The notes beneath the pieces are model-generated. The model did no database searches and had not been told where the DNA came from. It saw only the letters and a program-made list of their open reading frames with translations. The translations under genes and the position numbers were made by a program. A DNA stretch of 64,000 bases. Origin: an uncultured bacterium (GTDB lineage Bacteria > Edwardsbacteria > CAYGWX01). Location of the stretch: positions 139,389 through 203,388 of the forward strand of contig CAYGWX010000001.1 in NCBI GenBank assembly GCA_964353855.1. Reading direction: 5' to 3'. Shown here one piece after another: positions 1 through 64,000 of the stretch (positions within the stretch are counted from its first letter, which is position 1; every line of letters starts with the position of its first letter).

Positions 1-65
1 GGAGGCTGATCAACTGGTTCGCCACCGGGACGTTCGAAGTCAAAGGCTACCACCCGCCGGAGTAG
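1..65 (+). CDS. 3' end of an unidentified gene (partial, ...RLINWFATGTFEVKGYHPPE*)
   Basis: Open frame 3 with GC-rich codon usage, ending TAG at 63-65. Confidence 0.45.
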   Translation, partial: RLINWFATGTFEVKGYHPPE

Positions 66-117
66 GGTCGGGCCTTTCAATATCTCAATTTTTTAAGAAA
101 GGGCCTGCTTAAAGGTT

Positions 118-246
118 CAACAAAGCCAACCTATCACCCGCCAAAGACTTACCTTCCCGCTTTTTAGCTTCAATCCGCTTTCTACATCCCGGTTTTAAAC
201 CACAACCCAAGCTGTAACAAGGCATTATCCTAACACCTCCCGAGGT
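118..246 (+). promoter_or_regulatory. Conserved leader of repeated module, copy 1
   Basis: Motif islands CAACAAAG-nn-AACCT-N10-AAAGACTTA, TTTAAA, AACCCAA and AACAC-n-TCCC-n-AGGT align without gaps to 15415-15543 (constant offset 15297). Confidence 0.7.
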
Positions 247-334
247 GTTCCCGCCAAGTTCCCACCAATTTGACGCCAATTTCACGCCAACTTCACGCCA
301 ATTTGACGCCAAGTTCACGCCAACTTGACGCTAA
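247..334. repeat. 11-bp tandem array, 8 units, consensus nTTsACGCCAA
   Basis: gttcccgccaa gttcccaccaa tttgacgccaa tttcacgccaa cttcacgccaa tttgacgccaa gttcacgccaa cttgacgctaa. Confidence 0.9.
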
Positions 335-354
335 TTATTCCAGCACCAAGGTAC

Positions 355-385
355 TTGACAAAGGAGTGGTAAACACGAGTATAAT
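355..385 (+). promoter_or_regulatory. Sigma70-like promoter with 19-bp spacer
   Basis: TTGACA 355-360, TATAAT 380-385; nearly identical to 15707-15737. Confidence 0.7.
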
Positions 386-410
386 AATCAGCGCAGGCTG
401 ATTATTGGGG

Positions 411-480
411 TTAGACGGTTGGACGGTTCGACGGTTGGACAGTAAAGGAGGTTAATCGGTTAGCCGGTTAATCCGTTCAC
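411..480. repeat. Short degenerate 8-mer repeats (TTnGACGG-type)
   Basis: ttagacgg ttggacgg ttcgacgg ttggacag, then ttaatcgg ttagccgg ttaatccg. Confidence 0.6.
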
Positions 481-535
481 CTAACCAACAAAGCACAAAG
501 AGACGAACGCTTAGTAACTGAGGAAGGAGTAAGAG

Positions 536-1183
536 ATGGCAAAGGTAAGGTCGCCCCTGCACAGCATCGGCTTGCGGGGCCGGATGGCGGACGGGTTCGT
601 GTTCACGGAATGGCGGGGGATCAGCTGCATGCGAACCTTCGTGATGCCCAGCCAGCCCAGGACCCAGAGGAGAGAGCAGGTCTGGAAGACCACGCCTGTC
701 GTGACCCGGGCCTGGGCAGGCCTATCGGACCCGGAGAGAGCACAGTGGGACGCGTTCACACTTCTGGTCAAGCCGATAGACCCCACCCTGGGAAGGGAGA
801 GCCACTGGTCCGGGTACAACGCCTATCTCTCCGTGAACCGGGTCCTGGCCGACGCGGGGTTATCCCTGGTCATCCAGCCCCCGGGCATCCCCCAGCCCAA
901 TCCGCCGGAGAGGTTCAGACTCAGAAATCCAAGCCCGGGAGTCGTGCGCATCCGCTGGGAGCCACTGCCAGCAGGGACTTTGATAGACCTCTGGCTCAAC
1001 CAGGGCAAAGCCTCCCGCAAAGCCTACCCCTCCAAGTTCAACCACCTGGTCTACGCCGACGGCACCACCGGCCTCCATGTCCTCTCGGGAATCCCTGCGG
1101 GAACAAGGGTAGCAGTCAAAGGCCGGGTCGTAAGGCCCGACGGCGGAAAGTCGTACTACGCGCAAGCCGAGATCGTTGTCTAA
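536..1183 (+). CDS. Hypothetical basic protein, module protein copy 1 (N-terminus reminiscent of DUF6266-like proteins; beta-rich C-terminus)
   Basis: RBS AAGGAG; highly similar to 15789-16436 and clearly homologous to 43825-44466. Confidence 0.85.
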   Translation: MAKVRSPLHSIGLRGRMADGFVFTEWRGISCMRTFVMPSQPRTQRREQVWKTTPVVTRAWAGLSDPERAQWDAFTLLVKPIDPTLGRESHWSGYNAYLSVNRVLADAGLSLVIQPPGIPQPNPPERFRLRNPSPGVVRIRWEPLPAGTLIDLWLNQGKASRKAYPSKFNHLVYADGTTGLHVLSGIPAGTRVAVKGRVVRPDGGKSYYAQAEIVV

Positions 1184-1260
1184 ACCCCAAAGGGTTGCTG
1201 ATTTCGCGGTGAGAAATGTGAATTCAGCATAGGGAACCGTTAGCTTTTACTTGCCACCCC

Positions 1261-1290
1261 TTGACAGCAGGCTTACCCTTCTGGTATAGT
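1261..1290 (+). promoter_or_regulatory. Sigma70-like promoter of putative ncRNA, copy 1
   Basis: TTGACA-N18-TATAGT, also at 16443-16472. Confidence 0.7.
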
Positions 1291-1296
1291 AAGGCC

Positions 1297-1440
1297 ACAA
1301 CAAGGCAGCCAAGGCTGGAGTCAGGCAAACCCGGTTGAGGAGGAAGCCTTAAAAGAATTAGACGCTGGAAGAGGCCCCGTTTCCGGGGCGGGTGAAAGAC
1401 AGCTAACATCACCCTATACTCAGCGTCCTTTTCTTTTCCC
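1297..1440 (+). ncRNA. Putative structured non-coding RNA, copy 1
   Basis: Stems GACGCTG/CAGCGTC, GCCCCG/CGGGGC, GGGTGA/TCACCC and AAGGC/GCCTT conserved with 16479-16620 while loops differ; pyrimidine tail; no conserved ORF. Confidence 0.6.
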
Positions 1441-1554
1441 CCGGCCCCCTCGAAACCCCGGTGTCCTGCGCCGTGACGGCTTAAACTAAATAAACAACCA
1501 AACCAACGGGGGCGGGGCATCGCGCCGCCCCCCGGAAAAGGAAAGGCCTCAAAA

Positions 1555-2187
1555 ATGCCTTGGTGGAGTTCAATCCCTTGGATTAAGTTACTTCCTCCCT
1601 TCTTAATGGTCGTGACTTCCTTGGTTAAGGAGGTTCTGCCCAAAGAAAGAAAGGTTTTTAAATATATACTCATACCTTTGCTGGTTCTATTCTTCCTTGC
1701 TACCGTGCTATTTATCGTTCAAGATCATCGGACCTCCATTGATTCAAAAAGGAGGGAATCAGAAGCCACCATCCAAACACATGCCGACCTCGATTCATTA
1801 AAGAGGCTATACGGCCCTATCGCAGAGATCGCCAAAGGCAAATATCCTAATTTAACAGACAAAAATGCCATTCTACAGCTTACAGCGAGAATCGAAGCAG
1901 CTGAGAAGGCTGCTAATCCAGCCCCTTTAGCAACTAGGCTTCGAGGGCTCCTTGAAGAAATTGACCCGAAAATAATCCCGGCGCTCAAGACAGGTCACAC
2001 TGGCTTTGAAGGCGGTATCACTGCATCACAGTTCACACGACTCCAGACAATTGCGAACGAAAGTGGGGCGAAGGAGTACATCAGGATCGATCCAGGGAGT
2101 GTGCGCATGGGCATCGGTATGGGCCCGGAGGGCGTGACATACAACGTAGCCTTCAAACTTAACCCCAAGTTATTACAGCAACCATGA
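1555..2187 (+). CDS. Hypothetical membrane-anchored protein (cargo, lower GC)
   Basis: 210-aa ORF, N-terminal hydrophobic helices, AT-rich codons. Confidence 0.65.
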   Translation: MPWWSSIPWIKLLPPFLMVVTSLVKEVLPKERKVFKYILIPLLVLFFLATVLFIVQDHRTSIDSKRRESEATIQTHADLDSLKRLYGPIAEIAKGKYPNLTDKNAILQLTARIEAAEKAANPAPLATRLRGLLEEIDPKIIPALKTGHTGFEGGITASQFTRLQTIANESGAKEYIRIDPGSVRMGIGMGPEGVTYNVAFKLNPKLLQQP

Positions 2188-2267
2188 CAAATGCTAAAAG
2201 AGCTAGCTGCTGGCCTGCGGGGCCACCTGCGGGTGGCCCTGGATAAGCCCAAAGAGGGAGTATCGCC

Positions 2268-3896
2268 ATGACAGAGACATATAAAAACTTGCTCTACTAC
2301 GGGGACAACCTGGATGTGATGCGGCGGCACATCAAGGAAGAGACGGTTGACCTCGTGTATCTGGACCCGCCTTTCAACTCCAATGCGAATTACAACGTCC
2401 TATTCGCGGAAAAAGATGGGAGCAAAGCCGCAAGCCAGATTCAGGCTTTTACGGACTCCTGGACATGGAACCAGGAAGGCGAATCCACATATGCCGAGAT
2501 TATGACTGCTGGGGGGCGCGTAGCCGATTGCCTTCATGCGTTCCGGACCTTCCTGGGCGAATGCGACATGCTGGCCTATCTTGTGATGATGGCCCCGCGC
2601 CTTGTGGAATTGCGGCGGGTCCTTAAGCCAACCGGAAGCATCTACTTGCACTGCGACCCGACGGCAAGCCACTACCTCAAGATGTTGATGGATGCGGTGT
2701 TTGGGGCGGTGAACTTCAGGAATGAGATCACGTGGAAGCGCACGAGCGCCCACAGCGACGTGGGACAAGGTGCCGTCCACTTGGGACGCATCCACGATAT
2801 TATCCTATGGTTCACGCGTTCTGACGCACCAGTTCGCAACCCGGTTCACCTTCCCTACTCGCCAGAATATATCGAAAAGATATTTCGGTACGTAGACGAA
2901 CACGGTCGGCGTTACCAGACCCAGCCGCTCCATGCGAAGCAACCAGGCGGCGACACTCGTTATGAGTGGAAGGGCCAGTATCCGCCGACAGGTCGCTATT
3001 GGGCGTTTTCAAGAGCGAACATGGAGAAACTGGATAGGGAAGGTCGCATTATCTACAGCAAGACCGGGGTACCCCGATACAAAATTTACCTTGATGAATC
3101 CGCGGGGAGACCGCTACAGGACCTCTGGGATGACATCAGCCCCGTCCACAATTCTCCGAAGGAACGACTTGGATATCCCACTCAGAAGCCCGAGGCGCTC
3201 TTAGAGCGCATTCTGGAACTGGGCAGCAACGAAGGCGATCTGGTGCTTGACCCGTTCTGTGGCTGCGGGACCACGATTGCCGCCGCGCAGAAGTTGGGCC
3301 GCTCGTGGATCGGGATAGACATCACGCATCTTGCCATTAACTTGATCAAGACCCGGCTCAAGGATTCCTTTGGCGAGTCCGCCGCCTACCAGGTGATAGG
3401 CGAACCCGTAAGCGTGGAGGATGCCGAACGGCTGGCCGAGTCCGAGCCATTTCAATTCCAATGCTGGGCGCTTGGTCTTGTGGGGGCCCGGCCCGGGGGT
3501 GAGCAGAAGAAGGGTGCGGACCAAGGCATTGATGGACGGATCATCTTCCAGGGGGAAAAGACAGGAACTTTTGAAAGCGTGATCCTGTCCGTGAAGGCCG
3601 GGCATACCGGAGTTGCACATGTCCGCGACCTGAAGGGCGTGCTGGAGCGGGAGAAGGCAGTGATCGGGGTCCTTATCTCGATGCAGGAGCCCACTGCACC
3701 TATGAGAACAGAAGCAGTCACGGCGGGATTCTACGAATCCGAAACCTGGGGCCAGAAATATCCAAAAGTACAGCTTCTCACTGTGGCCGAACTGCTGGCC
3801 GGGAAGAAGGTTGAAATGCCTCCGATCCGCCAAGTGAGCGCCACGTTCAAGAAGGCCCCTAAGGCGACGAAGAAAGGGGAGCAAGGGGTATTATAG
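2268..3896 (+). CDS. Amino-DNA methyltransferase (beta class) fused to C-terminal Mrr-like restriction endonuclease domain
   Basis: Motif IV DPPF, YPTQKPEALLERI, motif I DPFCGCGT; C-terminal DQGIDG...SVK resembles PD-(D/E)xK. Confidence 0.88.
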   Translation: MTETYKNLLYYGDNLDVMRRHIKEETVDLVYLDPPFNSNANYNVLFAEKDGSKAASQIQAFTDSWTWNQEGESTYAEIMTAGGRVADCLHAFRTFLGECDMLAYLVMMAPRLVELRRVLKPTGSIYLHCDPTASHYLKMLMDAVFGAVNFRNEITWKRTSAHSDVGQGAVHLGRIHDIILWFTRSDAPVRNPVHLPYSPEYIEKIFRYVDEHGRRYQTQPLHAKQPGGDTRYEWKGQYPPTGRYWAFSRANMEKLDREGRIIYSKTGVPRYKIYLDESAGRPLQDLWDDISPVHNSPKERLGYPTQKPEALLERILELGSNEGDLVLDPFCGCGTTIAAAQKLGRSWIGIDITHLAINLIKTRLKDSFGESAAYQVIGEPVSVEDAERLAESEPFQFQCWALGLVGARPGGEQKKGADQGIDGRIIFQGEKTGTFESVILSVKAGHTGVAHVRDLKGVLEREKAVIGVLISMQEPTAPMRTEAVTAGFYESETWGQKYPKVQLLTVAELLAGKKVEMPPIRQVSATFKKAPKATKKGEQGVL

Positions 3897-3953
3897 GTGT
3901 GATGATATACCTGTAGAGGCGGAGCCGCCCACGGGAAAACGAAGGAGCTAAAG

Positions 3954-4253
3954 ATGAAAGAAAAACTTCGAGGGATTGAAGAGCGCGAAGCAAAATGGGG
4001 CCAGAAGATGATAGAGGTTAAAGTGCGTTTCTGGACCAACGGCCTTGCTGTGGTAAAAGGCAATATAAAACCGATGTATGCAAAGGGTTCGGGAGTTGTA
4101 CGAATTAAGAAAAACCGAGCTCACGGCATAACGCCGGGGCGGCCCATCCATTTCAGGTCCTTAATGGACTTACCCGCAAAGATAGAGAAGCTCCTCATCC
4201 AAGAGGGTATTTTGATCCGTCGTAGCAGGCAGATGCACAAATATATCTCCTAA
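3954..4253 (+). CDS. Small basic hypothetical protein (cargo)
   Basis: 99-aa ORF with AAGGAG RBS. Confidence 0.6.
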   Translation: MKEKLRGIEEREAKWGQKMIEVKVRFWTNGLAVVKGNIKPMYAKGSGVVRIKKNRAHGITPGRPIHFRSLMDLPAKIEKLLIQEGILIRRSRQMHKYIS

Positions 4254-4305
4254 CAAAACACAAAGGACTTAAGGGTGAAACCCTAATGGACAAGAGGAGG
4301 TTACC

Positions 4306-5526
4306 GTGAAATTATTCGCGTTCTCAAAGCAACTCACGTTCTGTGTCATTTGCGGAGCAAGCATTTCCATATTACCCAGCCTTGTCGCCGCTGGCTGGGT
4401 CCCTCTAACCTCGGGCACAACCGAAGCCCTTTTCTCCGTCTATTTCCCCGTGGATGCTCTAACCGGGTATGCTGCGGGGGAGCGGGGTATCATCCTGAAA
4501 ACCACGAATGGGGGAGCAAGTTGGGTCTCCCAGAACTCGCCGACAAACGAAAATATTTTCTCCGTCTCTTTTCCCTCTGATGCCTCCACCGGGTTCGCCG
4601 TGGGTGGCTCTGGCAGAATTGAGAGGACCACGAACGGAGGCACGGACTGGGTCTCGCAAACTTCGGGTACATCCGAAATTCTTCAGTCTGTCCATTTCCC
4701 CCTGAATGTCTTAACCGGGTATGCCGTGGGGAATAGCGGTACCATCTTGAAGACCACGAATGCGGGAGCGGCATGGGTTACCCTGTCCTCGGGCACATCC
4801 ACTGCCATTTTAGCTGTCCATTTCCCTACAGATGTCTTAACCGGCTATGCCGCGGGGGGAGTCGGCACCATCCTGAAGACAACGAATGCGGGAGCGGCCT
4901 GGGTCACCCTGACCTCGGGCATACCTGTTGCGCTGAATTCTATCCATTTTCCCGTGGATGCTCTCACTGGGTATGTCGTTGGCTCTTCTGGCACTATCAT
5001 GAAGACCATGGATGGAGGAGGGGTCTGGCTCGGCCAAACATCGGGCACAACCAATTATCTTCGCTCAGTCCATTTCCCCATGAATACCTCAACCGGGTAT
5101 GCCGTTGGGGATAGCGGCACCATCCTGAAGACCACGGATGGGGGAGCGAACTGGTATCCCCAGACATCGGGCACAACCAATCATCTTTGGTCGGTCCATT
5201 TCCCCGTGGATATCTCAACTGGGTATGCTGCGGGGTGGTATGGAACCATCCTGAAGACCACAGACGGGGGGATTGGGGTGGAGGAAAACACAGAGGTTAG
5301 AGGTCAGAGGTTAGAGGTCAGAGTAACGGCAAAACCGAACCCTTTCACCACCTTCGCTCAGGTCCCCGGGCACAAGGGGGAGAGGTTCACGATGTACGAC
5401 ATCGCGGGTAGGAAGGTCGGGACGTATAAGGGAGACCGGGTCGGAGAGGGGCTGGCGCCGGGGGTGTACTTCCTCCGTACCTCAAATAACAATGATAAGC
5501 CTCTGCGGATAGTGAAGGTTAAGTAG
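4306..5526 (+). CDS. Secreted YCF48/BNR-type beta-propeller with short C-terminal sorting-like domain
   Basis: Seven ~43-aa repeats (W..SGT...L.SVHFP....TGYAVG..GTILKTTxGG); GVEE linker; PNPF...YD..GRKV...GVYF. Confidence 0.85.
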   Translation: MKLFAFSKQLTFCVICGASISILPSLVAAGWVPLTSGTTEALFSVYFPVDALTGYAAGERGIILKTTNGGASWVSQNSPTNENIFSVSFPSDASTGFAVGGSGRIERTTNGGTDWVSQTSGTSEILQSVHFPLNVLTGYAVGNSGTILKTTNAGAAWVTLSSGTSTAILAVHFPTDVLTGYAAGGVGTILKTTNAGAAWVTLTSGIPVALNSIHFPVDALTGYVVGSSGTIMKTMDGGGVWLGQTSGTTNYLRSVHFPMNTSTGYAVGDSGTILKTTDGGANWYPQTSGTTNHLWSVHFPVDISTGYAAGWYGTILKTTDGGIGVEENTEVRGQRLEVRVTAKPNPFTTFAQVPGHKGERFTMYDIAGRKVGTYKGDRVGEGLAPGVYFLRTSNNNDKPLRIVKVK

Positions 5527-5604
5527 GAATTAGTGACTGGCGACTAGTTACTTGGAACGGCAAAAGAGCAGGGAATAGGGATCAGGGGTTAGGGACTAGA
5601 AAAC

Positions 5605-5632
5605 CTGGATTCCGGGTCAAGCCCGGAATGAC
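5605..5632. repeat. REP-like palindrome (GTCATTCC...GGAATCCAG family, reverse orientation)
   Basis: ctggattccgggtcaagcccggaatgac; same family as 37657-37877. Confidence 0.7.
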
Positions 5633-5639
5633 GTCATAA

Positions 5640-5667
5640 AAACGGGCCACCTTTCGGTGGCCCGTTT
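5640..5667 (+). terminator. Intrinsic (bidirectional-type) terminator
   Basis: aaacgggccac-ctttcg-gtggcccgttt hairpin. Confidence 0.75.
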
Positions 5668-5717
5668 GATTCTGCAATCCAAAATCCTCAATCCGCGCTC
5701 CGCATTAAAAAGCCCTC

Positions 5718-5746
5718 TTGACTTCGCTTATCAAATATGCTATGCT
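5718..5746 (+). promoter_or_regulatory. Sigma70-like promoter
   Basis: TTGACT-N17-TATGCT. Confidence 0.55.
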
Positions 5747-5808
5747 ATATTTTTACGTTCTGTCCGGGCGGGACAGGATTTCAGCTCTTAATGAGAAAGG
5801 AGCAAAGG

Positions 5809-8640
5809 ATGAGAAAGGGTTTAGTGGTTCTGGCCTTGCTTTTGGCCGGCACGGCTTGGGGGGCGGAGGATCTTTCGCTTCCCGGCATTCACCAGGTGAC
5901 CGGGACGGCCCCGGACGGGGCGCTTCAAGTGAAGACGGTCCTGGTCCCGACCCCCGGGGCGGTCCCCAGGGTGCTGTCCTCGCAGCCGGCGCGGCTTGCG
6001 GCACCCGCGGCCCGCTCGGTGCTCGCGCCCCTGGACGTGATGGCTGCAGTCCCCTCGCCCTGGCCGCTCTCCCGCGAGACGCGGGGCGGGGCCGGGATTC
6101 TGGCCGCGATCCTCTGGGTGGACCGCGCCCACCAGTACGCCATCTCCAACAACATGGCCATCTCCGGGACCGGGCAGACCGTGCTCGCCGGCTGGTACCT
6201 GAACAACGAGCGAACCTCCTGCTACCGCATGTCCGGGGCCGGGACCCCGCTGTGGGTCTACAAGATGCCACGCAACGGGCTGTGGAGCAACAACGTCTGG
6301 GTCGGGGCCTCCGGGACCGGAGGGGTGCTCTCCGCGGTGACCTCCTCGGACGGGCCGACCTACAAGTGGGACGGCCCCTCCCCGATGCCCAGCTGGATGT
6401 ACAACAACGGCGACCCCGGCGCGGTCCTGGCTGTGTCCCGGGACGGCTCAAGGATCGCCGTGGCCTCCACCGGACTGAAGCTCTATGTTCTGAACGCCGC
6501 GACCGGGGACACGGTGCTCACCCGGCCCTACAATTCCACCCGCGGGCTCTACGGGGTGGACCTCTCCTCGGATGGCAGCGTGGTCACGATCTCGACCTAC
6601 GACTCCGTGGAGGTCTGGCGGAGCGGCGTGCGCGCCCCCAACGTCCCGAACTACGGCCAGACCCCGGCCAAGATCTCCGGGGACGGCAGCACCATCGTGA
6701 CCGGCGACTTCTCGGCCAGCGTGCGGACCTACCGCTGGAACGGGAGCTCCTACGCCTCCCTGTGGACCAGCAACACCGGCCATCCCTGGGTCACGGCCGT
6801 GGACATCTCCGCGGACGGGAACTGGGTCGTGGCCGGAACTTACCAGTACAGCCCCTCGAACATGGGCAAGGTGTTGTTCTACAACATCGGCTCCTCGACC
6901 CCGCGCTGGGAGTACAACAACTACCTGGACTACGTGGCCAGCGCAGCCGTGAGCGACACCGGAGCCTTCGCCATTGCCGGAAGCTGGGGGGACATCAACG
7001 GCTCGAGCGGGGACGTCATCTCGATCTTCGGCCGGGCGGATTCCATTCCCATTCTCGCTGTGCCTTCCAGCAGCGAGCCGGGCTCATCCTTCGCCGTGGA
7101 CATCGCCGGGGACGGGAGCTATGCCACAGCCGGGGGCAAGGCTGTGCATGCCCGGCAGATGGGGAACGGAGGCTACGTCTACGGCTTCCAGATCCGCACC
7201 TCCTCCACCCACGACGTGGCCTCGGCCAGCATTGACAGCCCCCCGGAGCTCCTCCAGGTCGGCCAGAGCTTCACTCCCCAGGCGACCTATTCCAACCCCG
7301 GAACCTCCACCGAAAGCTTCCCGGTGGCCCTGGAGATCTTCGACTCCCTGGGCACGCGGATCTACAACGCCTCGGGCAACGTCACGAGTCTGGCTCCCGG
7401 GGCAACCCAGCAGGTTTCCTTCTCGCCCAGCTGGACCGTACCCTCCCAGGGCTGGTTCCGGGTGCGGACCATCGCCCAGCTCTCCACGGACCAGTTCCGG
7501 GGAAACGACACCCTCGCCGCTGTCTCCCGGGCCTGGCACGACGTCGGGGTGCAGGCCATCTCGGCCCCCTTCGCGGAGATCACGATCAACTACGGCATGA
7601 ACCCGATCGGCAAGGTGGTGAACCTGGGGACCTACACCGAGGACTTCTCGGTCTACTGCTCCATCCGGGATTCCTTGAATTCTCTGGTCTACGCGGACAC
7701 GGTCCAGGTCTCCGGGCTGGCCCCTTACGCGACCACGAACGCGCCCTTCGCCCGGTCCTGGGCTCCGAGCCGGACCGGGACCTACACCGTGCGGGTCTAC
7801 ACCGCCCTGTCCGGGGACTACCGCCCCCAGAACGACGCCCTCCAATCCTCCTCGGTCTGCACCTACGAGATCATCTACGACGACGGGGGCTATGAATCCT
7901 TCTACTGGGTGGGCCGGCAGGACAACGACAAGTTCTACGTGCGCTACACGCCCACGGTCGCTCCGCCTTTGGACTTCACCCGCGGGCGGATCATGGTCAA
8001 CATGGCCAACACGCCCTTCGACTACGTGATGCTCTGCCCGGACGACGGGTCGGGCAAGCCGGACACGGCGAACCCCCTGCAGGTGGTGAACGACGTCCGC
8101 GCGCCCTCGGCCCCGGGCTGGATGACCTTCGACCTGAGCATCCACCGCACGACCTCCGCGGATGTCTGGATGGTGGCCCACTGGCCCCCCGGGTCCCCGG
8201 CCATGGGGATCGGCGCGGACATGGCCCAGCCCAGGGACAACCGCTCCTACTTCTCCTCCAACCAGGACACTTTCTATAGGTGGACTGCGCACGACTGGAT
8301 GATGCGGCTCCTGCAGTCCACGGCGGTCGGAGTGGAGGAACTGACTCCTTCCGGGATTCCGCTTCGCTTCGACCTGGCCCAGAACACCCCCAATCCCTGG
8401 AGGGCCGGGACGAAGATATCCTACGCCCTTCCTCACGAAGCGCAGGTATCGCTGCGGGTATACAATCCTACGGGGCAGTTAGTGCGTACCCTGGTGAACG
8501 GCAGGGAATCAGCCGGTTTTAAGCAGGCTGCCTGGGACGGCCGGGACGACTTCGGACGGCGGGTTCCCTCCGGCGTTTACTTCTACCGGCTCCAGGCCGG
8601 TTCCTTCCTGGAAGCCCGGAAGATGGTGTTGGTCAGATAG
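5809..8640 (+). CDS. Secreted WD40-like beta-propeller / CARDB-like Ig protein with FlgD-Ig/T9SS-like C-terminal domain
   Basis: Signal peptide MRKGLVVLALLLAGTAWG after AAGGAG; propeller repeats; HDV..NDT Ig repeats; PNP...WDGRD...SGVYFYRL. Confidence 0.85.
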   Translation: MRKGLVVLALLLAGTAWGAEDLSLPGIHQVTGTAPDGALQVKTVLVPTPGAVPRVLSSQPARLAAPAARSVLAPLDVMAAVPSPWPLSRETRGGAGILAAILWVDRAHQYAISNNMAISGTGQTVLAGWYLNNERTSCYRMSGAGTPLWVYKMPRNGLWSNNVWVGASGTGGVLSAVTSSDGPTYKWDGPSPMPSWMYNNGDPGAVLAVSRDGSRIAVASTGLKLYVLNAATGDTVLTRPYNSTRGLYGVDLSSDGSVVTISTYDSVEVWRSGVRAPNVPNYGQTPAKISGDGSTIVTGDFSASVRTYRWNGSSYASLWTSNTGHPWVTAVDISADGNWVVAGTYQYSPSNMGKVLFYNIGSSTPRWEYNNYLDYVASAAVSDTGAFAIAGSWGDINGSSGDVISIFGRADSIPILAVPSSSEPGSSFAVDIAGDGSYATAGGKAVHARQMGNGGYVYGFQIRTSSTHDVASASIDSPPELLQVGQSFTPQATYSNPGTSTESFPVALEIFDSLGTRIYNASGNVTSLAPGATQQVSFSPSWTVPSQGWFRVRTIAQLSTDQFRGNDTLAAVSRAWHDVGVQAISAPFAEITINYGMNPIGKVVNLGTYTEDFSVYCSIRDSLNSLVYADTVQVSGLAPYATTNAPFARSWAPSRTGTYTVRVYTALSGDYRPQNDALQSSSVCTYEIIYDDGGYESFYWVGRQDNDKFYVRYTPTVAPPLDFTRGRIMVNMANTPFDYVMLCPDDGSGKPDTANPLQVVNDVRAPSAPGWMTFDLSIHRTTSADVWMVAHWPPGSPAMGIGADMAQPRDNRSYFSSNQDTFYRWTAHDWMMRLLQSTAVGVEELTPSGIPLRFDLAQNTPNPWRAGTKISYALPHEAQVSLRVYNPTGQLVRTLVNGRESAGFKQAAWDGRDDFGRRVPSGVYFYRLQAGSFLEARKMVLVR

Positions 8641-8722
8641 CTTCCCGTCAACTTTTAGAGAGAGGAGGCCCCCGCTGGATGGCGAGGGCCTCCTCTAAAC
8701 CCAGGAACCCGCCTCCCTTTTT

Positions 8723-9091
8723 ATGGAGATCGTAAACCGCAACCGCGTCCAGGCTATCGTCACCAAGGACACCTCGGAGATCCGGGAGATCCTCGCCCCC
8801 CGCAACTCCGCAATCCAGCGCCAGAGTCTGGCCGAGGCCATTCTTCACACCGGCCAGGCCACTCAGGAGCATTACCATGCGACCTCTGAGGAGATCTACT
8901 ATGTTCTCCGGGGGACCGGCCGGATGCGCATCGAAGGGGAGACGAGGGACGTGGAGACCGGGGATGGCATCGCCATCCCTCCGGGCAAGGGCCACAAGCT
9001 CTGGAACACGGGGAGCGGAGACCTGGTCTTCCTCTGCCTCTGCGTCCCGCCCTACGAGCACGACGACACCGTGCTCACCGAAGGCTCGTGA
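8723..9091 (+). CDS. Cupin domain protein
   Basis: HYH...EEIYYVLRG...IPPGKGH.L.N cupin motifs. Confidence 0.85.
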   Translation: MEIVNRNRVQAIVTKDTSEIREILAPRNSAIQRQSLAEAILHTGQATQEHYHATSEEIYYVLRGTGRMRIEGETRDVETGDGIAIPPGKGHKLWNTGSGDLVFLCLCVPPYEHDDTVLTEGS

Positions 9092-9227
9092 TTTCTTAGG
9101 GGAGAACTTATCGGGGATATTAACCCGAGACCCGTCTCCCTGAGATGCGAAAAGGCCTCCCCGTCTCTTGACAGTGGGGGGGCATTGATGTTAAAATATC
9201 AGTTTCCCGACTGGAAGGAGATAAGGA

Positions 9228-10682
9228 TTGCCGCAAGCCCTGTCGTTTGAGTTGTCCTCTCCGGGCCGTAGGGGGGTCGCCCTGCCGGACCCCGACGTCC
9301 CGCCCAAGCCCGTTTCCTCCCTGGTCCCGGCGTCCCACCTCCGTCCCGAGGGCCCGGACCTTCCGGAGCTCTCCGAGCCGGACGCGATGCGCCACTTCGT
9401 GAACCTCTCCACCCTGAACCATCACGTGGACAAGGGATTTTATCCCCTGGGGTCCTGCACCATGAAGTACAACCCCAAGGTGAACGAGGATGTGGCCCGG
9501 CTGTGCGGGTTCGGAAACGCCCATCCCCTGCAGACGACCGAGACCGCCCAGGGGACGCTCCGCCTGATGCACGAGCTGGCCCGTGCCCTCTGCGAGATCG
9601 GAGGCCTGGACGAGGTGACTCTGCAGCCCGCGGCCGGAGCGCACGGGGAGATGACCGCGGTGAAGATGGTCCGGGCGTATCACGCCAAGCGGGGCAATCC
9701 CCGGAAGAAAATCCTCATCCCGGACTCCGCGCACGGCACCAACCCGGCCAGCGTGGCCATGACCGGATACCAGGCCGTGACCATACGGTCCAATGCCCAG
9801 GGCCTCCTGGACCCGGGGGAGGTCGCCCAGGCCATGGACGAGGAGGTGGCCTGCCTGATGGTCACCAACCCCAATACCCTGGGCCTGTTCGAAAAGGAGA
9901 TCACAAACGTCGCGGGGATCGTGCACGCCAAAGGCGGGCTGATGTACATGGACGGCGCCAACCTGAACGCCCTCCTGGGCATCGCGCGTCCCGGGGACAT
10001 GGGGTTCGACCTGGTTCATTTCAACCTGCACAAGACCTTCTCCACGCCCCATGGCGGGGGAGGGCCGGGGTCCGGCCCGGTCGGCGTCCAGAAAGGCCTC
10101 ATCCCCTTCCTGCCCGTGCCGAAAGTTAAGGTCAGGGGCCAGGGGGAATACTATCTCGATCACGCGGGCCCGGACTCCATCGGCAAGGTGCACGGGTTCT
10201 ACGGAAACTTCGCGATGATGGTCCGGGCCTACGCCTACATCCGCATCATGGGTGCGGCGGGATTGAATCAGGTCGCCCGCGACGCCATCCTGAACGCCAA
10301 CTATATCCTGGCGCAGCTAAAGGACACGTATCTCTTGCCCTACCCCGGGCCCTGCAAGCACGAGGTCGTGCTCTCCGGAGACTGGCAGAAAGACAGGCAC
10401 GGGGTGAAGACCCTGGACATCGCCAAGCGTCTCCTGGATTTCGGGTTCCATGCCCCGACGATCTACTTCCCGTTGATCGTGCACGAGGCCCTGATGATCG
10501 AGCCCACCGAGACCGAGAGCCGGGAGACGTTGGACGCCTTCATCGCGGCGATGAAAACCATCGCCCGGGAGGCCGAGAGCGATCCGGACAAGGTGAAGGC
10601 CGCGCCGCACAATACCCCGGTCTCCCGCCTGGATGAGGCCCGGGCCGCGCGGGACATGAACATCCGCTACCGGAAGGGATAG
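9228..10682 (+). CDS. gcvPB: Glycine dehydrogenase (decarboxylating) subunit 2
   Basis: [39 protein letters not shown] (PLP lysine), EPTETES. Confidence 0.95.
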
Positions 10683-10683
10683 C

Positions 10684-11043
10684 TTGCCCAACTGGGGCGG
10701 GGCTTTCGAAGAAACCCCCTGGTCGGTTTCTCCCGAGAGACAGAAGGCGCTCATCGAGAAGCTGGCGACCAAGATCGTGGAGATGCGCCTCACCGCTCCG
10801 GCCATCTTCCTTCTGGAATCGTCCAAGCCGCTCTCCTTCCTCGGCAGCCAGGCCCTGGTCTTCCTCCAGCCGGTGGTTCAGGCCGTGTTCCCGTTCAAGG
10901 AATACCAGGAGATCGCGGTCATGCTCGAGGAGCGGGAGAACGTGGAAAGACTGATCGTCGAGATCGAGAGACAGGACGCCGGGGAGAAGGCACCGGGAAA
11001 GAAGGAAACGAATCCACCATCCAGCGAAGGGAAAGCGTCATGA
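10684..11043 (+). CDS. Conserved hypothetical protein
   Basis: Coupled to gcvPB stop; host-like codon usage; PAIFLLESSKPL motif. Confidence 0.75.
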   Translation: MPNWGGAFEETPWSVSPERQKALIEKLATKIVEMRLTAPAIFLLESSKPLSFLGSQALVFLQPVVQAVFPFKEYQEIAVMLEERENVERLIVEIERQDAGEKAPGKKETNPPSSEGKAS

Positions 11044-11354
11044 CCAAGGCTACAGCGAAAGGGTTCTTGCGGGACCACTTCAAAAGGAGAGGGTACCTCA
11101 AGATCAAGAAGCCCTCGCGCACCTCTCACGGAAGCTATGAGCTGCGCTTCTCCACCTCCCTCCCCAAGGAGAAGGCCAAAGTCCTGGAAGCGATGAAGGC
11201 CCTGGGCTTCACGCCCGGCCGGGCCTTCGCCAAGCACTCCCAGACCATCGTGCCCTATTACGGGGCGGAGCAGGTGGAGGCCTTCAAGAAGATGGTGGGC
11301 GTGCGCAAGAAAGCGGCGGCCCCTAAGCGCAAGCGCTTCGGGCGCAGGCGTTAA
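11040..11354 (+). CDS. Small basic hypothetical protein
   Basis: ATGA overlap with upstream gene; K/R-rich. Confidence 0.7.
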   Translation: MTKATAKGFLRDHFKRRGYLKIKKPSRTSHGSYELRFSTSLPKEKAKVLEAMKALGFTPGRAFAKHSQTIVPYYGAEQVEAFKKMVGVRKKAAAPKRKRFGRRR

Positions 11355-11384
11355 ATCATCACGGCGTCCTCTCGAGGAGAAGGC

Positions 11385-13190
11385 ATGAACCTGGATCCCA
11401 ACAAGATTCAATCCATCCTGGCCACGGACTGCGGCTCGACCACGACCAAGGCGATCCTGATCGAGAAACAGGGCGAGAGCTACCGCCTGATCGTGCGCGG
11501 CGAAGCCCCGACCACGGTGGAGGCCCCGTTCGAGGACGTGACCAAGGGGGTCCTGAACGCGGTCCGGGAAGTCGAGGAGCTGGCCGGGCGCAAGATCCTG
11601 GAAGGCGAGCGGATCGTCACGCCCCAGGCGGGCAAGGAGGGCGTGGACCTCTATCTCTCCACCTCCTCGGCCGGAGGGGGCCTGCAGATGATGGTCGCGG
11701 GCGTGGTCAAGACGATGACCGCGGAGAGCGCGGCCCGCGCGGCCCTCGGGGCCGGGGCGATCGTGATGGACACCCTGGCCAGCAACGACGGCCGCCTGCC
11801 CCACGAGCGCATCGAGCGCATCCGCACCCTGCGGCCGGACATGATCCTCCTCTCGGGGGGGATCGACGGGGGCACGATCACGCACGTGGTGGAGATGGCC
11901 GAGCTGATCGCGGCCGCAGACCCCAAGCCGAGGTTCGGGACCGGATACGAACTTCCGGTGATCTACGCCGGAAACAAGGACGCCCGCGGGGCTGTGGAAA
12001 AGACCCTCTCGGCCAAATCGGCCCTGAAGACCGTGGACAACCTGCGGCCGGTGCTGGAGCGGGAGAACCTGGCTCCGGCGCGGAACGCGATCCACGACCT
12101 GTTCATGGAGCACGTGATGGCCCACGCCCCGGGGTACAAGAAGCTGATGTCCTGGACCCCGGTGCCGATCATGCCCACGCCCGGGGCCGTGGGATTGATC
12201 ATCCAGACCGTGGCCGAGCGGGAGAAGATCACGGCCGTGGGGGTGGACATCGGCGGGGCTACCACGGACGTGTTCTCGGTGTTCCAGAACGTCTTCAACC
12301 GGACCGTGTCCGCGAACCTGGGGATGAGCTATTCCATCTCCAACGTGCTGGCCGAGACCGGCCTGGCGAACATCCTGCGCTGGGTGCCGTTCGAGATGGA
12401 CGAAGCCGACCTGCGGAACCGCATCCGCAACAAGATGATCCGCCCGACCACCATCCCGCAGTCCCTGCAGGAGCTCGAGATCGAGCAGGCCATCGCCCGG
12501 GAGGCCCTGCGGCTGGCCTTCATCCAGCACAAGAGCATGGCCGTGGGCCTGAAGGGGGTGCAGCAGGAGCGCACGATCTCGGACGCCTTCGACCAGACGG
12601 CCACGGGCGAGACCCTGATCAACATGATGGACCTGAACATCCTCATCGGGTCGGGCGGGGTCCTGTCCCACGCCCCGCGGAGGGCGCAGTCGGCCCTGAT
12701 GATGATCGACGCCTTCGCCACCTGCGGGGTGACCATGCTGGCCGTGGACTCGATCTTCATGGCCCCGCAGCTGGGCGTGCTCTCCACCGTCCATCCCCAG
12801 GCGGCCACCGAGGTCTTCGACAAGGACTGCCTGATCCGGCTGGGAAGCTCGGTGTGCGCGGTAGGCGAGGGAAAGGAGGGGACGACGCCCTGCTTCAAGA
12901 TCAAGATCACCCGCCCCAGCGGGGAGGTCCTGGAAGGGACGGTCAACGCCGGGCAAATGGCGCTCCTCCCGCTCCCGGTCCTGGAGAAAGCCAGGGCCGT
13001 GATCGAGCCGTCCCGGAACTTCGACCTGGGCGCCGGCAAGGGAAAGGTCCTGGAGACCGAGGTGGAAGGCGGGGTGGTGGGCGTCGTCCTGGACGGCCGG
13101 GGACGGCCGCTGGTCCTGCCCGAGGACAGGGCGAAGCGGGTCCAGAAACTGCAGGAGTGGAACAAGGCCCTGAACATCTACCCCGGTTAA
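11385..13190 (+). CDS. glmL: GlmL/MutL (glutamate mutase L)-like ASKHA ATPase
   Basis: DCGSTTTKA and DIGGATTDV phosphate motifs, STSSAGGGL, MPTPGAV, RTVSANLGM. Confidence 0.8.
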   Translation: MNLDPNKIQSILATDCGSTTTKAILIEKQGESYRLIVRGEAPTTVEAPFEDVTKGVLNAVREVEELAGRKILEGERIVTPQAGKEGVDLYLSTSSAGGGLQMMVAGVVKTMTAESAARAALGAGAIVMDTLASNDGRLPHERIERIRTLRPDMILLSGGIDGGTITHVVEMAELIAAADPKPRFGTGYELPVIYAGNKDARGAVEKTLSAKSALKTVDNLRPVLERENLAPARNAIHDLFMEHVMAHAPGYKKLMSWTPVPIMPTPGAVGLIIQTVAEREKITAVGVDIGGATTDVFSVFQNVFNRTVSANLGMSYSISNVLAETGLANILRWVPFEMDEADLRNRIRNKMIRPTTIPQSLQELEIEQAIAREALRLAFIQHKSMAVGLKGVQQERTISDAFDQTATGETLINMMDLNILIGSGGVLSHAPRRAQSALMMIDAFATCGVTMLAVDSIFMAPQLGVLSTVHPQAATEVFDKDCLIRLGSSVCAVGEGKEGTTPCFKIKITRPSGEVLEGTVNAGQMALLPLPVLEKARAVIEPSRNFDLGAGKGKVLETEVEGGVVGVVLDGRGRPLVLPEDRAKRVQKLQEWNKALNIYPG

Positions 13191-13272
13191 TGGGACTCCT
13201 CCATGTCTGATAAAATGGATCTGGCTCTCAGCCCGATGATCAACATCCCACAGCCCACAGCCAACAACTGAA

Positions 13273-14157
13273 ATGCCCATCCGGATCCAGGGAACGCCAT
13301 GGCCCAAGGAGATGGAGGTCTTCCTGCAGGAGACCAAGCGGCAGGCCTTCGTCTGCCTGACGCACATCGTCCAGCCCACGGTGGAGCTCCTGCTCGAAAA
13401 CCTCCCGCCCCGGGTGAAGCTCCGGGTGCTGGTCCGGATCGACAAGATCACCCTGCACGCCGAAAGCCTGAAGCGGCTCATCGACCGCCCGAACTGCGAG
13501 GTGCGGGTCCTGAAGAACCTGAACAGCAAGATCTACCTCCTGGACGGGGAGCTGGCGGTCTTGGCGGGCTCGAACCTGACCCGGGACGGGCTGGAGCACA
13601 ACGTGTCCTTCGACGTCGTGGTGGACGACCGCAAGGCGGCCGGGGAGCTCCTCGCCCGGCTGGAGCAGTACTGGAAGAATGCCGAGGAGGTGAAGGACGT
13701 CTCCGCGGCCCTCCAAAGCAAGAGCCAGGCTTACGGGGCCTGGGTGGACCCGCTCCGGGCCAAGGCCATCGAGTTCCTCTCCTACGAGGACGTGCTGGTG
13801 GAGAGGCTGCGGACCAAGCTCGCGGAGAACCCGGACGATGCCGGCTCCCATCGCCGTCTGGGCGACCTGCTCCGCATCCGGGGCGACCGGGTCGCAGCCA
13901 TGGAGGCCTACCGCCGGGCCCTGAGCCTGGATGAGGACCTGAACGAGGCCCGGGTCTCTCTGGCGAAGTGCCTCTGGGAGCACGGCGACCCGGAGCACTG
14001 CCTGGAGGAGGTCTTCGAGGTCCTGAAAAGGGACAAGGCCAACGCCGACGCCTACTACCTGTCCGCCATCGTCTATGAGAAGCGGGGGGAGGAGTCCATG
14101 GCCGTGGCCGCCCGCAAGGAGTACGAACGGCTGTCCGGAGGCAAAGCCTCGGCTTAA
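13273..14157 (+). CDS. PLD-like domain (degenerate HKD) plus TPR protein
   Basis: LNSKIYLLD...GSNLT resembles HxKxxxxD...GSxN; C-terminal TPR-like helices. Confidence 0.7.
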   Translation: MPIRIQGTPWPKEMEVFLQETKRQAFVCLTHIVQPTVELLLENLPPRVKLRVLVRIDKITLHAESLKRLIDRPNCEVRVLKNLNSKIYLLDGELAVLAGSNLTRDGLEHNVSFDVVVDDRKAAGELLARLEQYWKNAEEVKDVSAALQSKSQAYGAWVDPLRAKAIEFLSYEDVLVERLRTKLAENPDDAGSHRRLGDLLRIRGDRVAAMEAYRRALSLDEDLNEARVSLAKCLWEHGDPEHCLEEVFEVLKRDKANADAYYLSAIVYEKRGEESMAVAARKEYERLSGGKASA

Positions 14158-14222
14158 CAAGATAAGAAATGATCGATTTCCAGGGTCCTCTTACTAATCT
14201 GTCTAAGGGAGTTTAACCGCAC

Positions 14223-15350
14223 ATGGCTCATGCATATACCCCCGGTCTCCGCGTGACGGAACGCACCGTGCTCCGCAAGGAGCGCCGGCTTCCCCTCAAG
14301 GGCGAGGTGGTGGTCAAGGAGGGGCAGGAGGTCAAGGCCGAGACCATTGTGGCCAAGACCAACCTGCCGGGGTCGGTCCAGACCGTGAACGTGGCCGGGA
14401 TCCTGGGCATCCTGCCCGAGGACGTCTCCGAGTCCATGCTCAAGAAGGTCGGGGACCCGGTCGCCAAGAACGAGGCCATCGCCCAGAGCAAGGGGTTCTT
14501 CGGGCTGTTCAAGTCGCAGTGCAAGGCCCCGGCCGCCGGGACCATCGAGAACGTCTCCACGATCACCGGGCAGGTCATCCTGAGGGAGCCGCCCCTGCCG
14601 GTGGAGATCGCGGCCTACATCGACGGCAAGGTCGTGGAAGTCATCCCCCAGGAGGGGGTGGTGATGGAGACGACCGCGGCCTTCGTGCAGGGCATCTTCG
14701 GGGTGGGAGGCGAGACCACGGGCATCATCGCCATGGCCACGGACGACCCCAAGAGCGTGCTCAGCCCTGAGATGATCAAACCCGAGCACAAGGGCCGGAT
14801 CGTGGTCGGCGGGGCGTTCGTCACCTCCCCCTCCATCGCCCGGGGCATCGAGGTCGGGGCCAAGGCCATCGTGGTGGGCGGGATAGACGACGCGGACCTG
14901 AGGGAGTTCCTGGGCTACGACATCGGGGTCGCCATCACCGGCTCGGAGAAGAAGGGCATCACCCTGGTCATCACCGAGGGGTTCGGAAAGATGGCCATGG
15001 CCCACCGGACCTTCGACCTCCTCAAGTCCAAGCAGGGCTTGAAGGCCTCGGTGAACGGGGCCACCCAGATCAGGGCCGGGGTGATGCGGCCCGAGGTCAT
15101 CGTGCCGCTCATCGGAGCCGGCGCGGTCGCCCGGCCGGACGGCCTGGATGCGGTGCAGGGACTGACCGAGGGCAGCCCGGTAAGGGTCATCCGCGAGCCG
15201 TACTTCGGAAGGCTGGGAAAGGTGAGCGCCCTGCCCTCGGAGCTGCAGAAGCTGGAGACCGAGTCCCACGCCCGGGTCCTGGAGGTGGAGTTCGAGGACG
15301 GCAAACGGGCCATCGTCCCCAGAGCGAACGTGGAAATGATAGAAGGGTAA
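14223..15350 (+). CDS. Conserved hypothetical protein with barrel-sandwich-like motifs and KOW-like C-terminus
   Basis: VKEGQEVKAETIVA, KKVGDPVAKNEAIA, KAPAAGTIENV; C-terminal GSPVRVIREPYFGRLGKV. Confidence 0.85.
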   Translation: MAHAYTPGLRVTERTVLRKERRLPLKGEVVVKEGQEVKAETIVAKTNLPGSVQTVNVAGILGILPEDVSESMLKKVGDPVAKNEAIAQSKGFFGLFKSQCKAPAAGTIENVSTITGQVILREPPLPVEIAAYIDGKVVEVIPQEGVVMETTAAFVQGIFGVGGETTGIIAMATDDPKSVLSPEMIKPEHKGRIVVGGAFVTSPSIARGIEVGAKAIVVGGIDDADLREFLGYDIGVAITGSEKKGITLVITEGFGKMAMAHRTFDLLKSKQGLKASVNGATQIRAGVMRPEVIVPLIGAGAVARPDGLDAVQGLTEGSPVRVIREPYFGRLGKVSALPSELQKLETESHARVLEVEFEDGKRAIVPRANVEMIEG

Positions 15351-15368
15351 CACCAGACCTGTCATATA

Positions 15369-15399
15369 AAGGGGATGCCCCAAGGGCATCCCCTTGTTC
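15369..15399 (+). terminator. Intrinsic terminator
   Basis: aaggggatgccc-caa-gggcatcccctt. Confidence 0.7.
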
Positions 15400-15414
15400 A
15401 TTGGAATAAAAGGT

Positions 15415-15543
15415 CAACAAAGTTAACCTCCATTTTTTAAAAGACTTAGAGGTAGACTTTTAAAACCCAGCCCTCCTCAAAGCCACCCTCTTTAAAGCGT
15501 AACCCAAAGCAAACCAACATGCTGTACGAACACATCCCAAGGT
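15415..15543 (+). promoter_or_regulatory. Conserved leader of repeated module, copy 2
   Basis: Gap-free colinear with 118-246. Confidence 0.7.
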
Positions 15544-15653
15544 GGTCTCACGGTGTTCTGACGGTCTTCCGACGGTGTTCTGGCGGTATTCTGGCGGTGT
15601 TCCGGCGGTATTCTCGCGGTATTCAGGCGGTATTCCCGAGGTCTTCCCTCGGT
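15544..15653. repeat. 11-bp tandem array, 10 units, consensus nTTCnnnCGGT
   Basis: ggtctcacggt gttctgacggt cttccgacggt gttctggcggt attctggcggt gttccggcggt attctcgcggt attcaggcggt attcccgaggt cttccctcggt. Confidence 0.9.
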
Positions 15654-15706
15654 TTGCTCCAACGATTTTGTCACCTCTGAGGAGTAAAAATTTAATGCTT
15701 AGGTAC

Positions 15707-15737
15707 TTGACAAAGGAATGGTAAACACGATTATAAT
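15707..15737 (+). promoter_or_regulatory. Sigma70-like promoter with 19-bp spacer, copy 2
   Basis: TTGACA-aaggaatggtaaacacgat-TATAAT. Confidence 0.7.
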
Positions 15738-15788
15738 AGGGATGTGAAAAGTGAAGCGTGAAATGTGAAAGGTAGAAAGGAGTAAAAG

Positions 15789-16436
15789 ATGGCAAAGGTA
15801 AGAGCGCCGTTACACAGCATGGACCTGCGGGGAAGGATGGCCGACGGGTTCGTGTTCTCGGACTGGAAGGGCATCCCCTGGATGAGGACCTTCATCATGC
15901 CCAGCCAGCCCAGGACCGCAAGGAGGGAAGCGATGTGGGCCACCTTCCCCAAGGTCAGTCGGGAATGGGCCAAGCTCACGGATTCGGACCGGACCAGGTG
16001 GGACGAGTTCGCCGTCCTGATCAAGCCCATGAACCACACCCTGGGACGAAAAGGCAACTGGTCGGGTTTCGACGCCTACGTGTCCATGAACACCGTCCTG
16101 GGAGACGCGGGACTGGCCCTCGTCACCCTGCCCCCGGCACTGCCCCTGCCCAACCCGCTGGAGAGGTTCAGACTCAGAAACCCAGCCCCGGGAGTCGTCA
16201 GAATAAGGTGGGAGCTGTTACCAGCCGGGACCCTCGTAGACCTCTGGCTCAACCAAACCAAAGCCTCCCGCAAAGCCTACCCCTCCAAGTTCAACCACCT
16301 GGTCTATGCCGACGGCACCACCGGCCTCCACGTCCTCACCGGAATCCCAGCCGGAATGAGGGTGGCCGTGAAAGGAAGGGTCGTAAGGCCGGATGGAGGA
16401 AAGTCGTATTACGTGCAGGCGGAGATCATAGTCTAA
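15789..16436 (+). CDS. Hypothetical basic protein, module protein copy 2
   Basis: 215 aa, colinear paralogue of 536-1183. Confidence 0.85.
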   Translation: MAKVRAPLHSMDLRGRMADGFVFSDWKGIPWMRTFIMPSQPRTARREAMWATFPKVSREWAKLTDSDRTRWDEFAVLIKPMNHTLGRKGNWSGFDAYVSMNTVLGDAGLALVTLPPALPLPNPLERFRLRNPAPGVVRIRWELLPAGTLVDLWLNQTKASRKAYPSKFNHLVYADGTTGLHVLTGIPAGMRVAVKGRVVRPDGGKSYYVQAEIIV

Positions 16437-16442
16437 CCCCCC

Positions 16443-16472
16443 TTGACAGGAAGCCCGCGCTTCTGATATAGT
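16443..16472 (+). promoter_or_regulatory. Sigma70-like promoter of putative ncRNA, copy 2
   Basis: TTGACA-N18-TATAGT. Confidence 0.7.
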
Positions 16473-16478
16473 AAGGCC

Positions 16479-16620
16479 ACAACAAGGCAGCCAAGCAGGG
16501 AGTCAGACAAACCTGGTTGAGGAGGAAGCCTTCAATGAATCAGACGCTGGAAGAAGCCCCGGAAACGGGGCGGGTGAAGAAGAGAAGCCATCACCCAACA
16601 CCCAGCGTCCTTTCCTTTGC
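16479..16620 (+). ncRNA. Putative structured non-coding RNA, copy 2
   Basis: Same stems as 1297-1440; loops GAAA vs TTTC and agaagagaagcca vs aagacagctaaca. Confidence 0.6.
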
Positions 16621-16749
16621 CCTGGTACTGCGGTTAGTCGGTTGGACAGTTGGGCGGTTAAACGGTAACGGCAAAGACTAACCAAGACAACAAGCAACCA
16701 AACAAAAGAGGCGGGGCTTCGCCCCGCCCCCCACGTAGGAGGGAAAACA

Positions 16750-17373
16750 ATGGCACGGTCAAATATTACGATTGAGGGTTTGAAAAACATAAGAGACCAA
16801 GTCGTTTTTGACCTGACAAATGCAGCACACATTGACAATGTGTTTTGGCAGATCCAAGCCATTTTTGAAAATAACCCCGAAATAAATACAGGCGGTATTT
16901 TTCAAGAATGGTTAGTGGATACTTACGTTGATTCAATTACTGTTCGACTTCGCCGCCTTGCAGATAAAGGAAAGAAGAAGATATCTTTATGGCGTCTTCT
17001 TGAAGATTGGAAACGAGACATCGAAAACATTAGGCCTAAGTCAGCAACTAAAGCTGAAATAACAGCTAAACAACAAGAATTAACTAATGCTTTAAATCGT
17101 GTTGAAAGCTATGCTAACTCTAACATAGCCCACCGCGCCCAGAAACCACAGGTTACTGAGCTAACTTATCTTGAGGTCCGCAAAGCTTTGATTTCTACTT
17201 TCAAGATATTTAATTGGTGTTCTTATTTGTTAACTAAATCCGTGTGGGCCACTCCTGTCCCATTGCTTGAGGAAAGTTGGCTTGCTATTTTCAAAGTACC
17301 TTGGCTTAAAGATTCGGCCCCTCCACCTTATAAACACCTCGATAAATTACTCAAGGAGGCTAATGATGGGTAA
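16750..17373 (+). CDS. AT-rich hypothetical protein, possibly AbiU2/HEPN-like (cargo)
   Basis: All-helical; LRRLAD...ISLWRLL and N..IAH resemble AbiU2-type HEPN proteins; much lower GC than flanks. Confidence 0.6.
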   Translation: MARSNITIEGLKNIRDQVVFDLTNAAHIDNVFWQIQAIFENNPEINTGGIFQEWLVDTYVDSITVRLRRLADKGKKKISLWRLLEDWKRDIENIRPKSATKAEITAKQQELTNALNRVESYANSNIAHRAQKPQVTELTYLEVRKALISTFKIFNWCSYLLTKSVWATPVPLLEESWLAIFKVPWLKDSAPPPYKHLDKLLKEANDG

Positions 17374-17470
17374 TGGTATGGTGGCAGCTTGGGGGCAGCG
17401 GTAACAAACCGGTCAGGCGGGGCTTCGTTCCGCCCCCCAAGAAATCCTAAAGCATAGGAGATAGTAAGAA

Positions 17471-18874
17471 ATGAAAAGAATAACAACGATCCTCTGGATT
17501 GTTACTCTTTTCTTCGCTTCCTTCACCCATGCCCAGCAGAAGTGGACCAGGATCTACGGAGGGACAGGCGACGATAGAGGCAACTCTGTCCAGCAGACCT
17601 CAGATGGCGGCTACATCATTGCTGGATATACTACTTCCTACGGGGCAGGGCACGATGATGTCTACCTCGTCAAAACTAACGCTTTAGGGGATACCCTCTG
17701 GACCAGAACCTATGGAGGGTCAGGTTGGGACGAGGGCAACTCCGTCCAGCAGACCTCGGATGGGGGCTATATCGTCGCGGGTTATACTACGTCAGGTGAT
17801 GCTGATGTCTACCTTATAAAAACAAATACCACAGGGGATACCCTCTGGACAAGAACCTATGGAGGGAACTTCGACGATCAAGGATACTTTGTCCAGCAGA
17901 CCACGGATGGGGGCTATATCATCACAGGATCCACCTACTCCTATGGGATAGGCAACTACCTTGTCTACCTTATCAAGACCAATGCCTCCGGGGATACCCT
18001 CTGGACCAGGACCTACGGAGGAACGCGCGGCGATTGGGGCTTCTCCGTACAGCAGACCATAGATGGAGGCTACGTCATCGCAGGAAGGACAGACTCCTTC
18101 GGCGCAGGCAGCGAGGATGTCTACCTCATCAAGACTAATACCTCAGGAGCTACCCTCTGGACCAAGACCTACGGGGGGACAAACGAAGATGAGGGCTGGT
18201 CCGTACAACAAACTTCTGACACGGGCTACATCGTTGCGGGATGGACCCGTTCGTTCGGAATCAGTTATCAGGTCTACCTGATCAAGACCAACGCCGGGGG
18301 TGATACCCTCTGGACACGAACCTACGTAGGGTTGAGCGGCGCTGAGGGCTACTCCGTACAGCAGACCTCGGAAGGGGGCTACATCGTCGCAGGATTCACA
18401 GGCGCCTTCCCTTATGATGTCTACCTCATAAAGACGAATGCTTTAGGGGATACGCTCTGGACCAAGACTTACGGAGGGACGAACAGCGATGAGGGCCGCT
18501 CCGTCAAGCAGACCTTGGATGGGGGCTACATCATCACTGGTTATACCGATTCTTACGGGAACGGCAACCCAGATGTCTACCTCATCAAGACGGATGCGAA
18601 CGGGAATATCGGAGTAGAAGAGAACGCAGAGGTTAGAGGTCAGAGGGTAGAGGGAAGAATAACGGCGAAACCAAATCCCTTTTCATCCTTCGCCACTCTT
18701 CCCGGGCATGAGGCCGAGCGGTTCAGCCTCTACGACGTCTCCGGACGGAAGGTCGGGACCTTTCGGGGCGACCGGGTCGGGGAGGGGCTGGCGCCGGGGG
18801 TGTACTTCGTGTGTAAGGGCACGGCATGCCGTGCCCCTACCACCGCGCCCCTGCGCATCGTGAAAGTGAGGTAA
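17471..18874 (+). CDS. Secreted beta-propeller (WTRTYGG...QQTSDGGYI repeats) with short C-terminal sorting-like domain
   Basis: Signal peptide; seven ~50-aa repeats; C-terminal domain closely similar to that of 4306-5526. Confidence 0.88.
   Translation: MKRITTILWIVTLFFASFTHAQQKWTRIYGGTGDDRGNSVQQTSDGGYIIAGYTTSYGAGHDDVYLVKTNALGDTLWTRTYGGSGWDEGNSVQQTSDGGYIVAGYTTSGDADVYLIKTNTTGDTLWTRTYGGNFDDQGYFVQQTTDGGYIITGSTYSYGIGNYLVYLIKTNASGDTLWTRTYGGTRGDWGFSVQQTIDGGYVIAGRTDSFGAGSEDVYLIKTNTSGATLWTKTYGGTNEDEGWSVQQTSDTGYIVAGWTRSFGISYQVYLIKTNAGGDTLWTRTYVGLSGAEGYSVQQTSEGGYIVAGFTGAFPYDVYLIKTNALGDTLWTKTYGGTNSDEGRSVKQTLDGGYIITGYTDSYGNGNPDVYLIKTDANGNIGVEENAEVRGQRVEGRITAKPNPFSSFATLPGHEAERFSLYDVSGRKVGTFRGDRVGEGLAPGVYFVCKGTACRAPTTAPLRIVKVR
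18813..18840. repeat. REP-like palindrome inserted in frame within CDS
   Basis: gtaagggcacggcatgccgtgcccctac (GTAG-type REP architecture). Confidence 0.7.
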
Positions 18875-18934
18875 GGAAATGAATAGTAATGAATGGTAAT
18901 ATGAAGTAATGAGTTGTAATTCGCTGCAACAGCA

Positions 18935-18969
18935 GGGGGCGCAGAAGGGGTGCGCCCCCCTTCTTTTTT
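18935..18969 (+). terminator. Intrinsic terminator
   Basis: gggggcgca-gaagggg-tgcgccccc followed by T tract. Confidence 0.75.
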
Positions 18970-19074
18970 GTAAAAAGGGGAGTTATTGACTTTTGGCTTA
19001 ATTCTGTGGTAGCATCATTAGAATCATGCCCTGCCAAGCCCTTTTATTTCCCCAAGCCATCGCCTGCGAGTAGG

Positions 19075-20253
19075 ATGCGGAAAGCCCTGATTACCCTGGC
19101 CTTCCTCGCCCTGGTTGCTTCGCTTACCCAAGCGAACTCCGACGCCCCCCTGCCCATCGCCCCCGCCACGAACGTCATCGCCCAGGACACCCCGAACGAC
19201 GGGGGGAACTCCATAGACCTGCGATGGACCCTGTCCGCGGATGACCGGGCCGGGGGCGGAAGAATCACGGGCTACGAGATCCTGCGGGCCGACTCCCCGG
19301 ACGGCCCGTTCGACAAGGTCGGGAGCGTGGGGACCGGGGAGGCCAGCTACACCGACGCCAGCGTCCGGGACGGAAAGCCCTATTATTACAAGATCGCGGC
19401 CATCGGCCCGGAGCAGGGCGCGGAAAGCGCGGCTTCCGAGCCGGTGAAATCCTCCCCCTCCTGGTTCAACCTCCAGAGGGTGAACATGCTCATCGCCGTG
19501 ATCCTGGCCTGCGGGCTGGTGCTGTGGTTCATCTTCCACGCCAAGCAGGGCAAGGAGCTGTTCATCCGGCGGATCGCCGGGCTCTCGGCCGTGGACGAGG
19601 CCCTGGGACGGGCCACGGAGATGGGCAGGCCGGTCCTGTTCCTGCCCTCGGGAGGCCTGGCCGCAGTCTCGGACATCCAGACTCTGGCGGGCCTGATCAT
19701 CCTCGGGCAGGTGGCCAAGAAGACCGCGGAGTTCGACACCCCGCTCCTGGTCCCGGTCTCGGACCCCCTGGTGATGACCCTGGCCCGGGAGATCGTGAAG
19801 ACCTCCTACACCGACGCCGGCAGGCCGGACGCGTTCCGGCCGGAAAACATCCGCTACCTGACCAACGAGCAGTTCGCCTACACCGCCGGGGTGGACGGGA
19901 TCATGCTGCGCGAGAAGCCGGCCGCGAACTTCATGATCGGGACGTTCTACGCCGAGTCCCTGATCCTGGCCGAGACCGGCTACTCCACGGGGGCGATCCA
20001 GATCGCGGGCACGGCGCAGATCTCGCAGCTGCCTTTCTTCGTGGCCGCCTGCGACTACACCCTGATCGGGGAGGAGATCTACGCGGCTTCGGCCTACCTC
20101 TCCAGGGAGCCGGTGCTCCTGGGAAGCCTCAAAGGGCAGGACTGGGGCAAGGCGATCGCCATTCTGGCTGTCGCCCTGGGCGTGATCCTGGAAACAGTTG
20201 CGCTCAAGGCCCCGGCCTTGCATTTCTTCGTGAACCTGTTCACCTCGCGATGA
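19075..20253 (+). CDS. Fibronectin type III plus DUF6754-like membrane protein (set 1, gene A)
   Basis: Signal peptide, FN3-like domain, IRRIAGL.AVDEA.GRATEMG, AESLILAETG, QLPFF...CDYTLIGEE.YAASAYL. Confidence 0.85.
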   Translation: MRKALITLAFLALVASLTQANSDAPLPIAPATNVIAQDTPNDGGNSIDLRWTLSADDRAGGGRITGYEILRADSPDGPFDKVGSVGTGEASYTDASVRDGKPYYYKIAAIGPEQGAESAASEPVKSSPSWFNLQRVNMLIAVILACGLVLWFIFHAKQGKELFIRRIAGLSAVDEALGRATEMGRPVLFLPSGGLAAVSDIQTLAGLIILGQVAKKTAEFDTPLLVPVSDPLVMTLAREIVKTSYTDAGRPDAFRPENIRYLTNEQFAYTAGVDGIMLREKPAANFMIGTFYAESLILAETGYSTGAIQIAGTAQISQLPFFVAACDYTLIGEEIYAASAYLSREPVLLGSLKGQDWGKAIAILAVALGVILETVALKAPALHFFVNLFTSR

Positions 20254-20341
20254 TGGAAGTACGGTGTTCGGTCGGTCGGAATCACCGGACAATAGGATGA
20301 CAGCCTGCATCGAAATGAAGATAGAGTGGTATGGATAGATT

Positions 20342-20375
20342 GAGATTGCTTCGTCACTTCGCTCCTCGCAATGAC
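20342..20375. repeat. Palindromic intergenic repeat (GTCATTGCGAG...GCAATCTC family, reverse)
   Basis: gagattgcttcgtcacttcgctcctcgcaatgac; related to 24491-24538. Confidence 0.7.
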
Positions 20376-20386
20376 ACCTTTCTAAG

Positions 20387-21049
20387 ATGAAACGGCAGAT
20401 CCCCCTCATCCTCACGTTCATCATGGGCCTGTGGGCCGTGGTGGCCTTCTTCGTGCCCCACCGCTACGTGGCGGACTCGGCCCAGCAGTTCCAGAGGTGG
20501 TACCTGATCATCCTGGCCTTCACCACGGTGATCGGGGTGGGCAACCTGATCATGGTCCACGGCGAGAAGATCCAGCGCCGGCAGAAAGGCTGGGGCTTCA
20601 GCGTGGTGCTGATCGCGATGATCCTGGTGATGGCCCTGTTCGGGTACTTCGGGGGCGTCCAGGACGGGACCCGCTACTACTGGCTGTACATCCACGTGAT
20701 GTCCAACCTGGGGGCGGCGATGTTCTCGCTCCTGGCCTTCTTCGTGGCCTCGGCCGCCTACCGCGCCTTCCGGGCGCGGAACAAGGAGGCCACCCTGCTT
20801 CTGGTCGCGGCCGTGATCGTGATGTTCGGCCGGGTGCCGGTGGGAAGCTACCTCTACCGCCTGATCCCCTGGGTCGGGAGCCACTACCCCAATTTCATGA
20901 ACGACCTCACGGGCTGGATCATGAACTTCCCCAACACCGCCGGGCAGCGGGGGATCATGATCGGGGCGGCCCTGGGCGCGGTGTCCATGGCGTTGAGGAT
21001 GCTCCTCGGGATCGAGCGGTCGTACCTCGCGGCCAGCGGGGGGAAGTAA
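20387..21049 (+). CDS. Polytopic membrane protein (set 1, gene B)
   Basis: MFSLLAFF.ASAAYRAFRAR, LLGIER; paralogue of 25736-26371. Confidence 0.85.
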   Translation: MKRQIPLILTFIMGLWAVVAFFVPHRYVADSAQQFQRWYLIILAFTTVIGVGNLIMVHGEKIQRRQKGWGFSVVLIAMILVMALFGYFGGVQDGTRYYWLYIHVMSNLGAAMFSLLAFFVASAAYRAFRARNKEATLLLVAAVIVMFGRVPVGSYLYRLIPWVGSHYPNFMNDLTGWIMNFPNTAGQRGIMIGAALGAVSMALRMLLGIERSYLAASGGK

Positions 21050-21064
21050 AGGACAGGTTCATTT

Positions 21065-21556
21065 ATGACGATTCAGTTATTGGTTACCGGGGGAACATTT
21101 GACAAGGAATATAACGAGCTGGATGGATCTCTTGTCTTCAAGGATACGCACATCCAGGAGATGCTCAGGCTCGGTCGTTGCAAGGTGAACGTTGACGTTC
21201 GCACCCTGATGATGATCGACAGTATGGAAATGACGGAGATGGAGCGAGGAATCATATTAGAAAACTGCCGGAAGTGCAAAAGGGAACGGATCGTCATCAC
21301 CCATGGCTCCGATTCTATGGAGGTGACGGCCCAAACCCTCGGGCAGGCCATTAAAAACAAAACCATCGTGCTCACCGGGGCCATGGTCCCATATAAGTTC
21401 GGAAGTTCGGATGGGCTTTTCAATCTGGGAAGTGCCTTGGCATTTGCCCAGAGTCTTCCGCACGGGGTGTTTGTGGCGATGAATGGCCGTTGTTTCGCCT
21501 GGAACAAGGTCCGAAAGGAAAAGAAAACCGGCGAGTTTGAAGAGATCAGCGATTGA
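21065..21556 (+). CDS. Short asparaginase (N-terminal domain only) protein
   Basis: TGGTFDK, ITHGSDSM, VLTGAM motifs. Confidence 0.85.
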   Translation: MTIQLLVTGGTFDKEYNELDGSLVFKDTHIQEMLRLGRCKVNVDVRTLMMIDSMEMTEMERGIILENCRKCKRERIVITHGSDSMEVTAQTLGQAIKNKTIVLTGAMVPYKFGSSDGLFNLGSALAFAQSLPHGVFVAMNGRCFAWNKVRKEKKTGEFEEISD

Positions 21557-21585
21557 GCTACTACCAGGAGGTGGACCGCTTGTCC

Positions 21586-21630
21586 ATCGGCATTGAGCGC
21601 TCCTACCTGGCGGCGAACGGGGGGAAGTGA
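21586..21630 (+). pseudogene. Remnant duplicate of the 3' end of gene B
   Basis: Encodes IGIERSYLAANGGK* versus LGIERSYLAASGGK* at 21005-21049. Confidence 0.75.
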
Positions 21631-21711
21631 CGAATGAGCAGGGGCAAGGCGATCGTCCTGGCTGTTTTCGCGGTTTGGCCGTTGGCGTATATCATTAGGT
21701 TTTGAAGTCAA

Positions 21712-22218
21712 ATGAAGCTTACGCACATAGCGTTTATCGGTCTCCTTGCCGGTTTGGTCGCATGCTCCAAGCAATCGGCAAGCCCGCCAGACCCATTGAA
21801 TGGTGCCTGGCGGCTAGTGTCGATGCACTTGAACTTGGCAGATGGGAGGGACGTCGAGGTTCCCGTTCACGAAAGCCTTTTCCTCTTTGCAGATGGGTAC
21901 TACTCTATCGGGTATGCGTTCGGGGACAGCAGTCCCGCCCCGTACGCAGAGCGGTGGCACCCGAATGACAGCGAAAAGGTGGCGCGGTTCAGCTCTGTGA
22001 TCGTGAACGCCGGATCGTATCAGCTCAGAGGCTCTCAGCTGGATGCCCGTCCCCTTTTTGCGCTTGCACCGGAGTTTGTGGGCGGCAAAGGGGTCTTCTC
22101 GTTTGCATTCACAGCGGACACGTTAGAGTTGAAGTGGGAGAACAGCATCGCTTTCGACGGGCTGGAATATCCGTCACGAGGTGCCGTGACGCATCTCCGG
22201 CTCGTGCGTAAAAACTGA
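21712..22218 (+). CDS. Lipocalin-like lipoprotein (cassette-like)
   Basis: Lipobox LVAC, LNGAWRLVS motif, beta-rich. Confidence 0.7.
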   Translation: MKLTHIAFIGLLAGLVACSKQSASPPDPLNGAWRLVSMHLNLADGRDVEVPVHESLFLFADGYYSIGYAFGDSSPAPYAERWHPNDSEKVARFSSVIVNAGSYQLRGSQLDARPLFALAPEFVGGKGVFSFAFTADTLELKWENSIAFDGLEYPSRGAVTHLRLVRKN

Positions 22219-22404
22219 GCCGTGGCGCTGGCAATGGGTCTTTCCTCTGGAGCGCAGATGGACAAACCGGAAGGCGGGCGAACAGGGGCGACATCATGTC
22301 GACGAGTCGATCATTCAGCGTTGGGAGGCCCGATGGCCTCAAGGTCTCCCGCAGAGATGAGGCACAGAGGAATGACTGCGCAGACCGCCACAAGAGGAGC
22401 GACC

Positions 22405-22800
22405 ATGACAACAAGAACGCGGATTCTCTTCGCCATGGCTATAGCCAGCGTATTGGCGGTGCTGACGGCCTTGTTGCTCCTCAACGGGAACGTCAGCATA
22501 GCTATTTGGATGGAAGGTCCGTACTTCCCGCTCACGCTGCTACTTCCGGGGAGTGTGGACACGCTGCCCACTATGGTGGTGGTCGTAGCAGCTTACTACT
22601 TCGTATCTTCGCTGGTTGCACTCAAGTGCCCCTCCCGGCGGACCGTAGTCCTCGTTGTGTTGATCGTCGTCGCCGTGAATACCCTTGGTGTATATGCGTG
22701 GCATCGCCTGGCCCACCGGTCCGCAAGCGCTGATGGCCGGACGGCCCGACCAGCGTATGCAACCGGCGAGCTTGGGTGTCACGGAGTCTGCCGCGGCTGA
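22405..22800 (+). CDS. Small membrane protein (cassette-like)
   Basis: GAGGAG RBS before ATG 22405; hydrophobic helices; runs into attC-like site. Confidence 0.55.
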   Translation: MTTRTRILFAMAIASVLAVLTALLLLNGNVSIAIWMEGPYFPLTLLLPGSVDTLPTMVVVVAAYYFVSSLVALKCPSRRTVVLVVLIVVAVNTLGVYAWHRLAHRSASADGRTARPAYATGELGCHGVCRG

Positions 22801-22816
22801 TATGGAGACGTTAGGC
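22744..22816 (+). mobile_element. Degenerate integron attC-like site
   Basis: gcccgac-cagcgtatgcaaccg...cgcggctgat...gacGTTAGGC; GTTRRRY core and one-mismatch inverse core. Confidence 0.55.
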
Positions 22817-22868
22817 TGTTGGACAGTTTGACGGTTCGACGATATGCAATCCAAAATCTAAAATCTGA

Positions 22869-23732
22869 ATGAGCTTCCTCTCTAAAGCCCTGACCCTGGA
22901 CCGGCGGTGGATATTCCTGGCCATCGGGGTGGTGGTGATCCTGTTCCTGCTCATCCCGATCACGCTGCCGGTGGACGTGACCCCGGAATCCCAGGGGGTC
23001 TACGACACCATCGAGGCCCTGCCCGAAGGCAGCCCGATCATCGTATCGCTGGACTTCGACCCGCCCTCCAAGCCGGAGCTGGATCCGATGGCCCTGGCCG
23101 TGATCCGGCACTGTTTCCGCAGGAACCTGAAGGTGGTGGCCATGGGTTTGTGGATCACCGGCGCCCCGCTCATCGAGCAGGACATCAACCAGGTAAAGGC
23201 CAGCGGGTTCCCGGACAAGAAGTACGGCGAGGACTACGTCAATCTGGGCGTCAAGGTCGGGGGCTACGTGGTGGTGAACACCATGGCCCGGTCCATCCGG
23301 GACGCCTTTCCCACGGACTACTACCAGACGCCCCTGGAGCGGCTGCCGATGATGCAGAACATCAAAACCCTGCGGGACATCCCGGTGGTGATCAGCTTCT
23401 CAGCCGGGGACCCGGGGATCAAGGACGCCTGGGTGCCCTTCGCGCACCAGAGGTACCACTGCATCGTGGCCGGGGGGTGCACCGCGGTCTCGGTCTCGGA
23501 GTTCTCCCCCTACCTCCAGGCCAGGCAGCTCTCCGGGCTCCTGGGCGGGATGCGCGGGGCAGCGGAGTACGAAAAACTGGTGAACGCCAAGGCCCTGGCC
23601 ACCCGGGGGATGAACGCCCAGAGCTTCGCGCACCTCCTGATCATCCTGTTCATCGTGTTCGGGAACGTGGCCTTCTTCCTGACGCGAAGAACGAGGGTTC
23701 AAGGGGCCGAGGGGTCGAGGGGCCAAGGGTAA
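22869..23732 (+). CDS. Membrane-anchored protein (set 1, gene C)
   Basis: DRRWIFL, YGEDYVNLG, GLLGGMRGAAEYE, AQSFAH; paralogue of 26368-27189. Confidence 0.85.
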   Translation: MSFLSKALTLDRRWIFLAIGVVVILFLLIPITLPVDVTPESQGVYDTIEALPEGSPIIVSLDFDPPSKPELDPMALAVIRHCFRRNLKVVAMGLWITGAPLIEQDINQVKASGFPDKKYGEDYVNLGVKVGGYVVVNTMARSIRDAFPTDYYQTPLERLPMMQNIKTLRDIPVVISFSAGDPGIKDAWVPFAHQRYHCIVAGGCTAVSVSEFSPYLQARQLSGLLGGMRGAAEYEKLVNAKALATRGMNAQSFAHLLIILFIVFGNVAFFLTRRTRVQGAEGSRGQG

Positions 23733-23801
23733 CAGCATCATTTTACTCAGAAGAAACAAAACCGCCATGCCAATACAACAAACCTCTTACCCGCTTAGCT
23801 C

Positions 23802-24476
23802 ATGAACTGGACGGTGATCGGCATCTGGATCGGGGCGCTCCTGACCCTGTGCATCTACTCCTTCCTGTACAAGGACAACCCCTTCTACAAGTTCGCGGAG
23901 CACGTCTATGTGGGCATCTCGGCGGGCTACCTCCTGGCCCAGGACTTCTGGATCCAGCTCCGGCCCAACCTGTTCCTGCCCCTGTGGAACGACTACGCCC
24001 AGGGCCAGGTCCATTTCGGGTTCATCCCGGCGCACTGGTACCTGTTCATCCCCGGGATCCTCGGGCTCCTGGTGTTCACGATCTTCATCCCCAAGGTCTC
24101 CTGGATGTTCCGCTACACCCTGGCCTTCACCGTGGGGGTGTTCTCGGGACTGGCGATCACGGCCGAGCTCTCGTCCCGGGTCCTGCCCCAGATCGAATCC
24201 ACGATACAGCCCCTGCTGGCCTTCCCGGCCGGGCACTTCTCAGCCTGGGGCACTTTCTGCAACCTCGTCCTCGTGGCCGGGGTGCTCTCCACCCTGGTCT
24301 ACTTCTTCTTCTCCAAGGAGCACAAGGGCTTCATCGGGGCCGGGGCCAAGCTGGGCATCTGGTACCTGATGGTCGCCTTCGGAGCGGCCTTCGGGTACAC
24401 GGTCATGGCGCGGATCTCTCTCCTCATCGGGCGGATGCAGTTCCTCCTGGGGGACTGGCTGCATCTGATGAGATGA
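23802..24476 (+). CDS. Polytopic membrane protein (set 1, gene D)
   Basis: SFLYKDNPFYKFAEH, FGYTVMARISLLIGR; paralogue of 27186-27842. Confidence 0.85.
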   Translation: MNWTVIGIWIGALLTLCIYSFLYKDNPFYKFAEHVYVGISAGYLLAQDFWIQLRPNLFLPLWNDYAQGQVHFGFIPAHWYLFIPGILGLLVFTIFIPKVSWMFRYTLAFTVGVFSGLAITAELSSRVLPQIESTIQPLLAFPAGHFSAWGTFCNLVLVAGVLSTLVYFFFSKEHKGFIGAGAKLGIWYLMVAFGAAFGYTVMARISLLIGRMQFLLGDWLHLMR

Positions 24477-24490
24477 CCGTTTCCTAAGGG

Positions 24491-24538
24491 GTCATTGCGA
24501 GCCCATTCAGAGTCATTCTGAGCGAAGCGAAGAATCTC
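24491..24538. repeat. Palindromic intergenic repeat at junction of the duplicated sets
   Basis: gtcattgcgag...gtcattctgagcgaagcgaagaatctc. Confidence 0.65.
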
Positions 24539-24570
24539 AACCTCTCGTTGCCAACTCTCTCTTCCTTTTA

Positions 24571-25734
24571 ATGCGGACGCTTAGTTTGTTTAGGGATCAT
24601 CGTAAGCACCAGGGCCTGAAGGCCCTGTTGCTCTTTGTGCTGCTGGCTTTCCTGGCCCCGCCCTCCTCTGCAGCCTTAGCGCCTCCGGAAAGCATCAAGG
24701 CCTTCGATACCCCGAACGATGCCGGAGGTACGATCACCATCACCTGGAAGGCCTCCCCGGACGACAGCCAGCTTTTGGGCTATTCGGTGAAGCGCAGTGC
24801 AAAGCCGGAGGGGCCATATCAGGAGGCCGGGATCGTGCTCAAGGGCCAGGAGGAGTACCAGGACGGGGAGCTCGCCGACGGACAGACTTACTACTACCGC
24901 GTGGACGCCCGGGTCCTGGGAGACTCGGCCTCGTCCGCCCTTTCCGGGCCGGCCATGCCTTCGGCCCAGTGGTTCAATCTGGGGCGGGTAAGCGTCTTAG
25001 CCTTCATCGTGCTCTTCGCGGGGGTGGTACTCTGGTATATTGCCCGGGCGAAAAAAGGGGAGAAACTCTTCATCCGCCGGATCGCCGGGCTGGACGCGGT
25101 GGATGAGGCCGTGGGACGGTCCACGGAGATGGGCCGGCCGTTGATGTTCATCTCGGGCCTCCTGTCCATCGATGACGTCACCACCCTGGCCGCGCTCACC
25201 ATCCTGGGGCGGGTGGCCCGCAAGGCCGCGGAGTACGATACCCCGATCCTGGTGCCCTGCACCGACCCCCTGGTGATGACCACGGCGCAGGAGATCGTGA
25301 AGCAATCCTATTCCGAGGCCGGCAGGCCGGACGCCTACCGGGAGGGGAACATCTCCTACCTGACCTACGACCAGTTCGGATACGCCGCGGGATGCGACGG
25401 GATAATGCTCCGCGAGAAGCCCGGGGCGGTGTTCCTGCAGGGGTATTTCTACGCCGAGTCCCTGATCCTGGCCGAGACCGGGCATTCCATCGGGGCGATC
25501 CAGATCGCGGGCACCACCGCGGTGGACCAGCTGCCCTTCTTCGTGACGGCCTGCGATTACACCCTGATCGGGGAGGAGATGTACGCGGCGTCCTCCTATC
25601 TGACCCGGGAGCCGATCATGCTCGGGACCTTGAAGGGTGAAGACCTGATGAAGCTCCTGATCGTCCTGGCGTTGACGGTCGGGGTGGTGCTGGAGACCTT
25701 CGGGAAGCACTGGATCCAGGCTTTATTCCAATAA
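24571..25734 (+). CDS. Fibronectin type III plus DUF6754-like membrane protein (set 2, gene A)
   Basis: Colinear paralogue of 19075-20253. Confidence 0.85.
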   Translation: MRTLSLFRDHRKHQGLKALLLFVLLAFLAPPSSAALAPPESIKAFDTPNDAGGTITITWKASPDDSQLLGYSVKRSAKPEGPYQEAGIVLKGQEEYQDGELADGQTYYYRVDARVLGDSASSALSGPAMPSAQWFNLGRVSVLAFIVLFAGVVLWYIARAKKGEKLFIRRIAGLDAVDEAVGRSTEMGRPLMFISGLLSIDDVTTLAALTILGRVARKAAEYDTPILVPCTDPLVMTTAQEIVKQSYSEAGRPDAYREGNISYLTYDQFGYAAGCDGIMLREKPGAVFLQGYFYAESLILAETGHSIGAIQIAGTTAVDQLPFFVTACDYTLIGEEMYAASSYLTREPIMLGTLKGEDLMKLLIVLALTVGVVLETFGKHWIQALFQ

Positions 25735-25735
25735 C

Positions 25736-26371
25736 ATGTTGAAGCGAGAAATTCCGCTCCTGATCACTTTCCTGACCGGCCTTCTGATGGTGGTGCAGTT
25801 CTTCGTGCCCCACCGTCCGATCGGGCAGATCGGGACCGGGGTCCTGACCTGGTATTCGATCATCGCAGGGTTCACCCTGCTTTTGGGCATCGACAGCCTG
25901 GTCAGTATGCACCTCAAGAAACTTCAGCGGAAGCAATCAGGCTGGGGCTACAGCATCATGCTCATCCTGGGGCTGCTCCTGGCCCTGGGCCTAGGCATCT
26001 TCTCCGAGATCCGATACGGCAGCGCGCTGGCCTTCGGGTCCCCGTTCATGTATCTTTACACCTACATGATGGTCCCCCTGCAGGCCACGATGTTCTCGCT
26101 CCTGGCATTCTTCATCGCCTCGGCGGCCTACCGGGCCTTCCGGGCCCGGACCCTGGAGGCCTCCCTGCTCCTGGTGGCGGCGGTGATCGTGATGCTCGGC
26201 CGGGTTCCCCTGGGCGCGGCTATCTGGGGCAAGTTCCCGATCCTGGCGGAGTGGATTATGACCGCCCCGAACGCGGCCGCGACCCGGGGCATCCTGATCG
26301 GCGTCTCCCTGGGAGCCCTGGCGATGAGTTTACGCATCCTCCTGGGCATAGAGCGGACCTACCTCTCGTGA
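25736..26371 (+). CDS. Polytopic membrane protein (set 2, gene B)
   Basis: Paralogue of 20387-21049. Confidence 0.85.
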   Translation: MLKREIPLLITFLTGLLMVVQFFVPHRPIGQIGTGVLTWYSIIAGFTLLLGIDSLVSMHLKKLQRKQSGWGYSIMLILGLLLALGLGIFSEIRYGSALAFGSPFMYLYTYMMVPLQATMFSLLAFFIASAAYRAFRARTLEASLLLVAAVIVMLGRVPLGAAIWGKFPILAEWIMTAPNAAATRGILIGVSLGALAMSLRILLGIERTYLS

Positions 26372-27189
26372 ACTGGCTCGCGAAGCTGGAGAAAATAGAC
26401 CGACGGTGGATCTTCTTGGGCGTGGCCCTGGTGGTCGCCGCGCCCCTGCTCCTCGGGCTCAAGACCAGCGTGGACATCACCCCGCCGGTGAAAAACACCT
26501 TCGAGGCCATCGACCGCCTGCCCCCGGGCTCGGTGGTCATGGTCTCCATCGACTACGACGCCTCGACCATGCCCGAGAACCAGCCCATGCTCCTGGCCGT
26601 GCTGAGGCACGCCTTCCAAAAGAACTTGAAGATCATCCTGATGGGCCACTGGCCCCTGGGCCTGCCGGTGGGCACCCTGGGCCTGGACCAGGTAGCCCGG
26701 GAGATGCACAAGACCTACGGGACGGACTATGTGAACCTGGGATTCCGGCCCGGGACGGCCGCGGTGATGGTCAACCTGGGCACGGAGATCCGCAACGTCT
26801 TTCCCTCGGATTACAGAGGGGTATCTCTCGATTCCATCCCGCTCACCAGGGACGTTCACAACTACAACGACATCCGGCTCCTGGTCGGGATCGAAGCCGG
26901 GGACACCTACGAGTTCTGGATCATCTACGTCCAGGCCCGGTTCGGGCTCAAGATGGCCATGGGGACCACCGCGGTCATGGCCCCGACGGCGTATAAATAC
27001 CTGCAGTCCGGACAGCTCGTCGGGCTGATCGGAGGACTGAAGGGCGCCGCGGAGTACGAGAGTCTCATCGCCCATCCCGGGATCGGGCTGGCCGGTATGC
27101 CGGCCCAGTCCGCGGGACACCTGCTCATAATCCTGTTCATCCTCCTGGGCAATATCGGCTATTTCCTGAAGCGGAGGAAGAAGGCATGA
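26368..27189 (+). CDS. Membrane-anchored protein (set 2, gene C)
   Basis: GTG start overlapping upstream stop; paralogue of 22869-23732. Confidence 0.85.
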   Translation: MNWLAKLEKIDRRWIFLGVALVVAAPLLLGLKTSVDITPPVKNTFEAIDRLPPGSVVMVSIDYDASTMPENQPMLLAVLRHAFQKNLKIILMGHWPLGLPVGTLGLDQVAREMHKTYGTDYVNLGFRPGTAAVMVNLGTEIRNVFPSDYRGVSLDSIPLTRDVHNYNDIRLLVGIEAGDTYEFWIIYVQARFGLKMAMGTTAVMAPTAYKYLQSGQLVGLIGGLKGAAEYESLIAHPGIGLAGMPAQSAGHLLIILFILLGNIGYFLKRRKKA

Positions 27190-27842
27190 CCGTGGTCGGC
27201 ATCTGGATCGCGGCCTTCCTGACCCTGGCCATCTTTTCGTTCCTCTACAAGGACAACCCCTTCTACAAGCTCGCCGAACACCTCTATGTCGGGGTGTCCG
27301 CCGGATACTACGTGATCTACGTCTGGTCCACGGACATCCGGCCCCTGCTGTTCAACCCCTTCGTCCAAACCCACGCCCAGACCGGAAGCTGGGGGGCAGC
27401 GCTTACCCAGAATGCCGTGCTGTTCATCCCGGCCGTATTGGGGGTCGTCATGCTGCTCCGGGCCTTTCCAAAGATCGCCTGGGTCTCGCGCTGGCCGATC
27501 TCCTTCCTGGTGGGGATCGGGGCCGGGCTCGCGATCACCGCCGATGTCCAGGGATACCTTTTCCCCCAGGTGCAGGCCACCCTGGTGCCGCTGTGGGTCC
27601 GCGGGTCCCTGTTCACCACGTTCAACAATGTCCTGCTGTTCGTGGGAGTCGTGGGGACGGTGGGGTATTTCTACTTCTCCCGGGAGCACAAGGGGTTCCT
27701 GGGCGGGCTTTCCAAAGTCGGGATCCTGTTCATCATGGTCGCGTTCGGGGCCTCCTTCGGATACACCGTGATGGCCCGTATCTCTTTACTCATCGGACGG
27801 ATCCACTTCCTCGCCGCGGACTGGCTGCACCTCATCCGGTAA
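27186..27842 (+). CDS. Polytopic membrane protein (set 2, gene D)
   Basis: ATGA overlap; paralogue of 23802-24476. Confidence 0.85.
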   Translation: MTVVGIWIAAFLTLAIFSFLYKDNPFYKLAEHLYVGVSAGYYVIYVWSTDIRPLLFNPFVQTHAQTGSWGAALTQNAVLFIPAVLGVVMLLRAFPKIAWVSRWPISFLVGIGAGLAITADVQGYLFPQVQATLVPLWVRGSLFTTFNNVLLFVGVVGTVGYFYFSREHKGFLGGLSKVGILFIMVAFGASFGYTVMARISLLIGRIHFLAADWLHLIR

Positions 27843-27844
27843 GG

Positions 27845-28678
27845 ATGTCCTCCTGGCGATTTCTGGACACCGGGCCCGGGGAGGCGACCTGGAACATGGC
27901 CGTGGACGTGGCTCTGGCGGAGTCCGTCCGGAAGGGAGAGTCCCTCCCCGTGCTCAGGCTTTACACCTGGTCCCAGCCGGCCATCTCCTGCGGGCATTTC
28001 CAAAAGATCGAGCAGGAACTTGACCTCCAGGCCTGCACACGGAACGGGATAGCCGTGGTCCGGAGGCCGACCGGGGGGCGGGCGGTCCTGCACGGGAACG
28101 ACCTCACCCTTACCGTCGTGGCCAAAGAGACCGAACTCCGGATCGGAGCCAGCGTCGAGGAGACCTATCGGAGGATTGCAGAAGCCATTGCCTGTGGACT
28201 CAAAGGCCTGGGCATCCAGGTCGACTTGGTGCGCTCCCAGGCCTCGGGGAAGGAGATCCTGTCCTCGCCGTCCTGTTTTGCTTCCAAGGCGAGATACGAG
28301 CTTGCCCTTCAAGGCAGGAAAGCCTTCGGGTGTGCCCAGAGGAGGTGGGATGGCATCGTCCTCTCCCAAGGGTCGCTTCAGCTTTGGGGGGATGGGGAGG
28401 TTCCACCGGAGTTAAGGAGGCCGGGGCCTAAATCCGCTGCCCTCAGGAATACATGCAGAAAAGCGGCCACGCCGGGGGAGGACAAGGAAAAAGTCAAAGA
28501 AGGGATTGCCGGGGGTTTTCGAAGGACATTCGGGATTGAGCTTTTCCCCGACGGGCTTAGCGAAGAGGAGAAGGGGGCTGCCGGAAAGCTCCTCCCGATG
28601 CACCGCCCTCCCCGAAGAGACGAGGATAACCTGACCGAGAGGGAGGGAGGACAGAGTTTTTCCTACATTCGCCCTTGA
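27845..28678 (+). CDS. Lipoate-protein ligase / octanoyltransferase (LplA/LipM family)
   Basis: NMAVD, LRLYTW, VRRPTGGRAVLH, GRK..GCAQRR. Confidence 0.88.
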   Translation: MSSWRFLDTGPGEATWNMAVDVALAESVRKGESLPVLRLYTWSQPAISCGHFQKIEQELDLQACTRNGIAVVRRPTGGRAVLHGNDLTLTVVAKETELRIGASVEETYRRIAEAIACGLKGLGIQVDLVRSQASGKEILSSPSCFASKARYELALQGRKAFGCAQRRWDGIVLSQGSLQLWGDGEVPPELRRPGPKSAALRNTCRKAATPGEDKEKVKEGIAGGFRRTFGIELFPDGLSEEEKGAAGKLLPMHRPPRRDEDNLTEREGGQSFSYIRP

Positions 28679-28703
28679 CATTAAAGCTCTGAAATTATAT
28701 AAT
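28675..28703 (+). promoter_or_regulatory. Consensus sigma70 promoter
   Basis: TTGACA-N17-TATAAT. Confidence 0.8.
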
Positions 28704-28741
28704 TTACAGATATTCCAAATGAACCCACACGAGGGGCGACC

Positions 28742-29632
28742 ATGGGACTTGAAGCCGATCTGAAAGATTTCTCTGTCAGCGAGATTCTGTACCTGCTCTC
28801 CCACTTCAAAAAGAGCGGGCGTCTGCACGTCCGGGGCCCGGAGAAGGAGGGGGAGATGTTCCTCCTGGACGGGAACGCGATCCATGCTACCTCGGGGAGC
28901 ATGAGCGGGGTGGAGGCCATCTACAACCTCTCCCTGGAGCTTTCCGGGAATGTCTCCTTCGACCCCCGAGGCGAGACCAAGGAGCGCAGCGTCTCCGAAG
29001 CCGCGGACAAGCTGGTGGCCGAGGGAGAGCGGAGGCGGGTGGAGCTGAAGGAGGTGCTCACCAAGCTCCCGCCCTTCGAGACGGTCCTGGTCCGAACCCC
29101 GCATCCCCCGGACCAGACCGCGATCACGATCCGACGGTCGGACTGGGCGATCCTGGCCCTGGTGGACGGCCGGCGCACGATCAAGATGATCGTGGACGAG
29201 CCCAAGCTCGGGTTGCTGGAGGTCTTGAAGGCCCTGGCCTGGCTGATCTCCAAGGGGCTCATCCTGGATCCCCAGGCCGTGGACCGGGCCCTGCGCGAGA
29301 AGATGAAGGTCGTCAACGCCCTGATCCTGGAGTACGGCGGCAATGATCCCGAAGCCCAGAAGCCCTGGATCCAGTTCGTGGAGGAGACCATGCCGGCTTG
29401 CGACCTCTCGGGGAAGGTCCCCAAATACCTGCGTTTCGCCTACGGGCTCCTGGGGGTCTCGGAGGGACCCAAGAGCGACATCGCTCCCGATGAAGTGGAC
29501 GCCTTCATCGAGAAGCTCGTGCGCAAGGTGAACGAGCGGGCGATCTCGGAGTTCGGGCCGATCCTGGCCAAGCACAAGTACCAAGCCGTGCTGAAGAAGC
29601 TGCAGAACCTGGAGGTCGCGGCCCAGGCGTAG
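28742..29632 (+). CDS. DUF4388 (PATAN-like) domain protein
   Basis: MGLEADLKDFSVSEILYLL...KSGRLHV...G.AIHA; W.ILALVDGRRTI winged-helix-like segment. Confidence 0.8.
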   Translation: MGLEADLKDFSVSEILYLLSHFKKSGRLHVRGPEKEGEMFLLDGNAIHATSGSMSGVEAIYNLSLELSGNVSFDPRGETKERSVSEAADKLVAEGERRRVELKEVLTKLPPFETVLVRTPHPPDQTAITIRRSDWAILALVDGRRTIKMIVDEPKLGLLEVLKALAWLISKGLILDPQAVDRALREKMKVVNALILEYGGNDPEAQKPWIQFVEETMPACDLSGKVPKYLRFAYGLLGVSEGPKSDIAPDEVDAFIEKLVRKVNERAISEFGPILAKHKYQAVLKKLQNLEVAAQA

Positions 29633-29636
29633 GACG

Positions 29637-30332
29637 ATGCCCACGGAAAAGGACATCATCCAGGACTGCCAGAAGATCGAAGGAATAAAAGGGGGGGTCC
29701 TGGTCTCCAAGGAGGACGGGACGCTCCTCTTCAAGGGGGAGGGGACCCTGCCCGACACCCCCGAGATGGTCGCCTTTCTGGGGGGCGCGACCGAGGTCAT
29801 GGCCTCCCTCCTGGACCTCGGGCCCCTGTCCAGCGCCGTGGTGGAGGGGGGAGGGGGGAAGCTCCTCATCGTTCCGCACGGGGATAATTTCCTGGGCCTG
29901 GAGGTCGGGCCCGGAGGGCCATGGTGGATCGAGGCCCCGGAGGTCAGCGAGGTGCTCCTGGGCGGGAAAGTCGCCGAGCTGGAGGATGTGGAGAAGATCT
30001 TCCGCGAGAAGCTCAAACTCCTGAACCTGCTCGTGGAAGAGTTCAGCATGAGCGGGAACCGCGAGGAGTGGCTGGGCACGATCCTCGCCGAGATCGCGAA
30101 GATCGACCCCGCGGGCAAGCTCGCCCGCTACCTGCAGGTGGCCGACAGCCAGGTCAAGGGCAGCTACGGGGCCAAGGCCGACCTCACCAAGAAAGAGATC
30201 TCCGAGGCCTTCGAGAAGCTGGTCAACTCGGTCTGCAAGCGGGCGATCGGGGTCTTCGGGTTCGTGGAGGTCAAGCAGAGGTTCAAGGGGGTGATCGAGA
30301 AGCTCGCCGCCGCCCCGACGGGACCGAAATAA
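29637..30332 (+). CDS. Roadblock/LC7-like protein with C-terminal helical domain
   Basis: IEGIKGGVLVSKEDG N-terminus; C-terminus paralogous to that of 28742-29632. Confidence 0.7.
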   Translation: MPTEKDIIQDCQKIEGIKGGVLVSKEDGTLLFKGEGTLPDTPEMVAFLGGATEVMASLLDLGPLSSAVVEGGGGKLLIVPHGDNFLGLEVGPGGPWWIEAPEVSEVLLGGKVAELEDVEKIFREKLKLLNLLVEEFSMSGNREEWLGTILAEIAKIDPAGKLARYLQVADSQVKGSYGAKADLTKKEISEAFEKLVNSVCKRAIGVFGFVEVKQRFKGVIEKLAAAPTGPK

Positions 30333-30333
30333 G

Positions 30334-31056
30334 ATGGAAGACCTGCTCAGGCAGATCAGCCAGGTCCCGGGTGTCCTGGGGGCCTGTTTCATCGGTCGGG
30401 ATGGAGGGTTCACCAAGCAGGCCGACCTGAAGGAGGTCTCCAGGGAGAAGGTGGAGCGGGCCCTGAAAGTCCTGTCCCAGTCCCTGGACGCCTTGGGGGA
30501 GGGTTCCAAGCAAAAAGCGAAGAGCCTGGTGATCAACACTCCGGCCTACCGGTTGTTCGTCCAAAGCCTCGCGAACGGAACGCTCTGCGCGCTCTGCAGC
30601 GTGGCCACGGACCTGGGGGGCCTTCGGGAGACCCTGATCAGTGCCCCGCAGGCACCAGCGCCCCAGAAGCCCGCTCCTCCTCCACCCCAGAAGCCCGTTC
30701 CTCCACCTCCCAAACCGCCCCCTGCTCCGGCAGTCAAGGCCCCTGCTCCTCCTCCCCCGGCTAAGCCGGTTCCCGAGCCGAAGCCTGCTCCGCCCCCGCC
30801 GATGCCGGTGGTGGACGAGAAGCCTCTTCCCGCCTCCATCCTGGACGATATCTACGGGATCTGCGAGGCGGAGTTGGGGGACCTGGCGGTTACCATTTTC
30901 GAGAACCAGGAGGAGGACTCCAAGATCCGGGAGGGGGCACTGACCCGCGAGCGGGTGCTCCGGTTCTGCCTGGCGCTGCAGAAGGACGCGGGAATGATCA
31001 TCGGACCCAAGGCCAGCAAGGGCATGGCCGACCGAATGCTCGATAAACTGAAATAG
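30334..31056 (+). CDS. Roadblock/LC7-like protein with proline-rich linker
   Basis: LLRQISQVPGVLGACFIGRDG; PAPPPP linker. Confidence 0.7.
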   Translation: MEDLLRQISQVPGVLGACFIGRDGGFTKQADLKEVSREKVERALKVLSQSLDALGEGSKQKAKSLVINTPAYRLFVQSLANGTLCALCSVATDLGGLRETLISAPQAPAPQKPAPPPPQKPVPPPPKPPPAPAVKAPAPPPPAKPVPEPKPAPPPPMPVVDEKPLPASILDDIYGICEAELGDLAVTIFENQEEDSKIREGALTRERVLRFCLALQKDAGMIIGPKASKGMADRMLDKLK

Positions 31057-31068
31057 GAGAATGCCCCT

Positions 31069-31452
31069 ATGAGATTGCTCCTCACCTCCGGCGAGTTCTT
31101 TGCCTACATCACCCTGACGAACCTGTTGGCGGTCCTGGGGGGAGTGCTCCTGTGGGCGACCTGCTTCCTCTTCGCCATCATCGCCCGGCGCTATGAGCTG
31201 GTGCTGCGAAAGAAGACCAACTGGCAGTTCCTGATGTTCGCGCCCTCGGGGATTCTGCTCTACGCCCTGATCCAGGCCTACGCCTTCCTCTCCCAGATCA
31301 AGATGAGCCCGGCCCAGTCCTGGCTGGGTTACAGTTTCTTCCTGGTCTCCGGCTTCCTCTCCCTGTGGGGGGCGGAGCAATTCCGGCGTGCGATCCGGGT
31401 GGACCGCCGCAAGAAAGGAGGCGAGCCCCGTGATCGTGTCGCTGCCGGCTGA
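31069..31452 (+). CDS. Small membrane protein
   Basis: Three hydrophobic helices; GGAG RBS. Confidence 0.7.
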   Translation: MRLLLTSGEFFAYITLTNLLAVLGGVLLWATCFLFAIIARRYELVLRKKTNWQFLMFAPSGILLYALIQAYAFLSQIKMSPAQSWLGYSFFLVSGFLSLWGAEQFRRAIRVDRRKKGGEPRDRVAAG

Positions 31453-31771
31453 GCTGGTCTTCCTGATCGGGGCGGCCTGCTTCGCCCTGTCCCTCATCTT
31501 TTACAGCCTGATCCTGAAGCGGCTCCTGGCCATCATCCGGCGTCCCTCCGGGATCTGGGTCTTCCCGATCGTGGGGGCGATCCTTCTGGGCCTGGCCGTG
31601 ATCTTCCATTTCCTCCCCCTGCCTTATTATCCCCACCTGGATCCCTCCCGGACCGAGGTCATCCTGACGATCCTCCTGGAGAGGACCTTGGAAGCGTCCT
31701 TCCTGCTCCTGGCCGGGGTCATGGCCCTGGTCGCGGCCCTGGTCTATTTCCGCTGGGTGAGCAAGCGGTAG
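31430..31771 (+). CDS. Small membrane protein
   Basis: GTG start after AAGGAGG; three hydrophobic helices. Confidence 0.7.
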   Translation: MIVSLPAELVFLIGAACFALSLIFYSLILKRLLAIIRRPSGIWVFPIVGAILLGLAVIFHFLPLPYYPHLDPSRTEVILTILLERTLEASFLLLAGVMALVAALVYFRWVSKR

Positions 31772-31895
31772 TCCTTAAGCTTCCGGCTCAAGCGGTTTAA
31801 CGCAAATTCCTGCCCCTCTTCCTTTCAGCTTTTCAGAGGCGAGAGGGGTGTCCTTTTGAAGGGCCCCCTCTAAAAAGCGGGGCCCCGAACCCTAA

Positions 31896-33479
31896 ATGGC
31901 GATCCTTTCGGATTATCTGGTCATCGGAAGCGGACTGGCCGGCCTGTTCTTCTCCCTCCGGGCCTCGCAGCACGGCCGGGTGGCCCTGGTGACCAAGAAG
32001 GAGAAGACGGAATCCAACACGAACTACGCCCAGGGCGGGATCGCGGCCGTGTTCGGGAAAGACGACTCCCCGGAGCTTCACGTCCAGGACACCCTCTTGG
32101 CCGGGGCCGGGCTGTGTCATGAGGAAGCGGTCCGTGTGGCGGTCCATGAGGGGCCGGGGCTCGTGGAGGAGCTCATGGCCCTGGGGGTGGAGTTCAGCCG
32201 GGAGGAAGGGGGGATTTCCCTGGGCCGGGAGGGGGGGCACTCCCGCCGCAGGATCCTGCACGCCAAGGACCGCACCGGGCAGAGCATCGAGCAGGCCCTG
32301 ATCTCAAGGGTGGAGGCGAGCCCTTCGGTCAGCCTTTATCCCAACTACATCGCCATCGACCTGATCGTGGACAAGACGACCCGCACCTGCTGGGGGGCCT
32401 ACGTCCTGGACACGAAGACCGGAAAAGTGGAGAGCTTCCTGGCCCGGGCGGTGCTCCTGGCCACCGGAGGGCTGGGTCAGGTCTATTGGCACACTACGAA
32501 CCCCTCCCTGGCCACCGGGGACGGGGTGGCCATGGCCTACCGGGCCGGGGCGCAGATCGCCAACATGGAGTTCATCCAGTTCCACCCCACGGCCCTCTGT
32601 CATCCCCAGGCCGACTCCTTCCTCGTCTCCGAGGCCGTGCGGGGAGAGGGGGGGATCCTTCGTCTGGTGACCGGGGAGGCTTTCATGGGGAAATACCACG
32701 AGGAGAAGGAGCTGGCCCCGCGCGACGTGGTCGCCCGGGCGATCGACCGGGAGCTGAAGAAAAGCGGGGAACGCTGTGTCCTCCTGGACCTGGCGGCGAT
32801 TCCTGCGGAGCGGATCAGGAGCCGCTTCCCTCAGATCTACGAGCGCTGCCTATCCCTGGGTCTGGACATCACCCGGGAACCGATTCCCGTGGTCCCGGCG
32901 GCCCATTACGGCTGCGGGGGAGTGATGACGGACCTCTGGGGGAGGACCGGTCTGGCCCGCCTTTATGCGGCCGGGGAGACGGCCTGCACCGGCCTTCACG
33001 GAGCCAACCGGCTGGCCTCCAACTCCCTGCTTGAAGCCCTGGTCTTCGCCAGCCGGGCGGCCTCGGCGGCTGCGCAGGAGGTGGACGAGAGGGAGGCGGC
33101 CGTCCCCGAGCTTCCGGCCTGGGACTACGTGGGCTCGGTGTGGAGCGAGGAGGCCGTGGTGGTGGCCCACAACCGGGAGGAGGTGCGCCGCCTGATGTGG
33201 AACTTCGTGGGCATCGTGCGGAGCTCCTCGCGCCTTCGCTGGGCCTGGAAACGGATCCAGACCATGCGCGAGGAGATCCGGGAATACTACTGGCGCTACC
33301 GGGCCACCCCGGATCTGGCCGAGCTGCGCAACCTGGTCGCGGTGGCCTCGCTGATCATCAAGTCCGCCCTCCTGCGCAAGGAATCCCGCGGCCTGCACTA
33401 CACCCTGGACTACCCGGACCGCGATGACGAGCACTGGAAGAGAGACACGATCCTGAGCCTGGAAACGGAGAAGCCCTGA
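31896..33479 (+). CDS. nadB: L-aspartate oxidase
   Basis: IGSGLAG, AQGGIAA, EGGHSRRRILH, QFHPT, HGANRLASNSLLE, ESRGLHY. Confidence 0.95.
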   Translation: MAILSDYLVIGSGLAGLFFSLRASQHGRVALVTKKEKTESNTNYAQGGIAAVFGKDDSPELHVQDTLLAGAGLCHEEAVRVAVHEGPGLVEELMALGVEFSREEGGISLGREGGHSRRRILHAKDRTGQSIEQALISRVEASPSVSLYPNYIAIDLIVDKTTRTCWGAYVLDTKTGKVESFLARAVLLATGGLGQVYWHTTNPSLATGDGVAMAYRAGAQIANMEFIQFHPTALCHPQADSFLVSEAVRGEGGILRLVTGEAFMGKYHEEKELAPRDVVARAIDRELKKSGERCVLLDLAAIPAERIRSRFPQIYERCLSLGLDITREPIPVVPAAHYGCGGVMTDLWGRTGLARLYAAGETACTGLHGANRLASNSLLEALVFASRAASAAAQEVDEREAAVPELPAWDYVGSVWSEEAVVVAHNREEVRRLMWNFVGIVRSSSRLRWAWKRIQTMREEIREYYWRYRATPDLAELRNLVAVASLIIKSALLRKESRGLHYTLDYPDRDDEHWKRDTILSLETEKP

Positions 33480-33712
33480 TGTCCACCGATGACCTGGATA
33501 GCAAACGGAACCGCATCACGTTCCTATTCAACCTGATTGCCAGCCTGGTGGTCCTGGGGGTGGGGGTATTTCTCCTCATCGCGTCTTATTCCGGGTGGTT
33601 CGGAGCCCGGAGCTCCCGGATGAGCCTCCTGGCCTGGCTGGTCGTAGCTTACGGGGTCATCAGGTTTTTCCTTTATTATTTAAGGAAAAGACGCGCGGCA
33701 AGTGACGAGTGA
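33479..33712 (+). CDS. Small two-helix membrane protein
   Basis: TGATG coupling to nadB; two TM segments. Confidence 0.65.
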   Translation: MSTDDLDSKRNRITFLFNLIASLVVLGVGVFLLIASYSGWFGARSSRMSLLAWLVVAYGVIRFFLYYLRKRRAASDE

Positions 33713-33737
33713 CTCTTCGGGGAATGAAGACCACCGT

Positions 33738-33935
33738 CTGCGACGGACGGGCCTCCGTCTGGGGCGGACAGACCTCTCGCTGCAGCGGACAGACTTCTGG
33801 CTGCGACAGACAGACGTCTCGCTGCGACAGACAGACATCTCGCTGGGGCGGACAGACTTCTGGCTGCGGCAGACAGACGTCTCGCTGCGACAGACAGACG
33901 TCTCGCTGCGACAGATAGACCTCTCGCTGCGACAG
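33738..33935. repeat. 21-bp tandem array, 9 units plus partial, consensus CTGCGACAGACAGACnTCTCG
   Basis: Direct reading of units 33738-33926. Confidence 0.9.
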
Positions 33936-34049
33936 CCTGAGGAGGGGGCGGATTGCGCCTAAGTCTTTATTAAATGGTAGCTTAATTGACTACAGGCTGA
34001 AGACGATAAGCCTTTTGATACTCGATATTGTGACATCCTTCACTAACTT

Positions 34050-35675
34050 ATGAACTCCCCGACAGCGAAACAGCCAGAACTGCGCCGGGACGTCTCCATC
34101 TGGGGCTCCTATATGTGGGGCCAGGCCGACGTCGGTGCGGACATCTTCGCGGCTCTCGGCCTGGTTATGGCCGCGGCCCAGGGGGCGGCGAACCTCTCCT
34201 TCGCCCTGGCCGGGCTGGTTTACATCATGATCGGGCTGGCCTACACCGAGCTGGCCAGTGCCTATCCCGTGGCCGGGGGCGGGCAGTACTTCACCCTGCG
34301 CGGCCTGGGCGACTTCTGGGGCTATATCACCGGGGTGGCTCTGCTTCTGGACTACACGATAGACATCGCCCTGTTTTCCGTAGCCTGCACGGGCTACATA
34401 AACTTCTTCTTCCCAGCCGTGTTCGGACAGACGGCGGCGAGCTTCCTCGTCACCCTGGGACCTTTGAAGGACATCAACTGGGTCTGGTGCCTGGAATCCG
34501 TGGTCGTCATCGTGATCCTTTTGGCGTTGAACCTGCGCGGGATACGAGAGTCATCGCTGCTCAACGAGGTCATCGGCGTGGTCGGCATCTTGGCAGAGTC
34601 CGGGATCGTGATCATGGGCTTCCTGTTCGCCTGGCAGCCGGAGCTTCTGGCCCTACAGTGGAAGACGCAGTTTCCCACGCTCACGCAATTCATGTATTCC
34701 TCCTCGCTGGCCATCATCTCCTTCGTGGGCCTGGAGTCCATCTCCCAGGCGGCCCAGGAAACGAGGCGCCCGGCCACGGTCATCCCGCGGACCTCGGTGA
34801 CGCTCATCTTCACAGTGTTCATCTTCTCGGTGGCCTTCTCCACCCTGGGCCTGGGCATGCCCCTGGACCCGGCCCATCCCGGGGAATCCTGGAAGATCCT
34901 CGGGGCCGCCCAGGGCGAGTCCGTCGCCGTCCTGGCCAAGGCGATCCCCTACATCGGCATAATCGCCGGGCCCCTGGCCGCTTTGCTGGGCGCGGTCCTG
35001 CTGTTCATCTCGGCCAACTCCGGAATCATGAGCGCCTCGCGCCTGACCTATTCCATGAGCCAGTTCCACTTGCTGCCCCGCTGGTTCGATAAAGTCCATG
35101 CTAAGTTCCGTACCCCGGTGCGGACCATCGTGGTCTTCACCCTGATCGGGCTCGTCCAGACGGTCCTGGCCTTCCTATCCGGGGTGGACCCCAAAAACGG
35201 CCAGCCCCGGGCCCTGGAGATTTTGGGAAATATGTACGCCTTCGGGGCGACCTTGGGCTACCTCCTGGTGTTCATCTCGATCATCAAGCTGCGCTTCTCG
35301 GACCCCTACACTCCCAGACCCTACCGGATGCCGCTGAACATCCCCGTGCGTTACCGCGGACGGACCGTGGATGTTCCCATCATGGGGTTCATCGGAGCCC
35401 TGGGGGTGAGCTCGATCTTCTTTACCGTGATCTGGACTCACGCCATCGGCCGCATCGCCGGCCCGCTGTGGGTCCTGCTCTGGCTTGGCCTGTTCATTTG
35501 GTATCGCCGATACCGCAAGCTTCCCGTTCTCAAGAGCCTCCCGCGGGACTGGGAGCAGGAGCAGATCGCGGTGCTGACCTCGGCCGAGGAGTTCGATCTC
35601 CTGGAGCAGTACAAGCAGGCACTCCTGGAGCGGAACCGCCAGCGGGCAAAAGAAAGGGAGTTGGGTAAACGATGA
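34050..35675 (+). CDS. APC family permease
   Basis: GADIF, YTELASAYPVAGG, GLESISQAAQET, ~12 TM segments. Confidence 0.9.
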   Translation: MNSPTAKQPELRRDVSIWGSYMWGQADVGADIFAALGLVMAAAQGAANLSFALAGLVYIMIGLAYTELASAYPVAGGGQYFTLRGLGDFWGYITGVALLLDYTIDIALFSVACTGYINFFFPAVFGQTAASFLVTLGPLKDINWVWCLESVVVIVILLALNLRGIRESSLLNEVIGVVGILAESGIVIMGFLFAWQPELLALQWKTQFPTLTQFMYSSSLAIISFVGLESISQAAQETRRPATVIPRTSVTLIFTVFIFSVAFSTLGLGMPLDPAHPGESWKILGAAQGESVAVLAKAIPYIGIIAGPLAALLGAVLLFISANSGIMSASRLTYSMSQFHLLPRWFDKVHAKFRTPVRTIVVFTLIGLVQTVLAFLSGVDPKNGQPRALEILGNMYAFGATLGYLLVFISIIKLRFSDPYTPRPYRMPLNIPVRYRGRTVDVPIMGFIGALGVSSIFFTVIWTHAIGRIAGPLWVLLWLGLFIWYRRYRKLPVLKSLPRDWEQEQIAVLTSAEEFDLLEQYKQALLERNRQRAKERELGKR

Positions 35676-35878
35676 GCTCTCCCTTGACCTTAAGAGACCG
35701 TCTTTACCTTGTGGTTAGCGGTCTGATGGTCCTCATCGGGGCCCTCATGCTCCTCCGCCTCCGCCTGGCCTGGAACATGGTGGTGGGTTGGGCTGTGGCC
35801 CTGGGCTTCATTGGTGTCGGGATCTACCGGTTGCGGGTGGCCTGGAAGGCATTGAATCCAAAATCCAAATTAAGATAA
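35672..35878 (+). CDS. Small membrane protein
   Basis: ATGA overlap; two TM segments. Confidence 0.6.
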   Translation: MSSPLTLRDRLYLVVSGLMVLIGALMLLRLRLAWNMVVGWAVALGFIGVGIYRLRVAWKALNPKSKLR

Positions 35879-35879
35879 C

Positions 35880-36470
35880 ATGGTCGAGCCGCATACCAGC
35901 AGTTTAGGTGTCCTCCTGGCCCTGTTGTTCGCCGGGACCATGGGCGGGCTCCTGTGGTGGATGCTGCACCCGCCCAAGGCGATCACGGCCGTGGCCGCCA
36001 AGATGAAGTACACGGTCGGGGCCCTGAAGCGCATCCTGGTCCCGACGGTGGGCGAGGCCTATTCCGAGAAGGGCGTGGAGCTGGCCTGCCGACTGGGCCG
36101 GGAGCAGAACGCCGACATCCTCCTGGCCTATGTCATCGAGGTGCCCTTCACCCTTCCTCTGGGGGCGCCCCTGGAGCGGGCTGACGCCAGGGCAAAAGAG
36201 GCCCTGGAGCGGGCCGAGGGTGTGGTCACCAGGCACCGCCTTCGCTACGCCAAGAAGGTGGAGCGGGCCCGGCAGGCCGCGGACGGGATCATCCGCGTGG
36301 CCAAGGACGAGGGTGTGGACATGATCGTTCTCTCCCTGCCGCCCTCGGGAAAGCGCGAGGGTCGGCTCTTCGGCCGCACCACCGAGGTTCTGCTCCGCCG
36401 GGCGCCCTGCGAGCTGGTGATCAACAAGCTTCCGGCCAAGGGCACAGAGGAGGAGAGCGTGCCCGTCTGA
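35880..36470 (+). CDS. Universal stress protein with N-terminal TM helix
   Basis: RILVPT...IIRVAKDEGVDMIVL...FGRTTEVLLRRAPC. Confidence 0.85.
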   Translation: MVEPHTSSLGVLLALLFAGTMGGLLWWMLHPPKAITAVAAKMKYTVGALKRILVPTVGEAYSEKGVELACRLGREQNADILLAYVIEVPFTLPLGAPLERADARAKEALERAEGVVTRHRLRYAKKVERARQAADGIIRVAKDEGVDMIVLSLPPSGKREGRLFGRTTEVLLRRAPCELVINKLPAKGTEEESVPV

Positions 36471-36567
36471 AAACCCCATCTTTGATTATCCCTATGGCAT
36501 TTAGAGTTTTCATGAAAAATTAAAAGGGCTTCATTCGCAATAGTTATATTAGAAGATAGAGGGCAAC

Positions 36568-36984
36568 ATGGTTAAAATGAAGAAGGTGGTCATTCTGGGC
36601 TGCGGACGGGTAGGGGCCAGACTGGCCCGCGCCCTGATTGAGGAGGGACACGAGGTGATCGTGATCGACCACAACGCCGACCAGTTCCGCAGGCTGGGGG
36701 AGCACTTCCCGGGCAAGACGGTCATGGGCGACGGGCTGGACATCGATGTCCTGGCCGGGGCCGGGATCGAGGGGGCGGATGTGTTCGTGGCGGCCACGAA
36801 CGGGGACAACACCAACGTGATGTCGGCCCAGGTGGCCTGCCGGAAGTTCAAGGTCTGCCGCTCCATCGTGCGGATGTACGACCCGATCCGGGCGGGAGCG
36901 TATCGCGAAGAGTTCGGGATCAACACCATCTGCCCCACGGAGATCGTGTCCGACCTCATCCAGCGCGAGATCGCGGAGGCCTGA
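36568..36984 (+). CDS. TrkA family RCK-N protein
   Basis: ILGCGRVG, GDG.D..VL..AGIEGAD, DNTN. Confidence 0.88.
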   Translation: MVKMKKVVILGCGRVGARLARALIEEGHEVIVIDHNADQFRRLGEHFPGKTVMGDGLDIDVLAGAGIEGADVFVAATNGDNTNVMSAQVACRKFKVCRSIVRMYDPIRAGAYREEFGINTICPTEIVSDLIQREIAEA

Positions 36985-36988
36985 ACCC

Positions 36989-37642
36989 ATGTACATCATC
37001 ATCGCCGGCGGCGGCAAGGTGGGCTACAACCTCACCAAGATCCTCGCGGACAAGGGCCATGAGGTGACCCTGATCGAGAAGGACAAGGCCCGTTACCTGG
37101 AGCTCTCCGAGGAGATGGGCGATGCGGTCCTCTGGGGCGACGCCTGCGAAGTGGCGCTCCTGCGGGACGCGGGCTGCAACCGGGCGAACGTGGTCGTGGC
37201 CGTGACCGGAGACGACGAAGACAACCTCGTCGTCTGCCAGATGACCAAGTCGATGTTCATCGAGAAGGCCCGGACCATCGCCCGGGTGAACGACCCCAAG
37301 AACGAGGGCGTGTTCGTGGATCTGGGCGTGGACAACACCGTGTCCACGACCCGGGTGATCGATGCCCTGATCGAGGAGAAGATCGAGTCCGAGATGCTCA
37401 TGCCCCTGACCCTGCTCGGCAAGGGGAACATGGAGATCGTCCAGGTGGAGCTCTCCAAGAAATCCAAGGGCGTGGGCAAGAAGGTCAAGGACCTCAATCT
37501 GCCTGACGAGACCATCCTGATCGCCGCCCTGCGCGGAGAACAGGTGGTGGTCCTCAAGGGGGATATTGAGCTCGCGGCCGATGATCAGGTCATCGCGCTG
37601 ACGACCAAGGAGAACGAGCGCAAGTTGAGGAAGATGCTGTAG
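36989..37642 (+). CDS. trkA: TrkA family potassium uptake regulatory protein (RCK-N plus RCK-C)
   Basis: IAGGGKVG, VTGDDEDNL, IARVNDP, C-terminal TrkA-C. Confidence 0.88.
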   Translation: MYIIIAGGGKVGYNLTKILADKGHEVTLIEKDKARYLELSEEMGDAVLWGDACEVALLRDAGCNRANVVVAVTGDDEDNLVVCQMTKSMFIEKARTIARVNDPKNEGVFVDLGVDNTVSTTRVIDALIEEKIESEMLMPLTLLGKGNMEIVQVELSKKSKGVGKKVKDLNLPDETILIAALRGEQVVVLKGDIELAADDQVIALTTKENERKLRKML

Positions 37643-37656
37643 GGTTCAAAAAGGTC

Positions 37657-37877
37657 GTCATTCCGGACCCGATCCGGAATCCAGCGTCTTTTCTTCGTCG
37701 TTCATTCCGCATTCCGAACTCCGAAATCCGCATTGTGAAGGGTCGTCATTCCCGTCGTAGCGTAGCGGAGATCCCGATGTATCGGGGCGGAGCCCTGCCC
37801 CGGACTCTGATCCGGGGGGCTTGACCCGGAATCCAGTGTCTTTGAAGGTCGTCATTCCCGCGGAGGCGGGAATCCAG
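37657..37877. repeat. Cluster of three REP-like palindromes (GTCATTCC...GGAATCCAG) with heptamer repeats
   Basis: 37657-37684, 37745-37836 (interrupted), 37851-37877. Confidence 0.8.
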
Positions 37878-37923
37878 TCCTCTTCCGTTACCAGTCAGTA
37901 ATCACTAATCTCTTTTTGGGGCC

Positions 37924-37952
37924 TTGACAAAAAGGGTTTTTTATGGTAAGGT
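37924..37952 (+). promoter_or_regulatory. Sigma70-like promoter
   Basis: TTGACA-N17-(TG.)TAAGGT. Confidence 0.55.
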
Positions 37953-38000
37953 GTATGTCCCTATGAGTTAGATGTAAAGGCAAGAACAAAGTAGGTCAGC

Positions 38001-39758
38001 ATGACCATTAAACCCCTGTCAGCGCAAGGCTTCAAACCCAGCCGCGTTCAGGGGCTTTTGCATTCCTGGGCCCGGCTCGTCTTTCGTCTCTTTTCTTCCC
38101 TCTCCCGTCTTCCCTGGCTTTTCTGCATCCGTTCGAATCGTCGTTCAATTCGCAATTCGCAATTCGAAATCCGAAATGCAGTTCGCCTTTTCTCCCGTGC
38201 CCCCGCGCTCCCCGGCTCCCATGCTCTTGTTTTCTCCCCTGCCCCCCTGCTCCCTTGCTCCCGTGCTCTGCTGTTTCTTTTCTCCCTGGCTCCCTTGCTC
38301 CCCTGCTCCCCTTCAGCCGTTCACGCTCAGCCCGGCTGGGACCCAGAGCAGCAGGTGACGAGCATACGCGGTGCAGCCGTTTCACCCCGGGTTGCAGCGG
38401 TCGGAGATACGATTCACTTGGTTTTCTGGGAAACGGCCCTGGACAGCCAGGGGGTATATCAAGAGTGCTACTACCTCTGCAGCACGGATGCTGGGACGAC
38501 CTGGGGATTACCTGTGATGATTAGCCCGAGGGATAGTATTAGCTCCGTTAACCCCTGCGTAGTCGTGTCGGGTCAGGTTGTGCATATCATTTGGTCTGAC
38601 ATGGGCGGTGCTCCCGCTCCTCATTACATCCGCTACCGCCGGAGCATGGACGGGGGCCGTACGTGGGGCCAAGTGGACACCATTTTTCGTGATGCAGGTA
38701 CGTCCAATTGGATCTCTCTGTCAGGGGACACCGTGTACATCGTGGCAGTGAAAGCCTTCGCCAGCGGGGCTTATTTCGCAAAGAGCACAGACGCTGGTGC
38801 GTCGTGGTCACCCAGACAGCTTATCTCAAGCGTAGGGGTCGGTGGATTCAGAATATCTTCCTTCAATCGTATAATTCACATCGTCCGTGAGCGCAGTGCC
38901 CCTTCTGATGTAGTATATCTCCGGAGCACGGACGCCGGCCTGACCTGGGAAGCAGATACTGCCATTTCTGAGGTGGACTCGTTTATCAGTGTGGATCCTG
39001 CTCTTGCTCTGGATCGCCAAGGCAACCCCCATGCTACCTGGTGCGACTGGAAGTATTCTCCTTACCCCTGGACCGGGGATATCTTTCACCGCACCGGAGT
39101 AGACAGTGGGGTGAATTGGGGCGTCATTGACAGTTTGACCGTGTTGCACCGCGCCTATACCTCGGACATTTTGGCCGTAAGGGATACCTTGCATTTGGCC
39201 TGGGAGGACGAGCGGGATGACCCGGGTTCCGTTTATCCCGAGGTCTACTATCGGATGAGCGCGAATTTGGGCCTTTCCTGGGGTCCGGAGTACCGGCTGA
39301 CCTATGCCCGCCGAGCTAGCCGTAACCCCTCGCTAACGGTAACCTACAACTATCTCCATCTTTTCTGGGCAGATGACCGGGATACTACAGTTGGGCAGGT
39401 CATTTATCACCGCCGTAAATCCAGGCTGGTAGGAGTGGAAGAAAAAGGTTCGGTTATCAGGACTCTGAAGGATCTGCGGCTGTTGTTGGTGGTTTCCCCT
39501 AACCCTGCTTCTGAGGTGTGTCTCATTTCATTTGGGGCTCGACTTTCTACCGAAGCCGTGGTCAAGGTTTACGACATTTTGGGCCGGGAGATGAGGAGGA
39601 TTCGGGTGAAGGAGACTGACCGGGTTTCCTGGGATTTGACCGATGATAAAGGGAAGGAAGTGAGGAACGGGGTTTACTACGTTCAGGTGGAGTCCGGGGG
39701 GGCGGTAAGCGTCAAAAGGAAGCTTACCGTCCTGAGAAAGAGTCACTCAAGGAATTAA
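38001..39758 (+). CDS. Secreted BNR/sialidase-like beta-propeller with T9SS-like C-terminal domain (start uncertain)
   Basis: Asp-box repeats S.DAG.TW; GVEE; PNP...YDILGR...GVYYV. Confidence 0.8.
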   Translation: MTIKPLSAQGFKPSRVQGLLHSWARLVFRLFSSLSRLPWLFCIRSNRRSIRNSQFEIRNAVRLFSRAPALPGSHALVFSPAPLLPCSRALLFLFSLAPLLPCSPSAVHAQPGWDPEQQVTSIRGAAVSPRVAAVGDTIHLVFWETALDSQGVYQECYYLCSTDAGTTWGLPVMISPRDSISSVNPCVVVSGQVVHIIWSDMGGAPAPHYIRYRRSMDGGRTWGQVDTIFRDAGTSNWISLSGDTVYIVAVKAFASGAYFAKSTDAGASWSPRQLISSVGVGGFRISSFNRIIHIVRERSAPSDVVYLRSTDAGLTWEADTAISEVDSFISVDPALALDRQGNPHATWCDWKYSPYPWTGDIFHRTGVDSGVNWGVIDSLTVLHRAYTSDILAVRDTLHLAWEDERDDPGSVYPEVYYRMSANLGLSWGPEYRLTYARRASRNPSLTVTYNYLHLFWADDRDTTVGQVIYHRRKSRLVGVEEKGSVIRTLKDLRLLLVVSPNPASEVCLISFGARLSTEAVVKVYDILGREMRRIRVKETDRVSWDLTDDKGKEVRNGVYYVQVESGGAVSVKRKLTVLRKSHSRN

Positions 39759-39789
39759 GGCGCTACCAAACCAAAAAGGAGCAGAAGCC

Positions 39790-42700
39790 ATGAAACCGAA
39801 CAGGATCGTTCTATTAACTCTGGGGCTGGTTGTTTTGACCGCCCTCACCGGGTTTAGTGCCCAGTGGATTCCCACGCTCGGCCCGCCCAACGCCCATGTC
39901 AATGGGCTTTCCGCTGGGATGTCGGGGTTTGTTCCCTACATCTACGCTGCGGATGAGCAATCTCATACCTACAACAGTGTAAACAACGGGGAAACCTGGA
40001 CTCCTTCAAGCGATCAACGGTCCGCAGGCCCCTTCTGTGTGGTCACCGCCCCCAACGACGCCAACATCGTCTACATCGGCCGGGATTACGACCCGAACTA
40101 TCCAGAAAAGGTCTACCGGTCCACAAACGGCGGAGGTGATTGGGGTCCTCGCGGTACTGGCATCACCAACCGCTATCCTCGGTGCCTGACGATGTTCTCT
40201 GACCTGAGCCACCTGTACTTGGGCTGCTTCAATGATGGCAACTCTCCGCCCTCTGTGTTCAAGACCCTGGACGGGGGTGCGACCTGGCAGTCCGCCTCCG
40301 GGACTCAACTAACCAACAAGAGGGTCAGCGGCATCAAGGTTCACCCCACGAACTACCAGATCGTCTTTGCTGCGGTGACCTCAGGCGGGCATGGCGTTTG
40401 GAAGTCCCAAGACGGGGGTAACTCGTGGTCTCAGAAGCTCACCACCCCGGTGGACGTCTTTTCCCTGGCCTTCGCTCCCACCGATCCCAGCATCCTGTAT
40501 GCCGGGGGTTCGGATGGGGTCTACAAGAGCTTGAACGCTGGGGAAAGTTGGAATTTGATTTCCGGTTCACCCCAGAGGGTGCTTGCGATTCTCGTGGATC
40601 CCAATACGAATTCCATCGTCTACGCTGGCAACGGCGAGGGGGTTTATAAGAGCGAGAGTGCCGGGTCCTCTTGGACCCTCTCCAGGAACGGGATGCCTGA
40701 TAAAAACCGGTACGTTCTCTCCCTTGTTTTCCACCCTCAGAATTCTTCGGTCCTGCTCGCTGGTGTCAAACAGGGCCTCTTCAAGAGCCAAAATCAGGCT
40801 CAATCGTGGATTCAGACGACCAAAGGGTTCAAGACGGCCATTGTAGACGAGGTTTCTACCAACTTCTTCCAGATTGGTCAACCGCCTTACCTCTATGTGG
40901 CCGGGCGTCATTCTGTAACCCCTACGTCTGTTCCGCATGTCTCAACCGATTACGGAAGCTCCTGGCTTACGATACCTCAACCCTGGGGAGAAGAGCTCGA
41001 ACCGCCTGGTCATATCTCGGTTAACCAGGTTGACGGTTCGATAGCTTATGGTGGGTGCAACAAATATTATGGCTTGTTCTGTGATTATGGAGGTGTAGTT
41101 TTTCTTACTACGAACGCCGGTTACGTTTGGGAAAAGAGATATATACCCGACATCCCGTCTGCTCCGTTCGGTGCACATCTTAGGTGTTTAGTGGCGGATC
41201 CCCTTCGCGTTGAAATCGCTTATGGAGGCTGGGAGTATTTTGATGGTGGAATTGGCAAGTATCAATTAGAGGTAATTAAAACGACTGACCGCGGCGTGAA
41301 TTGGTTTCAGTCTGCTGAGGGGATCACCCATCCCGACGTAGGTTTGTGTTTTACGATCAATCCTCAACACCCAGACTCGGTGTACCTGGGCACCCAGCTG
41401 GGGGTGCTCTACCGGAGCACCAATGCGGGGAGCTGGTGGAATAACGTCAGCAACTTCGGTGATTCCATCATCTCCCTTGCCCAGGATGGTTTCAATACCG
41501 GCACCCTCTACGTTGGCGGGAACTTCGGGGTCCAGAAGTCGATGGATCATGGTGTCAGTTGGGTGACAAGTAACACGGGCTTAAACTGTCCCAATATTTT
41601 TTGGTTGGCCATCCACCCGGCGGAGCCGGCTTTGCTGTGGGCTTCTACCAATGACGTCTACCCTCACGCTTACGTAACCGTGGATGGCGGGCTTCAGTGG
41701 ATCGAGCAGAGCAATGGTTTGCCTCCAGGTCAGGTGAGAGGTCTCTCCATTGATTGCTTTGACATGCCCGACACGGTCTGGGCTGGGGCTGGAGATGGCC
41801 TTTACACGTACAAACTCCCCTTCCAGTTTAAGTCCCTGACCTCCGCTTCCTCCAACGCTTCAGACTCCAACTCTCAGCGGAAGCTGGTCCGGCAGGAGGG
41901 GACGTCTAATCTCCATGCCGTCTATCATTCCGGGAATGCCAACGAGCGCAACGTGTACTATGTCTCATCCACGGACGGCGGGGCGACGTGGTCTCGGAAG
42001 ATCCTCCTGGGCCAAGGCGGTTTTCCGGCCATTGCCCTGGACGAAGGGGGGAATCCCCAGGTGATTTGGGTTTCTGACGGCGACAACGAATTGCGCTATG
42101 CCTATTGTCAGGGCGGGGTTTGGTCTGCGGGACAGACCCTCTATATCGCGAGCGCCAGCGATAAGATCGGTCCTCCGGCGTTTTGTGCCGTTCACTCTGT
42201 GGCCGGGTCGCGGGGCCATGTAGTGTTCAATTGGAAGTCGGGCGCCAATCAGTCCACGGCGGTCAAATACGGGTGGTTTACATTGAACATGTCCGGGACC
42301 CTGCAGAGCGTGGTGAATGTGGACAGCGGGAGCAACGGCAGTTCGTTATGCTCCTGCCCCTCTCTGGCTTACTCCTTTTCGCTGGGCAGCTACTACCTGC
42401 ACGCTTCTTGGGCCAAAGGAACCAATGTCTGGTACTCCTACAAGCAATTGGACTCCGGGCCTTGGACCAATACCAGGATTTCCCAGACCTCGGCAACCAG
42501 TGCACAACCGAATATCGAGTTCTACGGGGATGCGGTTAATGTCGCCTGGGTGCAGACGTCATCTCCCGTTAGCGTCATTAATCGCTACAGGACCTTTCCT
42601 TATGGCTCATGGAGCACTTGGAAGACCGTGAGCCAGGCTGCGGGCTGTGCTTCTCCCCAGATGGCTTCTGGAGTCTACTGCGTCTGGAACGAGGGAGATA

Positions 42701-43617
42701 ACGAGGTTTACTACGCTTATCGGGTAGGCGGGGTTTGGCAGACGAAAGTTAACCTATCCAATACCCCTGAGCGTTCGGCTTCTCCCCAAGTAACGTTCAT
42801 GCCCTGGATAATGGGTACCACGCTTTTCTGCTTCTGGACCGAGAACAATTTAGCCCCATACCAGGAGTACTTTGCTACCACCATAGGTCCGCTTGGGGCC
42901 TTTTACACCCTTGATGCCGGTCTGGAGGTGGCGAGTCCCTACACGGTCCGCCGGGGCGGGTATCTGCAGTATACCCAGGAGCCTGAGAAGACTGTGGATA
43001 CGGATGAGTCCTATCTTACCTACCGCTTCGAGCGCTTGAACCCGAAGATGCTTTACCTGGTCAGGGCGTCCTATTACCAGGAAACGGGTTCACCAGTGGG
43101 CCTTGAAGTGAAGGTGGATGGGTTCGTTTTTGCCAACTTAGCGGTTCCGAATCGTTCCGTGATTAGGGGGGAAGCCTGGGTGCCCAAGGAACTCTATGCC
43201 GACAGCGTGGTGGAGTTTGTGATTCGGAAGAAAAGCGGGACGTTGGGGACCTTGGGGTATCTTGAGCTCTGCCAGGCTGAGCCTCGGGGTAAGGGCGGGC
43301 CGCAGTCCTCGGGATTGTCTGACCTTTCCTTGCCCAAGGAGTTCTCTCTGGGTTCAGGTTATCCCAATCCCATGACTTCCGAGGTCCGGATCGCCTATGC
43401 CCTGCCCAAGGCTTCCCCGGTGAACCTTACGGTCTACAACATTTCAGGCCAGGTGGTGCGGAGACTGGCGAGCGAATCATCCCAAGCTCCGGGGAGGTAT
43501 ACGGTGCGTTGGGACGGTAAGAACGACCAGGGCTACAGGGTCCCTGCCGGGGTCTACTTCTACCGGTTGAACGCAGGAAGCTTCTCTGAGACCAGGAAAC
43601 TCGTTGCAGTAAGGTAA
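39790..43617 (+). CDS. Large secreted BNR/VPS10-like multi-propeller protein with FlgD-Ig C-terminal domain
   Basis: Signal peptide; many S.DGG.TW Asp boxes; PNP...WDGKND...AGVYFYRL. Confidence 0.88.
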   Translation: MKPNRIVLLTLGLVVLTALTGFSAQWIPTLGPPNAHVNGLSAGMSGFVPYIYAADEQSHTYNSVNNGETWTPSSDQRSAGPFCVVTAPNDANIVYIGRDYDPNYPEKVYRSTNGGGDWGPRGTGITNRYPRCLTMFSDLSHLYLGCFNDGNSPPSVFKTLDGGATWQSASGTQLTNKRVSGIKVHPTNYQIVFAAVTSGGHGVWKSQDGGNSWSQKLTTPVDVFSLAFAPTDPSILYAGGSDGVYKSLNAGESWNLISGSPQRVLAILVDPNTNSIVYAGNGEGVYKSESAGSSWTLSRNGMPDKNRYVLSLVFHPQNSSVLLAGVKQGLFKSQNQAQSWIQTTKGFKTAIVDEVSTNFFQIGQPPYLYVAGRHSVTPTSVPHVSTDYGSSWLTIPQPWGEELEPPGHISVNQVDGSIAYGGCNKYYGLFCDYGGVVFLTTNAGYVWEKRYIPDIPSAPFGAHLRCLVADPLRVEIAYGGWEYFDGGIGKYQLEVIKTTDRGVNWFQSAEGITHPDVGLCFTINPQHPDSVYLGTQLGVLYRSTNAGSWWNNVSNFGDSIISLAQDGFNTGTLYVGGNFGVQKSMDHGVSWVTSNTGLNCPNIFWLAIHPAEPALLWASTNDVYPHAYVTVDGGLQWIEQSNGLPPGQVRGLSIDCFDMPDTVWAGAGDGLYTYKLPFQFKSLTSASSNASDSNSQRKLVRQEGTSNLHAVYHSGNANERNVYYVSSTDGGATWSRKILLGQGGFPAIALDEGGNPQVIWVSDGDNELRYAYCQGGVWSAGQTLYIASASDKIGPPAFCAVHSVAGSRGHVVFNWKSGANQSTAVKYGWFTLNMSGTLQSVVNVDSGSNGSSLCSCPSLAYSFSLGSYYLHASWAKGTNVWYSYKQLDSGPWTNTRISQTSATSAQPNIEFYGDAVNVAWVQTSSPVSVINRYRTFPYGSWSTWKTVSQAAGCASPQMASGVYCVWNEGDNEVYYAYRVGGVWQTKVNLSNTPERSASPQVTFMPWIMGTTLFCFWTENNLAPYQEYFATTIGPLGAFYTLDAGLEVASPYTVRRGGYLQYTQEPEKTVDTDESYLTYRFERLNPKMLYLVRASYYQETGSPVGLEVKVDGFVFANLAVPNRSVIRGEAWVPKELYADSVVEFVIRKKSGTLGTLGYLELCQAEPRGKGGPQSSGLSDLSLPKEFSLGSGYPNPMTSEVRIAYALPKASPVNLTVYNISGQVVRRLASESSQAPGRYTVRWDGKNDQGYRVPAGVYFYRLNAGSFSETRKLVAVR

Positions 43618-43636
43618 CTTAACGCGTGGTTGCTCT

Positions 43637-43670
43637 GAAGGCGGGGCTTCTTTTGTCCCGCCTTCTTTAT
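43637..43670 (+). terminator. Intrinsic terminator
   Basis: gaaggcggg...cccgccttc plus T tract. Confidence 0.7.
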
Positions 43671-43694
43671 TTGTGAGAATTTTTGCACTCACCC

Positions 43695-43724
43695 TTGACT
43701 TTTTCAGTTGGGTTATAGTATAGT
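43695..43724 (+). promoter_or_regulatory. Sigma70-like promoter
   Basis: TTGACT-N18-TATAGT. Confidence 0.55.
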
Positions 43725-43824
43725 ATATGGTCGTTTACAGCCTCAAGGATTATACCCGCGTCTCAAGGCATTGCATCTTTCCTTCTCCGTTTATCATCTC
43801 ATGGATTAGAGTTCGAGGTCTTTC

Positions 43825-44466
43825 ATGTCAAAGCTAAAAAGTCCGTTTTTCGCCCGCGAGGCGCGCGGGAGGTTTGGTAAGGATTTGGTGTATTCCTCCT
43901 GGCGGGGGATACCCTATGTGAAGGTGTTCTATCCGGCTCGTCAGAAGGATTCCCCGCGTCAGCGCGAGGTGCAGGCGTCCTTTTGTAAGTTGAACCGGGA
44001 GTGGGCGGCCCTCACCGAGGCTCAGAGGGAGGCTTGGAGGGTTTATGCCGGAAGGCAGAGGGTGCCCAATTCCGCGCATTGTCTGTTCCTCTCCTTTGCG
44101 GTTCTGGCCCAGGATGCCGGGCTTTCTCTGCCGGTCCTGCCGCCCGGGGGCAAAGCTCCCCGCGCTCCGTATCTGGCCGTAGCTTCCGGTGAGGAACCCT
44201 GTTCCGTGGTCGTCTCCTGGTCTTTTACCAAGTCCCAGAAGATACCCAACTCAGCCCTTCTGGACCTCTGGTCCTGCATGACCCTGCCCTCCCGCCAGGC
44301 CTATCTGCATCATTTCACGCATCTGACCTACGTTCCGGCCGATGCCGGAAAAGCGGCGATAAATAACCTTCCGCTAAAAAGAAGGCCCCACTTCCGGGCC
44401 CGTTTGATCCTTCCCGACTCCCGCTCCTCTCCCTTTTCCAAGACTATCGGTGCTCCACAGTCGTGA
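43825..44466 (+). CDS. Hypothetical basic protein, diverged third homologue of 536-1183 / 15789-16436
   Basis: Shared K.KSP....RGR....V...WRGI, REWAALT...R..W, DAGLSL, DLW...SR.AY...F.HL.Y. Confidence 0.8.
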   Translation: MSKLKSPFFAREARGRFGKDLVYSSWRGIPYVKVFYPARQKDSPRQREVQASFCKLNREWAALTEAQREAWRVYAGRQRVPNSAHCLFLSFAVLAQDAGLSLPVLPPGGKAPRAPYLAVASGEEPCSVVVSWSFTKSQKIPNSALLDLWSCMTLPSRQAYLHHFTHLTYVPADAGKAAINNLPLKRRPHFRARLILPDSRSSPFSKTIGAPQS

Positions 44467-44467
44467 C

Positions 44468-44522
44468 GGGCTCTGAAGGGGCTCCAAATGGGCTCTAAAA
44501 GGGCTCTAAATGGGCTCTGGGA
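44468..44522. repeat. 11-bp tandem array, 5 units, GGGCTCynnnn
   Basis: gggctctgaag gggctccaaat gggctctaaaa gggctctaaat gggctctggga, starting 1 bp after the stop codon. Confidence 0.85.
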
Positions 44523-44599
44523 TATCCTGCAAGACCCGTTCGGCAGGCCAGCAACAGGCGGGCGGTCCTCCTAAGGCGTTCCTCCCAACCTTCTGACCC

Positions 44600-45781
44600 A
44601 TGCCCGCAAAGCAAAAGCGCATCCTCGGTTTTCCCCGGAACGTCTTCGCCCTGGGCTGGACGAGCTTTTTGAACGACACGGCGAGCGAGATGATCTATCC
44701 GCTCCTGCCGGTGTTCCTGACCACGACCCTGGGCGCAGGGGCGGCCTTCCTTGGCCTCATCGAGGGGATCGCCGAGAGTACGGCAAGCCTGTTAAAGCTT
44801 TTCTCCGGCTGGTTCTCGGACCGGATCGGGAAGCGCAAGGGGCTCGTCCTCTTCGGATACGGCCTGGCCGCTTTCGCCCGGCCCCTGATCGCCGTCTCCC
44901 ACGCGGCCTGGCAGGTCCTCCTGATTCGGGCTGGCGACCGGGCGGGGAAGGGGGTGCGCGGCTCCCCTCGGGACGCCCTCGTGGCGGCCTCCAGTGAGGA
45001 GAACGAACGGGGCAAAGCCTTCGGCTTCCAACGGTCTATGGACCATGCCGGCGCCATCGTGGGCCCGCTCCTGGCCTCTGGGCTCCTCTTCCTCGTCCCC
45101 GGGAATTATCGCCTGATCTTTGCCCTCGCCTCAATCCCTGGGTTGTTGACCCTGCCCTTGATTGCGTGGGGTGTCAGAGAGATCAAGTCCCCCGCGTCTT
45201 CCACTGCCCAAGGGGTCAGGCTCACTCTTACGCCGTTCTCCGGGAAATTCAAGGCGTATCTTGCGATTCTGGTGCTTTTCACCCTGGGGAACTCCTCGGA
45301 TGCCTTCCTCCTGCTCCGGGCCAAGACCCTCGGGGTCGGCATAGCGCTCCTGCCCATCCTCTGGATCGTCCTGCATATCGTGAAGATGACGACCTCCATC
45401 CCCGGTGGGATGCTGTCAGATAAAATCGGGAGGAGGGGAGTCATCGTGGCGGGCTGGCTAATCTATGCCTTGACCTATTTGGGGTTCGGGCTAGCTGGAC
45501 AGGCCTGGCAGGCCTGGGCCTTGTTCGCCTTCTACGGACTCTTCTTCGGGCTCACCGAAGGGGTGGAGAAGGCCTTCGTGGCCGACCTGGTCCCGGAGAC
45601 CCTCCGGGGCACGGCCTACGGGCTCTACAACTTCGCCATCGGCATCGCCGCCTTGCCGGCCAGCCTGCTCCTGGGGCTCATCTGGCAGACCACCCAAAGC
45701 GCCCTCCTGGCCTTCGGCCTGGGTGGGGCCCTGGCCTTCCTCGCTTCGTTGCTGCTTTGGTTGTTCGTGAGAGAAAGGTAG
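44600..45781 (+). CDS. MFS transporter
   Basis: GWFSDRIGKRK and GMLSDKIGRR motif A; 12 TM. Confidence 0.92.
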   Translation: MPAKQKRILGFPRNVFALGWTSFLNDTASEMIYPLLPVFLTTTLGAGAAFLGLIEGIAESTASLLKLFSGWFSDRIGKRKGLVLFGYGLAAFARPLIAVSHAAWQVLLIRAGDRAGKGVRGSPRDALVAASSEENERGKAFGFQRSMDHAGAIVGPLLASGLLFLVPGNYRLIFALASIPGLLTLPLIAWGVREIKSPASSTAQGVRLTLTPFSGKFKAYLAILVLFTLGNSSDAFLLLRAKTLGVGIALLPILWIVLHIVKMTTSIPGGMLSDKIGRRGVIVAGWLIYALTYLGFGLAGQAWQAWALFAFYGLFFGLTEGVEKAFVADLVPETLRGTAYGLYNFAIGIAALPASLLLGLIWQTTQSALLAFGLGGALAFLASLLLWLFVRER

Positions 45782-45811
45782 GAGTTTAAGGCGGTACGCC
45801 CTTACAATTCG

Positions 45812-45836
45812 AAGGCTCCCCTTGCGGGGAGCCCTT
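45812..45836. terminator. Hairpin terminator between convergent genes
   Basis: ggctcccc-ttgc-ggggagcc. Confidence 0.65.
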
Positions 45837-45855
45837 CTCAATTTGGGAGGAAAAC

Positions 45856-46647
45856 CTACGGCTTCAAAGGTTTTCCCCAGACGACCTTGCCGAGAAACCG
45901 CATTTCGAATGCGTCTTCACGGCAGTATCGTCGCACCAGTTCCCTCACCTCCCGGTCAAAGGCCGAAGCCCTCTCCGAACCCATTCGGTCCCGGGAGTAG
46001 AGCGAGGTGGAATGGAAGGATTCGATGTAGTCCTCGAGGGTCTGTCGGAAGAACGTCGGAGCAGCCGCCTTCTCTCCGACCTTTTGAAACAGGCCCCGGG
46101 ATTCCAGCTCCTCGACCAGGTCCACCGGCCGGTACTCGGGGTTCGTGGAATATTTCGGAGTGAGCTTTTTCACCTCCTCGAGCCAGGGAGGAGGAGGTTC
46201 CGGCTGATAATGAATAATCGAGAGATACCCGTTAGGCGTGAGCATATCGTGGAACCGGGGCAGAACTCGTTCCCAGTCCATCCAGTGCAGGCTGGATGCC
46301 GCGGTGACCAAGGCATAGGGTGGATGAAGCGGGACCTCCTCCGCGTTGCCGCAGATCCAATGCAGGGCGGGATGGTCGCCCCCGGGAAGGCTTCGGCCCT
46401 TGGCGATCATCGGCTCCGAGCAATCCACGGCATCGATGCGCTCCACCCGTCCGATCAATCCACGTGCGACTTGGCCCGTCCCGCACCCCGCATCCAGCAC
46501 GACCCTTGGCTCCTCGGTTATCAGGGATACGAGAATGTCAAAGACATCTGAAGAATAGGGCGGCCGGAGATGATAGACGTCTACGAGGCTTTGGTCCTGG
46601 AAGGCGGACGCGTAATCCGGTCCGAGGTGCCTGGGTTTGGAAATCAA
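45856..46647 (-). CDS. Class I SAM-dependent methyltransferase
   Basis: VLDAGCGTG, AVD.S..M, SLHWMD. Confidence 0.88.
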   Translation of the reverse strand: MISKPRHLGPDYASAFQDQSLVDVYHLRPPYSSDVFDILVSLITEEPRVVLDAGCGTGQVARGLIGRVERIDAVDCSEPMIAKGRSLPGGDHPALHWICGNAEEVPLHPPYALVTAASSLHWMDWERVLPRFHDMLTPNGYLSIIHYQPEPPPPWLEEVKKLTPKYSTNPEYRPVDLVEELESRGLFQKVGEKAAAPTFFRQTLEDYIESFHSTSLYSRDRMGSERASAFDREVRELVRRYCREDAFEMRFLGKVVWGKPLKP

Positions 46648-46663
46648 ACTGTGCTCTCGGACC

Positions 46664-47146
46664 TCAGGCCCTTCTTGATTTTAAAATCAGGCGGTCTATA
46701 GCGAGGAATCGGGAAGGGAAGAAGAGAATGAGCAGGGCCGGGATGAGAAGCAGGATATCCCGGTAGATGAGGTCCATTCCGACCTTGACGCTGTGAGCCG
46801 TGGAGAAACACCCGCAGTTGATGTCGATATGGCGCAGCAAGGCCGAGGGAATGGCGACCAGGAAGATGACCAACATTCCCACGTTCAACAAAGCCGAGGC
46901 CTCGGTGAAAAGGCCGATGACCAGAAACAGTCCGACCAGGAACTCTACCCAGGGCAGGATCAGGGCGAACAAAGGCTCCAAGGCCGGCGGCAGGATGCGG
47001 TAGTTGTGGGCGATGCGCATGAACTCCTGGGGATGCAAGATCTTGTCATAACTGGCCCAGAGGAACACCATCCCTGCGATCAGCCTGAAGACCAACCCGA
47101 CCCATGGATGGGTTAATACCCTGACGATGGCTAAATAGATCTTCAT
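46664..47146 (-). CDS. MauE/DoxX family membrane protein
   Basis: K...P..F...NY, LPWVE, I.CGCF. Confidence 0.88.
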   Translation of the reverse strand: MKIYLAIVRVLTHPWVGLVFRLIAGMVFLWASYDKILHPQEFMRIAHNYRILPPALEPLFALILPWVEFLVGLFLVIGLFTEASALLNVGMLVIFLVAIPSALLRHIDINCGCFSTAHSVKVGMDLIYRDILLLIPALLILFFPSRFLAIDRLILKSRRA

Positions 47147-47170
47147 AGGTATTATGCTAAAAGAGCCTTT

Positions 47171-47656
47171 TTACTTCTCCACCGGATGGTTCCCCTTGAT
47201 CCACTCCTCCCAGCCTCCGGGGAAGACCGCGAGCTTGCGGTAGCCCAGGCCATACAGCCTCAGGGCCAAAAGGTCGGAGAATTCGCAATCCCTACCCTCG
47301 CAGTAGATAATGTAGGCCGAGTCCTTGGAAAAGGGAATCAGAGGATAGACCTTGTCGAAGTCATCTAGCGGCAGGCTCTTTGCCCCCGGAATATGCCCCT
47401 CGCGAAAGAGCTCGCTCCGCCGGGCGTCCAAGAAGATGCCCTGGTGTTTCTCCCAAGCTTCCCGGGTCTGGAGCGAGTCCAGCCTGCGGACTCCCACGGT
47501 GTCGATCAGGAGGGGGTTCACCGGTTGGAACAAGGGAAGAGGCCTGGAAGAAAGGGCGTTCCTTCCCAGGCCCATGACACCGGCCAGGACGACCAGCGCC
47601 AAAGCCTGAATAATGATGCTCTTCCAGGGTCTGCGGGGTTGTATTTGTTTTGGCAT
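47171..47656 (-). CDS. Membrane-anchored rhodanese-like protein
   Basis: FLDARR...F.EGHIPGA, IYCEGRDC, GGWEEW. Confidence 0.88.
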   Translation of the reverse strand: MPKQIQPRRPWKSIIIQALALVVLAGVMGLGRNALSSRPLPLFQPVNPLLIDTVGVRRLDSLQTREAWEKHQGIFLDARRSELFREGHIPGAKSLPLDDFDKVYPLIPFSKDSAYIIYCEGRDCEFSDLLALRLYGLGYRKLAVFPGGWEEWIKGNHPVEK

Positions 47657-47906
47657 AAGTTCATTATAAGGGATGAAAGCCGAAAAGTCAAGGAGCGACG
47701 ACCCCGGTCTCTCTCTCCTCTTCCCGTTCGTTTCGCGTTCCGCTTTCCCTGAGCAGCATTAGAGAGGTCGGTTTTCTCGGTCCGTTTACCTCTCAGCCCG
47801 ATGGTTAACGGGTTGACTTTTCCTCATCATTACGGGTATAATATTTCCATCATTTTGGTTTTTAACCTCTCCGGTTTCACTTCTCACCTTCAAAGGAGTT
47901 TGTTCA

Positions 47907-50096
47907 ATGGAACAAGCCTTGGAAATGGCCCTGAACCTGACCGGCTTCGAGCGCCTGGCTCTCTGGGCTATCCTCGGGGCCGCGGTCCTGGGCCTCCTCT
48001 ACGCCGTCTTCCTCATCCGCTACATCCTTCGGGAGCCGGGCGGGGACGAGAAGATGAAGAAGATCGCCCGCGCCATTCAAACCGGGGCCTCGGCTTACTT
48101 GAACCGCCAGTTCCGGACCATCGCCGGGATGATCGTGGTCCTGACGGTGCTCCTCTATCTCACGGCGATGTCCTCGGGCTGGAAGATCGCCCTGGGCCGC
48201 TCCGTGGCCTTCCTCCTGGGTGCGGTTTTCTCCGGGCTCACCGGCTTCGTGGGCATGAGCATGGCCGTACGCGGGAACGTCCGCACCGCCGAGGCCACTA
48301 AGACCTCGCTCGCCAAGGCCCTGACCATCGCCTTCCGCACCGGGTCCATCACGGGCATGTTCTGCGTCGGCCTGGGGCTTTTGGGCGCGACCACCATCTT
48401 CATGATCTTCAAGGGCAGCGCAACCCAGGTCCTGATCGGGTTCGGGTTCGGCGGATCCCTCCTGGCCCTGTTCATGCGCGTGGGCGGGGGCATCTTCACC
48501 AAGGCCGCGGATGTGGGCGCGGACCTCGTGGGTAAGATCGAGAAGAACATTCCCGAAGATGATCCCCGCAATCCTGCAACCATCGCGGATAACGTCGGCG
48601 ACAATGTCGGCGACTGCGCCGGGATGGCCGCGGACATCTTCGAGTCTTACGAGGTCACTCTGGTGGCCTCGATGATCTTGGGCTACACGGCCTTCGGCAA
48701 GGTCGGCGTGATTTTTCCGCTCCTGGTGCGTGGCATCGGGGTGCTGACCTCGATCGTCGGGACCTGGTTCGTCAAGGCCCGGAGCGAGAACGAGTTCCCC
48801 ATGGCCCCGATTAACCGCGGGTTCTGGATTTCCACGGTGCTCTCGGCGATCGGGTTCTTCGGCTTCGCGATGTGGTACGTGCACGACATGCGGGTGTTCT
48901 GGACGACCCTCGCCGGACTGCTCCTGGGGGTCGTCATCTCCTCGCTCACCGAGTACTACACCTCTCTGCACCACCAGCCGGTCAAGGAGATCGCCCACGC
49001 TACGCAGACCGGCCCGGCGACCACGATTCTGGCTGGCATCGCGGTCGGTCTGGAGTCCAGCGTCTGGGCGGTCCTGACCATCTGCTTGGCCATCTTCGCC
49101 TCGGTGATGATCTCAGGCGGGGATACGAACTTCATCATGTACGGCATCGCCCTGTGCGGCATGGGCATGCTCACCTGCACCGGAGTCATCGTGTCCGAGG
49201 ACAGCTTCGGTCCGGTCTCGGACAACGCCAACGGGATCTGCGAGATGGCCGGGCTGGGCCCCGAGGCCCGCAAGCGCATCGCGGTCCTGGACGCGGTCGG
49301 AAACACGACCAAGGCCGTGACCAAGGGCTTCGCCATCGGCAGCGCGGTGATCGCGGCCCTGGCCCTCTTCGCCTCCTACTTCGAGACCGTGATCGCCTCG
49401 GCCAAGGCTTCGGGCCTTTCCGAGGTGATGACGAGCATCAACGTGGCCTCGCCGATGGTCTTCATCGGGCTTTTGATCGGTGGCGCGGTCCCGTTCCTGT
49501 TCAGCTCGCTAACCATTCGGGCCGTGGGCCGGGCGGCCTCCCTGATGGTCCAGGAGGTGCGGAGGCAGTTCCGGGAGATCAAGGGAATCATGGAGGGCAC
49601 AGCCGAGCCGGAGTACGGCAAGTGCATTGACATCGCCACCAAGGCGGCGTTGAAAGAGTTGGTCGGTCCCGGGCTTCTGGCCATCCTCGCCCCGGTGATC
49701 ATCGGATTCCTCCTCCAGGAGGAGGCTCTGGGCGGCTTCCTGGCGGGGATTATCCTCACCGCGCAATTGATGGCGGTGTTCCTGGCCAACGCCGGCGGGG
49801 CTTGGGACAACGCCAAGAAGTCCATCGAGGACGGGCTTTACGGCGGCAAGGGCTCGGACGCCCACAAGGCCGCGGTGGTCGGGGATACGGTCGGAGACCC
49901 CTTCAAGGACACCGCGGGCCCGTCTCTGAACCCGCTGATCAAGGTCATGAACCTGGTCTCGCTTCTCATCGTTCCGCTGATCTTCTCGCTCAAGCACAAC
50001 TGGGCAGTCAAAGGTCCGATCGCCGGGGCGGCGGTCCTGGTCGTGGTCCTCGCCCTCTGGTACTCCCGGCGGGAGGGGGAGAAGGGCGTGATGTAA
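47907..50096 (+). CDS. hppA: Membrane-bound pyrophosphatase, probably K+-independent H+-pumping type
   Basis: [32 protein letters not shown] (Lys at the K+-dependence site), [10 protein letters not shown]. Confidence 0.95.
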
Positions 50097-50155
50097 GGCC
50101 CAGCCCTGCTCTCTGAAGGGGCATCAACCCGGGATGGTTTTTAACTAAGGACCTC

Positions 50156-52840
50156 ATGCCAAACATCCACAACCTCGATCGCATCTTCAAGGCCAAGCGG
50201 ATCGCCCTGATCGGCGCCTCCCCCAACCCCCAGAGTCTGGGCGGGAAGGTTCTGGCGAACCTCGTCGGCGGGGGATTCCGCGGGGTCGTCTATCCGGTGA
50301 ACCCCACGAAAGAGGCTGTTCTCGGAATCGTCTGCTACCCCGACATCAAGAGCACTCCCAAGACCCCGGACCTCGCCGTGATCTGCGTCTCGGCCAGCCA
50401 GGTTCCCGGGGTCGTGCGGCAATGTGGGGAGGCCGGAATCCTGGGCCTGATCATCATCTCGGCCGGATTCCGCGAGGCGGGTCCGGAGGGACGGGCCTTG
50501 GAGGAGCAGGTTCGGGAAGAACGTCAGCGCTTCAAGGGGATGCGCATCATCGGGCCCAACTGCCTGGGCGTGATCGTCCCCGGCCTGGGGCTCAACGCCA
50601 CTTTCGCCCTGGGCATGCCCAAAGCCGGGAACGTCGGCTTCATCTCCCAGTCCGGGGCCCTGTGCTCCTCGGTCCTGGACTGGGCTCTGGAGGAGAAGGT
50701 GGGGTTCTCCTACTTCGTCTCCGTGGGCAACACCCTGGACGTTGACTTCGCGGACTTGATCGACTACTTCGGCGAGGACGAGCAGACCCGCTCCATCATC
50801 CTGTACATCGAATCCATCTCCCGGGCCCGGGCTTTCATGACCGCTTCCCGGGCTTTCGCCCGCAACATGCCGATCGTAGCCTACAAGGCCGGCCGCTATC
50901 CGGAGTCCGCCCAGGCCGCCCATTCCCACACCGGAGCATTAGCCGGGGAGGATGCCGTCTGCCAGGCCGCGTTTCAGCGGGCTGGGATCGCCCTGGCCCA
51001 CGACATCGGAGAGATCTTCGACGTCGTGGACCTGGTCGGGCGGAGGAAGATCCCGCAAGGTCCGCGCCTGGGGGTCGTGACCAATGCCGGCGGGCCCGGG
51101 GTGATGGCCACGGACGCTCTGATCGAGGCGAACGGCGTTCTGGCCAAGCTCTCCGGGGAGTCCCTGCAGGAGTTGAATAAGGACCTCCCGCCCTTCTGGT
51201 CCCACGGGAATCCCGTGGACGTCCTGGGGGACGCCCGCGCCGAGCGTTTCGTCAAGGGAATGGAGATCGTGCTCAAGGACCCCGGGGTGGATGCCGTGCT
51301 GGCCATCGTCACGCCCCAGGCGATGACCGACCCCACCGAGATCGCCAAGGGGGTCGCCCAGCTGGCTGCGGGAAGTGCCAAGCCGATCCTCGCGGCCTGG
51401 CTGGGGGGAGTGAGCATGCGCGAGGGAATCCGCCTCCTGAACGAGGCCGGCGTGGCCACCTACGCCACCCCGGAGCAGGGCGTCCGGGCCTTCATGACCC
51501 TGGTGGACTATTCCCGGAACCTGGAAGCCCTGTACGAGACACCCAAGGAGATCCCTGTTCATTTCACCCTGGATCGGAAGAAGCTGCGCTCGGAGTTCGA
51601 GGCCCTGGCCTCCTCCCAGGGCATGGTGTTCTCCGAGGCGGCCTCCAAGGCTTTGCTCGAAGCTTATGGCATCCCGGTCGCCCGGGTCCGCGAGGCCCGG
51701 ACCGTGGAGGAGGCGGTGCGGGCGGCCGAGGAGATCGGCTTTCCGGTGGTCCTCAAGATCCTCTCCCCGGACATCACCCACAAGACCGAGGTGGATGGGG
51801 TGGCCCTGGGCCTGGAGGATTCCGCCGCGGTCCGGATGGCCTACGAGCGGATCACGCAAACCGCCCGGGCGAAAAGGCCCCAGGCGAAGATCGAAGGGGT
51901 CACGGTCCAGCCCATGGTACGGGATCGCAATGCCTTGGAGATGATCCTGGGGGCCAAGAAGGATTTCACCTTCGGGACCGTGATCATGGCCGGGCTGGGC
52001 GGGACCGCCGCCGAGATCTTCGGGGACCGGGCCCTGGGGCTTCCCCCTTTGAACGAGCGCCTGGCCCGGATGATGCTGGAGTCCCTCAAGACCTGGCCCC
52101 TGATCCAGGGTTACCGCGGGAAGCCCGGGGCCAACCTGGAGCGCCTGCTGGAGGTCCTGATCCGACTTTCTTACCTGGTTGCGGATTTCCCGGAGATTGC
52201 CGAGCTCGATATCAACCCCCTCCTGGTCACCCCGCGGGACGTGGTGGCCCTGGATGCCCGGGTGATCCTGGACCCGGGGGTGGTGGGCAAGCCGGCCAAG
52301 CCCTATTCCCACCTCGTCCTCCGGCCCTACCCCGAGGAGTACGTCCGTCCCGTGGAGTTGGAGGGGGTGCCCCTCACGCTCCGACCGATCAAGCCCGAGG
52401 ACGAACCCCTCTGGCTGCACCTCCTGGGGAGCTGCTCCCCGGATACTCTCTACGCCCGATTCCGGTCCTTCTTCCGCTGGAACGCCCACGAGGTGGCCAC
52501 GCGGTACTGCTTCAACGACTACGACCGGGAGATCGGAATCGTAGTGGAGCAGGAGGACAAGGGAGTTCGTCAGTTCCTCGGGGTGGGCCGTCTGATTGCC
52601 GACCCGGGCAGCGCGACTGCGGAGTACGCCGTGCTCATCCGGGACGACTGGCAGAACCGCGGCCTGGGGGGCCTCTTGACGGATTACTGCCTGGAGATCG
52701 CCCGGAAGTGGGGGCTCAAGCGTATCGTCGCTTCGACCAGCTCGGACAACCATCGCATGATCGCGGTGTTCAGCAAGCGGGCGTTCCAGGTCGTCCGGGA
52801 CCCGACGAGCGATACCGTTGACGTGGCCAAGGACCTTTAG
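50156..52840 (+). CDS. Bifunctional NDP-forming acyl-CoA synthetase-like / GNAT acetyltransferase (Pat family)
   Basis: IIGPNCLG, SQSGAL, SHTGALAG, NPVD, ITHKTEVDGV, C-terminal GNAT WQNRGLG. Confidence 0.92.
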   Translation: MPNIHNLDRIFKAKRIALIGASPNPQSLGGKVLANLVGGGFRGVVYPVNPTKEAVLGIVCYPDIKSTPKTPDLAVICVSASQVPGVVRQCGEAGILGLIIISAGFREAGPEGRALEEQVREERQRFKGMRIIGPNCLGVIVPGLGLNATFALGMPKAGNVGFISQSGALCSSVLDWALEEKVGFSYFVSVGNTLDVDFADLIDYFGEDEQTRSIILYIESISRARAFMTASRAFARNMPIVAYKAGRYPESAQAAHSHTGALAGEDAVCQAAFQRAGIALAHDIGEIFDVVDLVGRRKIPQGPRLGVVTNAGGPGVMATDALIEANGVLAKLSGESLQELNKDLPPFWSHGNPVDVLGDARAERFVKGMEIVLKDPGVDAVLAIVTPQAMTDPTEIAKGVAQLAAGSAKPILAAWLGGVSMREGIRLLNEAGVATYATPEQGVRAFMTLVDYSRNLEALYETPKEIPVHFTLDRKKLRSEFEALASSQGMVFSEAASKALLEAYGIPVARVREARTVEEAVRAAEEIGFPVVLKILSPDITHKTEVDGVALGLEDSAAVRMAYERITQTARAKRPQAKIEGVTVQPMVRDRNALEMILGAKKDFTFGTVIMAGLGGTAAEIFGDRALGLPPLNERLARMMLESLKTWPLIQGYRGKPGANLERLLEVLIRLSYLVADFPEIAELDINPLLVTPRDVVALDARVILDPGVVGKPAKPYSHLVLRPYPEEYVRPVELEGVPLTLRPIKPEDEPLWLHLLGSCSPDTLYARFRSFFRWNAHEVATRYCFNDYDREIGIVVEQEDKGVRQFLGVGRLIADPGSATAEYAVLIRDDWQNRGLGGLLTDYCLEIARKWGLKRIVASTSSDNHRMIAVFSKRAFQVVRDPTSDTVDVAKDL

Positions 52841-52878
52841 GCTGGGAAGAAGTAGGACGTAGCTCCCTTGTTTTTTTG

Positions 52879-52915
52879 AGGAGAGGCCCGGTCGCAAGCC
52901 CGGGCCTCTCCTTTT
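52879..52915 (+). terminator. Intrinsic terminator
   Basis: aggagaggcccgg...ccgggcctctcct plus T tract. Confidence 0.75.
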
Positions 52916-53116
52916 AGGCCCAAATCAGGTCTTTGGTTTTAAGTTTATGGTTATGTTTTTTCAACCATGGGGTATTGGTTGTTAAATGTCGTAAAAGTGG
53001 TTTCTTAGCTGTTCCGAAACCCGGCACTCGTGCCCCGACGCCCAATCTGTAAAAAGGCGCTTGACTTTCCCGGGGATTTGAATTAGACTTGTTAGGTAAC
53101 CTTCGGAGGGTTTCTC

Positions 53117-54910
53117 ATGAAGACGAAGACCGCTGCGTTAGCTGCCGGATTGCTTTTGGTCCTGATCGTTTCCGGGGGATGGGGGAGCACTGCTCCTCCG
53201 GTCCTCTTCGAGCCTAGGGGAGGCGTAATAATGGCTCCTAGGTTGGCCGATAAACTGGTCGGCTTGGAAACCAACCGCACCCTTCCGGTCATGGTCTATT
53301 TCACGGACAAGGGGATACGCACCCAGGAGGAGTTCAACCGGGCTGCCGCGAAGCGCAAGGCCCAGTTCACGGAGCACGCCTTGTGGCGGAGGGCCAAGGT
53401 GGGTCGTGCGGACATGGACTTCATGGACCTGCCGGTATCCCGGGAGCACATCCAGCGGATCGAGGCTTTGGGGGCCAGGCTCCGGGTGCGGCTGAACTGG
53501 TTCAACGCCGCCACCTTTGAGATGACCAGGAGGCAGGTCGAGCAGGTTTCGAATTTGCCCTTCGTGCGCCGGGTGGACCTCGTGGTTTCGTTCCGCGGGC
53601 CCCTTGAGCCGGAAGTGACCGAGCCCCCGAAGCTCCTTTCTCCTCGCTTCCCTGCCGAGATCCACGCCCTGAACTACGGCCCATCCTACTGGCAGGTCCG
53701 GCAGATCAACGTGCCCATCTGCCACGACTCGGGATACACCGGCCGCGGGGTCATCGTGGCAATGTTCGATGCCGGGTTCCGCAAGAACCACGTGGTCTTC
53801 GATTCCATTAGAAATTCTGGCCGGCTCATCGACCAGCATGACTTCTACACCAACCGGGACACCACGGACTGGCACAGCCACGGAACCGGGACCTGGTCCG
53901 AAGCCGGGGGCTTCCGCTCCGGAAGCCTGATCGGCCCGGGCTACGGCGCGACCTGGGCGATCTACCGCACCGAGGTGGATCCCATGTTCGAGCGGAATGT
54001 CGAAGAGGACTACTGGGCTGCGGCGCTCCAAAGGTCGGACACCCTCGGGGTGGAGGTCGTTTCCAGCTCTCTGGCCTACAAGACCTTCGACACCGGACAG
54101 CACAACTATGGTTACAGGGACATGAATGGGAACACCGCGATCTGTTCCCGAGCCGCGAAACACGCCGCGAATCTGGGCATCATCGTCTGCAACGCGATGG
54201 GGAACAGCGGTCCCAGCGACACGTCCATCTTGGCGCCGGCGGATGCGGATTCCATCCTCTCCATCGGAGCCGTGGACTCCGTAGGAACGATCGCCAGCTT
54301 CAGCTCCCGGGGCTTAACTTATGACCGCAGGAGGAAGCCCGAGGTCTGCGCTAAGGGCGTCTCGGACTATTGGGCCAGCTCCTCCTCGACCACGGCCTTC
54401 GGCCGGGCCTCCGGCACCTCCTGCTCCACCCCTTTGGTCGGGGGAAGCTGCGCTATCGTGCTCCAGGCCCACCCCACCTGGACCCCGATGCAAGTCCGCC
54501 GAGCCTTAATGATGACCGCCAGCCGGGCCGGGAACCCGGACAGCACCTACGGCTGGGGGATCATCAATGTCTGGAACGCGATCCACTACAACCAAAGCGC
54601 TGTCGAGGACGACCGCATCCAGGTTGAGAAGGAGCATGAGTTCGCTTTAGCCAGCCAACCTAATCCCACCGCCGGAGCGACGACGATTTCCTTCTCCATG
54701 GTCCGTGCCGGAGAGGTCTCCCTGGCGATCTACGACGCCTCAGGGCGGCGGGTCCGCACCCTCCTCTCGGGGCCCCGCAGGCCCGGAACCTACGCTGCGC
54801 GCTGGGACGGCAAGGACGAAAAGGGCATTGAGGTGCCGAGCGGGATTTACTTCTACAAGCTCTTCGCCCTGGATAGAAACGAAGTGGGGAAGGTCGTGGT
54901 CCTCCGGTAG
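53117..54910 (+). CDS. S8 (subtilisin) family serine peptidase with FlgD-Ig C-terminal domain
   Basis: FDAG, HGT, GTSCSTP catalytic triad; signal peptide; WDGKD...SGIYFY. Confidence 0.92.
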   Translation: MKTKTAALAAGLLLVLIVSGGWGSTAPPVLFEPRGGVIMAPRLADKLVGLETNRTLPVMVYFTDKGIRTQEEFNRAAAKRKAQFTEHALWRRAKVGRADMDFMDLPVSREHIQRIEALGARLRVRLNWFNAATFEMTRRQVEQVSNLPFVRRVDLVVSFRGPLEPEVTEPPKLLSPRFPAEIHALNYGPSYWQVRQINVPICHDSGYTGRGVIVAMFDAGFRKNHVVFDSIRNSGRLIDQHDFYTNRDTTDWHSHGTGTWSEAGGFRSGSLIGPGYGATWAIYRTEVDPMFERNVEEDYWAAALQRSDTLGVEVVSSSLAYKTFDTGQHNYGYRDMNGNTAICSRAAKHAANLGIIVCNAMGNSGPSDTSILAPADADSILSIGAVDSVGTIASFSSRGLTYDRRRKPEVCAKGVSDYWASSSSTTAFGRASGTSCSTPLVGGSCAIVLQAHPTWTPMQVRRALMMTASRAGNPDSTYGWGIINVWNAIHYNQSAVEDDRIQVEKEHEFALASQPNPTAGATTISFSMVRAGEVSLAIYDASGRRVRTLLSGPRRPGTYAARWDGKDEKGIEVPSGIYFYKLFALDRNEVGKVVVLR

Positions 54911-54930
54911 GGCGGCCTCTTCGGGATTGG

Positions 54931-54962
54931 AGGGCGGGACCTTTGTCGGGTCCCGCCTTTTT
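54931..54962 (+). terminator. Intrinsic terminator
   Basis: ggcgggacc...ggtcccgcc plus T tract. Confidence 0.7.
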
Positions 54963-54967
54963 CTCCC

Positions 54968-54996
54968 TTGACTTTTCCAGCTGATGGGCTTATAAT
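54968..54996 (+). promoter_or_regulatory. Sigma70-like promoter
   Basis: TTGACT-N17-TATAAT. Confidence 0.7.
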
Positions 54997-55025
54997 GAAA
55001 AGACAGGTTTGAAAGGAGAAGAACG

Positions 55026-56339
55026 ATGAAAAAGGCCCTTTTTGCTCTGTCATTGATTCTGTCGCTTACAGTCTTATGGGGCTGCTCCAAGAAAAACCCT
55101 TCATCCCCCGGCGGAGGGGGGGGGAGCGGGGGTGGCGGGGGAGGTGGCGGTGGGACTGCGGGCGTCACGGTCGTCTCTCCGAACGGCGGGGAGAGCTGGC
55201 TCGCGGGAAGCAAGTACACCATCACCTGGACCGCCATCGGTCTCTCTACAGGGCAGTTCGAGATTTTATCCTCCAAGAACGGAGGCCAGAGCTGGGAGGC
55301 GGTGAGCCCCGGCCTGCCGCTCACGACCCGCTCCTATGCCTGGTCCCCGGAGGACACTACCCACCAGGGCCTCGTCTTGGTGCAGTACACCTCCGGCTCG
55401 CAGGTCCTGGCATCGGACTCCAGCGACCACGTCTTTGCCGTGACGAAGAGTACCAACATTCCCTATGTCGTGGGCACCGTATCCGTGGATGCCGGGCCCT
55501 ATGGAGTGGCTGCGACCCCGGACGGGAATTACGCCTATGTGACCTGCTCCGGGGCCGGGAGGGTGGACGTGATCGCCACCACCAACGACAGCGTGGTGGC
55601 CAAGATTGCGGTGGGCAATCAACCCCAGGGGATCGCTATTGCTAGCGGTTATGCCTATGTGGCCAATTCGGCGGATTACTCGGTTTCAGTGATCTCCACC
55701 GTCTGGCCTCCCCGCGTGGTGAGCACGATCACGGGATACGCCTCCGCCCCCTCCGGCGTAGCCGCGAGTGGCTCCTTCGTCTTCACGATTTCTAATGCTT
55801 CCCCGAACCGTCAATTGGCAAAATATGATACCCGCAGTGGCTCAATCACTTACCAAACCCTGATCAGCCCTGGGGGCGGAATAGCGACATCGGGAGATTC
55901 CGTTTTCGCTACGAACTACAATTCGAATGTCGTGACCGTTCTGGACACACTGAATTTGATACCTTTTACGCATTCCCTTCCCCAGGGCCGGGGCCCCTCT
56001 GGAATTGCAATTCTGCCTTCCGGAGGTGAACTGTACATAGCCGACGCGCAGAACAATTACGTTTCGATCCTCGCCAGACCCGGGTACACTGAGACCGCTT
56101 TCTTTTTGGGCAATACTCCTACCGGAGTGGCCATGAAACCTGCTGGGAACTACGCCTATTTTTCCCAGAACACCGGTAACAGCGTATCGACGGTCAACAC
56201 CTCCAGCAAAGCGGTGACCGGGCCGGTCGCGGTGGGCTCGGGGCCCCTGGGCTTGGCGATCACCCCGGGTGGAAAGCACGTCTACGTGGCCAACAACGGG
56301 GCGAACACCGTTTCCGTGGTCTACACCAACGGTTATTAA
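55026..56339 (+). CDS. Lipoprotein with Ig-like domain and YncE/YVTN beta-propeller
   Basis: Lipobox LWGC, Gly linker, SPNGGE, P.GVA.TPDG..AYV repeats. Confidence 0.88.
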   Translation: MKKALFALSLILSLTVLWGCSKKNPSSPGGGGGSGGGGGGGGGTAGVTVVSPNGGESWLAGSKYTITWTAIGLSTGQFEILSSKNGGQSWEAVSPGLPLTTRSYAWSPEDTTHQGLVLVQYTSGSQVLASDSSDHVFAVTKSTNIPYVVGTVSVDAGPYGVAATPDGNYAYVTCSGAGRVDVIATTNDSVVAKIAVGNQPQGIAIASGYAYVANSADYSVSVISTVWPPRVVSTITGYASAPSGVAASGSFVFTISNASPNRQLAKYDTRSGSITYQTLISPGGGIATSGDSVFATNYNSNVVTVLDTLNLIPFTHSLPQGRGPSGIAILPSGGELYIADAQNNYVSILARPGYTETAFFLGNTPTGVAMKPAGNYAYFSQNTGNSVSTVNTSSKAVTGPVAVGSGPLGLAITPGGKHVYVANNGANTVSVVYTNGY

Positions 56340-56378
56340 GATGGGTCATGTAGCTGGGCGGGAACATTTCGGGAAAGG

Positions 56379-57971
56379 ATGAGCATGTCATCTGAGATTC
56401 GTGAATTCGTAAAGACGATCATCGCTGCGATTGAGCCCTTGGCCCGGGATGCGGCCCTGGCCTACTGGGACTTCAGCCTCACCTCCAGCGAGGCCGCGGC
56501 CCGCCGGAGCGAGGAGCTGGACCGGACCCTCCGTGAGTTGTTCTCCAACCGCGAGACTTTTCAACAACTTAAGGCCTGGTGGGAGAAAGGAGTCGAGGAT
56601 CCGCTTCTCGCACGGGAGGTCCGGCTGCTCCTCCTCGGGCACTGGGCGAACCAGATGGAAAGGCAGACGATCGCCGACCTGGTGAAGCGGGAGAAAGAGA
56701 TCGAGGGCGTCTTCTACGCCTACCGCGCCCGGGTGGGGGGGAAGGAGCGTTCGGACAACGAGCTCTCCGGGATCCTCCGCGAGGAGACCCAAAGCGCCCT
56801 CTGCCGGGAGGCCTGGGAGTCTTCCAAGCAAGTCGGGGCCCAGGTGGCCGCAAAGCTCCGCGAATTGGTGAGAAGGCGCAATGCCGCGGCCCGGCATATC
56901 GGATTCGCCAATTTCTACGCCATGCAGATCGAGCTCCAGGAGCTGAACGAGAAAGACCTGTTCGACCTGCTGGCCAGGCTGGAGCAGCTGACCGACGCGC
57001 CTTTCCGGGACTACAAACGCGGTCTGGATCTTGCCCTCTCCGCGCGTTTCGGGTGCCCTCCTTCGGACCTCCGGCCCTGGCACTACGCCGACCCCTTCTT
57101 TCAGAGGCCGCCCGAGGCCGGGGGGGTCTCCCTGGACGCGTCCTTCAAAGACAAGGATATCGAGGTCCTGACCCGCTCCTTCTACCGGGACCTGGGCCTG
57201 GACATCGAGGACATACTGAAGCGGAGCGACCTTTACGAAAAGCCCGGCAAGTGCCAGCACGCCTTCTGTACGGACATTGACCGCCGGGGGGATGTGCGCA
57301 TCCTCGCGAACGTTGTGCCCGGGGAGCGCTGGATGGGCACGATGCTCCACGAGGTCGGACACGGGGTCTACGACAAGTATCTGGACATGAGCCTGCCCTA
57401 CGCCCTCCGGGAGCCGGCCCACATTTTGGCCACCGAGGCCGTGGCCATCCTGATGGAACGCTTCCCCCGCACGGCCTGGTTCCTCGTCCGCTACGCCGGG
57501 GTCCCTCCGGAGGAGGCAAAGGCCATGGAGAAAGACCTTCGGGCCCAGTCCCGGGCCAAGCTCCTAGTCTTCTGCCGATGGTCCTCGGTGATGATGCGCT
57601 TCGAACAGGCGATGTACCGCGATCCGGACCAGGACCTGGATTCTCTCTGGTGGGACCTGGTGGAGCGCTACCAGCTTCTGGCGCGGCCGGAGGGCCGCAG
57701 GGCTCCGGACTGGGCGGCCAAGATCCACCTCTCCACCAGCCCGGTCTATTACCACAACTACCTCCTCGGCGAGCTGGCCGCCGCCCAGATGGAGGACCAC
57801 ATCCAGGGAAACGTCCTGGCTCCGGGCGAGGTCTTCGCCAACCCCAAGTCCGGGAGCTTCCTGGTGGAGAAGGTCTTCCGCCCGGGAAGCAGGGCTTCCT
57901 GGAACCTCTGGCTGGCGAAAGCCACCGGCGAGCCCTTAAACCCGGAGCATTTCGCCCGACGGATCGCCTGA
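56379..57971 (+). CDS. M3/M2-like zinc metallopeptidase
   Basis: HEVGH, downstream TEAVA, HAFCTDID, PVYYHNY. Confidence 0.88.
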   Translation: MSMSSEIREFVKTIIAAIEPLARDAALAYWDFSLTSSEAAARRSEELDRTLRELFSNRETFQQLKAWWEKGVEDPLLAREVRLLLLGHWANQMERQTIADLVKREKEIEGVFYAYRARVGGKERSDNELSGILREETQSALCREAWESSKQVGAQVAAKLRELVRRRNAAARHIGFANFYAMQIELQELNEKDLFDLLARLEQLTDAPFRDYKRGLDLALSARFGCPPSDLRPWHYADPFFQRPPEAGGVSLDASFKDKDIEVLTRSFYRDLGLDIEDILKRSDLYEKPGKCQHAFCTDIDRRGDVRILANVVPGERWMGTMLHEVGHGVYDKYLDMSLPYALREPAHILATEAVAILMERFPRTAWFLVRYAGVPPEEAKAMEKDLRAQSRAKLLVFCRWSSVMMRFEQAMYRDPDQDLDSLWWDLVERYQLLARPEGRRAPDWAAKIHLSTSPVYYHNYLLGELAAAQMEDHIQGNVLAPGEVFANPKSGSFLVEKVFRPGSRASWNLWLAKATGEPLNPEHFARRIA

Positions 57972-57997
57972 GGTCTTCTCCCCGGGGGAAATGGGGG

Positions 57998-58027
57998 TTG
58001 ACAAAACCAAGCGGTATGCGCTATAAT
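57998..58027 (+). promoter_or_regulatory. Sigma70-like promoter
   Basis: TTGACA-N18-TATAAT. Confidence 0.7.
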
Positions 58028-58121
58028 ATTAACCCCATTTCGATCGAGGAGGTGATGAGGGAAATCCGCGAAGACCGTACGTTTTTAAAAAGTTAAACTT
58101 TTTCATGGAAAGGAGTTCGTA

Positions 58122-59507
58122 ATGAAGAAAGCGTTACTGCTTGGGACCCTGGTGTTGCTAATGGCCGGGTTGGCCTTCGCCCAGGCCTGGACGCTGGGAC
58201 CGAATTCTGTGTCTCAGTTTAGGTACTGGAGAACTGGCAGCGCGTACTATCCTCCCACGGGGAAGGCCTATTTCCTCGGCGGTCGTCTGACGGACCTCAC
58301 GACCAACGGCGAGATCTGGAGCTTCGATCCCGTGGCTGGGACGTTTGCCGACGAGGCCCTGGCCATGGAGGTCCCGATTTCCAACTACAACGTCTGCTTG
58401 CTCAAGGATCTAACCGGCCCGGATAGCCTCGCCCTTTATGTTGCTGGCGGGCGCCGAGGCGACGGGACCAACGCCCCGATCCTGCAGGTCTATTACCCCA
58501 TCTCCGGTCTGGCCATGTCCCTGACTTCCGATCCTTTCCCGGGCACGATCGGCGGCCGGGTCTATACCCCGGCCCAAGGCCAAGTGGTGTTGAACAACAA
58601 GATGTACGTCATCGCGGGCTTGCAGGTCACCGCCGCCCCCTATCAAACAGACTCCACGTACGTCTACGACCCGGCCCAGCCTGCGGGCAGCCGCTGGTCC
58701 CGTCTGACCGCCCGCCTGTCCCAGGCTCGCGGCTATATCACCCCGGCGGTCGTGGACGGGAAGGTTTACGCCATCGGCGGAAGCTACACAACCTCTGGTG
58801 CGACTCTTATTAACTCCAACCGCGTGGAGCGTTACGATCCCGCCAACCCCGGCGCCGGATGGGTGCGGATGGCCGACCTCCCGGACACCTCGTCCGAAAG
58901 CCATGCCTTTGGGTTCGACACCGGCTCGCCCTACGGGCTGGGTGGTCACATCATCCTGGCTCCCCAAGGGGGCTGGCCTGTCCCCAATGGAGCTTGCTAT
59001 GACTACAACGTGGCCACGAACTCCTGGTCCACCTTCCCGGCGTTCAATGTGCCCCGCAGAGCTCATGCCGGGTTCTTCGTTCCCGGCCCCGGCGGCTCCA
59101 ACGGCATCCCCGGGATGTGGGTCTGGGGTGGAAGAGGGGTCGTGGCCGATTCCAACACACTGGGAAGCACGGAGTACTACCAACTCAATTACAGTGCCGT
59201 GGAGGAGCAGGGCAGCGTCCGGTTGGAGAAGTTGACCGCCCTGCAGGCTCCCGTGCCTAATCCGTTCTCGGGCAAGACGGTCCTGCGCTACTCCCTGGCC
59301 AAATCCGGACCGGTGAGCCTGGCGATCTACGGGATCACCGGCCAGAAGGTGCGCACCTTGGTCTCCGAGAACGCCTCGGCCGGGACCCACGAGGTGGCTT
59401 GGGACGGTAGGGATGAGTGCGGCAAGCCGGTCGGAACCGGCGTCTACTTCGCCCGTTTCGCGGCCGAGAAGGTCCATTCCACCGAGCGCATCACGGTTCT
59501 GCGGTAA
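58122..59507 (+). CDS. Secreted Kelch-repeat protein with FlgD-Ig C-terminal domain (paralogue 1)
   Basis: GG-containing Kelch repeats (GKVYAIGG, VERYDP); AVEE linker; WDGRD. Confidence 0.88.
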   Translation: MKKALLLGTLVLLMAGLAFAQAWTLGPNSVSQFRYWRTGSAYYPPTGKAYFLGGRLTDLTTNGEIWSFDPVAGTFADEALAMEVPISNYNVCLLKDLTGPDSLALYVAGGRRGDGTNAPILQVYYPISGLAMSLTSDPFPGTIGGRVYTPAQGQVVLNNKMYVIAGLQVTAAPYQTDSTYVYDPAQPAGSRWSRLTARLSQARGYITPAVVDGKVYAIGGSYTTSGATLINSNRVERYDPANPGAGWVRMADLPDTSSESHAFGFDTGSPYGLGGHIILAPQGGWPVPNGACYDYNVATNSWSTFPAFNVPRRAHAGFFVPGPGGSNGIPGMWVWGGRGVVADSNTLGSTEYYQLNYSAVEEQGSVRLEKLTALQAPVPNPFSGKTVLRYSLAKSGPVSLAIYGITGQKVRTLVSENASAGTHEVAWDGRDECGKPVGTGVYFARFAAEKVHSTERITVLR

Positions 59508-59651
59508 GTTTCAGCATCCGGTTAGCTTGGAAGGCCCCGACTTGTTCGGGGCCTTCTTCTTGGCTTTTGCCACCCGACCCTTCCGAAGGAGGTTTTTTCA
59601 TTCGGGAATGCCTCCTCCAACCGGACTGGTCGTCTCAACTCGGCGAGGGGA

Positions 59652-59681
59652 TTGACAAATGCCAGGGATGTTCGCTATAAT
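59652..59681 (+). promoter_or_regulatory. Sigma70-like promoter
   Basis: TTGACA-N18-TATAAT. Confidence 0.7.
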
Positions 59682-59776
59682 ATGGGCAGATTCCGTTCAA
59701 GGAGGTGATGCGGCTAAAGCTTCGAGGACCGGGCGGTTCACAGGAGAAACCCCTTTTTCATGGAAAGGAGTTCGCG

Positions 59777-61168
59777 ATGAAGAAAGCGTTACTGTTTGGG
59801 GCCTTGGTTCTGTTGGTTGGCCAGGCGGTCTTCGCCCAATGGACGCTCGGGCCGAATTCTGTGTCTCAGTTCAGGTACTGGAGGACAGGGGGCGAGTATT
59901 ACCCACCGACCGGGAAGGCCTACTTTCTCGGCGGCCGTCTAACGGATCTCACGACCAACGGCGAGATCTGGAGCTTCGATCCGGTTGCCGGAACTTTCAC
60001 CGACGAAGGCGTGGCCATGGAGATTCCGATTTCCAACTACAGCGTGGCCTTGCTCAATGACCCGACAGGGCCGGACAGCTTGGCTCTGTACACCGTGGGC
60101 GGCCGTAATAGTGCGGGTGGCTATACCGACGCCCTGCAGGTTTACTACCCGATCTCCGGATTAGCCATGTCCCTCACCTCCGATCCTTTTCCTGGACGGC
60201 TCGGAGGGGCGGTGTACTTTCCGGCCCAGGGCTGCGCGGTGGTGAACAACAAGCTCTATGTCTTCGGGGGATACGAGACCGTGGCCGCACCCTACAATGC
60301 GGATTCTACCTACGTCTACGATCCTTCCCAGCCCGGGGGGAGCCGGTGGTCCAATATCACCACAGCCAGGCTGTCCCAGAGGCGGGGCTATGTTACCAAC
60401 GCCGTCGTGGATGGGAAGATCTATGCCATCGGCGGGAACTGGACCCCTAATGGCGCAGTCCCGCTTCATAACTCGAACGTCGTGGAGCGCTTCGACCCGG
60501 CCAACCCCAGCGCCGGATGGGTGCAGATGGCGAACCTCCCGGACACCCAGTCCGAATCGGTAGCCTTCGGGTTCGACACCGGTTCGCCCTACGGTCTGGG
60601 CGGCCACATCATCGTGACCCCGCGGGGCTGCTGGCCGGATCCGTTTACGACTTGTTACGACTACAACGTGGCTACGAACACCTGGACCACGTTTGCAGAC
60701 GTGAATGTGGCCCGCAGGGACCAGGCCAGGTTCTTCGTGCCCGGCACCCGCGGCTCGGGCGGGATTCCTGGAATGTGGATCTGGGGTGGAAGAGGAGCTT
60801 TTGCAGGCGATTCCTATACGCTGGGAAGCACCGAGTACTACCAACTCACCTATAACGCCGTAGAGGAGCAGGGCGGAGTGCGGCTCGAGAAGCGGACCGA
60901 GCTCCAGGCTCCGAGGCCCAATCCCTTCGCGGGCAGGACGGTCCTGCGCTACTCCCTGGCCCAGTCCGGCCCGGTGAGTCTGGCGATCTACGGGATCACC
61001 GGCCAGAAGGTGCGTACCTTGGTTTCCGAGAACGCCTCGGCTGGGACCCACGAGGTGGCCTGGGATGGTCGGGATGCGTTCGGCAAGCCGGTCGGTGCCG
61101 GGGTTTACTTCGCCCGCTTCGCGGCCGAGAAGGTCCATTCCACCGAGCGCATCACGGTCCTGCGCTAA
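59777..61168 (+). CDS. Secreted Kelch-repeat protein with FlgD-Ig C-terminal domain (paralogue 2)
   Basis: Tandem paralogue of 58122-59507; same RBS context ttttcatggaaaggagttcg. Confidence 0.88.
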   Translation: MKKALLFGALVLLVGQAVFAQWTLGPNSVSQFRYWRTGGEYYPPTGKAYFLGGRLTDLTTNGEIWSFDPVAGTFTDEGVAMEIPISNYSVALLNDPTGPDSLALYTVGGRNSAGGYTDALQVYYPISGLAMSLTSDPFPGRLGGAVYFPAQGCAVVNNKLYVFGGYETVAAPYNADSTYVYDPSQPGGSRWSNITTARLSQRRGYVTNAVVDGKIYAIGGNWTPNGAVPLHNSNVVERFDPANPSAGWVQMANLPDTQSESVAFGFDTGSPYGLGGHIIVTPRGCWPDPFTTCYDYNVATNTWTTFADVNVARRDQARFFVPGTRGSGGIPGMWIWGGRGAFAGDSYTLGSTEYYQLTYNAVEEQGGVRLEKRTELQAPRPNPFAGRTVLRYSLAQSGPVSLAIYGITGQKVRTLVSENASAGTHEVAWDGRDAFGKPVGAGVYFARFAAEKVHSTERITVLR

Positions 61169-61279
61169 GACCTGTTTTTTCAAGTCAGTTCCTTCTTTTG
61201 GAGGGAGGGGTTTCTCAAGCGAAACCCCTCCTTCTTTTTGGGTCCCCCCTTAAGGGGGGGACTGTGCTAATGGTTGCCA

Positions 61280-61398
61280 GGAAGGTGAGGAAGGTAACAG
61301 GAAGGTAACAGGAAGGGAACAGGAAGGGAACAGGAAGGGATCAGGAAGGGTTGTGGGCGTGCAGTGGGCTTACTCTGGGCGTCTGGCGGGCGTTCAAA
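61280..61398. repeat. 11-bp tandem array drifting from GGAAGGkAACA to GGGCkT-type units
   Basis: ggaaggtaaca x2, ggaagggaaca x2, ggaagggatca, ggaagggttgt, then in-phase gggcgtgcagt gggcttactct gggcgtctggc gggcgttcaaa. Confidence 0.8.
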
Positions 61399-61478
61399 AC
61401 TCCCTTCCTTAACCGATCACCCTTCCTGTTCTCACCTCATGATCCCCGGGTTCCGGCATCCGCCGGAGATCAAGGTAG

Positions 61479-61507
61479 TTGACAACCTTTTCCCACTCTG
61501 TTAAACT
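61479..61507 (+). promoter_or_regulatory. Sigma70-like promoter
   Basis: TTGACA-N17-(TG.)TAAACT. Confidence 0.65.
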
Positions 61508-61591
61508 CTTTATACAGGAGCGCATGCCTGTGTCTGTAGAGGGGTCTGAATTCCGCGCTCCGCATTCCAAAATCCGCATTTCAAAGGAGCA

Positions 61592-62608
<1,017 letters not shown>

Positions 62609-62618
62609 CTCTGACTCC

Positions 62619-64000
62619 ATGGGGCGCTTGGGTCGTTGGGTCTGGGTCTGCTTGGCCCTGGGGCTCCTCCTTCGCCTGGCGATCATCCTGAGGCCCTTTT
62701 CCTGGGTGGACGACCTTGTGCTCTGCGACGACAGCTATCTCTGCTGGGACATCGCCCGCCGCTGGGCCGGGGGCCATCCCATGACCCAGGACGGGATTCA
62801 TTTCACCAACGGCTTCCAGCCCCTGTGGGTTTTCCTTCTGATCCCGGTCTTCTCCTTTTTCCCCAGCGATCCCATCCTTCCGGGCAAGATCGCGCTCGTT
62901 CTCCTGGCCCTGTTCAATGTTGCTACCGGGGTCTTCCTATTCCTCTTGGTCAAAGAGGTTGCCTCGAGAAAGGGGGCGTTCTTCGCACTCTTCCTGTGGA
63001 TGGCCTCACCCTATGTGATCGTCCAGGGGATCAACGGGATGGAGACGGCGCTGGTGATTCTGTTGATGGCGATCACACTCTGGTTTTACCTCACGAGGGT
63101 GAGGGACAAGCCATACTCCTGGCGACGATTCCTCGTGCTCGGCCTACTGGCCGGGCTCACCATGCTCGCCCGGCTGGACCAAGCCTTCCTCCTGCTCGCC
63201 CTCGGTATTGACGTGCTCTGGAAGAGAAGAAAGAAGGCTCTTGCCCCCTTTGCCCTGGTGGGGCTTGGATTTCTCGCAATGCTTTCTCCCTGGTTTCTCC
63301 TCTCCTATCATTACACCGGAAGTTTAATCCCGGTGAGTGGAAAAGCGGTAAGGTTTATTTCTTTGGCGGAGCTCCGCTGGAGAGGAATTCCGGAGTGGCA
63401 GTGGAATTTTAAGATGCTGAGGAACATCTTGGTCTGCTGGGTCAACGCGCCATTGCCTTTGATGAGCGTGACGCGCTCGCTGGCGGAGAAATTGTTGTGT
63501 CCGCGGCGAATGTTTTATGGGGCGCTCGCTTTACTATGCGGTCTTACGCTTTGGGCTCTCTGGCGACGAACTTCATTGGAGGTAAGGCAACGGGCAGGTC
63601 GTCTTTCCTTCCTTTGGGTGTTCGCGGCAGGGTTCTTGGGGTTCTATGCGTTTTATATCTACACCTATTGGTACCACGACCGCTACCAGGCGCCGACAAC
63701 GTTTTTGATTACCATGTTTTACGGCATTCTCTTTGCTTGGGCTCCATACTGGGGCAGGCAACTGCTCTGGATTGCCACTCCGCTGTTTCTGCTCTCGGGA
63801 TTTTGGACGATAGAGGCGAGGGAAGCAGTTCCGAATGGTTACGCTCGAATCGGGACTTATGTTGCCGAAAATTTTGTTCCGGGAACCAAGATTGGGACCT
63901 ATCAATCCGGAGCGATGGGCTATTTTGCAAGGGACAAGATCGTCATCAATCTCGATGGAGTAGTGAACGAGGAGGCTCTGTGCGCACATAAGGAGAATCG
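62619..64000 (+). CDS. GT-C fold (ArnT/PMT-like) membrane glycosyltransferase, partial at window end
   Basis: Frame from ATG 62619 reads DDSY..W.IAR, TNGFQPLW, NGMETAL, LARLD and, in the same frame at the end, SGAMGYF...INLDGVVN; absent from ORF track because it has no stop. Confidence 0.8.
   Translation, partial: MGRLGRWVWVCLALGLLLRLAIILRPFSWVDDLVLCDDSYLCWDIARRWAGGHPMTQDGIHFTNGFQPLWVFLLIPVFSFFPSDPILPGKIALVLLALFNVATGVFLFLLVKEVASRKGAFFALFLWMASPYVIVQGINGMETALVILLMAITLWFYLTRVRDKPYSWRRFLVLGLLAGLTMLARLDQAFLLLALGIDVLWKRRKKALAPFALVGLGFLAMLSPWFLLSYHYTGSLIPVSGKAVRFISLAELRWRGIPEWQWNFKMLRNILVCWVNAPLPLMSVTRSLAEKLLCPRRMFYGALALLCGLTLWALWRRTSLEVRQRAGRLSFLWVFAAGFLGFYAFYIYTYWYHDRYQAPTTFLITMFYGILFAWAPYWGRQLLWIATPLFLLSGFWTIEAREAVPNGYARIGTYVAENFVPGTKIGTYQSGAMGYFARDKIVINLDGVVNEEALCAHKEN

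What the first reader, a model, noticed from the sequence alone, without database searches (positions are those of the whole stretch)
111..5670. Repeated multi-part module: leader + 11-bp array + 215-aa basic protein + structured ncRNA + variable cargo + secreted propeller (copy 1; copy 2 at ~15408-18970)
Seen in sequence: two loci 15 kb apart share the same ordered architecture. It runs: gap-free leader, 11-bp tandem array, TTGACA-N19-TATAAT promoter, paralogous 215-aa protein, second promoter, conserved RNA-like element, GC hairpin, unrelated cargo genes, then a beta-propeller ending in the same short C-terminal domain. Cargo differs completely (membrane protein, MTase-REase fusion and small ORF versus an AbiU2/HEPN-like gene), as do the propeller types. 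No integrase or transposase is present. Inference: an undescribed gene-capture or variable-locus platform, or a non-autonomous mobile element, in which the basic protein acts on the array and/or the RNA. The N-terminus (MAKV..PL.S..LRG......VF..WRG....R....P..PRT) recalls DUF6266-like and some viral DNA-binding proteins, from memory only.
Basis: partly seen in the sequence, partly recalled or inferred. Interest (0 to 1): 0.88.

Follow-up and report, generated by a model that had tools for sequence, protein, structure and literature searches.

The report
Mosaic islands around a multicopy basic protein
The two look-alike loci are real, but they are mosaics of separately reused parts (a 26-copy gene for a basic protein of unknown function, 11-base repeat arrays found all over this genome, a new structured RNA leader, foreign defence genes), not one machine.

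Summary
Both loci carry leader, 11-bp array, TTGACA-N19-TATAAT promoter, 215-aa ORF (75% identical), second promoter, conserved ~150-nt element, GC hairpin, unrelated cargo and a propeller with a shared C-terminal sorting domain.

They are not one dedicated system.
- The 215-aa gene is one of 28 matches (24 full-length) in this 2.8-Mb genome. It has a disordered basic arm, an N-domain with no fold match and a C-terminal FN3 domain; pI is 10-11.
- In metagenome relatives, 41 of 44 loci keep an 11-bp array upstream, but only 2 of 54 keep the RNA downstream.
- 11-bp arrays are genome-wide: 131 arrays, 117 intergenic, mostly inside dispersed repeats. Only 14 adjoin a family gene.
- The RNA is a separate promoter-plus-leader cassette (4 copies here) in front of varied accessory genes.
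- Flanks are reshuffled among strains, with breakpoints in the 5' UTR or at the start codon.

Best reading: low-GC variable islands built from recombining non-coding modules around a multicopy gene under purifying selection (dN/dS 0.22).

That the protein acts on the array or the RNA is unsupported. The protein's function and the reason for the 11-bp period remain open.

The parts
111..246 (+). copy 1 'leader': conserved non-coding stretch upstream of the array, ending in a small hairpin that overlaps the first repeat unit
   Evidence: 56% identical to copy 2 without gaps. 90% identical to the leader of metagenome locus L094. Hairpin AACACCTC..GAGGTGTT, with a changed but still paired form in C11.
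247..331 (+). copy 1 11-bp tandem array (unit GTTCACGCCAA, 7.7 copies)
   Evidence: TRF. One of 131 period-11 arrays in the genome.
355..385 (+). promoter A, TTGACA-N19-TATAAT
   Evidence: Sequence. This 31-mer (6 or fewer mismatches) occurs 6 times in the genome. 5 stand in front of family genes; the sixth, with 6 mismatches, does not.
409..440 (+). GGTTGGAC x4 repeat block in the long 5' UTR: a reused UTR module
   Evidence: TRF. The strict pattern scan finds 9 sites in the genome, most upstream of genes. By eye the block also follows the RNA in copy 2, C47 and L094; these diverged copies fall outside the strict scan.
536..1183 (+). 215-aa basic protein: disordered arm 1-18, hairpin plus three helices 21-106, Pro-rich linker, FN3 128-214
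1261..1290 (+). promoter B (TTGACA-18-TATAGT with TG)
   Evidence: 11 of 12 matches. Conserved in all 6 copies of the RNA cassette.
1290..1443 (+). structured RNA-like leader: 8-bp closing stem, GC hairpin with a variable tetraloop, 6-bp hairpin with a variable 13-nt loop, then a U-rich tail
   Evidence: Covariance-model match E 5e-45. Fold and pair table. No Rfam family.
1508..1533 (+). GC-rich hairpin just upstream of the first cargo gene, with no T-run after it
   Evidence: Sequence. No terminator-like site.
1555..2187 (+). cargo: 210-aa ORF, hydrophobic N-terminus, low GC, no family
2268..3896 (+). cargo: N6/N4 DNA methyltransferase fused to an Mrr-type nuclease domain
   Evidence: PF01555 1.3e-46; PF22722 and PF04471.
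3954..4253 (+). cargo: 99-aa ORF, no family
4306..5526 (+). BNR/Ycf48-type beta-propeller with a short C-terminal sorting domain
   Evidence: PF14870 4.7e-24. C-terminal domain alignment.
15408..15540 (+). copy 2 leader
   Evidence: Alignment.
15541..15647 (+). copy 2 11-bp array (unit CGGTATTCTGG)
   Evidence: TRF.
15707..15737 (+). copy 2 promoter A
15789..16436 (+). copy 2 215-aa paralogue
16443..16625 (+). copy 2 promoter B plus RNA-like leader
16710..16732 (+). copy 2 GC hairpin
16750..17373 (+). cargo: HEPN_AbiU2-like gene, GC 0.39
   Evidence: PF18734 2.7e-9. GC.
17471..18874 (+). DUF5122-type beta-propeller with the same short C-terminal sorting domain
43825..44518 (+). third, distant paralogue (213 aa, 30% identical) with an 11-bp array (GGGCTCTAAAT x4.6) starting 2 nt after its stop codon

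Best explanation
Each locus is a low-GC variable island. It is assembled by recombination from small parts that this lineage reuses independently.

Part A is an array-bearing upstream region plus a strong promoter. It drives a monocistronic gene for an abundant, very basic two-domain protein (an N-domain with no PDB fold match, then FN3). That gene belongs to a family of 24 full-length and 4 partial copies in this genome.

Part B is a separate promoter with a ~150-nt structured leader or small RNA. It sits in front of whatever accessory gene follows: restriction-modification, Abi, peptidase or a secreted propeller.

Part C is foreign cargo.

Part D is one of about 197 genes for proteins with a C-terminal sorting domain.

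Shown:
- The parts occur separately.
- The gene is under purifying selection.
- Flanks are exchanged among strains, with junctions in the 5' UTR or at the start codon.
- 11-bp arrays are a genome-wide, lineage-specific class of intergenic repeat. Their inner units are homogenised and their copy number drifts.

Inferred:
- Ectopic homologous recombination between the dispersed gene copies, and with incoming DNA, turns over what lies beside them. This gives the appearance of a cargo platform.
- The arrays act, if at all, as helically phased cis-elements or structural DNA, not as sequence-specific targets of this protein.
- The RNA is a cis-regulatory leader for accessory genes.

The protein's own role is not established. 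My best guess is a phage-derived structural or nucleic-acid-associated protein.
For: Family:
- 28 matches in the own genome, of which 24 are ORFs of 190 aa or more.
- Each stands alone, with gaps of roughly 100-450 nt on both sides.
- 0 of 18 same-phylum genomes and 7 of 400 other genomes hold the family.
- 1802 library clusters match at E<1e-10.
- dN/dS is 0.22 and dS 0.75 between the two copies.

Array with gene:
- 41 of 44 metagenome loci with at least 330 nt of upstream sequence have an 11-bp array of 4 or more units.
- Copy number runs from 4.7 to 10.8. Two loci with 95% identical flanks have 10.8 and 8.8 units.

RNA is separate:
- It follows the gene in 2 of 54 loci.
- There are 4 copies in the genome, two without the gene.
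- All 22 pairs but two of the three 3' stems are identical in 6 of 6 copies (one changed pair keeps pairing, one is lost in one copy), while the loops differ.
- An internal small ORF loses its start in one copy and has an early stop in another.

Arrays are genome-wide:
- 131 of 382 tandem arrays have period 11, and 117 of these are intergenic.
- 14 of 131 adjoin a family gene.
- Their flanks form dispersed repeat families.
- The same array class precedes secreted propeller genes.
- 0 period-11 arrays in 240 kb of a same-phylum genome and 0 in 395 kb of a genome with 6 family matches, against 11 in 220 kb here.

Recombination:
- L067 and L071 share the upstream flank to -51 at 91%, but the gene at only 78%, and nothing downstream.
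- L071 and L095 are 93% identical from +1 onward with unrelated upstream sequence.
- The same pattern holds for C12 against L062/L058 and against L071/L095/L096, and for C33 against L093 and L066.
- Three orphan 5' gene fragments lie upstream of full copies.

Islands and cargo:
- GC is 0.39-0.59 over 1-5700 and 15200-19000, against 0.61-0.71 between the two islands (6000-15200) and after the second.
- Among 107 downstream proteins there are 121 Pfam families and several defence hits.
- Downstream of other own-genome copies: methylases and ORF6N.
Against: - No experiment or transcript data exist; no RNA run was listed. Promoters, the RNA and expression are therefore predictions.
- Arrays are about 5 times enriched next to family genes: 14 adjacencies seen against about 3 expected from 26 of 2321 genes. 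Some functional link is not excluded.
- Array type is clustered on the protein tree: 13 changes against a shuffled mean of 24.1. Shared descent explains this, but so would co-adaptation.
- 5 of 8 close paralogues in this genome are followed on the same strand by DNA-modification, defence or ORF6N (phage-type) genes. That is more orderly than random rearrangement predicts.
- My gene calls are crude (own ORF caller).
- The stems of the RNA never covary, so structure is inferred only from the contrast between invariant stems and variable loops, in just 6 copies.
- The viral affinity of the family rests only on Atlas rows. Neither tblastn against phage records nor three IMG/VR scans found a relative.
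Confidence: 0.55

Rival explanations
1. One reading: a single gene-capture or variable-locus platform, in which the basic protein binds the 11-bp array and/or the RNA and so controls or mobilises the cargo.
For: - The array sits beside the gene in 41 of 44 close relatives.
- Arrays are enriched beside family genes genome-wide.
- All 24 paralogues have pI 9.9-11.4, in both domains for 23 of 24.
- There are many paralogues and several array unit families. The same unit types occur beside a paralogue and elsewhere.
Against: - The RNA is linked in only 2 of 54 loci.
- 117 of 131 arrays are not beside a family gene.
- Inner units differ between loci while the edge units are kept. This fits slippage better than conserved binding sites.
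- Array and gene are uncoupled by recombination and by at least 7 extra switches on the tree.
- G320 has 6 N-domain matches but no 11-bp array in the 395 kb sampled.
- The fold is FN3 plus an N-domain with no match to any solved structure, DNA-binding folds included.
Confidence: 0.1
2. A recombinase-free or trans-mobilised cassette. The gene plus downstream cargo is a phage-derived, non-autonomous mobile unit. It integrates into the 5' end of resident copies, leaving the array and promoter as a fixed expression site.
For: - Junctions recur between the promoter and the start codon.
- Three 5' gene remnants lie directly upstream of full copies.
- Islands are low in GC.
- Cargo is defence or ORF6N type.
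- The nearest Atlas clusters are labelled viral.
- The family is sporadic: 7 of 400 genomes.
Against: - No defined right end, no terminal repeats and no recombinase were found in the modules.
- The genome shows one tyrosine recombinase hit and one Y1-transposase-like hit in all.
- The same junction pattern is expected from ordinary crossovers in the best-conserved stretch (ribosome-binding site plus first codons).
- In several loci the neighbour downstream is convergent and looks like core genome.
Confidence: 0.15
3. Contingency-locus reading: the arrays are slippage-prone tracts upstream of promoter A. Their unit number tunes or switches expression of a variable, possibly surface-exposed, FN3 protein family and of secreted proteins.
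For: - Unit number varies in whole steps among related loci (5.4, 6.4, 7.4, 8.4 for one unit type). It differs (10.8 against 8.8) between loci with 95% identical flanks.
- The 11-bp period keeps the helical phase.
- Arrays are enriched beside genes with a sorting domain: 49 of 243 neighbours against 197 of 2321 genome-wide.
- The same array class lies upstream of secreted propellers.
Against: - Arrays show no preference for 5' sides: 18 convergent and 18 divergent contexts, and 121 facing a 5' end against 122 facing a 3' end.
- Several start 2-15 nt after a stop codon.
- The protein has no signal peptide (sequence).
- No within-sample variation was measured.
Confidence: 0.15
4. One old segmental duplication decaying neutrally.
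For: The same order of parts in both loci; leader only 56% and array only 44% identical.
Against: - dN/dS is 0.22.
- All 58 metagenome matches analysed cover the full length (213-215 of 215 residues; 56 are the full 645 nt), out of 72 loci fetched.
- The RNA is 83% and promoter A 29 of 31 identical, while synonymous sites differ at 47%.
- There are 28 copies, not 2.
Confidence: 0.03

Closest known systems
Pfam DUF6266 (PF19781), an uncharacterised family
   Same: Similar length (~200-230 aa) and a similar N-terminal motif. 2 of 42 distant relatives match it weakly. It appears on 11-22% of members of two Atlas clusters.
   Different: The window protein and its paralogues do not match the model. 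No paper in the library mentions DUF6266, so it adds no functional information.
Phage proteins that carry an FN3/Ig-like domain after a small anchoring domain (decoration and tail proteins; the named examples T5 pb10 and T4 Hoc are recalled, not tested)
   Same: C-terminal FN3 by fold (TM to target about 0.7). The best viral fold hits are FN3 parts of tail proteins. Longer relatives add lectin-like or propeller-like C-termini.
   Different: No sequence relative in 50,697 phage records or in three IMG/VR scans. No other phage genes were seen beside the copies whose neighbours were scanned. 24 full-length copies, each with its own promoter, in one genome is unlike a virion gene.
Defence islands and variable hotspots flanked by conserved genes (general concept, recalled)
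   Same: Low GC, R-M and Abi cargo, different content at homologous positions among strains.
   Different: The conserved flank is itself a dispersed multicopy gene with an array-bearing promoter region. No integrase was found, and the junctions lie in its 5' UTR.
Operators or centromeres made of 11-bp direct repeats (R1 parC/ParR, PhoP direct-repeat units, pMV158 bind locus: recalled; for the CarH operator I saw only a search listing)
   Same: Tandem 11-bp direct repeats beside a promoter, sometimes next to a hairpin.
   Different: 131 arrays with many unit types, in any intergenic context. No cognate RHH or winged-helix fold in the neighbouring protein. Inner units are not conserved.
REP/BIME- or MITE-like dispersed intergenic repeats (RAYT link recalled)
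   Same: Families of intergenic elements a few hundred bases long, with perfect hairpins and conserved flanks. A single Y1-transposase-like ORF in the genome.
   Different: Each element carries an internal 11-bp tandem array. Mobility and any link to the Y1-like gene are untested.

Membership tests
DUF6266 (PF19781) | Match to the Pfam model at or above its cut-off | tested here: not met
   0 families for both window proteins at E<=0.01. 2 of 42 distant relatives match, best E 4.3e-4.
Fibronectin type III domain | Seven-stranded beta-sandwich of FN3 topology | tested here: met
   AF2 model with pLDDT 82; residues 128-214 align to solved FN3 domains, TM to target 0.62-0.78 for single-domain targets, E down to 2e-5. 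No Pfam fn3 sequence match.
Integron-type gene-capture platform | Tyrosine-recombinase gene next to an attachment site and promoter | tested here: not met
   No recombinase family in any module ORF. One Phage_integrase match in the whole genome, on contig C7.
Integron-type gene-capture platform | Cassettes bounded by attC-like recombination sites | not tested
   No shared inverted-repeat site between cargo genes was seen by eye; no dedicated attC search was run.
Type III toxin-antitoxin (ToxIN-like; features recalled) | Promoter upstream of a transcribed array of ~35-nt repeats, then terminator, then endoribonuclease toxin | tested here: not met
   Unit is 11 bp (a 33-bp super-period is weak). 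The strong promoter lies between array and gene. No terminator-like site. The fold is FN3, not a ToxN-like nuclease.
CRISPR array | Repeats separated by unique spacers; cas genes | tested here: not met
   Units are head-to-tail without spacers. No cas family among the module ORFs.
Any Rfam family (for the RNA-like element) | Covariance-model match at the gathering score | tested here: not met
   0 matches in the 64-kb window. In E-value mode on 1180-1560 only one chance-level row, E 3.9.
Structured non-coding RNA (generic) | Base pairs supported by compensatory changes | tested here: inconclusive
   In 6 copies the three 3' stems never covary: 20 of their 22 pairs are invariant, one shows G-U for G-C and one is lost in one copy. 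The loops vary strongly. The 5' helices are partly broken. The covariance model found no further copies in the genome.
Type IX secretion C-terminal sorting domain (the two propellers) | C-terminal ~70-80-aa beta-sandwich matching Por_Secre_tail, CHU_C or FlgD_ig | tested here: inconclusive
   Neither propeller matches these Pfam models. Both align with a short C-terminal variant shared by many genome proteins. Those proteins cluster by BLAST with longer-tailed ones. The neighbouring 967-aa protein matches FlgD_ig and CHU_C. The local HMM (197 of 2321 proteins) was built partly from the two propellers themselves.
Iteron or operator array with a cognate binding protein | Neighbouring protein has a DNA-binding fold and binds the repeats | not testable with these tools
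   No DNA-binding fold was found. Binding needs a bench assay.

The most novel reading that the evidence does not exclude
This lineage has evolved a genome-wide system of helically phased 11-bp arrays (131 in 2.8 Mb). The arrays are read by an expanded family of about 26 basic proteins with an N-domain of no known fold plus FN3. Each subfamily has its own unit type, marked by the array beside its own gene. That would be a new class of array-binding chromatin or regulatory proteins, controlling secreted-protein and accessory-gene islands.
Probability: 0.08. Interest if true: 0.85.

Novelty: new variant of a known kind. Interest (0 to 1): 0.55.

Why it matters
If the reading is right, this uncultured sediment bacterium builds its variable islands from a small kit of reusable promoters, leaders, repeat arrays and one multicopy gene, with almost no classical recombinases. 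That is a useful case of how defence and secretome genes turn over by plain recombination.

Three pieces are new leads in their own right:
- A widespread uncharacterised protein family: 1802 clusters at E<1e-10, with an N-domain that has no PDB fold match.
- A candidate RNA leader that is absent from Rfam.
- A striking excess of intergenic 11-bp tandem arrays. My two library searches found nothing describing it.

Tried and rejected
- Family libraries. NCBIfam and PHROGs gave nothing for the protein. PHROGs on 42 relatives gave only FN3-type hits.
- Phage links. tblastn of the window protein and of P0079 against phage records found no match. IMG/VR scans with three single proteins found none.
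- PDB. The profile search found FN3 only. The N-domain folded alone has no PDB match, best E 2.1.
- Context of distant homologues. In G366 the match lies between a glycosyltransferase and a RecN-like gene. In G339 the neighbours have no family. Neither is informative.
- RNA elsewhere. blastn in 60 other genomes gave only chance-size hits of 27 nt or less.
- Trimer prediction of the protein: no verdict, score 0.00. Not evidence either way.
- Sequencing runs: no RNA holder listed, and all holders share at most 0.12 of the words.
- Sorting-domain proteins are not clearly enriched within 5 kb of family genes: 25 of 227 neighbours fall in one BLAST cluster against 8.5% genome-wide. The idea of a dedicated secretion partner was dropped.
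- Promoter A as a general cassette: rejected. It occurs only before family genes.
- A small protein encoded inside the RNA: rejected.
- Literature. DUF6266 gave 0 papers. Two searches for 11-bp tandem repeats gave one listing each, neither on this subject; I saw only the listing and the start of the abstract. No paper was read and no supplement bears on any claim.
- Names such as parC/ParR, PhoP repeat units, pMV158, pb10/Hoc, ToxIN and RAYT are recalled, not from any call.

Full report
**1. Observation**

- TRF reports 11-bp arrays at 247-331 (7.7 units) and 15541-15647.
- Both arrays are followed by TTGACA-19 nt-TATAAT, at 355-385 and 15707-15737.
- Next come ORFs of 215 aa that are 75% identical without gaps.
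- After each ORF there is a second promoter. The one at 1261-1290 matches 11 of 12 consensus positions.
- Then follow a ~150-nt conserved element and a GC hairpin.
- Segment identities between the copies are: leader 56%, array 44%, CDS 77%, promoter B 80%, RNA 83%.
- The 5' UTRs are not homologous.

**2. The protein**

No Pfam, NCBIfam or PHROG family matches it.

An AlphaFold model built on 22 paralogues has pLDDT 82. It shows:
- a disordered arm (residues 1-18);
- a beta-hairpin and three helices (21-106);
- a proline-rich linker;
- an FN3 sandwich (128-214).

Solved FN3 domains match the C-terminal part. The N-domain folded alone matches nothing in the PDB, best E 2.1.

All 24 full-length paralogues have pI 9.9-11.4.

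A profile search finds 9987 library proteins at E<=1e-3 and 1802 at E<=1e-10. Most are 210-230 aa. Some are longer, with lectin-like or propeller-like ends. DUF6266 is matched weakly by 2 of 42 relatives.

Atlas neighbours are unnamed clusters, several of them labelled viral. This is a lead only. Phage records and three IMG/VR scans gave no relative.

**3. A large family**

The own genome (2.8 Mb, 120 contigs, 87.6% complete) holds 28 matches. Of these, 24 are full-length ORFs and 4 are pieces, 3 of them at contig ends. Identity to the window protein runs from 23% to 93%. Each copy is a stand-alone gene.

None of 18 other genomes of the phylum has the family. Seven of 400 wider genomes have the N-domain.

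Between the two window copies dN/dS is 0.22 and synonymous sites differ at 47%. The gene is therefore functional. The RNA (17% diverged) and promoter A (2 of 31 bases) are either constrained or were exchanged recently.

**4. What travels with the gene**

I fetched 72 metagenome loci that encode close relatives and analysed the 58 with a full-length match.
- 41 of 44 loci with at least 330 nt of upstream sequence carry an 11-bp array of 4 or more units.
- Only 2 of 54 loci with at least 300 nt of downstream sequence carry the RNA.

Array units differ between loci (TTCACGCCAAG, CTAATTTAACA, TTCCCGCCGTG and others). The first unit and the last units are conserved, and a small hairpin overlaps the first unit.

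On a protein tree the unit type needs 13 changes. The minimum is 6 and the shuffled mean is 24.1. The type is therefore inherited with the gene but has switched repeatedly.

**5. The RNA**

It has 4 copies in the genome and 2 in the metagenome loci.
- In C74 it lies directly before a secreted BNR propeller gene.
- In C47 it follows an array without any 215-aa gene.
- Genes after it include the 210-aa ORF with the MTase-REase, AbiU2, a weak DUF4145 hit, a trypsin-like peptidase and a protein of unknown family.

Its 3' half folds as a three-way junction. The three stems are almost unchanged in all 6 copies: 20 of 22 pairs are identical. The loops vary. No pair covaries. An internal ORF is not conserved. 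Rfam has no match.

I read it as an independent promoter-plus-leader cassette or small RNA.

**6. The arrays**

TRF on the whole genome gives 382 arrays, of which 131 have period 11. Of these, 117 are intergenic, and they sit in every gene context.

Their flanks fall into dispersed repeat families. Examples are a perfect hairpin plus an ACCAAGCCAGA array plus a conserved tail, and a GGTATTCACGC x3 element.

Fourteen arrays adjoin a family gene. In the distant subfamilies the array follows the stop codon.

Neighbours with a sorting domain are enriched: 49 of 243 against 197 of 2321 genome-wide.

A same-phylum genome has no period-11 array in 240 kb. A genome with 6 family matches has none in 395 kb. 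Contig C1 here has 11 in 220 kb.

The arrays are therefore a trait of this lineage, not of the protein family.

**7. Recombination and islands**

Both modules lie in low-GC stretches.

Among related loci the upstream flank with its array and promoter can stay, while the gene and everything downstream change, and the reverse also occurs. The junctions fall between about -51 and +1. Three orphan 5' fragments of the gene lie just upstream of complete copies.

Downstream genes are very diverse and include restriction, Mko, Hhe, Gabija-like and DRT-like hits. In this genome they include methylases, ORF6N, AbiU2 and an MTase-REase.

The genome shows one tyrosine recombinase hit, one Y1-transposase-like hit and no RVT_1 hit.

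**8. Verdict**

The architecture is real and non-neutral, but it is a mosaic of independently reused modules, not a single machine. The proposal that the protein acts on the array or the RNA is unsupported. It stays open only as a low-probability reading.

Still unexplained are the protein's function, the reason for the 11-bp period and the role of the RNA.

Noticed in passing
whole genome G000; in the window also 44468-44518 and 61288-61350: 131 of 382 tandem arrays have an 11-bp period, and 117 of these are intergenic. Most sit inside dispersed repeat families with hairpins and conserved flanks. None was found in 240 kb and 395 kb sampled from two other genomes.
   Followed up: partly
G000 C2:80369-80473, C6:19926-20000, C7:19770-20033: Orphan 5' fragments (about 25-71 codons) of the family gene lie on the same strand just upstream of complete paralogues, as if new copies had been joined into old ones.
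   Followed up: partly
G000 C22:12897-13148: The only Y1-transposase-like (PF01797, 30 bits) ORF of the genome lies about 2.4 kb upstream of paralogue C22:15561. It is a possible RAYT-like mobiliser of the hairpin repeats; this was not tested.
   Followed up: no
window 409-440; 16625-16665; G000 C47 after the RNA; 9 strict-pattern sites genome-wide: A GGTTnGAC x3-4 block recurs in 5' UTRs of unrelated genes. Most paralogues also have 7- or 8-nt repeats (for example GTGAAAG x4-5) directly upstream of the ribosome-binding site.
   Followed up: partly
G000 downstream of C11:35050 and upstream of a DUF4160/DUF2442-like pair (named by eye) on C74: A second conserved promoter-plus-short-leader cassette (GGTTGACAA..TTTGTCGTATAATAAC..) is followed in C11 by the same kind of GC hairpin and a methylase gene.
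   Followed up: no
window 5291-5323 and 18627-18658: 7-nt repeats (CAGAGGT) lie inside the coding sequence at the start of the shared C-terminal sorting domain of both propellers (peptide RGQRLEVR / RGQRVEGR).
   Followed up: no
window 33728-33935 and 38188-38312: A 21-bp x8-10 array and an 8-bp x10 array (CTCCCCTG) overlap short or 5' parts of called ORFs. Nature unknown.
   Followed up: no
whole genome: About 197 of 2321 called proteins (8.5%) carry a C-terminal sorting domain by a local HMM. That is a very large secretome for a 2.8-Mb genome.
   Followed up: partly
window 1440-1455 against 1535-1552: The U/C-rich tail after the RNA (CCTTTTCTTTTCC) is nearly complementary to the purine-rich ribosome-binding region of the first cargo gene (GGAAAAGGAAAGG). 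This could sequester the site. Seen by eye only.
   Followed up: no

Follow-up and report, generated by a model that had tools for sequence, protein, structure and literature searches.

Introduction

How can a tandem repeat keep its period when its sequence changes from locus to locus, and is such a repeat read by a protein? This question is raised by a 64-kb stretch of bacterial DNA, here called the window (C1:139389-203388 of a 2.8-Mb assembly of 120 contigs with 59% G+C; assembly completeness, 87.6%). A first-pass annotation of the window described four arrays of 11-bp units with a different consensus each, and proposed that they form a phased binding or polymerisation platform with locus-specific sequence, centromere- or iteron-like and bound by the products of adjacent paralogous genes, or that they arise by iterative repeat addition.

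Four arrays in the window

Tandem Repeats Finder (TRF) on the 64-kb window finds period-11 arrays with 0% indels at four sites, and all four arrays described earlier exist. The arrays and the features around them are as follows.

115..258, + strand: module L, copy 1 (nhmmer, C1:139503-139646, E 1e-27), with a short inverted repeat and the first array units at its end
247..334, + strand: array 1, about 8 nTTsACGCCAA units at a strict period of 11 bp (TRF 247-331, 7.7 copies, 82% matches)
355..385, + strand: promoter-like site of locus 1, TTGACA-19 bp-TATAAT, with the array lattice in fixed register
409..440, + strand: 8-bp tandem repeat in the leader, GGTTGGAC x4 (TRF)
536..1183, + strand: gene of the 215-aa protein family, with a C-terminal FN3 domain and an N-terminal domain without a fold match (tblastn, AlphaFold2)
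15412..15554, + strand: module L, copy 2 (nhmmer, C1:154800-154942, E 3e-26)
15541..15653, + strand: array 2, about 10 GGTnTTCykrC (nTTCnnnCGGT) units at a strict period of 11 bp (overlapping TRF rows 15541-15614 and 15551-15635, 6.7 and 7.7 copies)
15707..15737, + strand: promoter-like site of locus 2, of the same TTGACA-19 bp-TATAAT form (pattern match, C1:155095-155125)
15742..15770, + strand: 7-bp tandem repeat in the leader, ATGTGAA x4 (TRF)
15789..16436, + strand: gene of the 215-aa family, 75% identical to 536-1183 (tblastn)
43825..44466, + strand: distant family member, 28-30% identical to the two close genes (tblastn; genome search, E 2.4e-21)
44468..44522, no strand assigned: array 3, 4.6 units of GGGCTCTAAAT (TRF 44468-44518)
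61288..61350, no strand assigned: array 4a, 5.7 units of AGGAAGGGAAC (TRF, 96% matches)
61351..61394, no strand assigned: array 4b, four units of 11 bp each and of the TGGGCGTGCAA type (..TGGGCGT..), joined directly to array 4a and read by eye

Arrays 1 and 2 had been thought to begin from a homologous unit and then to diverge. Both are indeed preceded by a copy of the 145-bp module L, their first units are alike, and a drift of the units along each array is borne out. Array 3 starts 2 bp past the stop codon of the distant family member; no other array in the genome has this spelling, which is a singleton in the clustering of unit sequences. Array 4a is preceded by two hairpins, themselves 3' of a Kelch/FlgD_ig gene, and units of the second spelling can be read to about 61394, which agrees with the end near 61398 given previously for the fourth array. 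As had been noticed, three of the four arrays lie next to members of one protein family, and the fourth follows the Kelch/FlgD_ig gene. The 4a-type composite recurs at C46, C7, C73, C84, C12 and C1:40719, and the pairing of the two spellings is found by TRF at C1:40719-40771 with 40775-40819 and at C53:3961-4007 with 4009-4048. The array units abut at a period of 11 bp with no spacers, and hence lack the unique spacers of similar length by which CRISPR arrays are recognised.

A lineage-specific class with a shared core

TRF applied to the whole genome at a score of at least 50 gives 586 rows in 409 clusters, which were sorted by their smallest period. Period 11 accounts for 133 clusters, against one for 10 bp and 11 for 12 bp; 21, 7 and 14 bp account for 48, 41 and 32, respectively. 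The 133 arrays are spread over at least 70 contigs of the 2.8-Mb chromosome assembly and contain 2.7-10.4 copies of the unit (median 4.4). All of them (133/133) are intergenic with respect to gene calls from our own crude caller (2178 genes, 82% coding), which misses atypical genes beside arrays. Because 10 of the 133 arrays touch contig ends, the true number is probably larger. A chance origin is excluded: simulated intergenic DNA yields 0 period-11 rows in five of five second-order Markov runs, compared with 133 in the real genome.

Five TTC triplets at 11-bp spacing match 85 times in this genome, compared with 16 times for the reversed control. The same pattern has 0 matches in 18 genomes of the same phylum; among 22 more distant genomes, two have a single match each, in both cases where the sequence is A/T-rich. 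These 40 other genomes have no comparable arrays, and the class is limited to one lineage among the 41 genomes searched, the closest relative among the compared genomes being one at the phylum level only. The window arrays are members of a lineage-specific class of at least 133 non-coding direct-repeat arrays, the 11-bp unit of which corresponds to one turn of the DNA helix. Literature searches on 11-bp or undecamer tandem repeats found no published description of genome-wide 11-bp arrays.

When the arrays are rotated and oriented for best fit, all 133 have a common core, nTTCACGCCnA, with about seven constrained and four free positions. The information content of this core is 6.44 bits, a value somewhat inflated by duplicated arrays, compared with 3.12 +/- 0.10 bits (maximum 3.31) for phase-shuffled units. 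Positions 2-3 read TT in 566 of the 861 units, and the commonest cores are TTCACG (88), TTCCCG (53), TTAACA (48), TTCTCG (33) and TTCACA (26). Array 1 of the window is the best match to the class consensus, with a score of 12.05. The spelling does differ from array to array, as the first-pass annotation had stated. However, the consensus units are not unrelated, since all of them have the degenerate core, and the description of the sequence as locus-specific is therefore overstated.

The arrays and the 215-aa protein family

The 215-aa family has 28 loci in the genome by tblastn, and the two close genes in the window each have an array 142-205 bp upstream. An array lies within 300 bp at 15 of the 28 family loci, compared with 7.5% of called genes (binomial p 2e-10, the paralogues not being independent). 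Six close paralogues (more than 70% identity) have upstream sequence available, and an array stands upstream of all six, whereas the array of distant paralogues is mostly downstream, at 24-175 bp. Among metagenomic relatives, 72 loci encode proteins that are 76-94% identical, and an array is present within 500 bp of the start in 42 of the 44 loci that have at least 400 bp of upstream DNA. The spellings of these metagenomic arrays differ (TTCACGCCAAG, CTAATTTAACA, TTCCCGCCGTG, GTTCTCGCGGT and others). The presumed tie between arrays and protein family holds in one direction: family loci are enriched in arrays, but only 16 of the 133 arrays are within 300 bp of a family member and 117 are not. 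The prediction that arrays would be equally common irrespective of the protein, if the two were unconnected, is likewise contradicted for the family loci and borne out for most arrays, which lie elsewhere.

The 215-aa protein is found neither in the 40 other genomes nor in a related-locus search of genome contigs, and it has no Pfam family. The AlphaFold2 model (pLDDT 83.4) has a C-terminal domain that matches FN3 and an N-terminal part composed of a beta-hairpin and three helices, for which no fold match is obtained (best VIA-align Z of 4.3; no Foldseek match at E <= 0.001). Judged from this predicted structure, the protein has no recognised DNA-binding fold, and nothing in the model suggests DNA binding.

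These properties bear on the proposal that each 215-aa paralogue binds its own array in the manner of a centromere- or iteron-binding protein. Two known systems resemble the arrays in this respect. At the parC site of plasmid R1, ParR binds 11-bp iterons that are arranged in two blocks of five, and the origin of Vibrio chromosome 2 contains 11/12-mer repeats; as here, 11-bp direct repeats form arrays of 5-10 units beside a promoter, and the known ones are read by a polymerising DNA-binding protein. The enrichment at family loci and the covariation of the array type with the promoter variant of the adjacent paralogue would be expected from such pairing. In contrast to those systems, however, the arrays here are chromosomal and number 133 rather than one or a few per replicon, and structure matching of the model reveals no ribbon-helix-helix fold of the ParR kind in the adjacent protein. 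The position of 117 arrays away from any family member, the FN3 architecture with an N-terminal domain that matches no fold, and the downstream array of distant paralogues also argue against it. Pfam scans of 35 window proteins find no Rep, ParA or ParM, and no partition ATPase or replication gene is present among the scanned window genes. The 133 chromosomal copies, two of them in or beside the complex I (nuo) gene cluster, are not what a centromere or a replication iteron would give, and binding of each array by its own paralogue is extremely unlikely.

Spread and turnover of the arrays

The arrays sit at one edge of several dispersed element families, which have conserved flanks and occur in both orientations. 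The type A family, to which window arrays 1 and 2 belong, begins with ..gcttCCCGCCAAG TTC.. units and then drifts to other spellings; module L precedes the type A array in 23 genome copies (nhmmer profile from 16 seed copies). Window array 4 represents the type B family, composed of AGGAAGGGAAC units followed by TGGGCGTGCAA units. A third family consists of a hairpin with a 12-bp stem, a spacer and an array that reads ACCAAGCCAGA or CTTCAAGTACG, depending on the copy. A 30-copy D/E family has three units in 28 of its 30 copies, and each unit combines a constant GCGTGA (on the G-rich strand) with five variable bases that are identical within a copy and different between copies. Within one element family, the spelling changes and the period is kept, which was the main point of the first-pass annotation. 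Single-linkage clustering of units and of flanks chained nearly everything together, and that grouping was not used.

In an alignment of six closely related loci, the gaps within the array measure exactly 11 and 22 bp. The arrays change by gain and loss of whole units, and variants are homogenised inside each array, which lets the spelling diverge from locus to locus at a constant period. The arrays lie outside genes, their constant period is as described in the first-pass annotation, and iterative repeat addition is an apt description in the sense of ordinary slippage by whole units but in no further sense. Over five loci, mean pairwise identity is 94.8% in the array, 94.4% in the spacer and promoter, and 74.1% in module L, and at one metagenomic locus an unrelated upstream module is joined at the first array unit to the same array. 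Therefore, the array and the promoter form a conserved core with exchangeable flanks. A joint of 67 to 218, found on one contig each in two of four DNA runs of relatives, hints that module L is replaceable; the four runs give short contigs in which the arrays are not resolved.

Several arrays occupy unexpected sites. Five CTTCACCCTG units stand 24 bp before nuoJ inside the complex I gene cluster, behind a PstS-like gene inserted between the gene for a Fer4 subunit and nuoJ, and a type E copy is located between two ORFs of about 500 aa further along the nuo contig. Some other arrays start 2-24 bp past stop codons.

Dispersed modular intergenic repeats are known from other bacteria: the pneumococcal BOX and mycobacterial MIRU elements occur in many copies and contain a tandem module of variable copy number with a 40-53 bp unit. 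The arrays resemble them in being multi-copy, strictly intergenic even inside operons and present in both orientations, with a conserved flank next to a tandem part whose copy number shifts by whole units. They differ in that the unit is 11 bp with an operator-like information content, and in that one period is common to several seemingly unrelated carrier families. The main rival to a binding platform is accordingly a selfish or neutral minisatellite of the BOX/MIRU type, in which an ancestral 11-bp array spread with its carrier modules and inherited its period, slippage and conversion made its spelling drift, and no reader exists. The families with an array at one edge, the homogenisation of the five variable positions within each copy of the 30-copy family, the indels of exactly 11 and 22 bp, the copies inside or beside the nuo cluster, and the 10 arrays at contig ends are all consistent with this explanation, and common descent predicts a shared core. 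Neutral drift accounts less well for an array that is conserved like the promoter and far above the adjacent module, for the retention of 5-11 units in 42 of 44 related loci with none collapsed, and for a copy number of three in 28 of 30 copies of a family in which homogenisation implies turnover. It also does not account for promoters that avoid pointing into the arrays, as described below. A minisatellite without a reader is possible, although on balance unlikely.

Promoters, neighbouring genes and transcripts

Sites of the form TTGACA-16..18-TATAAT with at most two mismatches are intergenic in 516 of 561 cases (92%), indicating that the organism uses canonical promoters. Sigma-70-like promoters that face away from an array within 200 bp are found at 45 of the 133 arrays (control mean 25.1, maximum 34, 50 draws), and only 4 face into an array (control mean 14.2). 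The close-paralogue loci have a conserved TTGACAAAGGAaTGGTAAACACGAgTATAAT with a 19-bp spacer, which has five genome matches, all between an array and a family gene. The placement of arrays upstream of close-paralogue promoters is thereby supported. Fifty-three loci were examined for register; six have no recognisable promoter site, and in 46 of the 47 that have it, the start of the -35 hexamer minus the start of the unit is 9 modulo 11. The distance from the last TT unit to the intact TTGACA hexamer is 20 + 11k bp in 46 of these 47 close-paralogue loci, and the array does not overlap the -35 region. This constant register at the paralogue loci could reflect selection or simple inheritance. 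The 56 other array-promoter pairs show no preferred phase or orientation (30 same vs 26 opposite), and the orientation of arrays towards called genes is random (63/120).

The genes located sense-downstream of module L and its array comprise five of the FN3 family and others. Ten of the others were scanned: four encode BNR/Sortilin-like propellers, and one each a CsgG-TPR protein, a cyclase-TPR protein and an M14 peptidase with FlgD_ig, the remaining three having no family. Judged by these domains, the scanned downstream genes appear to encode mostly surface or secreted proteins; none of the ten has a phosphate function. The arrays were also considered as 3' marks of secreted FlgD_ig genes, an idea that was rejected: 12 of 130 such domains have an array within 600 bp downstream, compared with 104 of 2178 genes (within 550 bp).

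The arrays could act as RNA, with single-stranded 11-nt motifs in small RNAs or 3' UTRs that serve as Rho loading sites on the C-rich strand or as pads for an RNA-binding protein. The C/G strand skew exceeds 0.2 in 112 of the 133 arrays, several families have a hairpin and a T run after the array on the G-rich strand, and the array inside the nuo gene cluster must be transcribed. The Rho gene is present in the genome, and Rho sites have C residues about 11-13 nt apart. However, when the C-rich strand is compared with the coding strand of flanking tandem genes, 42 are the same, 30 opposite and 11 neutral, which leaves the idea of Rho loading sites unsupported. RNAalifold on 27 copies of the 30-copy family finds at most one compensatory pair on either strand, and Rfam has no match at gathering score on the window and two sub-threshold chance matches on eight element loci. 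A CsrA sponge was considered for the AGGAAGG arrays and dropped, as CsrA is not found in the genome (87.6% complete). Moreover, the promoters face away from the arrays, and the exact 11-nt unit has no explanation at the RNA level. A role as RNA is distinctly unlikely. A strict scan for a hairpin followed by a T run gives few sites, 15, 10, 9 and 5 of 133 in four arrangements.

A protein-independent DNA structure has also been considered, in which the alternation of A/T-rich and G/C-rich halves would make the array bendable or curved and let it act as a supercoil-sensitive upstream element or an insulator. The consensus has A/T at positions 11, 2, 3 and 5 and G/C at positions 4, 6, 8 and 9, the arrays stand between a gene end and the next promoter, and a period of 11 rather than 10 (133 vs 1) would fix one handedness of writhe. 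Bending alone, however, needs no shared TTCAC core, and there is no promoter for it to act on where an array lies 2-24 bp from the end of a coding region or 24 bp ahead of a start codon. This explanation is very unlikely, although the weight against it is less than that against binding by the paralogues.

A candidate reader

One strong Trans_reg_C domain is present in the genome and represents a single OmpR/PhoB-type response regulator, flanked by PhoU_div, a PHO4 transporter, a PAS histidine kinase, a phosphate porin O/P and PstS. The closest solved relatives of the regulator are MtrA and RegX3. The promoter of porin and pstS has cTTAACAaataTTTAACAtgggCGTAACG upstream, that is, three units at 11-bp spacing. 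Three TTAACA at 11-bp spacing, with at most three mismatches, match 56 times in the genome; 55 of the matches are in arrays and the sole other one is the porin-pstS promoter, a site that was found after the Pho hypothesis had been formed. TTMAC-N6 x4 has one match each in four same-phylum genomes of one genus, at orthologous sites. In the one genome inspected, the four-unit TTAAC/TTCAC box lies directly upstream of an operon of a response regulator and a kinase, and that regulator is 48% identical to the OmpR/PhoB-type regulator of this genome. The core, the porin-pstS site and the same-phylum box therefore indicate that the arrays use the operator grammar of the only OmpR/PhoB-type regulator of the genome.

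Streptomyces PhoP binds tandem 11-nt direct repeats with the consensus G(G/T)TCAYYYR(G/C)G, at most six per operator, each turn of the helix taking one monomer and all monomers lying on the same side of the DNA; occupation extends cooperatively outward from the well-conserved core repeats, and units of 10 nt are poor targets (PMC2275107). The class consensus fits a PHO-box-type unit, with 6-7 conserved and 4-5 variable bases and a TT(A/C/T)AC-type core, although only about a fifth of the units match TT[ACT]AC[AG] and arrays 3 and 4 of the window fit poorly. The PHO boxes of Streptomyces PhoP, Bacillus subtilis PhoP and Escherichia coli PhoB resemble the arrays in being 11-bp direct repeats with about 6-7 constrained and 4-5 free positions and, like a part of the array units, TT(A/C)AC-type cores, in which strong and weak units are mixed in one array, and the pho promoter of this genome follows the same grammar. 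The known operators, however, have 2-6 units, serve a few phosphate genes and overlap the -35 region. The arrays here number 133, reach 10 units and are mostly well upstream of a promoter or unrelated to one, beside surface-protein genes and on dispersed modules. CarH operators provide a further likeness: CarH binds 3-5 tandem 11-bp repeats of nnnnTnnACAn on one DNA face (PMC9304148), and the TTAACA and TTCACA units of the arrays fit TnnACA. CarH itself was not found as a reader in this genome (87.6% complete), where two MerR_1 matches lie in frames of 126 and 145 aa and none coincides with the six B12-binding matches.

A phased binding platform for a winged-helix protein appears to be the best reading of the arrays, held tentatively at somewhat below an even chance; the phased binding or polymerisation platform proposed at the outset survives in this form and not in its centromere or iteron form. 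The arrays would be a phased DNA track on which monomers of a winged-helix regulator bind head to tail along the same face of the helix, each occupying one turn. The regulator would settle first on the units that fit best and from there extend cooperatively over the weaker ones, in the manner of complex PHO-box operators. The strongest candidate for this protein is the single OmpR/PhoB-type regulator, whose own operators follow the pattern TTAACA or TTCAC at 11-bp intervals; that this PhoB-type regulator itself is the binder, one case of the winged-helix reading, is rather unlikely. In front of the genes for the close 215-aa paralogues and for other surface proteins, such a track would cover about -65 to -150 of a TTGACA-19-TATAAT promoter and set the activity of that promoter.

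Some observations touch the platform and the Pho reading separately. In favour of a platform, the array is kept in the metagenomic loci (42/44), and over the five loci compared its identity is about that of the promoter; against it, arrays outside the close-paralogue loci have no common phase or orientation towards the nearest promoter, and the register in the paralogue loci is possibly inherited, slippage being by whole units. Against the Pho reading, the paralogue promoters keep their own -35 and the array ends at least 20 bp upstream, unlike in classical Pho promoters, and arrays are present where no operator would be expected, such as before nuoJ and just past stop codons. The downstream genes scanned also include no phosphate genes, and the TT[ACT]AC[AG] core is found in only 173 of 861 units, a fifth. 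PhoD and PhoX are not found in the genome (87.6% complete).

Implications

The arrays constitute a large class, of 133 members, and their unit matches one turn of the helix exactly. They also have a candidate reader that is concrete and can be tested, namely the regulator whose canonical site alone resembles the arrays without being part of one. Should that reader fail, the arrays would cleanly exemplify a minisatellite family in which the period, and not the sequence, persists. If a PhoB-type reader is confirmed, a two-unit operator would prove to be expandable into a polymerisation track that spans the genome and can be tuned by slippage. In its furthest form, which is speculative and unlikely, the PHO-box grammar would have been turned, in a single deep-branching lineage from sediment, into a genome-wide lattice of over 130 arrays, with as many as ten one-turn units each, on mobile intergenic modules, along which the single regulator or another winged-helix protein would polymerise before modules of surface-protein genes. 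Such a lattice would be a chromatin-like, dose-sensitive switch and sink, in which the length and spelling of each array would set the threshold of its locus and whole-unit slippage would retune it.

Tandem repeats of other periods

Repeats with a period of 21 bp are a second class, spanning two turns, and are separate from the 11-bp arrays, the class of 133 intergenic period-11 arrays in the genome. Tandem Repeats Finder together with gene calls places 48 period-21 clusters in the whole genome (23 of the 48 intergenic), and each unit of the 21-bp-period array in the window contains a partial palindrome. This array is intergenic and is flanked by a gene on either side. Shorter periods are also represented in the genome, with 41 clusters of period 7 and 32 of period 14 found by Tandem Repeats Finder, the majority of them intergenic. 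At some loci, TTTCAC units in the upstream array have their complement in the leader, in the form of GTGAAAG heptamers.

Tandem repeats in the window other than the 11-bp arrays
33728-33935: 21-bp-period array, about 8-10 units of GACAGACGTCTCGCTGCGACA (Tandem Repeats Finder)
409-440: 8-bp repeat, four copies of GGTTGGAC, leader of the 215-aa gene at 536-1183
15742-15770: 7-bp repeat, four copies of ATGTGAA, leader of the 215-aa gene at 15789-16436
5291-5323 and 18627-18658: short repeats, 4.7 copies of CAGAGGT, close to the 3' ends of propeller ORFs
38188-38312: C-rich repeat, period 8/16/42 bp, CTCCCCTG, 5' end of the ORF at 38001-39758, preceding its called start (38418)

Genes in the window and elsewhere in the genome

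The set of proteins carrying the FlgD_ig domain, which resembles a secretion tail, is very large in this organism, with 130 matches to this C-terminal domain in the 2.8-Mb genome. Within this set, a subfamily of 27 propeller ORFs is clustered close to arrays. An array also sits among the nuo genes for complex I (G000:C55:7500-14500, on one contig of the assembly), where a gene for a PstS-like binding protein interrupts the cluster between nuoJ and the gene for the Fer4 subunit. The window further contains two paralogous DUF6754 genes separated by 4 kb. Variable genes downstream of both 215-aa genes (1555-3896 and 16750-17373) look like defence cargo.

G000:C55:7500-14500, positions 3364-3416 within this locus: five-unit 11-bp array after the PstS-like gene, 24 bp upstream of the nuoJ start
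Window 2268-3896: gene for a DNA methylase with a fused Mrr-like/NA-iREase1 nuclease domain, behind the first 215-aa gene
Window 16750-17373: HEPN AbiU2 protein gene, behind the second 215-aa gene
Window 19075-20253 and 24571-25734: DUF6754 genes

Module L and the promoter-like site

In one contig from each of two sediment runs, window position 67 is joined to position 218, so that 150 bp are skipped or replaced. Within these 150 bp lie the upstream terminator and the larger part of module L, the conserved 145-bp module preceding the array. This joint agrees with exchangeability of module L. The 19-bp spacer of the promoter-like site at the loci of the close 215-aa paralogues (355-385 and 15707-15737 in the window) is conserved in sequence (..TGGTAAAC..) across 47 loci. 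Such conservation suggests that the spacer may contain a further binding site or that the promoter may be twist-dependent.

Follow-up and report, generated by a model that had tools for sequence, protein, structure and literature searches.

A promoter followed by about 150 conserved bases recurs twice in the window (the 64,000-nucleotide stretch of DNA analysed here), four times in the genome to which the window belongs and 12 times on sediment metagenome contigs. Judged from its sequence, this element is a real, previously undescribed and lineage-restricted leader motif, and its function is a predicted one. The reading that we prefer, and that we regard as about evenly poised between right and wrong, is a cis-acting promoter-leader module in which a terminator-like RNA junction could be overridden by a translating ribosome. 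The ribosome-gating step taken alone is more tentative, perhaps possible and on the doubtful side. An earlier note on this DNA had proposed a structured RNA with its own promoter, and the evidence below supports a structured element acting at the RNA level, free of protein-coding constraint and without a match in Rfam.

Copies and distribution

The two window copies, at 1257-1440 and 16439-16622, are 83% identical. The genome (2.8 Mb in 120 contigs) contributes one further copy on contig C74 and one on contig C47, and these four genomic copies were the only sequences used to build a covariance model, R1. Scanning metagenome contigs with a sequence pattern gave 35 loci, among which R1 confirmed 12 copies on 11 loci; the remaining 24 were rejected as unrelated, being mostly coding sequence. 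All true metagenome matches come from sediment-type assemblies. The set analysed below therefore comprises 16 copies, 4 of them genomic and 12 on 11 metagenome contigs. Overall the copies are 80-95% alike (5-20% diverged); they could be recent duplicates, and their youth may account for part of the conservation.

The finding is confined to one family-level lineage of sediment bacteria. When R1 was searched against 19 genomes of the phylum, with no more than 150 candidates per genome scored, only the genome's own four copies were real, and the element was not found in the 18 other genomes. The two best R1 matches in those other genomes proved false on reading, one being a lysine-rich gene tail with a terminator and the other a coding region. 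A second pattern, applied to 185,579 species genomes with one representative each, gave 38 loci, none of which R1 confirmed, and a pattern for the 5' motif had no match in viral contigs. The comparison with Rfam that had been suggested as a check was run, and no described family matched at gathering or permissive thresholds. Rfam 15 gave no match in the whole window at gathering thresholds; at E values up to 10, positions 1200-1560 returned only a 7.4-bit chance match to a lncRNA model, and at E values up to 1, four other loci returned only an unrelated 25.7-bit match outside the element.

Promoter and leader architecture

The two window copies share the following layout.

1261-1290, plus strand: promoter of copy 1, with the -35 hexamer TTGACA at 1261-1266, an 18-nt spacer and an extended -10, TGgTATAGT, whose hexamer lies at 1285-1290
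1291-1360, plus strand: 5' half of the copy 1 leader, with the 5' stretch AAGGCCACAACAAGG, a variable middle and the Shine-Dalgarno-like GAGGAGGAAG at 1337-1346
1361-1427, plus strand: predicted three-way junction of copy 1, the minimum-free-energy (MFE) and centroid fold, kept in the consensus fold; helices P1 (1361-1368/1420-1427), P2 (1374-1379/1384-1389) and P3 (1390-1395/1409-1414); P2 loop 1380-1383 and 13-nt P3 loop 1396-1408
1428-1440, plus strand: U-rich tail of copy 1, CTTTTCTTTTCCC, directly 3' of P1
16443-16472, plus strand: promoter of copy 2, with TTGACA at 16443-16448 and TATAGT at 16467-16472
16473-16622, plus strand: leader of copy 2 (180.7 bits to R1), with ATG at 16535-16537, P1 at 16543-16550/16602-16609 and tail at 16610-16622
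16535-16681, plus strand: leader open reading frame (ORF) of copy 2, 48 codons and a stop

The copy 1 promoter scores 11 out of 12 and carries a TG two bases upstream of its -10 hexamer; the copy 2 promoter begins 7 nt past the stop codon of a gene for a 215-aa protein. Both hexamers, TTGACA and TATA(G/T)T, are invariant in each of the 14 copies for which upstream sequence exists, while the spacer between them, 17 to 18 nt long, varies, which is the pattern expected of a working promoter, and the TTGACA-N18-TATAGT promoter initially proposed for the element is borne out. Runs of C at both borders were considered as recombination scars and rejected, because CCC stands before TTGAC at many promoters of this genome. 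Within the leader, the first 15 bases, AAGGCCACAACAAGG, are identical in the four genomic copies and vary in several metagenome copies. Homology between copies stops exactly at the tail, …TTTGCCCC, beyond which the sequences differ.

A conserved, predicted three-way junction

The 3' part of the leader is predicted to fold into a three-way junction followed at once by a U-rich tract. In copy 1, GACGCUGG (1361-1368) pairs with UCAGCGUC (1420-1427) to form P1, a helix of 8 bp with 6 G-C pairs that encloses two hairpins, 1374-1389 and 1390-1414. This arrangement, first put forward as GACGCTGG/(T)CAGCGTC closing GCCCCG-4 nt-CGGGGC and GGGTGA-13 nt-TCACCC, is confirmed, since the MFE and the centroid predictions for copy 1 both give it. 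Over its 72 nt the junction has a folding energy of -31.7 kcal/mol vs -19.9 ± 3.7 kcal/mol for shuffled sequences (z = -3.2), with 1 of 200 shuffles as stable, and the whole 144 nt gives z = -2.7. The junction is also retained in both consensus folds, one from 4 sequences and the other from 14 sequences aligned independently of the model.

Across the 16 copies, 5 of the 40 paired columns in the 3' domain are variable, against 28 of the 31 unpaired columns (Fisher p = 2.9e-11), and minor alleles occupy 7 of 640 paired cells vs 110 of 496 unpaired cells. The earlier note had stated that stems are invariant while loops differ at equal length; the contrast between stems and loops stands, and equality of length holds in part, the P3 loop measuring 13 nt in 14 copies and 10 nt in 2. 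No compensatory change was found among the copies in P1, P2 or P3, whose helices are practically invariant. Six cells deviate in the junction helices, all as uncompensated mismatches: two in P1, two in P3, one A-C and one G-U. A lack of covariation among additional copies had been named beforehand as grounds for abandoning the RNA. Such a lack is what the copies display, yet it carries no information, since the helices themselves stay constant. Covariation thus neither proves nor refutes the junction, and the predicted helices draw their backing from the conservation pattern and the folding energy.

The 5' half of the leader behaves differently from one alignment to the next. The pairings AAGGC/GCCTT and CAGCC/GGTTG, suggested earlier for this half, do appear in the single-sequence fold of copy 1, but they are broken without compensation in other copies. 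Helices in this half differ between the model-fitted and the free alignments, each of which has uncompensated breaks.

The U-rich tail claimed in the earlier note is confirmed, since one follows P1 in all 16 copies. It is TTTGCTTT-like, and in 15 of them it has at least 5 T in 8 bases no more than 2 nt from the stem; the tail of L096 reaches 4. A simple terminator scan called no terminator at the junction. A terminator with two hairpins as its 'loop' is not typical, which counts against a terminator role.

A conserved initiation region in the leader

The motif GAGGAAG is invariant in all 16 copies, and an ATG lies about 9 nt downstream of it in 15. Copy 1 is the exception, with AAG at 1353-1355 in place of the start codon. 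That no peptide is conserved had at first been argued from the missing ATG of copy 1; the conclusion is right, but the argument generalised from the one copy that departs from the rule. The 5' strand of P1 follows the leader AUG after 5 nt (6 in copy 2). Fourteen of the 15 leader ORFs have at least 35 codons (35 to 60) and thus extend past the 3' strand of P1 and the tail. In copy 2, for example, the ORF traverses P1, P2, P3 and the tail, and its stop falls in variable sequence. One leader ORF is fused in frame with the next gene, and that of C47 ends at codon 10.

Seven copies have no further module between the element and the next gene. In five of these, 8 to 17 nt separate the leader stop from the start codon that follows, in one the two overlap, and in one the leader ORF is the in-frame fusion. 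Translational coupling under selection is not supported by these positions, because frame +2 stays open about as far.

Genes behind the leader

Behind the two window copies stand unrelated genes, each preceded by a recurrent intergenic module.

1508-1533, plus strand: GC-rich hairpin of copy 1, GGGGGCGGGGC-ATCG-CGCCGCCCCCC, preceded by a CA-rich tract and closely followed by the ribosome site of the first cargo gene
1555-3896, plus strand: cargo of copy 1, comprising a 210-aa protein without a family match (1555-2187) and a methylase-nuclease fusion (2268-3896)
16630-16733, plus strand: module of copy 2, with 8-bp repeats (GGTTAGTC-like), a CA-rich tract and a GC hairpin core at 16710-16728, upstream of the AbiU2 gene
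16750-17373, plus strand: cargo of copy 2, a HEPN_AbiU2 protein (Pfam PF18734, E = 2.7e-9)

The fusion protein of copy 1 joins an N6/N4 DNA methylase to an Mrr-like/NA-iREase1 nuclease domain (Pfam N6_N4_Mtase, 1.3e-46; NA-iREase1, 2.1e-9; Mrr_cat, 2.2e-5). Across copies the downstream genes are mutually unrelated and encode methylase/nuclease, AbiU2, BNR or DUF5122 propellers, Trypsin_2, GIY-YIG with DoxX, and TPR proteins; several others match no family. Such heterogeneity favours a general expression or regulatory module over a metabolite sensor.

The next gene is co-oriented with the element in 13 of 13 assessable copies, or 14 of 14 if L077a is counted, whose contig ends 44 nt past the element and whose gene start is the same as in L084. 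The distance from P1 to the start codon of that gene ranges from 31 to 150 nt; half of the copies carry further conserved modules, 95 to 150 nt long, in this interval. The shortest distances are 31 nt in L078 and 45 nt in C74, where the ribosome site almost adjoins the tail; there is no room for a promoter of the gene's own, and transcription could reach it only through the element.

The content of the slot behind the tail differs from copy to copy. In C74 and L078 it is nothing more than the ribosome site of the next gene, and in L096 it is a 95-nt module of 8-bp repeats, CA-rich tract and GC hairpin. Copy 2, L087 and L099 hold a module of the same 95-nt type, then between one and four cargo genes and another hairpin, and L084 holds cargo followed by a hairpin. 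The slot closes with a conserved secreted propeller or BNR gene, ahead of which stand the GC hairpin and GGAAGAA…GATAGGAGGA. Varied content behind a constant leader suggests that the leader heads a slot with turnover between close relatives. Several genomic loci and the metagenome contigs carry the CA-rich tract/GC hairpin module as well. Its GC palindrome has a core of about 19 nt, extending up to 26 nt with flanking runs, and is presumably unlike attC in size and form. Elsewhere in the genome, pairs of GC hairpins bracket single genes (contig C22, 648-1989; contig C96, 591-1206). In a Pfam scan of 42 ORFs around the loci, no recombinase or integrase family was matched.

As an observation apart from the leader itself, the surroundings are perhaps the more interesting part of these loci, with the 215-aa family, the repeats of helical-turn length, the hairpin-framed genes and the turnover of cargo.

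A cis-acting leader, possibly ribosome-gated, as the preferred reading

In the preferred reading, a strong sigma-70-type promoter and a leader of about 145 nt would be co-transcribed with whatever gene stands downstream. The leader would consist of three parts: firstly, a 5' part for which no fold is claimed; secondly, a conserved translation-initiation region (GAGGAGGAAG, a gap of about 9 nt and the AUG); and finally, a terminator-like three-way junction in which the 8-bp, G+C-rich P1 encloses two hairpins and the U-rich tract comes immediately after. If no ribosome follows the polymerase, the junction would form and transcription would be ended or attenuated, leaving a short RNA of about 145 nt. 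A ribosome initiating at the leader AUG would instead occupy the 5' strand of P1 and block the junction, so that transcription could continue into the downstream genes. Where the leader ORF ends beside the next start codon, translation could also pass on. It would be the act of translation that matters, not the peptide. The start and the end of transcription, termination at the tail and the effect of the ribosome are all predicted. Of nine sequencing runs listed for the sequence, all with small shares, none is an RNA run.

The evidence favours an attenuator, because the next gene is co-oriented in every assessable copy and in some copies starts only about 30 to 45 nt past the junction stem. 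Between the two functions floated in the earlier note, a partner RNA of the 215-aa protein and an attenuator controlling cargo genes, it is the second that the copies favour. Two copies speak against this reading: copy 1, which lacks the ATG, and C47, whose ORF stops at codon 10, both keep the junction without a full ORF, and this fits an RNA that works without translation.

If the preferred reading is right, the element would be an undescribed leader motif that unites a promoter, a translated mini-ORF and a branched terminator as a portable unit before unrelated accessory genes, some of them anti-phage. It would offer a concrete case of an uncultured lineage expressing, and perhaps gating, newly acquired genes, and a natural parallel outside integrons to the Pc/attI1/ORF-11 arrangement. 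The element would matter less if it were merely a recently duplicated 5' UTR.

Alternative explanations

The strongest rival, which we nevertheless consider unlikely, is a stand-alone trans-acting sRNA of about 145 nt, possibly of dual function, with its own promoter and an end at P1 and the U-rich tail; the co-oriented downstream genes would then be expressed by read-through or independently. The strong promoter and terminator-like 3' end suit such an RNA, as do the exact stop of homology at the tail and the intervening modules that separate the element from the next gene in half of the copies. The fold kept in copy 1 and C47 points in the same direction. However, a pure sRNA would not be expected to conserve a Shine-Dalgarno sequence and an ATG, and it does not account for the uniform orientation of the next genes (13 of 13) or for those of L078 and C74, which have no other promoter. 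Searches for targets also argue against it: complementary 13-mers in the 2.8-Mb genome do not exceed the roughly 11 expected by chance, none of them at a start region, and the P3 loop has no excess complementarity to its own downstream region (mean longest match 6.08 nt vs 5.99 nt for the regions of other copies). These counts give no support to the proposal that the variable 13-nt loop is a specificity element.

A DNA-level explanation is, in our estimate, quite improbable. It holds that the sequence is conserved mainly as DNA, as the fixed left border, with an outward promoter, of a variable gene slot whose content is swapped by recombination through flanking homology or the recurrent GC hairpins, in the manner of an integron platform; the RNA fold would then be a by-product or of minor importance. 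What stands from the tail to the next conserved gene is indeed entirely different among copies, ranging from nothing to one to four unrelated genes, and the hairpin-bracketed single genes on C22 and C96 fit the idea. So does the stop of the leader ORF, which is supplied by the variable part, as with ORF-11. Yet none of the 42 ORFs scanned with Pfam matches a recombinase or integrase, and the C-rich runs at the borders are general at promoters of the genome. The palindromes themselves are equivocal, since short perfect GC palindromes also suit mRNA-stabilising or terminator roles and stand upstream of core-like secreted-protein genes as well. Finally, the difference between stems and loops is predicted by the RNA fold and is not needed by a DNA border.

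A neighbouring proposal, to which we likewise attach a small probability, would assign to the leader the part of a fixed 'expression head' in a gene-slot system that is integron-like, specific to the lineage and without a known integrase. A portable promoter with a translated leader would drive anything placed between the U-rich tail and the recurrent GC hairpin. The leader ORF would take the role of ORF-11, and the junction would be a ribosome-gated terminator that silences new cargo unless translation is active. The slots hold defence genes (restriction-modification and AbiU2) beside the lineage-restricted 215-aa family.

The genes of that family lie outside the RNA element proper, and two of them precede the window copies.

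536-1183, plus strand: 215-aa gene upstream of copy 1
15789-16436, plus strand: 215-aa gene upstream of copy 2, 75% identical to the gene at 536-1183

That the element is a partner RNA of this protein, either as a ribonucleoprotein or as an RNA that guides or regulates the protein, is in our view very improbable. The element was originally said to lie directly after each 215-aa gene, and this is true of the two window copies only. A third paralogue in the window (43825-44466) has no RNA. Genome-wide, the 215-aa gene has 28 matches, of which 26 lack the RNA, including close ones at 84-93% identity. Conversely, two of the four genomic RNA copies sit behind a 215-aa gene; on metagenome contigs two more do so and one sits behind a remnant of the gene. 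The RNA is thus directly downstream of the gene, always a member of the closest subfamily, in 4 of the 12 copies with enough upstream sequence to be assessed, and the other 8 have no 215-aa gene upstream. This adjacency is far above chance, yet not obligatory. RNA and protein family do share their confinement to the lineage, each being absent from the 18 other genomes of the phylum, and outside the genome the family is known solely from unnamed metagenome proteins in 93 clusters. The protein has no match in Pfam, NCBIfam or PHROG. Its structural model (pLDDT 81.8, pTM 0.73) combines three helices with an FN3-like sandwich behind a disordered N-terminus; a Foldseek search of PDB and BFVD returned FN3 domains only, and look-alikes in the ESM Atlas are unnamed. 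The model contains no nucleic-acid-binding fold, and nothing in it points to RNA binding. The partner-RNA claim is thus undercut both by the scarce adjacency and by a protein model that matches only FN3 domains. Separately, tandem repeats with a length of 11 bp, about one helical turn, flank the genes of the 215-aa family.

Equally remote is a small protein gene, in which an ORF of 35 to 48 codons would be the product and the nucleotide conservation would reflect coding. Besides the Shine-Dalgarno sequence and ATG of 15 copies, this idea can draw on a shared N-terminus, M(N/K/D/I)QTLEEAPETGRVK, and on one 3-nt in-frame deletion in the P3 loop (L077a and L084). The variable columns of codons 1-15 number 4, 5 and 3 of 15, 14 and 14 at codon positions 1, 2 and 3, and so display no third-position bias. 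The C-terminal half is read in two frames: the strand from P3 to P1 (J3/1) changes in length by non-multiples of three, and the 3' strand of P1 with the tail reads …PSVLCFA… or …QRPLLCP…. That this strand is invariant though read in two frames means that coding cannot explain its conservation. Single copies moreover stop at codon 10 (C47), lack the ATG (copy 1) or, in one divergent copy, are frameshifted after codon 6, and unrelated downstream sequence sets the ORF ends. On these sequence comparisons, the leader peptide is not under selection; the initiation region and the predicted RNA fold are conserved and the amino acids are not.

Retrons, guide RNAs of the IS110 and IS605 kind and toxin-antitoxin RNAs were dropped, because the neighbour gene that each requires is absent among the ORFs scanned.

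Comparison with known systems

Three-way-junction riboswitches with a terminator platform resemble the element in their position in a 5' leader, in the junction itself and in the U-rich tract after the closing helix. Unlike riboswitch aptamers, the element matches nothing in Rfam even at E values up to 10, and its downstream genes have no common function. Its stems are constant and its junction strands and loops variable, with no sign of a conserved ligand pocket, and a Shine-Dalgarno sequence and AUG lie inside it. The absence of compensatory change in the junction helices and the unrelated downstream genes led us to reject a riboswitch.

In sRNAs derived from 5' UTRs by premature termination, one DNA can yield both a short terminated RNA and a read-through mRNA, and the preferred reading would predict the same two products here. 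The element differs in that searches with 13-mers and with the complement of the P3 loop found no target.

The class 1 integron, with Pc, attI1 and ORF-11, ORF-17 or ORF-18, offers a closer likeness. What counts in ORF-11 of attI1 is the initiation region, hardly the amino acids, and its stop codon comes from the inserted cassette (PMC8876359). Integron and element share a fixed promoter-leader before a slot of variable genes, a canonical initiation region within the leader and a short ORF that extends over the border to a stop codon in the variable part (PMC8876359). The present loci differ in that no integrase family was matched among the 42 ORFs and that the recurring hairpins take the form of short GC palindromes. 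In addition, most cargo genes here have ribosome sites of their own, and the leader ORF, of 35 to 48 codons, spans a stable predicted fold.

The nearest counterpart is the pyrBI attenuator of E. coli. There a 135-bp gene for the leader peptide contains the terminator, and intrinsic terminators are repressed when a ribosome follows closely (PMC4824070). The attenuator and the present element have in common a promoter-proximal leader with its own Shine-Dalgarno sequence and AUG, and downstream genes on the same transcript, a feature predicted here (PMC4824070). They also share a leader ORF that runs through a terminator-like helix and a U-rich tract, with a peptide whose sequence is unimportant (PMC4824070). 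The element departs from pyrBI in having a terminator-like helix that closes a three-way junction and not a simple hairpin, with termination being predicted, and in showing no evident U-rich pause region or nucleotide-sensing logic. It also precedes heterogeneous accessory and secreted-protein genes and not those of one pathway. The element is best filed among the leader-ORF/attenuator-type cis regulators, as a variant of them.

Cargo turnover behind the leader

Cargo turns over at a hotspot that runs from the conserved leader (a promoter with a ~145-nt structured RNA) to a conserved gene for a secreted propeller or BNR protein. We compared this slot at loci L084, L087, L099, L086, L096 and L002 with window positions 1441-4305 and 16623-17470, and its content is wholly different between close relatives. 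Some slots are empty, and others hold AbiU2, a methylase-nuclease fusion, a trypsin-like protease, GIY-YIG with DoxX, or small unnamed ORFs. Contig C11 carries a further 215-aa paralogue, with genes for a methylase and an Eco29kI-type nuclease behind it.

One metagenome contig, L077, carries two leader copies, and the 1.4 kb that separate them hold a TPR gene:

L077 45-203, minus strand, leader copy
L077 1584-1746, minus strand, leader copy

The upstream L077 copy is the most divergent (86.8 bits), and a 2-nt insertion after P1, the closing helix of the three-way junction, shifts the frame of its short leader ORF.

These neighbourhoods also contain a second portable promoter, a conserved module that reads TTGACAA-N17-TATAAT and whose flanks are shared. 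It precedes a DUF4160/DUF2442 gene pair and a restriction-modification pair:

L002 (contig C74), 5' of the RNA
L109 (contig C11), about 4310-4547
L103, 3' of the 215-aa gene and 5' of the RNA

Recurrent DNA elements

A near-identical GC palindrome (GGGGCGGGGC, 4 nt, GCCCCGCCCC) recurs at ~9 loci, including:

Window 1508-1533 and 16710-16728
L105 648-664 and 1973-1989
L106 591-607 and 1190-1206
L107 1340-1356
L110 5697-5713

It is usually preceded by a CA-rich tract and followed directly by GGAAGAAA, a ribosome site and an ATG. The genes downstream are unrelated to one another, and in two cases copies lie on both sides of a gene. One possibility is that the palindrome forms a hairpin involved in mRNA stabilisation or processing; another is that it marks where a mobile gene unit ends.

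Many 215-aa paralogues are flanked by 11-bp tandem repeats (5 to 8 copies, about one helical turn per unit), which lie just 5' of paralogue promoters or just 3' of paralogue stop codons and differ in sequence at each locus. Shorter units of 7 to 8 bp are also present. Window positions of both kinds are:

247-331, 15541-15647, 44468-44519 and 61288-61350, 11-bp tandem repeats
409-440, 7 to 8-bp repeats in 5' UTRs
16630-16671, 7 to 8-bp repeats 3' of the leader RNA

The repeats at the paralogues and the leader may represent phased protein-binding sites or curved DNA.

Elsewhere in the window, the 21-bp unit GACAGACGTCTCGCTGCGACA is repeated in tandem about ten times in the intergenic stretch 33728-33935, 5' of the gene at 34050.

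The 215-aa protein family

The genome (2.8 Mb) contains 28 matches to the 215-aa family, 25 of them outside the window, with 24-93% identity among aligned members. The window members are:

536-1183
15789-16436
43825-44466

Divergent from the second of these genes and its repeat array is a 415-aa ORF (14154-15401, minus strand) with no match in Pfam.

No family member was found in the 18 other genomes of the phylum, and outside this genome the family is known only from unnamed metagenome proteins. Searches of Pfam, NCBIfam and PHROG returned no family match for the 215-aa protein. In its predicted structure the N-terminus is basic and disordered, the C-terminus forms an FN3-like sandwich, and there are three helices. 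Among its look-alikes in the ESM Atlas are some clusters with mostly viral members.

Follow-up and report, generated by a model that had tools for sequence, protein, structure and literature searches.

The locus described here raises the question of what a GlmL-type ATPase does when it is encoded between a glycine-cleavage gene, a lipoate ligase and two sets of membrane proteins, with no glutamate mutase at hand. The window, i.e. the whole analyzed stretch of 64,000 nucleotides, contains a co-directional gene run, with all named genes on the + strand where the original prediction had placed them, which begins with gcvPB (9228..10682; NF003346, 738.8 bits against a cut-off of 441) and ends with a lipoate-protein-ligase family gene (27845..28678; PF21948, 99.8 bits, below every NCBIfam cut-off). 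These two are flanking host genes, and between them lies a core of seven genes coding for a small conserved soluble protein, h119 (10684..11043), a long ATPase of 601 residues with the motifs of the ASKHA (actin/Hsp70/sugar-kinase) class (11385..13190; PF13941), a 375-residue partner protein, modeled with AF2 as a combination of barrel-sandwich, swivelling and KOW/SH3 domains (14223..15350; the swivelling domain is of β/β/α type), and the membrane proteins A, B, C and D. The latter are present as two complete sets, namely A1 (19075..20253; PF20539), B1 (20387..21049), C1 (22869..23732) and D1 (23802..24476), followed by A2 (24571..25734), B2 (25736..26371), C2 (26368..27189), whose GTG start overlaps the stop of B2, and D2 (27186..27842).

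Seven unrelated genes break up this run. Two are passengers inside the ATPase block, coding for an uncharacterized protein of 104 residues (11040-11354, +) and a PLD/TPR protein (13273-14157, +), neither of which has a tblastn match in 100 related loci. Three more (15789..18874, +; starting at 15789, 16750 and 17471) code for a multicopy unknown protein of 215 residues, a HEPN/AbiU2 protein (the gene at 16750, with a GC fraction of 0.39) and a secreted repeat protein; they lie outside the system and were not seen at the same place in relatives. An asparaginase-domain gene (at 21065) and a lipocalin-like gene (at 21712; together 21065..22218, +) split set 1 between B1 and C1, which adjoin in relatives. 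A PHROG search returned no match for nine proteins. With these interruptions, gaps of up to 650 nucleotides, promoter-like sites 5' of gcvPB, 15789, 16750, A1 and C1 and a terminator-like site 5' of A1, the proposal of a single operon was not borne out; the sites are consensus matches only, of which 12 were found against 4.7 ± 2.4 in shuffled sequences. Of the translational coupling that had been noted, only two stretches survive, with gaps of -4 to +2 nucleotides confined to gcvPB, h119 and the 104-residue gene, and to the series from A2 through D2 to the ligase.

The ATPase recovers the PF13941 model with 412.5 bits (cut-off 27), and has three segments, DCGSTTTK (15-22), DIGGATTD (288-295) and GSGG (422-425), which are invariant in 46/46 sequences and which we take to be the phosphate-1, phosphate-2 and adenosine motifs of ASKHA ATPases. 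Going by these motifs it belongs to the ASKHA-type ATPases, and is predicted to hydrolyze ATP. PDB sequences yielded nothing similar to it at E<=1. While it belongs to the same family as the GlmL/MutL proteins of glutamate mutase and Or-4, and is 27% identical over 445 columns to GlmL of E. coli O157, it differs from them in its length (601 against 462 residues, with a C-terminal extension of about 120 residues), in its partner and membrane modules, and in scoring below the cut-offs of all three curated models (NF040745, NF040744 and TIGR01319), with 222.6 of 475, 157.1 of 204.05 and 200.7 of 600 bits among them. One study calls MutL/GlmL a chaperone that reactivates glutamate mutase (PMC4682846). 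Consistent with the original description of a GlmL-type ATPase lacking its mutase, no GlmE was found over cut-off anywhere in the source genome, which is 87.6% complete, or more widely (0/19 and 0/38 genomes), in searches where a positive control scored 712.9 bits; a search of the 19 genomes, run without such a control, likewise found no lysine/ornithine aminomutase alpha subunit. The PF13941 match and a presumed methylmalonyl-CoA-mutase-type cluster on contig C15 of the source genome, so named by reading its sequences, are what speaks for an ordinary GlmL that reactivates a B12 mutase beside unrelated membrane genes. Against it stand the missing mutases, the scores below the GlmL and Or-4 cut-offs, the tight co-occurrence of the ATPase with DUF6754 (see below) and the MeaB-like gene that the C15 cluster carries for itself. 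The genome searches have already largely refuted this explanation, to which we accord hardly any probability, and the databases label as a B12-enzyme helper an ATPase whose enzyme is missing.

The partner protein is, like the ATPase (one tblastn match), encoded by a single-copy gene in the source genome, and the two are fused in one locus (L049). Its AF2 model (pLDDT 84, pTM 0.73) matched swivel domains (Z 9.0-8.4), the NqrA N-terminal domain (7.9) and KOW domains (7.8) in VIA searches. Residues 49-124 match NqrA (Z 7.9), RnfC (7.6) and the biotin carrier BCCP (6.7), over 64 residues for the matches at Z 7.6-7.9, so that the model identifies the hairpins, previously read as biotinyl/lipoyl-like, as probable barrel-sandwich hybrids. 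Lipoyl and biotinyl carriers have an invariant lysine in a DKA/MKM-type hairpin motif. No such motif is present in 64 sequences of the partner; its hairpin tip reads SKGFFGLFKS, the candidate lysines K90 and K97 occur in only 55/64 and 57/64 sequences, and the protein is not among the six PF00364 matches of the genome. Similarly, a conserved swivel histidine as in phosphohistidine carriers (PTS EI and PPDK) is lacking, with H3 the only histidine conserved in >=80% of the 64 sequences. PDB sequence searches with the partner gave weak matches only, and its RnfC_N match (18.3 bits) falls below the cut-off of 25.6.

These observations bear on whether the system serves specifically glycine cleavage or lipoate metabolism, as an accessory whose partner protein carries the lipoyl group. 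The gene order invites such a reading, with gcvPB 5' of the system in 11/12 informative loci of the phylum, 7/7 of Eisenbacteria and 3/3 of Fermentibacteria, the lipoate ligase 3' in 15/16 and 5/5 loci, and GcvP encoded somewhere in all five genomes checked. However, the glycine link is seen in 0/12 Zixibacteria, 0/10 Poribacteria, 1/7 WOR-3-type and 0/8 Nitrospirota loci, the ligase keeps its place where the module has moved away, the partner has the FFGLF tip and imperfectly conserved lysines in place of a carrier motif, and a true GcvH is encoded on contig C11 (gcvT-gcvH-gcvPA). The four long-contig genomes in which one contig spans both have gcvP and the ATPase and partner genes over 1 Mb apart. 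The position beside gcvPB and the ligase is likely to have been inherited within a small number of related phyla, and the system is likely to work independently of glycine breakdown. The proposed tie to glycine cleavage and lipoate is not supported; the accessory reading is already weakened and appears very improbable. What this window adds is that the glycine-cleavage setting is dispensable, and that its two modules are old paralogs which move between loci. The system may still be linked more loosely to the breakdown of amino acids or peptides.

Both A1 and A2 are full members of the DUF6754 family (PF20539; 395.1 and 391.5 bits, cut-off 27), which has no assigned function, and B, C and D match no family in Pfam or NCBIfam. 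By hydropathy and the positive-inside rule, A1 is predicted to have a signal peptide, an outer Fn3 domain, a TM helix, the DUF6754 domain on the inside and a second TM helix. B1 has six predicted TM helices with the ASAAYRAFRAR loop predicted inside, C1 a Rossmann-like α/β domain, predicted outside, between two TM helices, and D1 five to six predicted TM helices and a YKDNPFYKFAEH motif. The motifs singled out earlier recur as DYTLIGEE, ASAAYRAFRAR, GAAEYE and DNPFYKxAEH in the alignment consensus of 42, 40, 37 and 33 homologs, respectively. The duplication is real as regards two complete sets, but not as a recent event: with identities of 57, 49, 41 and 51% for A, B, C and D, sets 1 and 2 are ancient paralogs. 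A2 groups with the set found in the V/A-ATPase operon of relatives (SH-aLRT 97) in a quick tree that has SH-aLRT support only and a midpoint root, so that no direction of module movement is claimed. The tree has modules swapping loci between genera, which makes neighbors weak guides to cargo. Profile comparisons, pairing A with C and B with D, gave probabilities below 7%, and below 1% with deeper domain-only alignments.

Among the paralogs of the source genome, the predicted inner parts are conserved (A domain 67%, B loop 83%, D loop 92% identity) and the predicted outer parts variable (C domain and Fn3 40% each, loops 17-39%); the outer sites in homologs accept FG-GAP, WD40, TPR, PDZ, HEAT, CARDB and PQQ-propeller domains. 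The source genome encodes a single ATPase and a single partner against four A-B-C-D sets, most of the 19 genomes of the phylum have 2-5 DUF6754 matches against one ATPase, and those of a Zixibacteria class 2-9 (mostly 5) against one. The proposed genome survey bore out the association, although every one of its counts includes related genomes, which are not independent: DUF6754 and the ATPase occur in 19/19 genomes of the phylum, in 121/121 and 119/121 genomes of a Zixibacteria class, respectively, and together in 14 of 101 sampled Nitrospirota, with one having only the ATPase and 86 neither, and DUF6754 is present in 49/50 partner-bearing genomes. In Nitrospirota the system forms a compact single-copy seven-gene operon, which makes it directly testable, and in Poribacteria all three blocks are retained though dispersed. 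Besides the ATPase-partner fusion, C and D are fused twice and B and C once, and the C domain is inserted in an outer loop of B in six homologs. A model of C with D reached a pTM of 0.76. Co-occurrence, the Nitrospirota operon, the fusions and the absence of glmE together uphold the original prediction of an undescribed system coupling a GlmL-type ATPase to a membrane complex. Two apparent A-B fusions (P0279 and P0283) are likely frameshift artifacts at the junction and were left uncounted, and an A-S49 peptidase fusion was rejected as it crosses an unresolved sequence stretch.

Given one ATPase and partner against several modules, their co-occurrence and fusions, the conserved inner and variable outer faces and the amino-acid-type neighbors, we tentatively favor, at a little short of even chances, a modular ATP-driven uptake system in which one ATPase powers several substrate-specific importers. 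Any four-protein module would offer the ATPase and its partner proteins a docking site on its predicted inner face, which is conserved, and the modules might differ in the nutrient they import, with peptides or amino acids the most likely cargo. Such an organization is familiar from group II ECF and MsiK/MsmX-type ABC importers, where one ATPase is common to many membrane units. The likeness extends to one cytoplasmic motor, many paralogous membrane units and a conserved inner and variable outer face, but the present system has no P-loop ABC ATPase, either among 27 proteins scanned or in the seven-gene Nitrospirota operon. Checked against characterized transporters, the membrane proteins had no permease or S-component match in Pfam, NCBIfam or PDB sequences (A matched only Fn3 and C gave weak matches). 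No ASKHA ATPase is known to drive a solute transporter, which we count against the importer. More broadly, we see an even chance that the system represents a new class, of primary active transporters or of some other trans-membrane machine, with an actin/Hsp70-fold ATPase in place of an ABC, P-type or rotary motor. One ATPase-partner unit would then serve as many as seven or more four-protein modules that are interchangeable, in a system that Nitrospirota include and that is retained almost universally in several uncultured phyla.

In a raw listing, the neighbors at other loci include an FAD/FeS amino-acid-oxidase-type cluster near modules in 4/4 such loci, M29 and S9 peptidases, AsnA, formiminotransferase and an ABC binding protein with permeases, in addition to the asparaginase of this window. 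We count against the importer that the neighbors are mixed (also V/A-ATP synthase, tol-pal, metK, PTS, transketolase and MEMO), that Nitrospirota loci have no catabolic neighbors, that modules swap loci, and that near-universal retention (121/121) suits a housekeeping role equally. It also counts against the importer that the C-D model, built from the C-D fusion alignment as the B-C fusion alignment misaligned B, matched no solved transporter fold, in a comparison that covered mainly C and probed D only slightly.

Some of these neighbors point elsewhere. MreB, FtsA and PilM are actin-fold proteins that act with membrane partners, and the ATPase might similarly exert force via the module on periplasmic or wall structures, as an envelope-maintenance machine. 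In eight loci (L086, L102, L111, L112, L114, L118, L122 and L123) the partner gene precedes what we take, from reading the sequences, to be tolQ-tolR-tolA(-tolB-pal-cpoB), and the Fn3 and propeller tethers on A and the core-like retention would fit such a role. We regard it as unlikely, if worth serious attention, as the tol-pal link is confined to Zixibacteria-type and Calditrichota loci, three to seven old paralogs with variable outer faces suit substrate diversity better, and 86/101 Nitrospirota lack the system. The presence of one set inside the V/A-type ATP synthase operon in 6/6 such loci fetched, along with the RnfC/NqrA-type barrel-sandwich domains of the partner, could alternatively suggest an ion-pumping or energy-conserving complex. 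However, no module interrupts the V/A-ATPase operon of the source genome (F comes after subunit C), different paralogs fill the slot in different genera, and the 15 hydrophobic segments detected contain only three conserved polar residues and no conserved acidic one. Moreover, the partner has no flavin-, NADH- or FeS-binding family match, B, C and D show no homology to Rnf/Nqr/Mrp membrane or redox subunits by Pfam/NCBIfam, and the membrane proteins are unrelated to RnfA/D/E by Pfam. The energy-conserving role offered earlier is improbable.

A third alternative takes the modules as gated channels or transmembrane sensors that the ATPase remodels like a chaperone and does not power. The glycerol/diol dehydratase reactivase, as described in PMC7674605, combines an Hsp70-like ATPase domain with a swivelling domain, an architecture echoed by the ATPase and the swivel of its partner. 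In the present system the swivel is part of another protein, either free or fused C-terminally, which also has barrel-sandwich and KOW domains. No link to a B12 dehydratase is seen, and the likely target is the membrane module. The C domain resembles RCK/TrkA and DsrE-like folds (Z 8-9.8), but these model-based Foldseek and VIA matches appear generic for Rossmann folds with no clear leader, and no kinase or DNA-binding output domain travels with the core. This alternative seems distinctly unlikely.

In a literature search outside which subscription papers and supplements lay, a limit that may bear on novelty, no paper was found naming DUF6754 or PF13941 or describing the system, and nothing on ASKHA with glutamate mutase or on ornithine aminomutase with MutL reactivation. 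The system is very widespread, with 5,435 clusters of subunit C at 50% identity and at least 8,000 homologs of the partner, none of them in plasmid records, and it behaves as a core gene set in whole classes; the ATPase is about 70% identical across phyla, compared with 56-63% for GcvPB in the same loci. If ATP-driven transport is demonstrated, a new type of motor would join those known to drive transport across membranes, and the feeding of uncultured bacteria that ferment peptides and amino acids may find an explanation. Two features were overlooked in the first reading. One is the presence of two more A-B-C-D sets on contig C53. The other is h119, which has no Pfam or NCBIfam match, is present in 43/100 loci searched, has seven invariant columns across 33 sequences and precedes the ATPase in 8/8 Nitrospirota loci.

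A small protein (h119), a GlmL-type ATPase (PF13941, 601 aa), a 375-aa partner protein and the membrane proteins A-B-C-D (A being a DUF6754 protein) constitute a system that is real and widespread and, since no description of it was found in the literature, apparently undescribed. All 19 genomes of the phylum encode DUF6754, PF13941 and the partner. The partner recovered at least 590 matching stretches in species genomes, and among the best 80 of these DUF6754 was present in 49 of the 50 genomes checked, in 1-7 copies. In the class of G061, which takes in Zixibacteria-titled genomes, DUF6754 occurs in 121/121 genomes (2-9 matches, mostly 5) and the ATPase in 119/121, with a single match in 112. 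For the phylum to which G051 (titled Nitrospirae) belongs, 101 genomes yield 14 with both DUF6754 and the ATPase, always within about 3.5 kb of each other, one with only the ATPase and 86 with neither; all eight loci fetched from these 14 show the order small protein-ATPase-partner-A-B-C-D-MEMO, with no gcv gene. As these genomes are kin, the counts do not represent independent events. Six Zixibacteria-type loci (L086, L102, L111, L114, L123, L128) have a further gene between those of the ATPase and the partner; its 246-aa product begins with a signal-peptide-like stretch, and the one copy scanned had no Pfam match.

In the window the ORF list and family scans place gcvPB, the ATPase, the partner, two sets (A1-B1-C1-D1 and A2-B2-C2-D2) and a lipoate-ligase-family gene on the + strand, as originally predicted, with the partner giving no family match over cut-off. 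The run from gcvPB to the ligase is, however, not the single operon that had been proposed: seven genes break it up and several blocks are preceded by promoter-like sites. Lower GC marks four of the seven (0.39-0.57 versus 0.62-0.67), and of the five used as queries against 100 related loci, the 104-aa, PLD/TPR, 215-aa and asparaginase genes found no match. In public runs, contigs of close relatives have 3-25 letters in place of the A1-B1 and C1-D1 spacers, and these are thus normally tight pairs; among the matches listed, the closest named homologues are from Candidatus Edwardsbacteria (67-68%), to which the window probably belongs. Between A1 and B1 (20340-20376) and between D1 and A2 (about 24490-24540) lie short intergenic elements that occur in public contigs at very high depth and with numerous loose ends, a pattern suggestive of a widespread repeat that inserted at both places. 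The 215-aa protein (copies at 15789-16436, 536-1183 and about 43825-44430; 25 tblastn matches across the genome at 25-89% identity) had no match in Pfam, NCBIfam or PHROG and possibly represents a mobile or cassette-associated family. Its copy at 15789 lies 3' of short tandem repeats (about 15540-15640) and 5' of the low-GC AbiU2 gene, and that at 536 lies 5' of a DNA-methyltransferase-like gene. A block at 28742-31771, with a 12/12 promoter-like site ahead at 28675, encodes a DUF4388 protein, a pair of roadblock-like proteins and a pair of small membrane proteins; in this phylum, 15-16 loci have it 3' of the ligase.

The original prediction tied these genes to glycine or amino acid catabolism, and the glycine part of that link is not supported. 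Counting only loci long enough to tell, gcvPB lies upstream in 11/12 loci of this phylum, 7/7 of Eisenbacteria and 3/3 of Fermentibacteria, but in 1/7 WOR-3-type, 0/12 Zixibacteria (including four Ignavibacteria-titled loci that fall in that class sample) and 0/10 Poribacteria loci, and in 16/50 over all 78 outside loci. Furthermore, in four genomes (G055, G067, G259, G231) over 1 Mb separates gcvP from the ATPase and partner genes, and the partner has neither a lipoyl motif nor a conserved His. The ligase still adjoins the partner even at loci without a module, as the A-B-C-D set may be termed. We read the gcvPB and ligase adjacency as gene order inherited among related phyla, perhaps with loose co-regulation, and consider a glycine/lipoate accessory role very unlikely. 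The window's own genome carries gcvT, gcvH and gcvPA on contig C11, gcvPA (C11:472-3369) being apart from gcvPB (window 9228), which remains with the ATPase block. Eisenbacteria have a 140-aa membrane gene separating gcvPB from the small protein gene, and this genome has a homologue of it on C13. A role as B12 reactivator, as might be drawn from the shared Pfam family with GlmL, is extremely improbable: the ATPase scores below the GlmL equivalog cut-offs and lacks the gene context of GlmL, and glutamate mutase E is absent from the window's genome (87.6% complete) and over cut-off in 0/19 genomes of the phylum and 0/38 other system-bearing genomes picked by us, with E. coli O157 GlmE scoring 712.9 bits as positive control.

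The same genome encodes the ATPase and the partner once each and carries four A-B-C-D sets, including a pair on C53. The ATPase, with about 70% identity across phyla, retains DCGSTTTK, DIGGATTD and GSGG motifs in 46/46 sequences. The partner is predicted (pLDDT 84) to comprise barrel-sandwich hybrids, a KOW domain and a swivelling domain, the last with a best structural match of Z 9.0 (rmsd 3.1, 107 aligned). L049 (G018:C130) encodes a 952-aa fusion of a second ATPase paralogue, which is diverged, with a partner lacking the KOW domain, and this fusion may recur in the class of G061 as five open frames of 868-954 aa. Hydropathy and the positive-inside rule predict that A and C each have two helices, which flank an inner domain in A and an outer domain in C, and that B has six helices and D five clear ones with a likely sixth. 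In support of the outer location, six proteins have the C domain inserted in the variable loop of B, and a CARDB insert points the same way. A C-D fusion is predicted to fold as one unit (pTM 0.76), and the modeled C domain is a Rossmann-like sandwich (best match Z 9.8, rmsd 3.7, 140 aligned) without a specific relative in structure comparisons. As judged from sequence, conservation of the modules is one-sided: the best-kept inner segments share 67-92% identity among this genome's paralogues, whereas the outer parts share 17-40%; identity drops to 28% and 44% in two short inner loops.

Together this is consistent with a shared cytoplasmic motor that would dock on the conserved inner face of modules whose outer faces would differ by cargo, a reading we prefer tentatively. 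The system may thus work like shared-ATPase importers, though it is not a member of that group. An envelope machine is an unlikely alternative, and a channel or sensor remodelled by the ATPase a less likely one. For the motor-and-module reading we infer the ATPase-module contact, the transport direction and the cargo, the last being at best guess peptides or amino acids from the neighboring genes, whose signal is mixed.

In a quick tree of 90 A domains, A1 groups with relatives' sets beside the ATPase (support 100, 81% identity), A2 with the set inside the V/A-ATP synthase operon of four relatives (support 97), and the C53 pair with relatives' tandem sets inside an FAD/FeS oxidoreductase cluster (support 92). 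The slot in the V/A-ATP synthase operon is taken by an A1-type set in two other relatives, and the operon of the window's own genome has no set. The modules are thus old and mobile. An ion pump, the reading that the ATP synthase neighborhood might call to mind, is quite improbable. In six loci (L194, L196, L198, L200-L202) the set lies between subunits C and F of the V/A-type operon, mostly along with two uncharacterized genes (about 100 and 185 aa). Four others (L193, L195, L197, L199) have two or three tandem sets in a 2Fe-2S/FAD oxidoreductase/ferredoxin/BFD/DAO cluster, which we take to resemble proline or opine dehydrogenases, and at L190 a set lies directly 3' of genes for PTS HPr, enzyme I and a phosphoglucose-isomerase-type protein.
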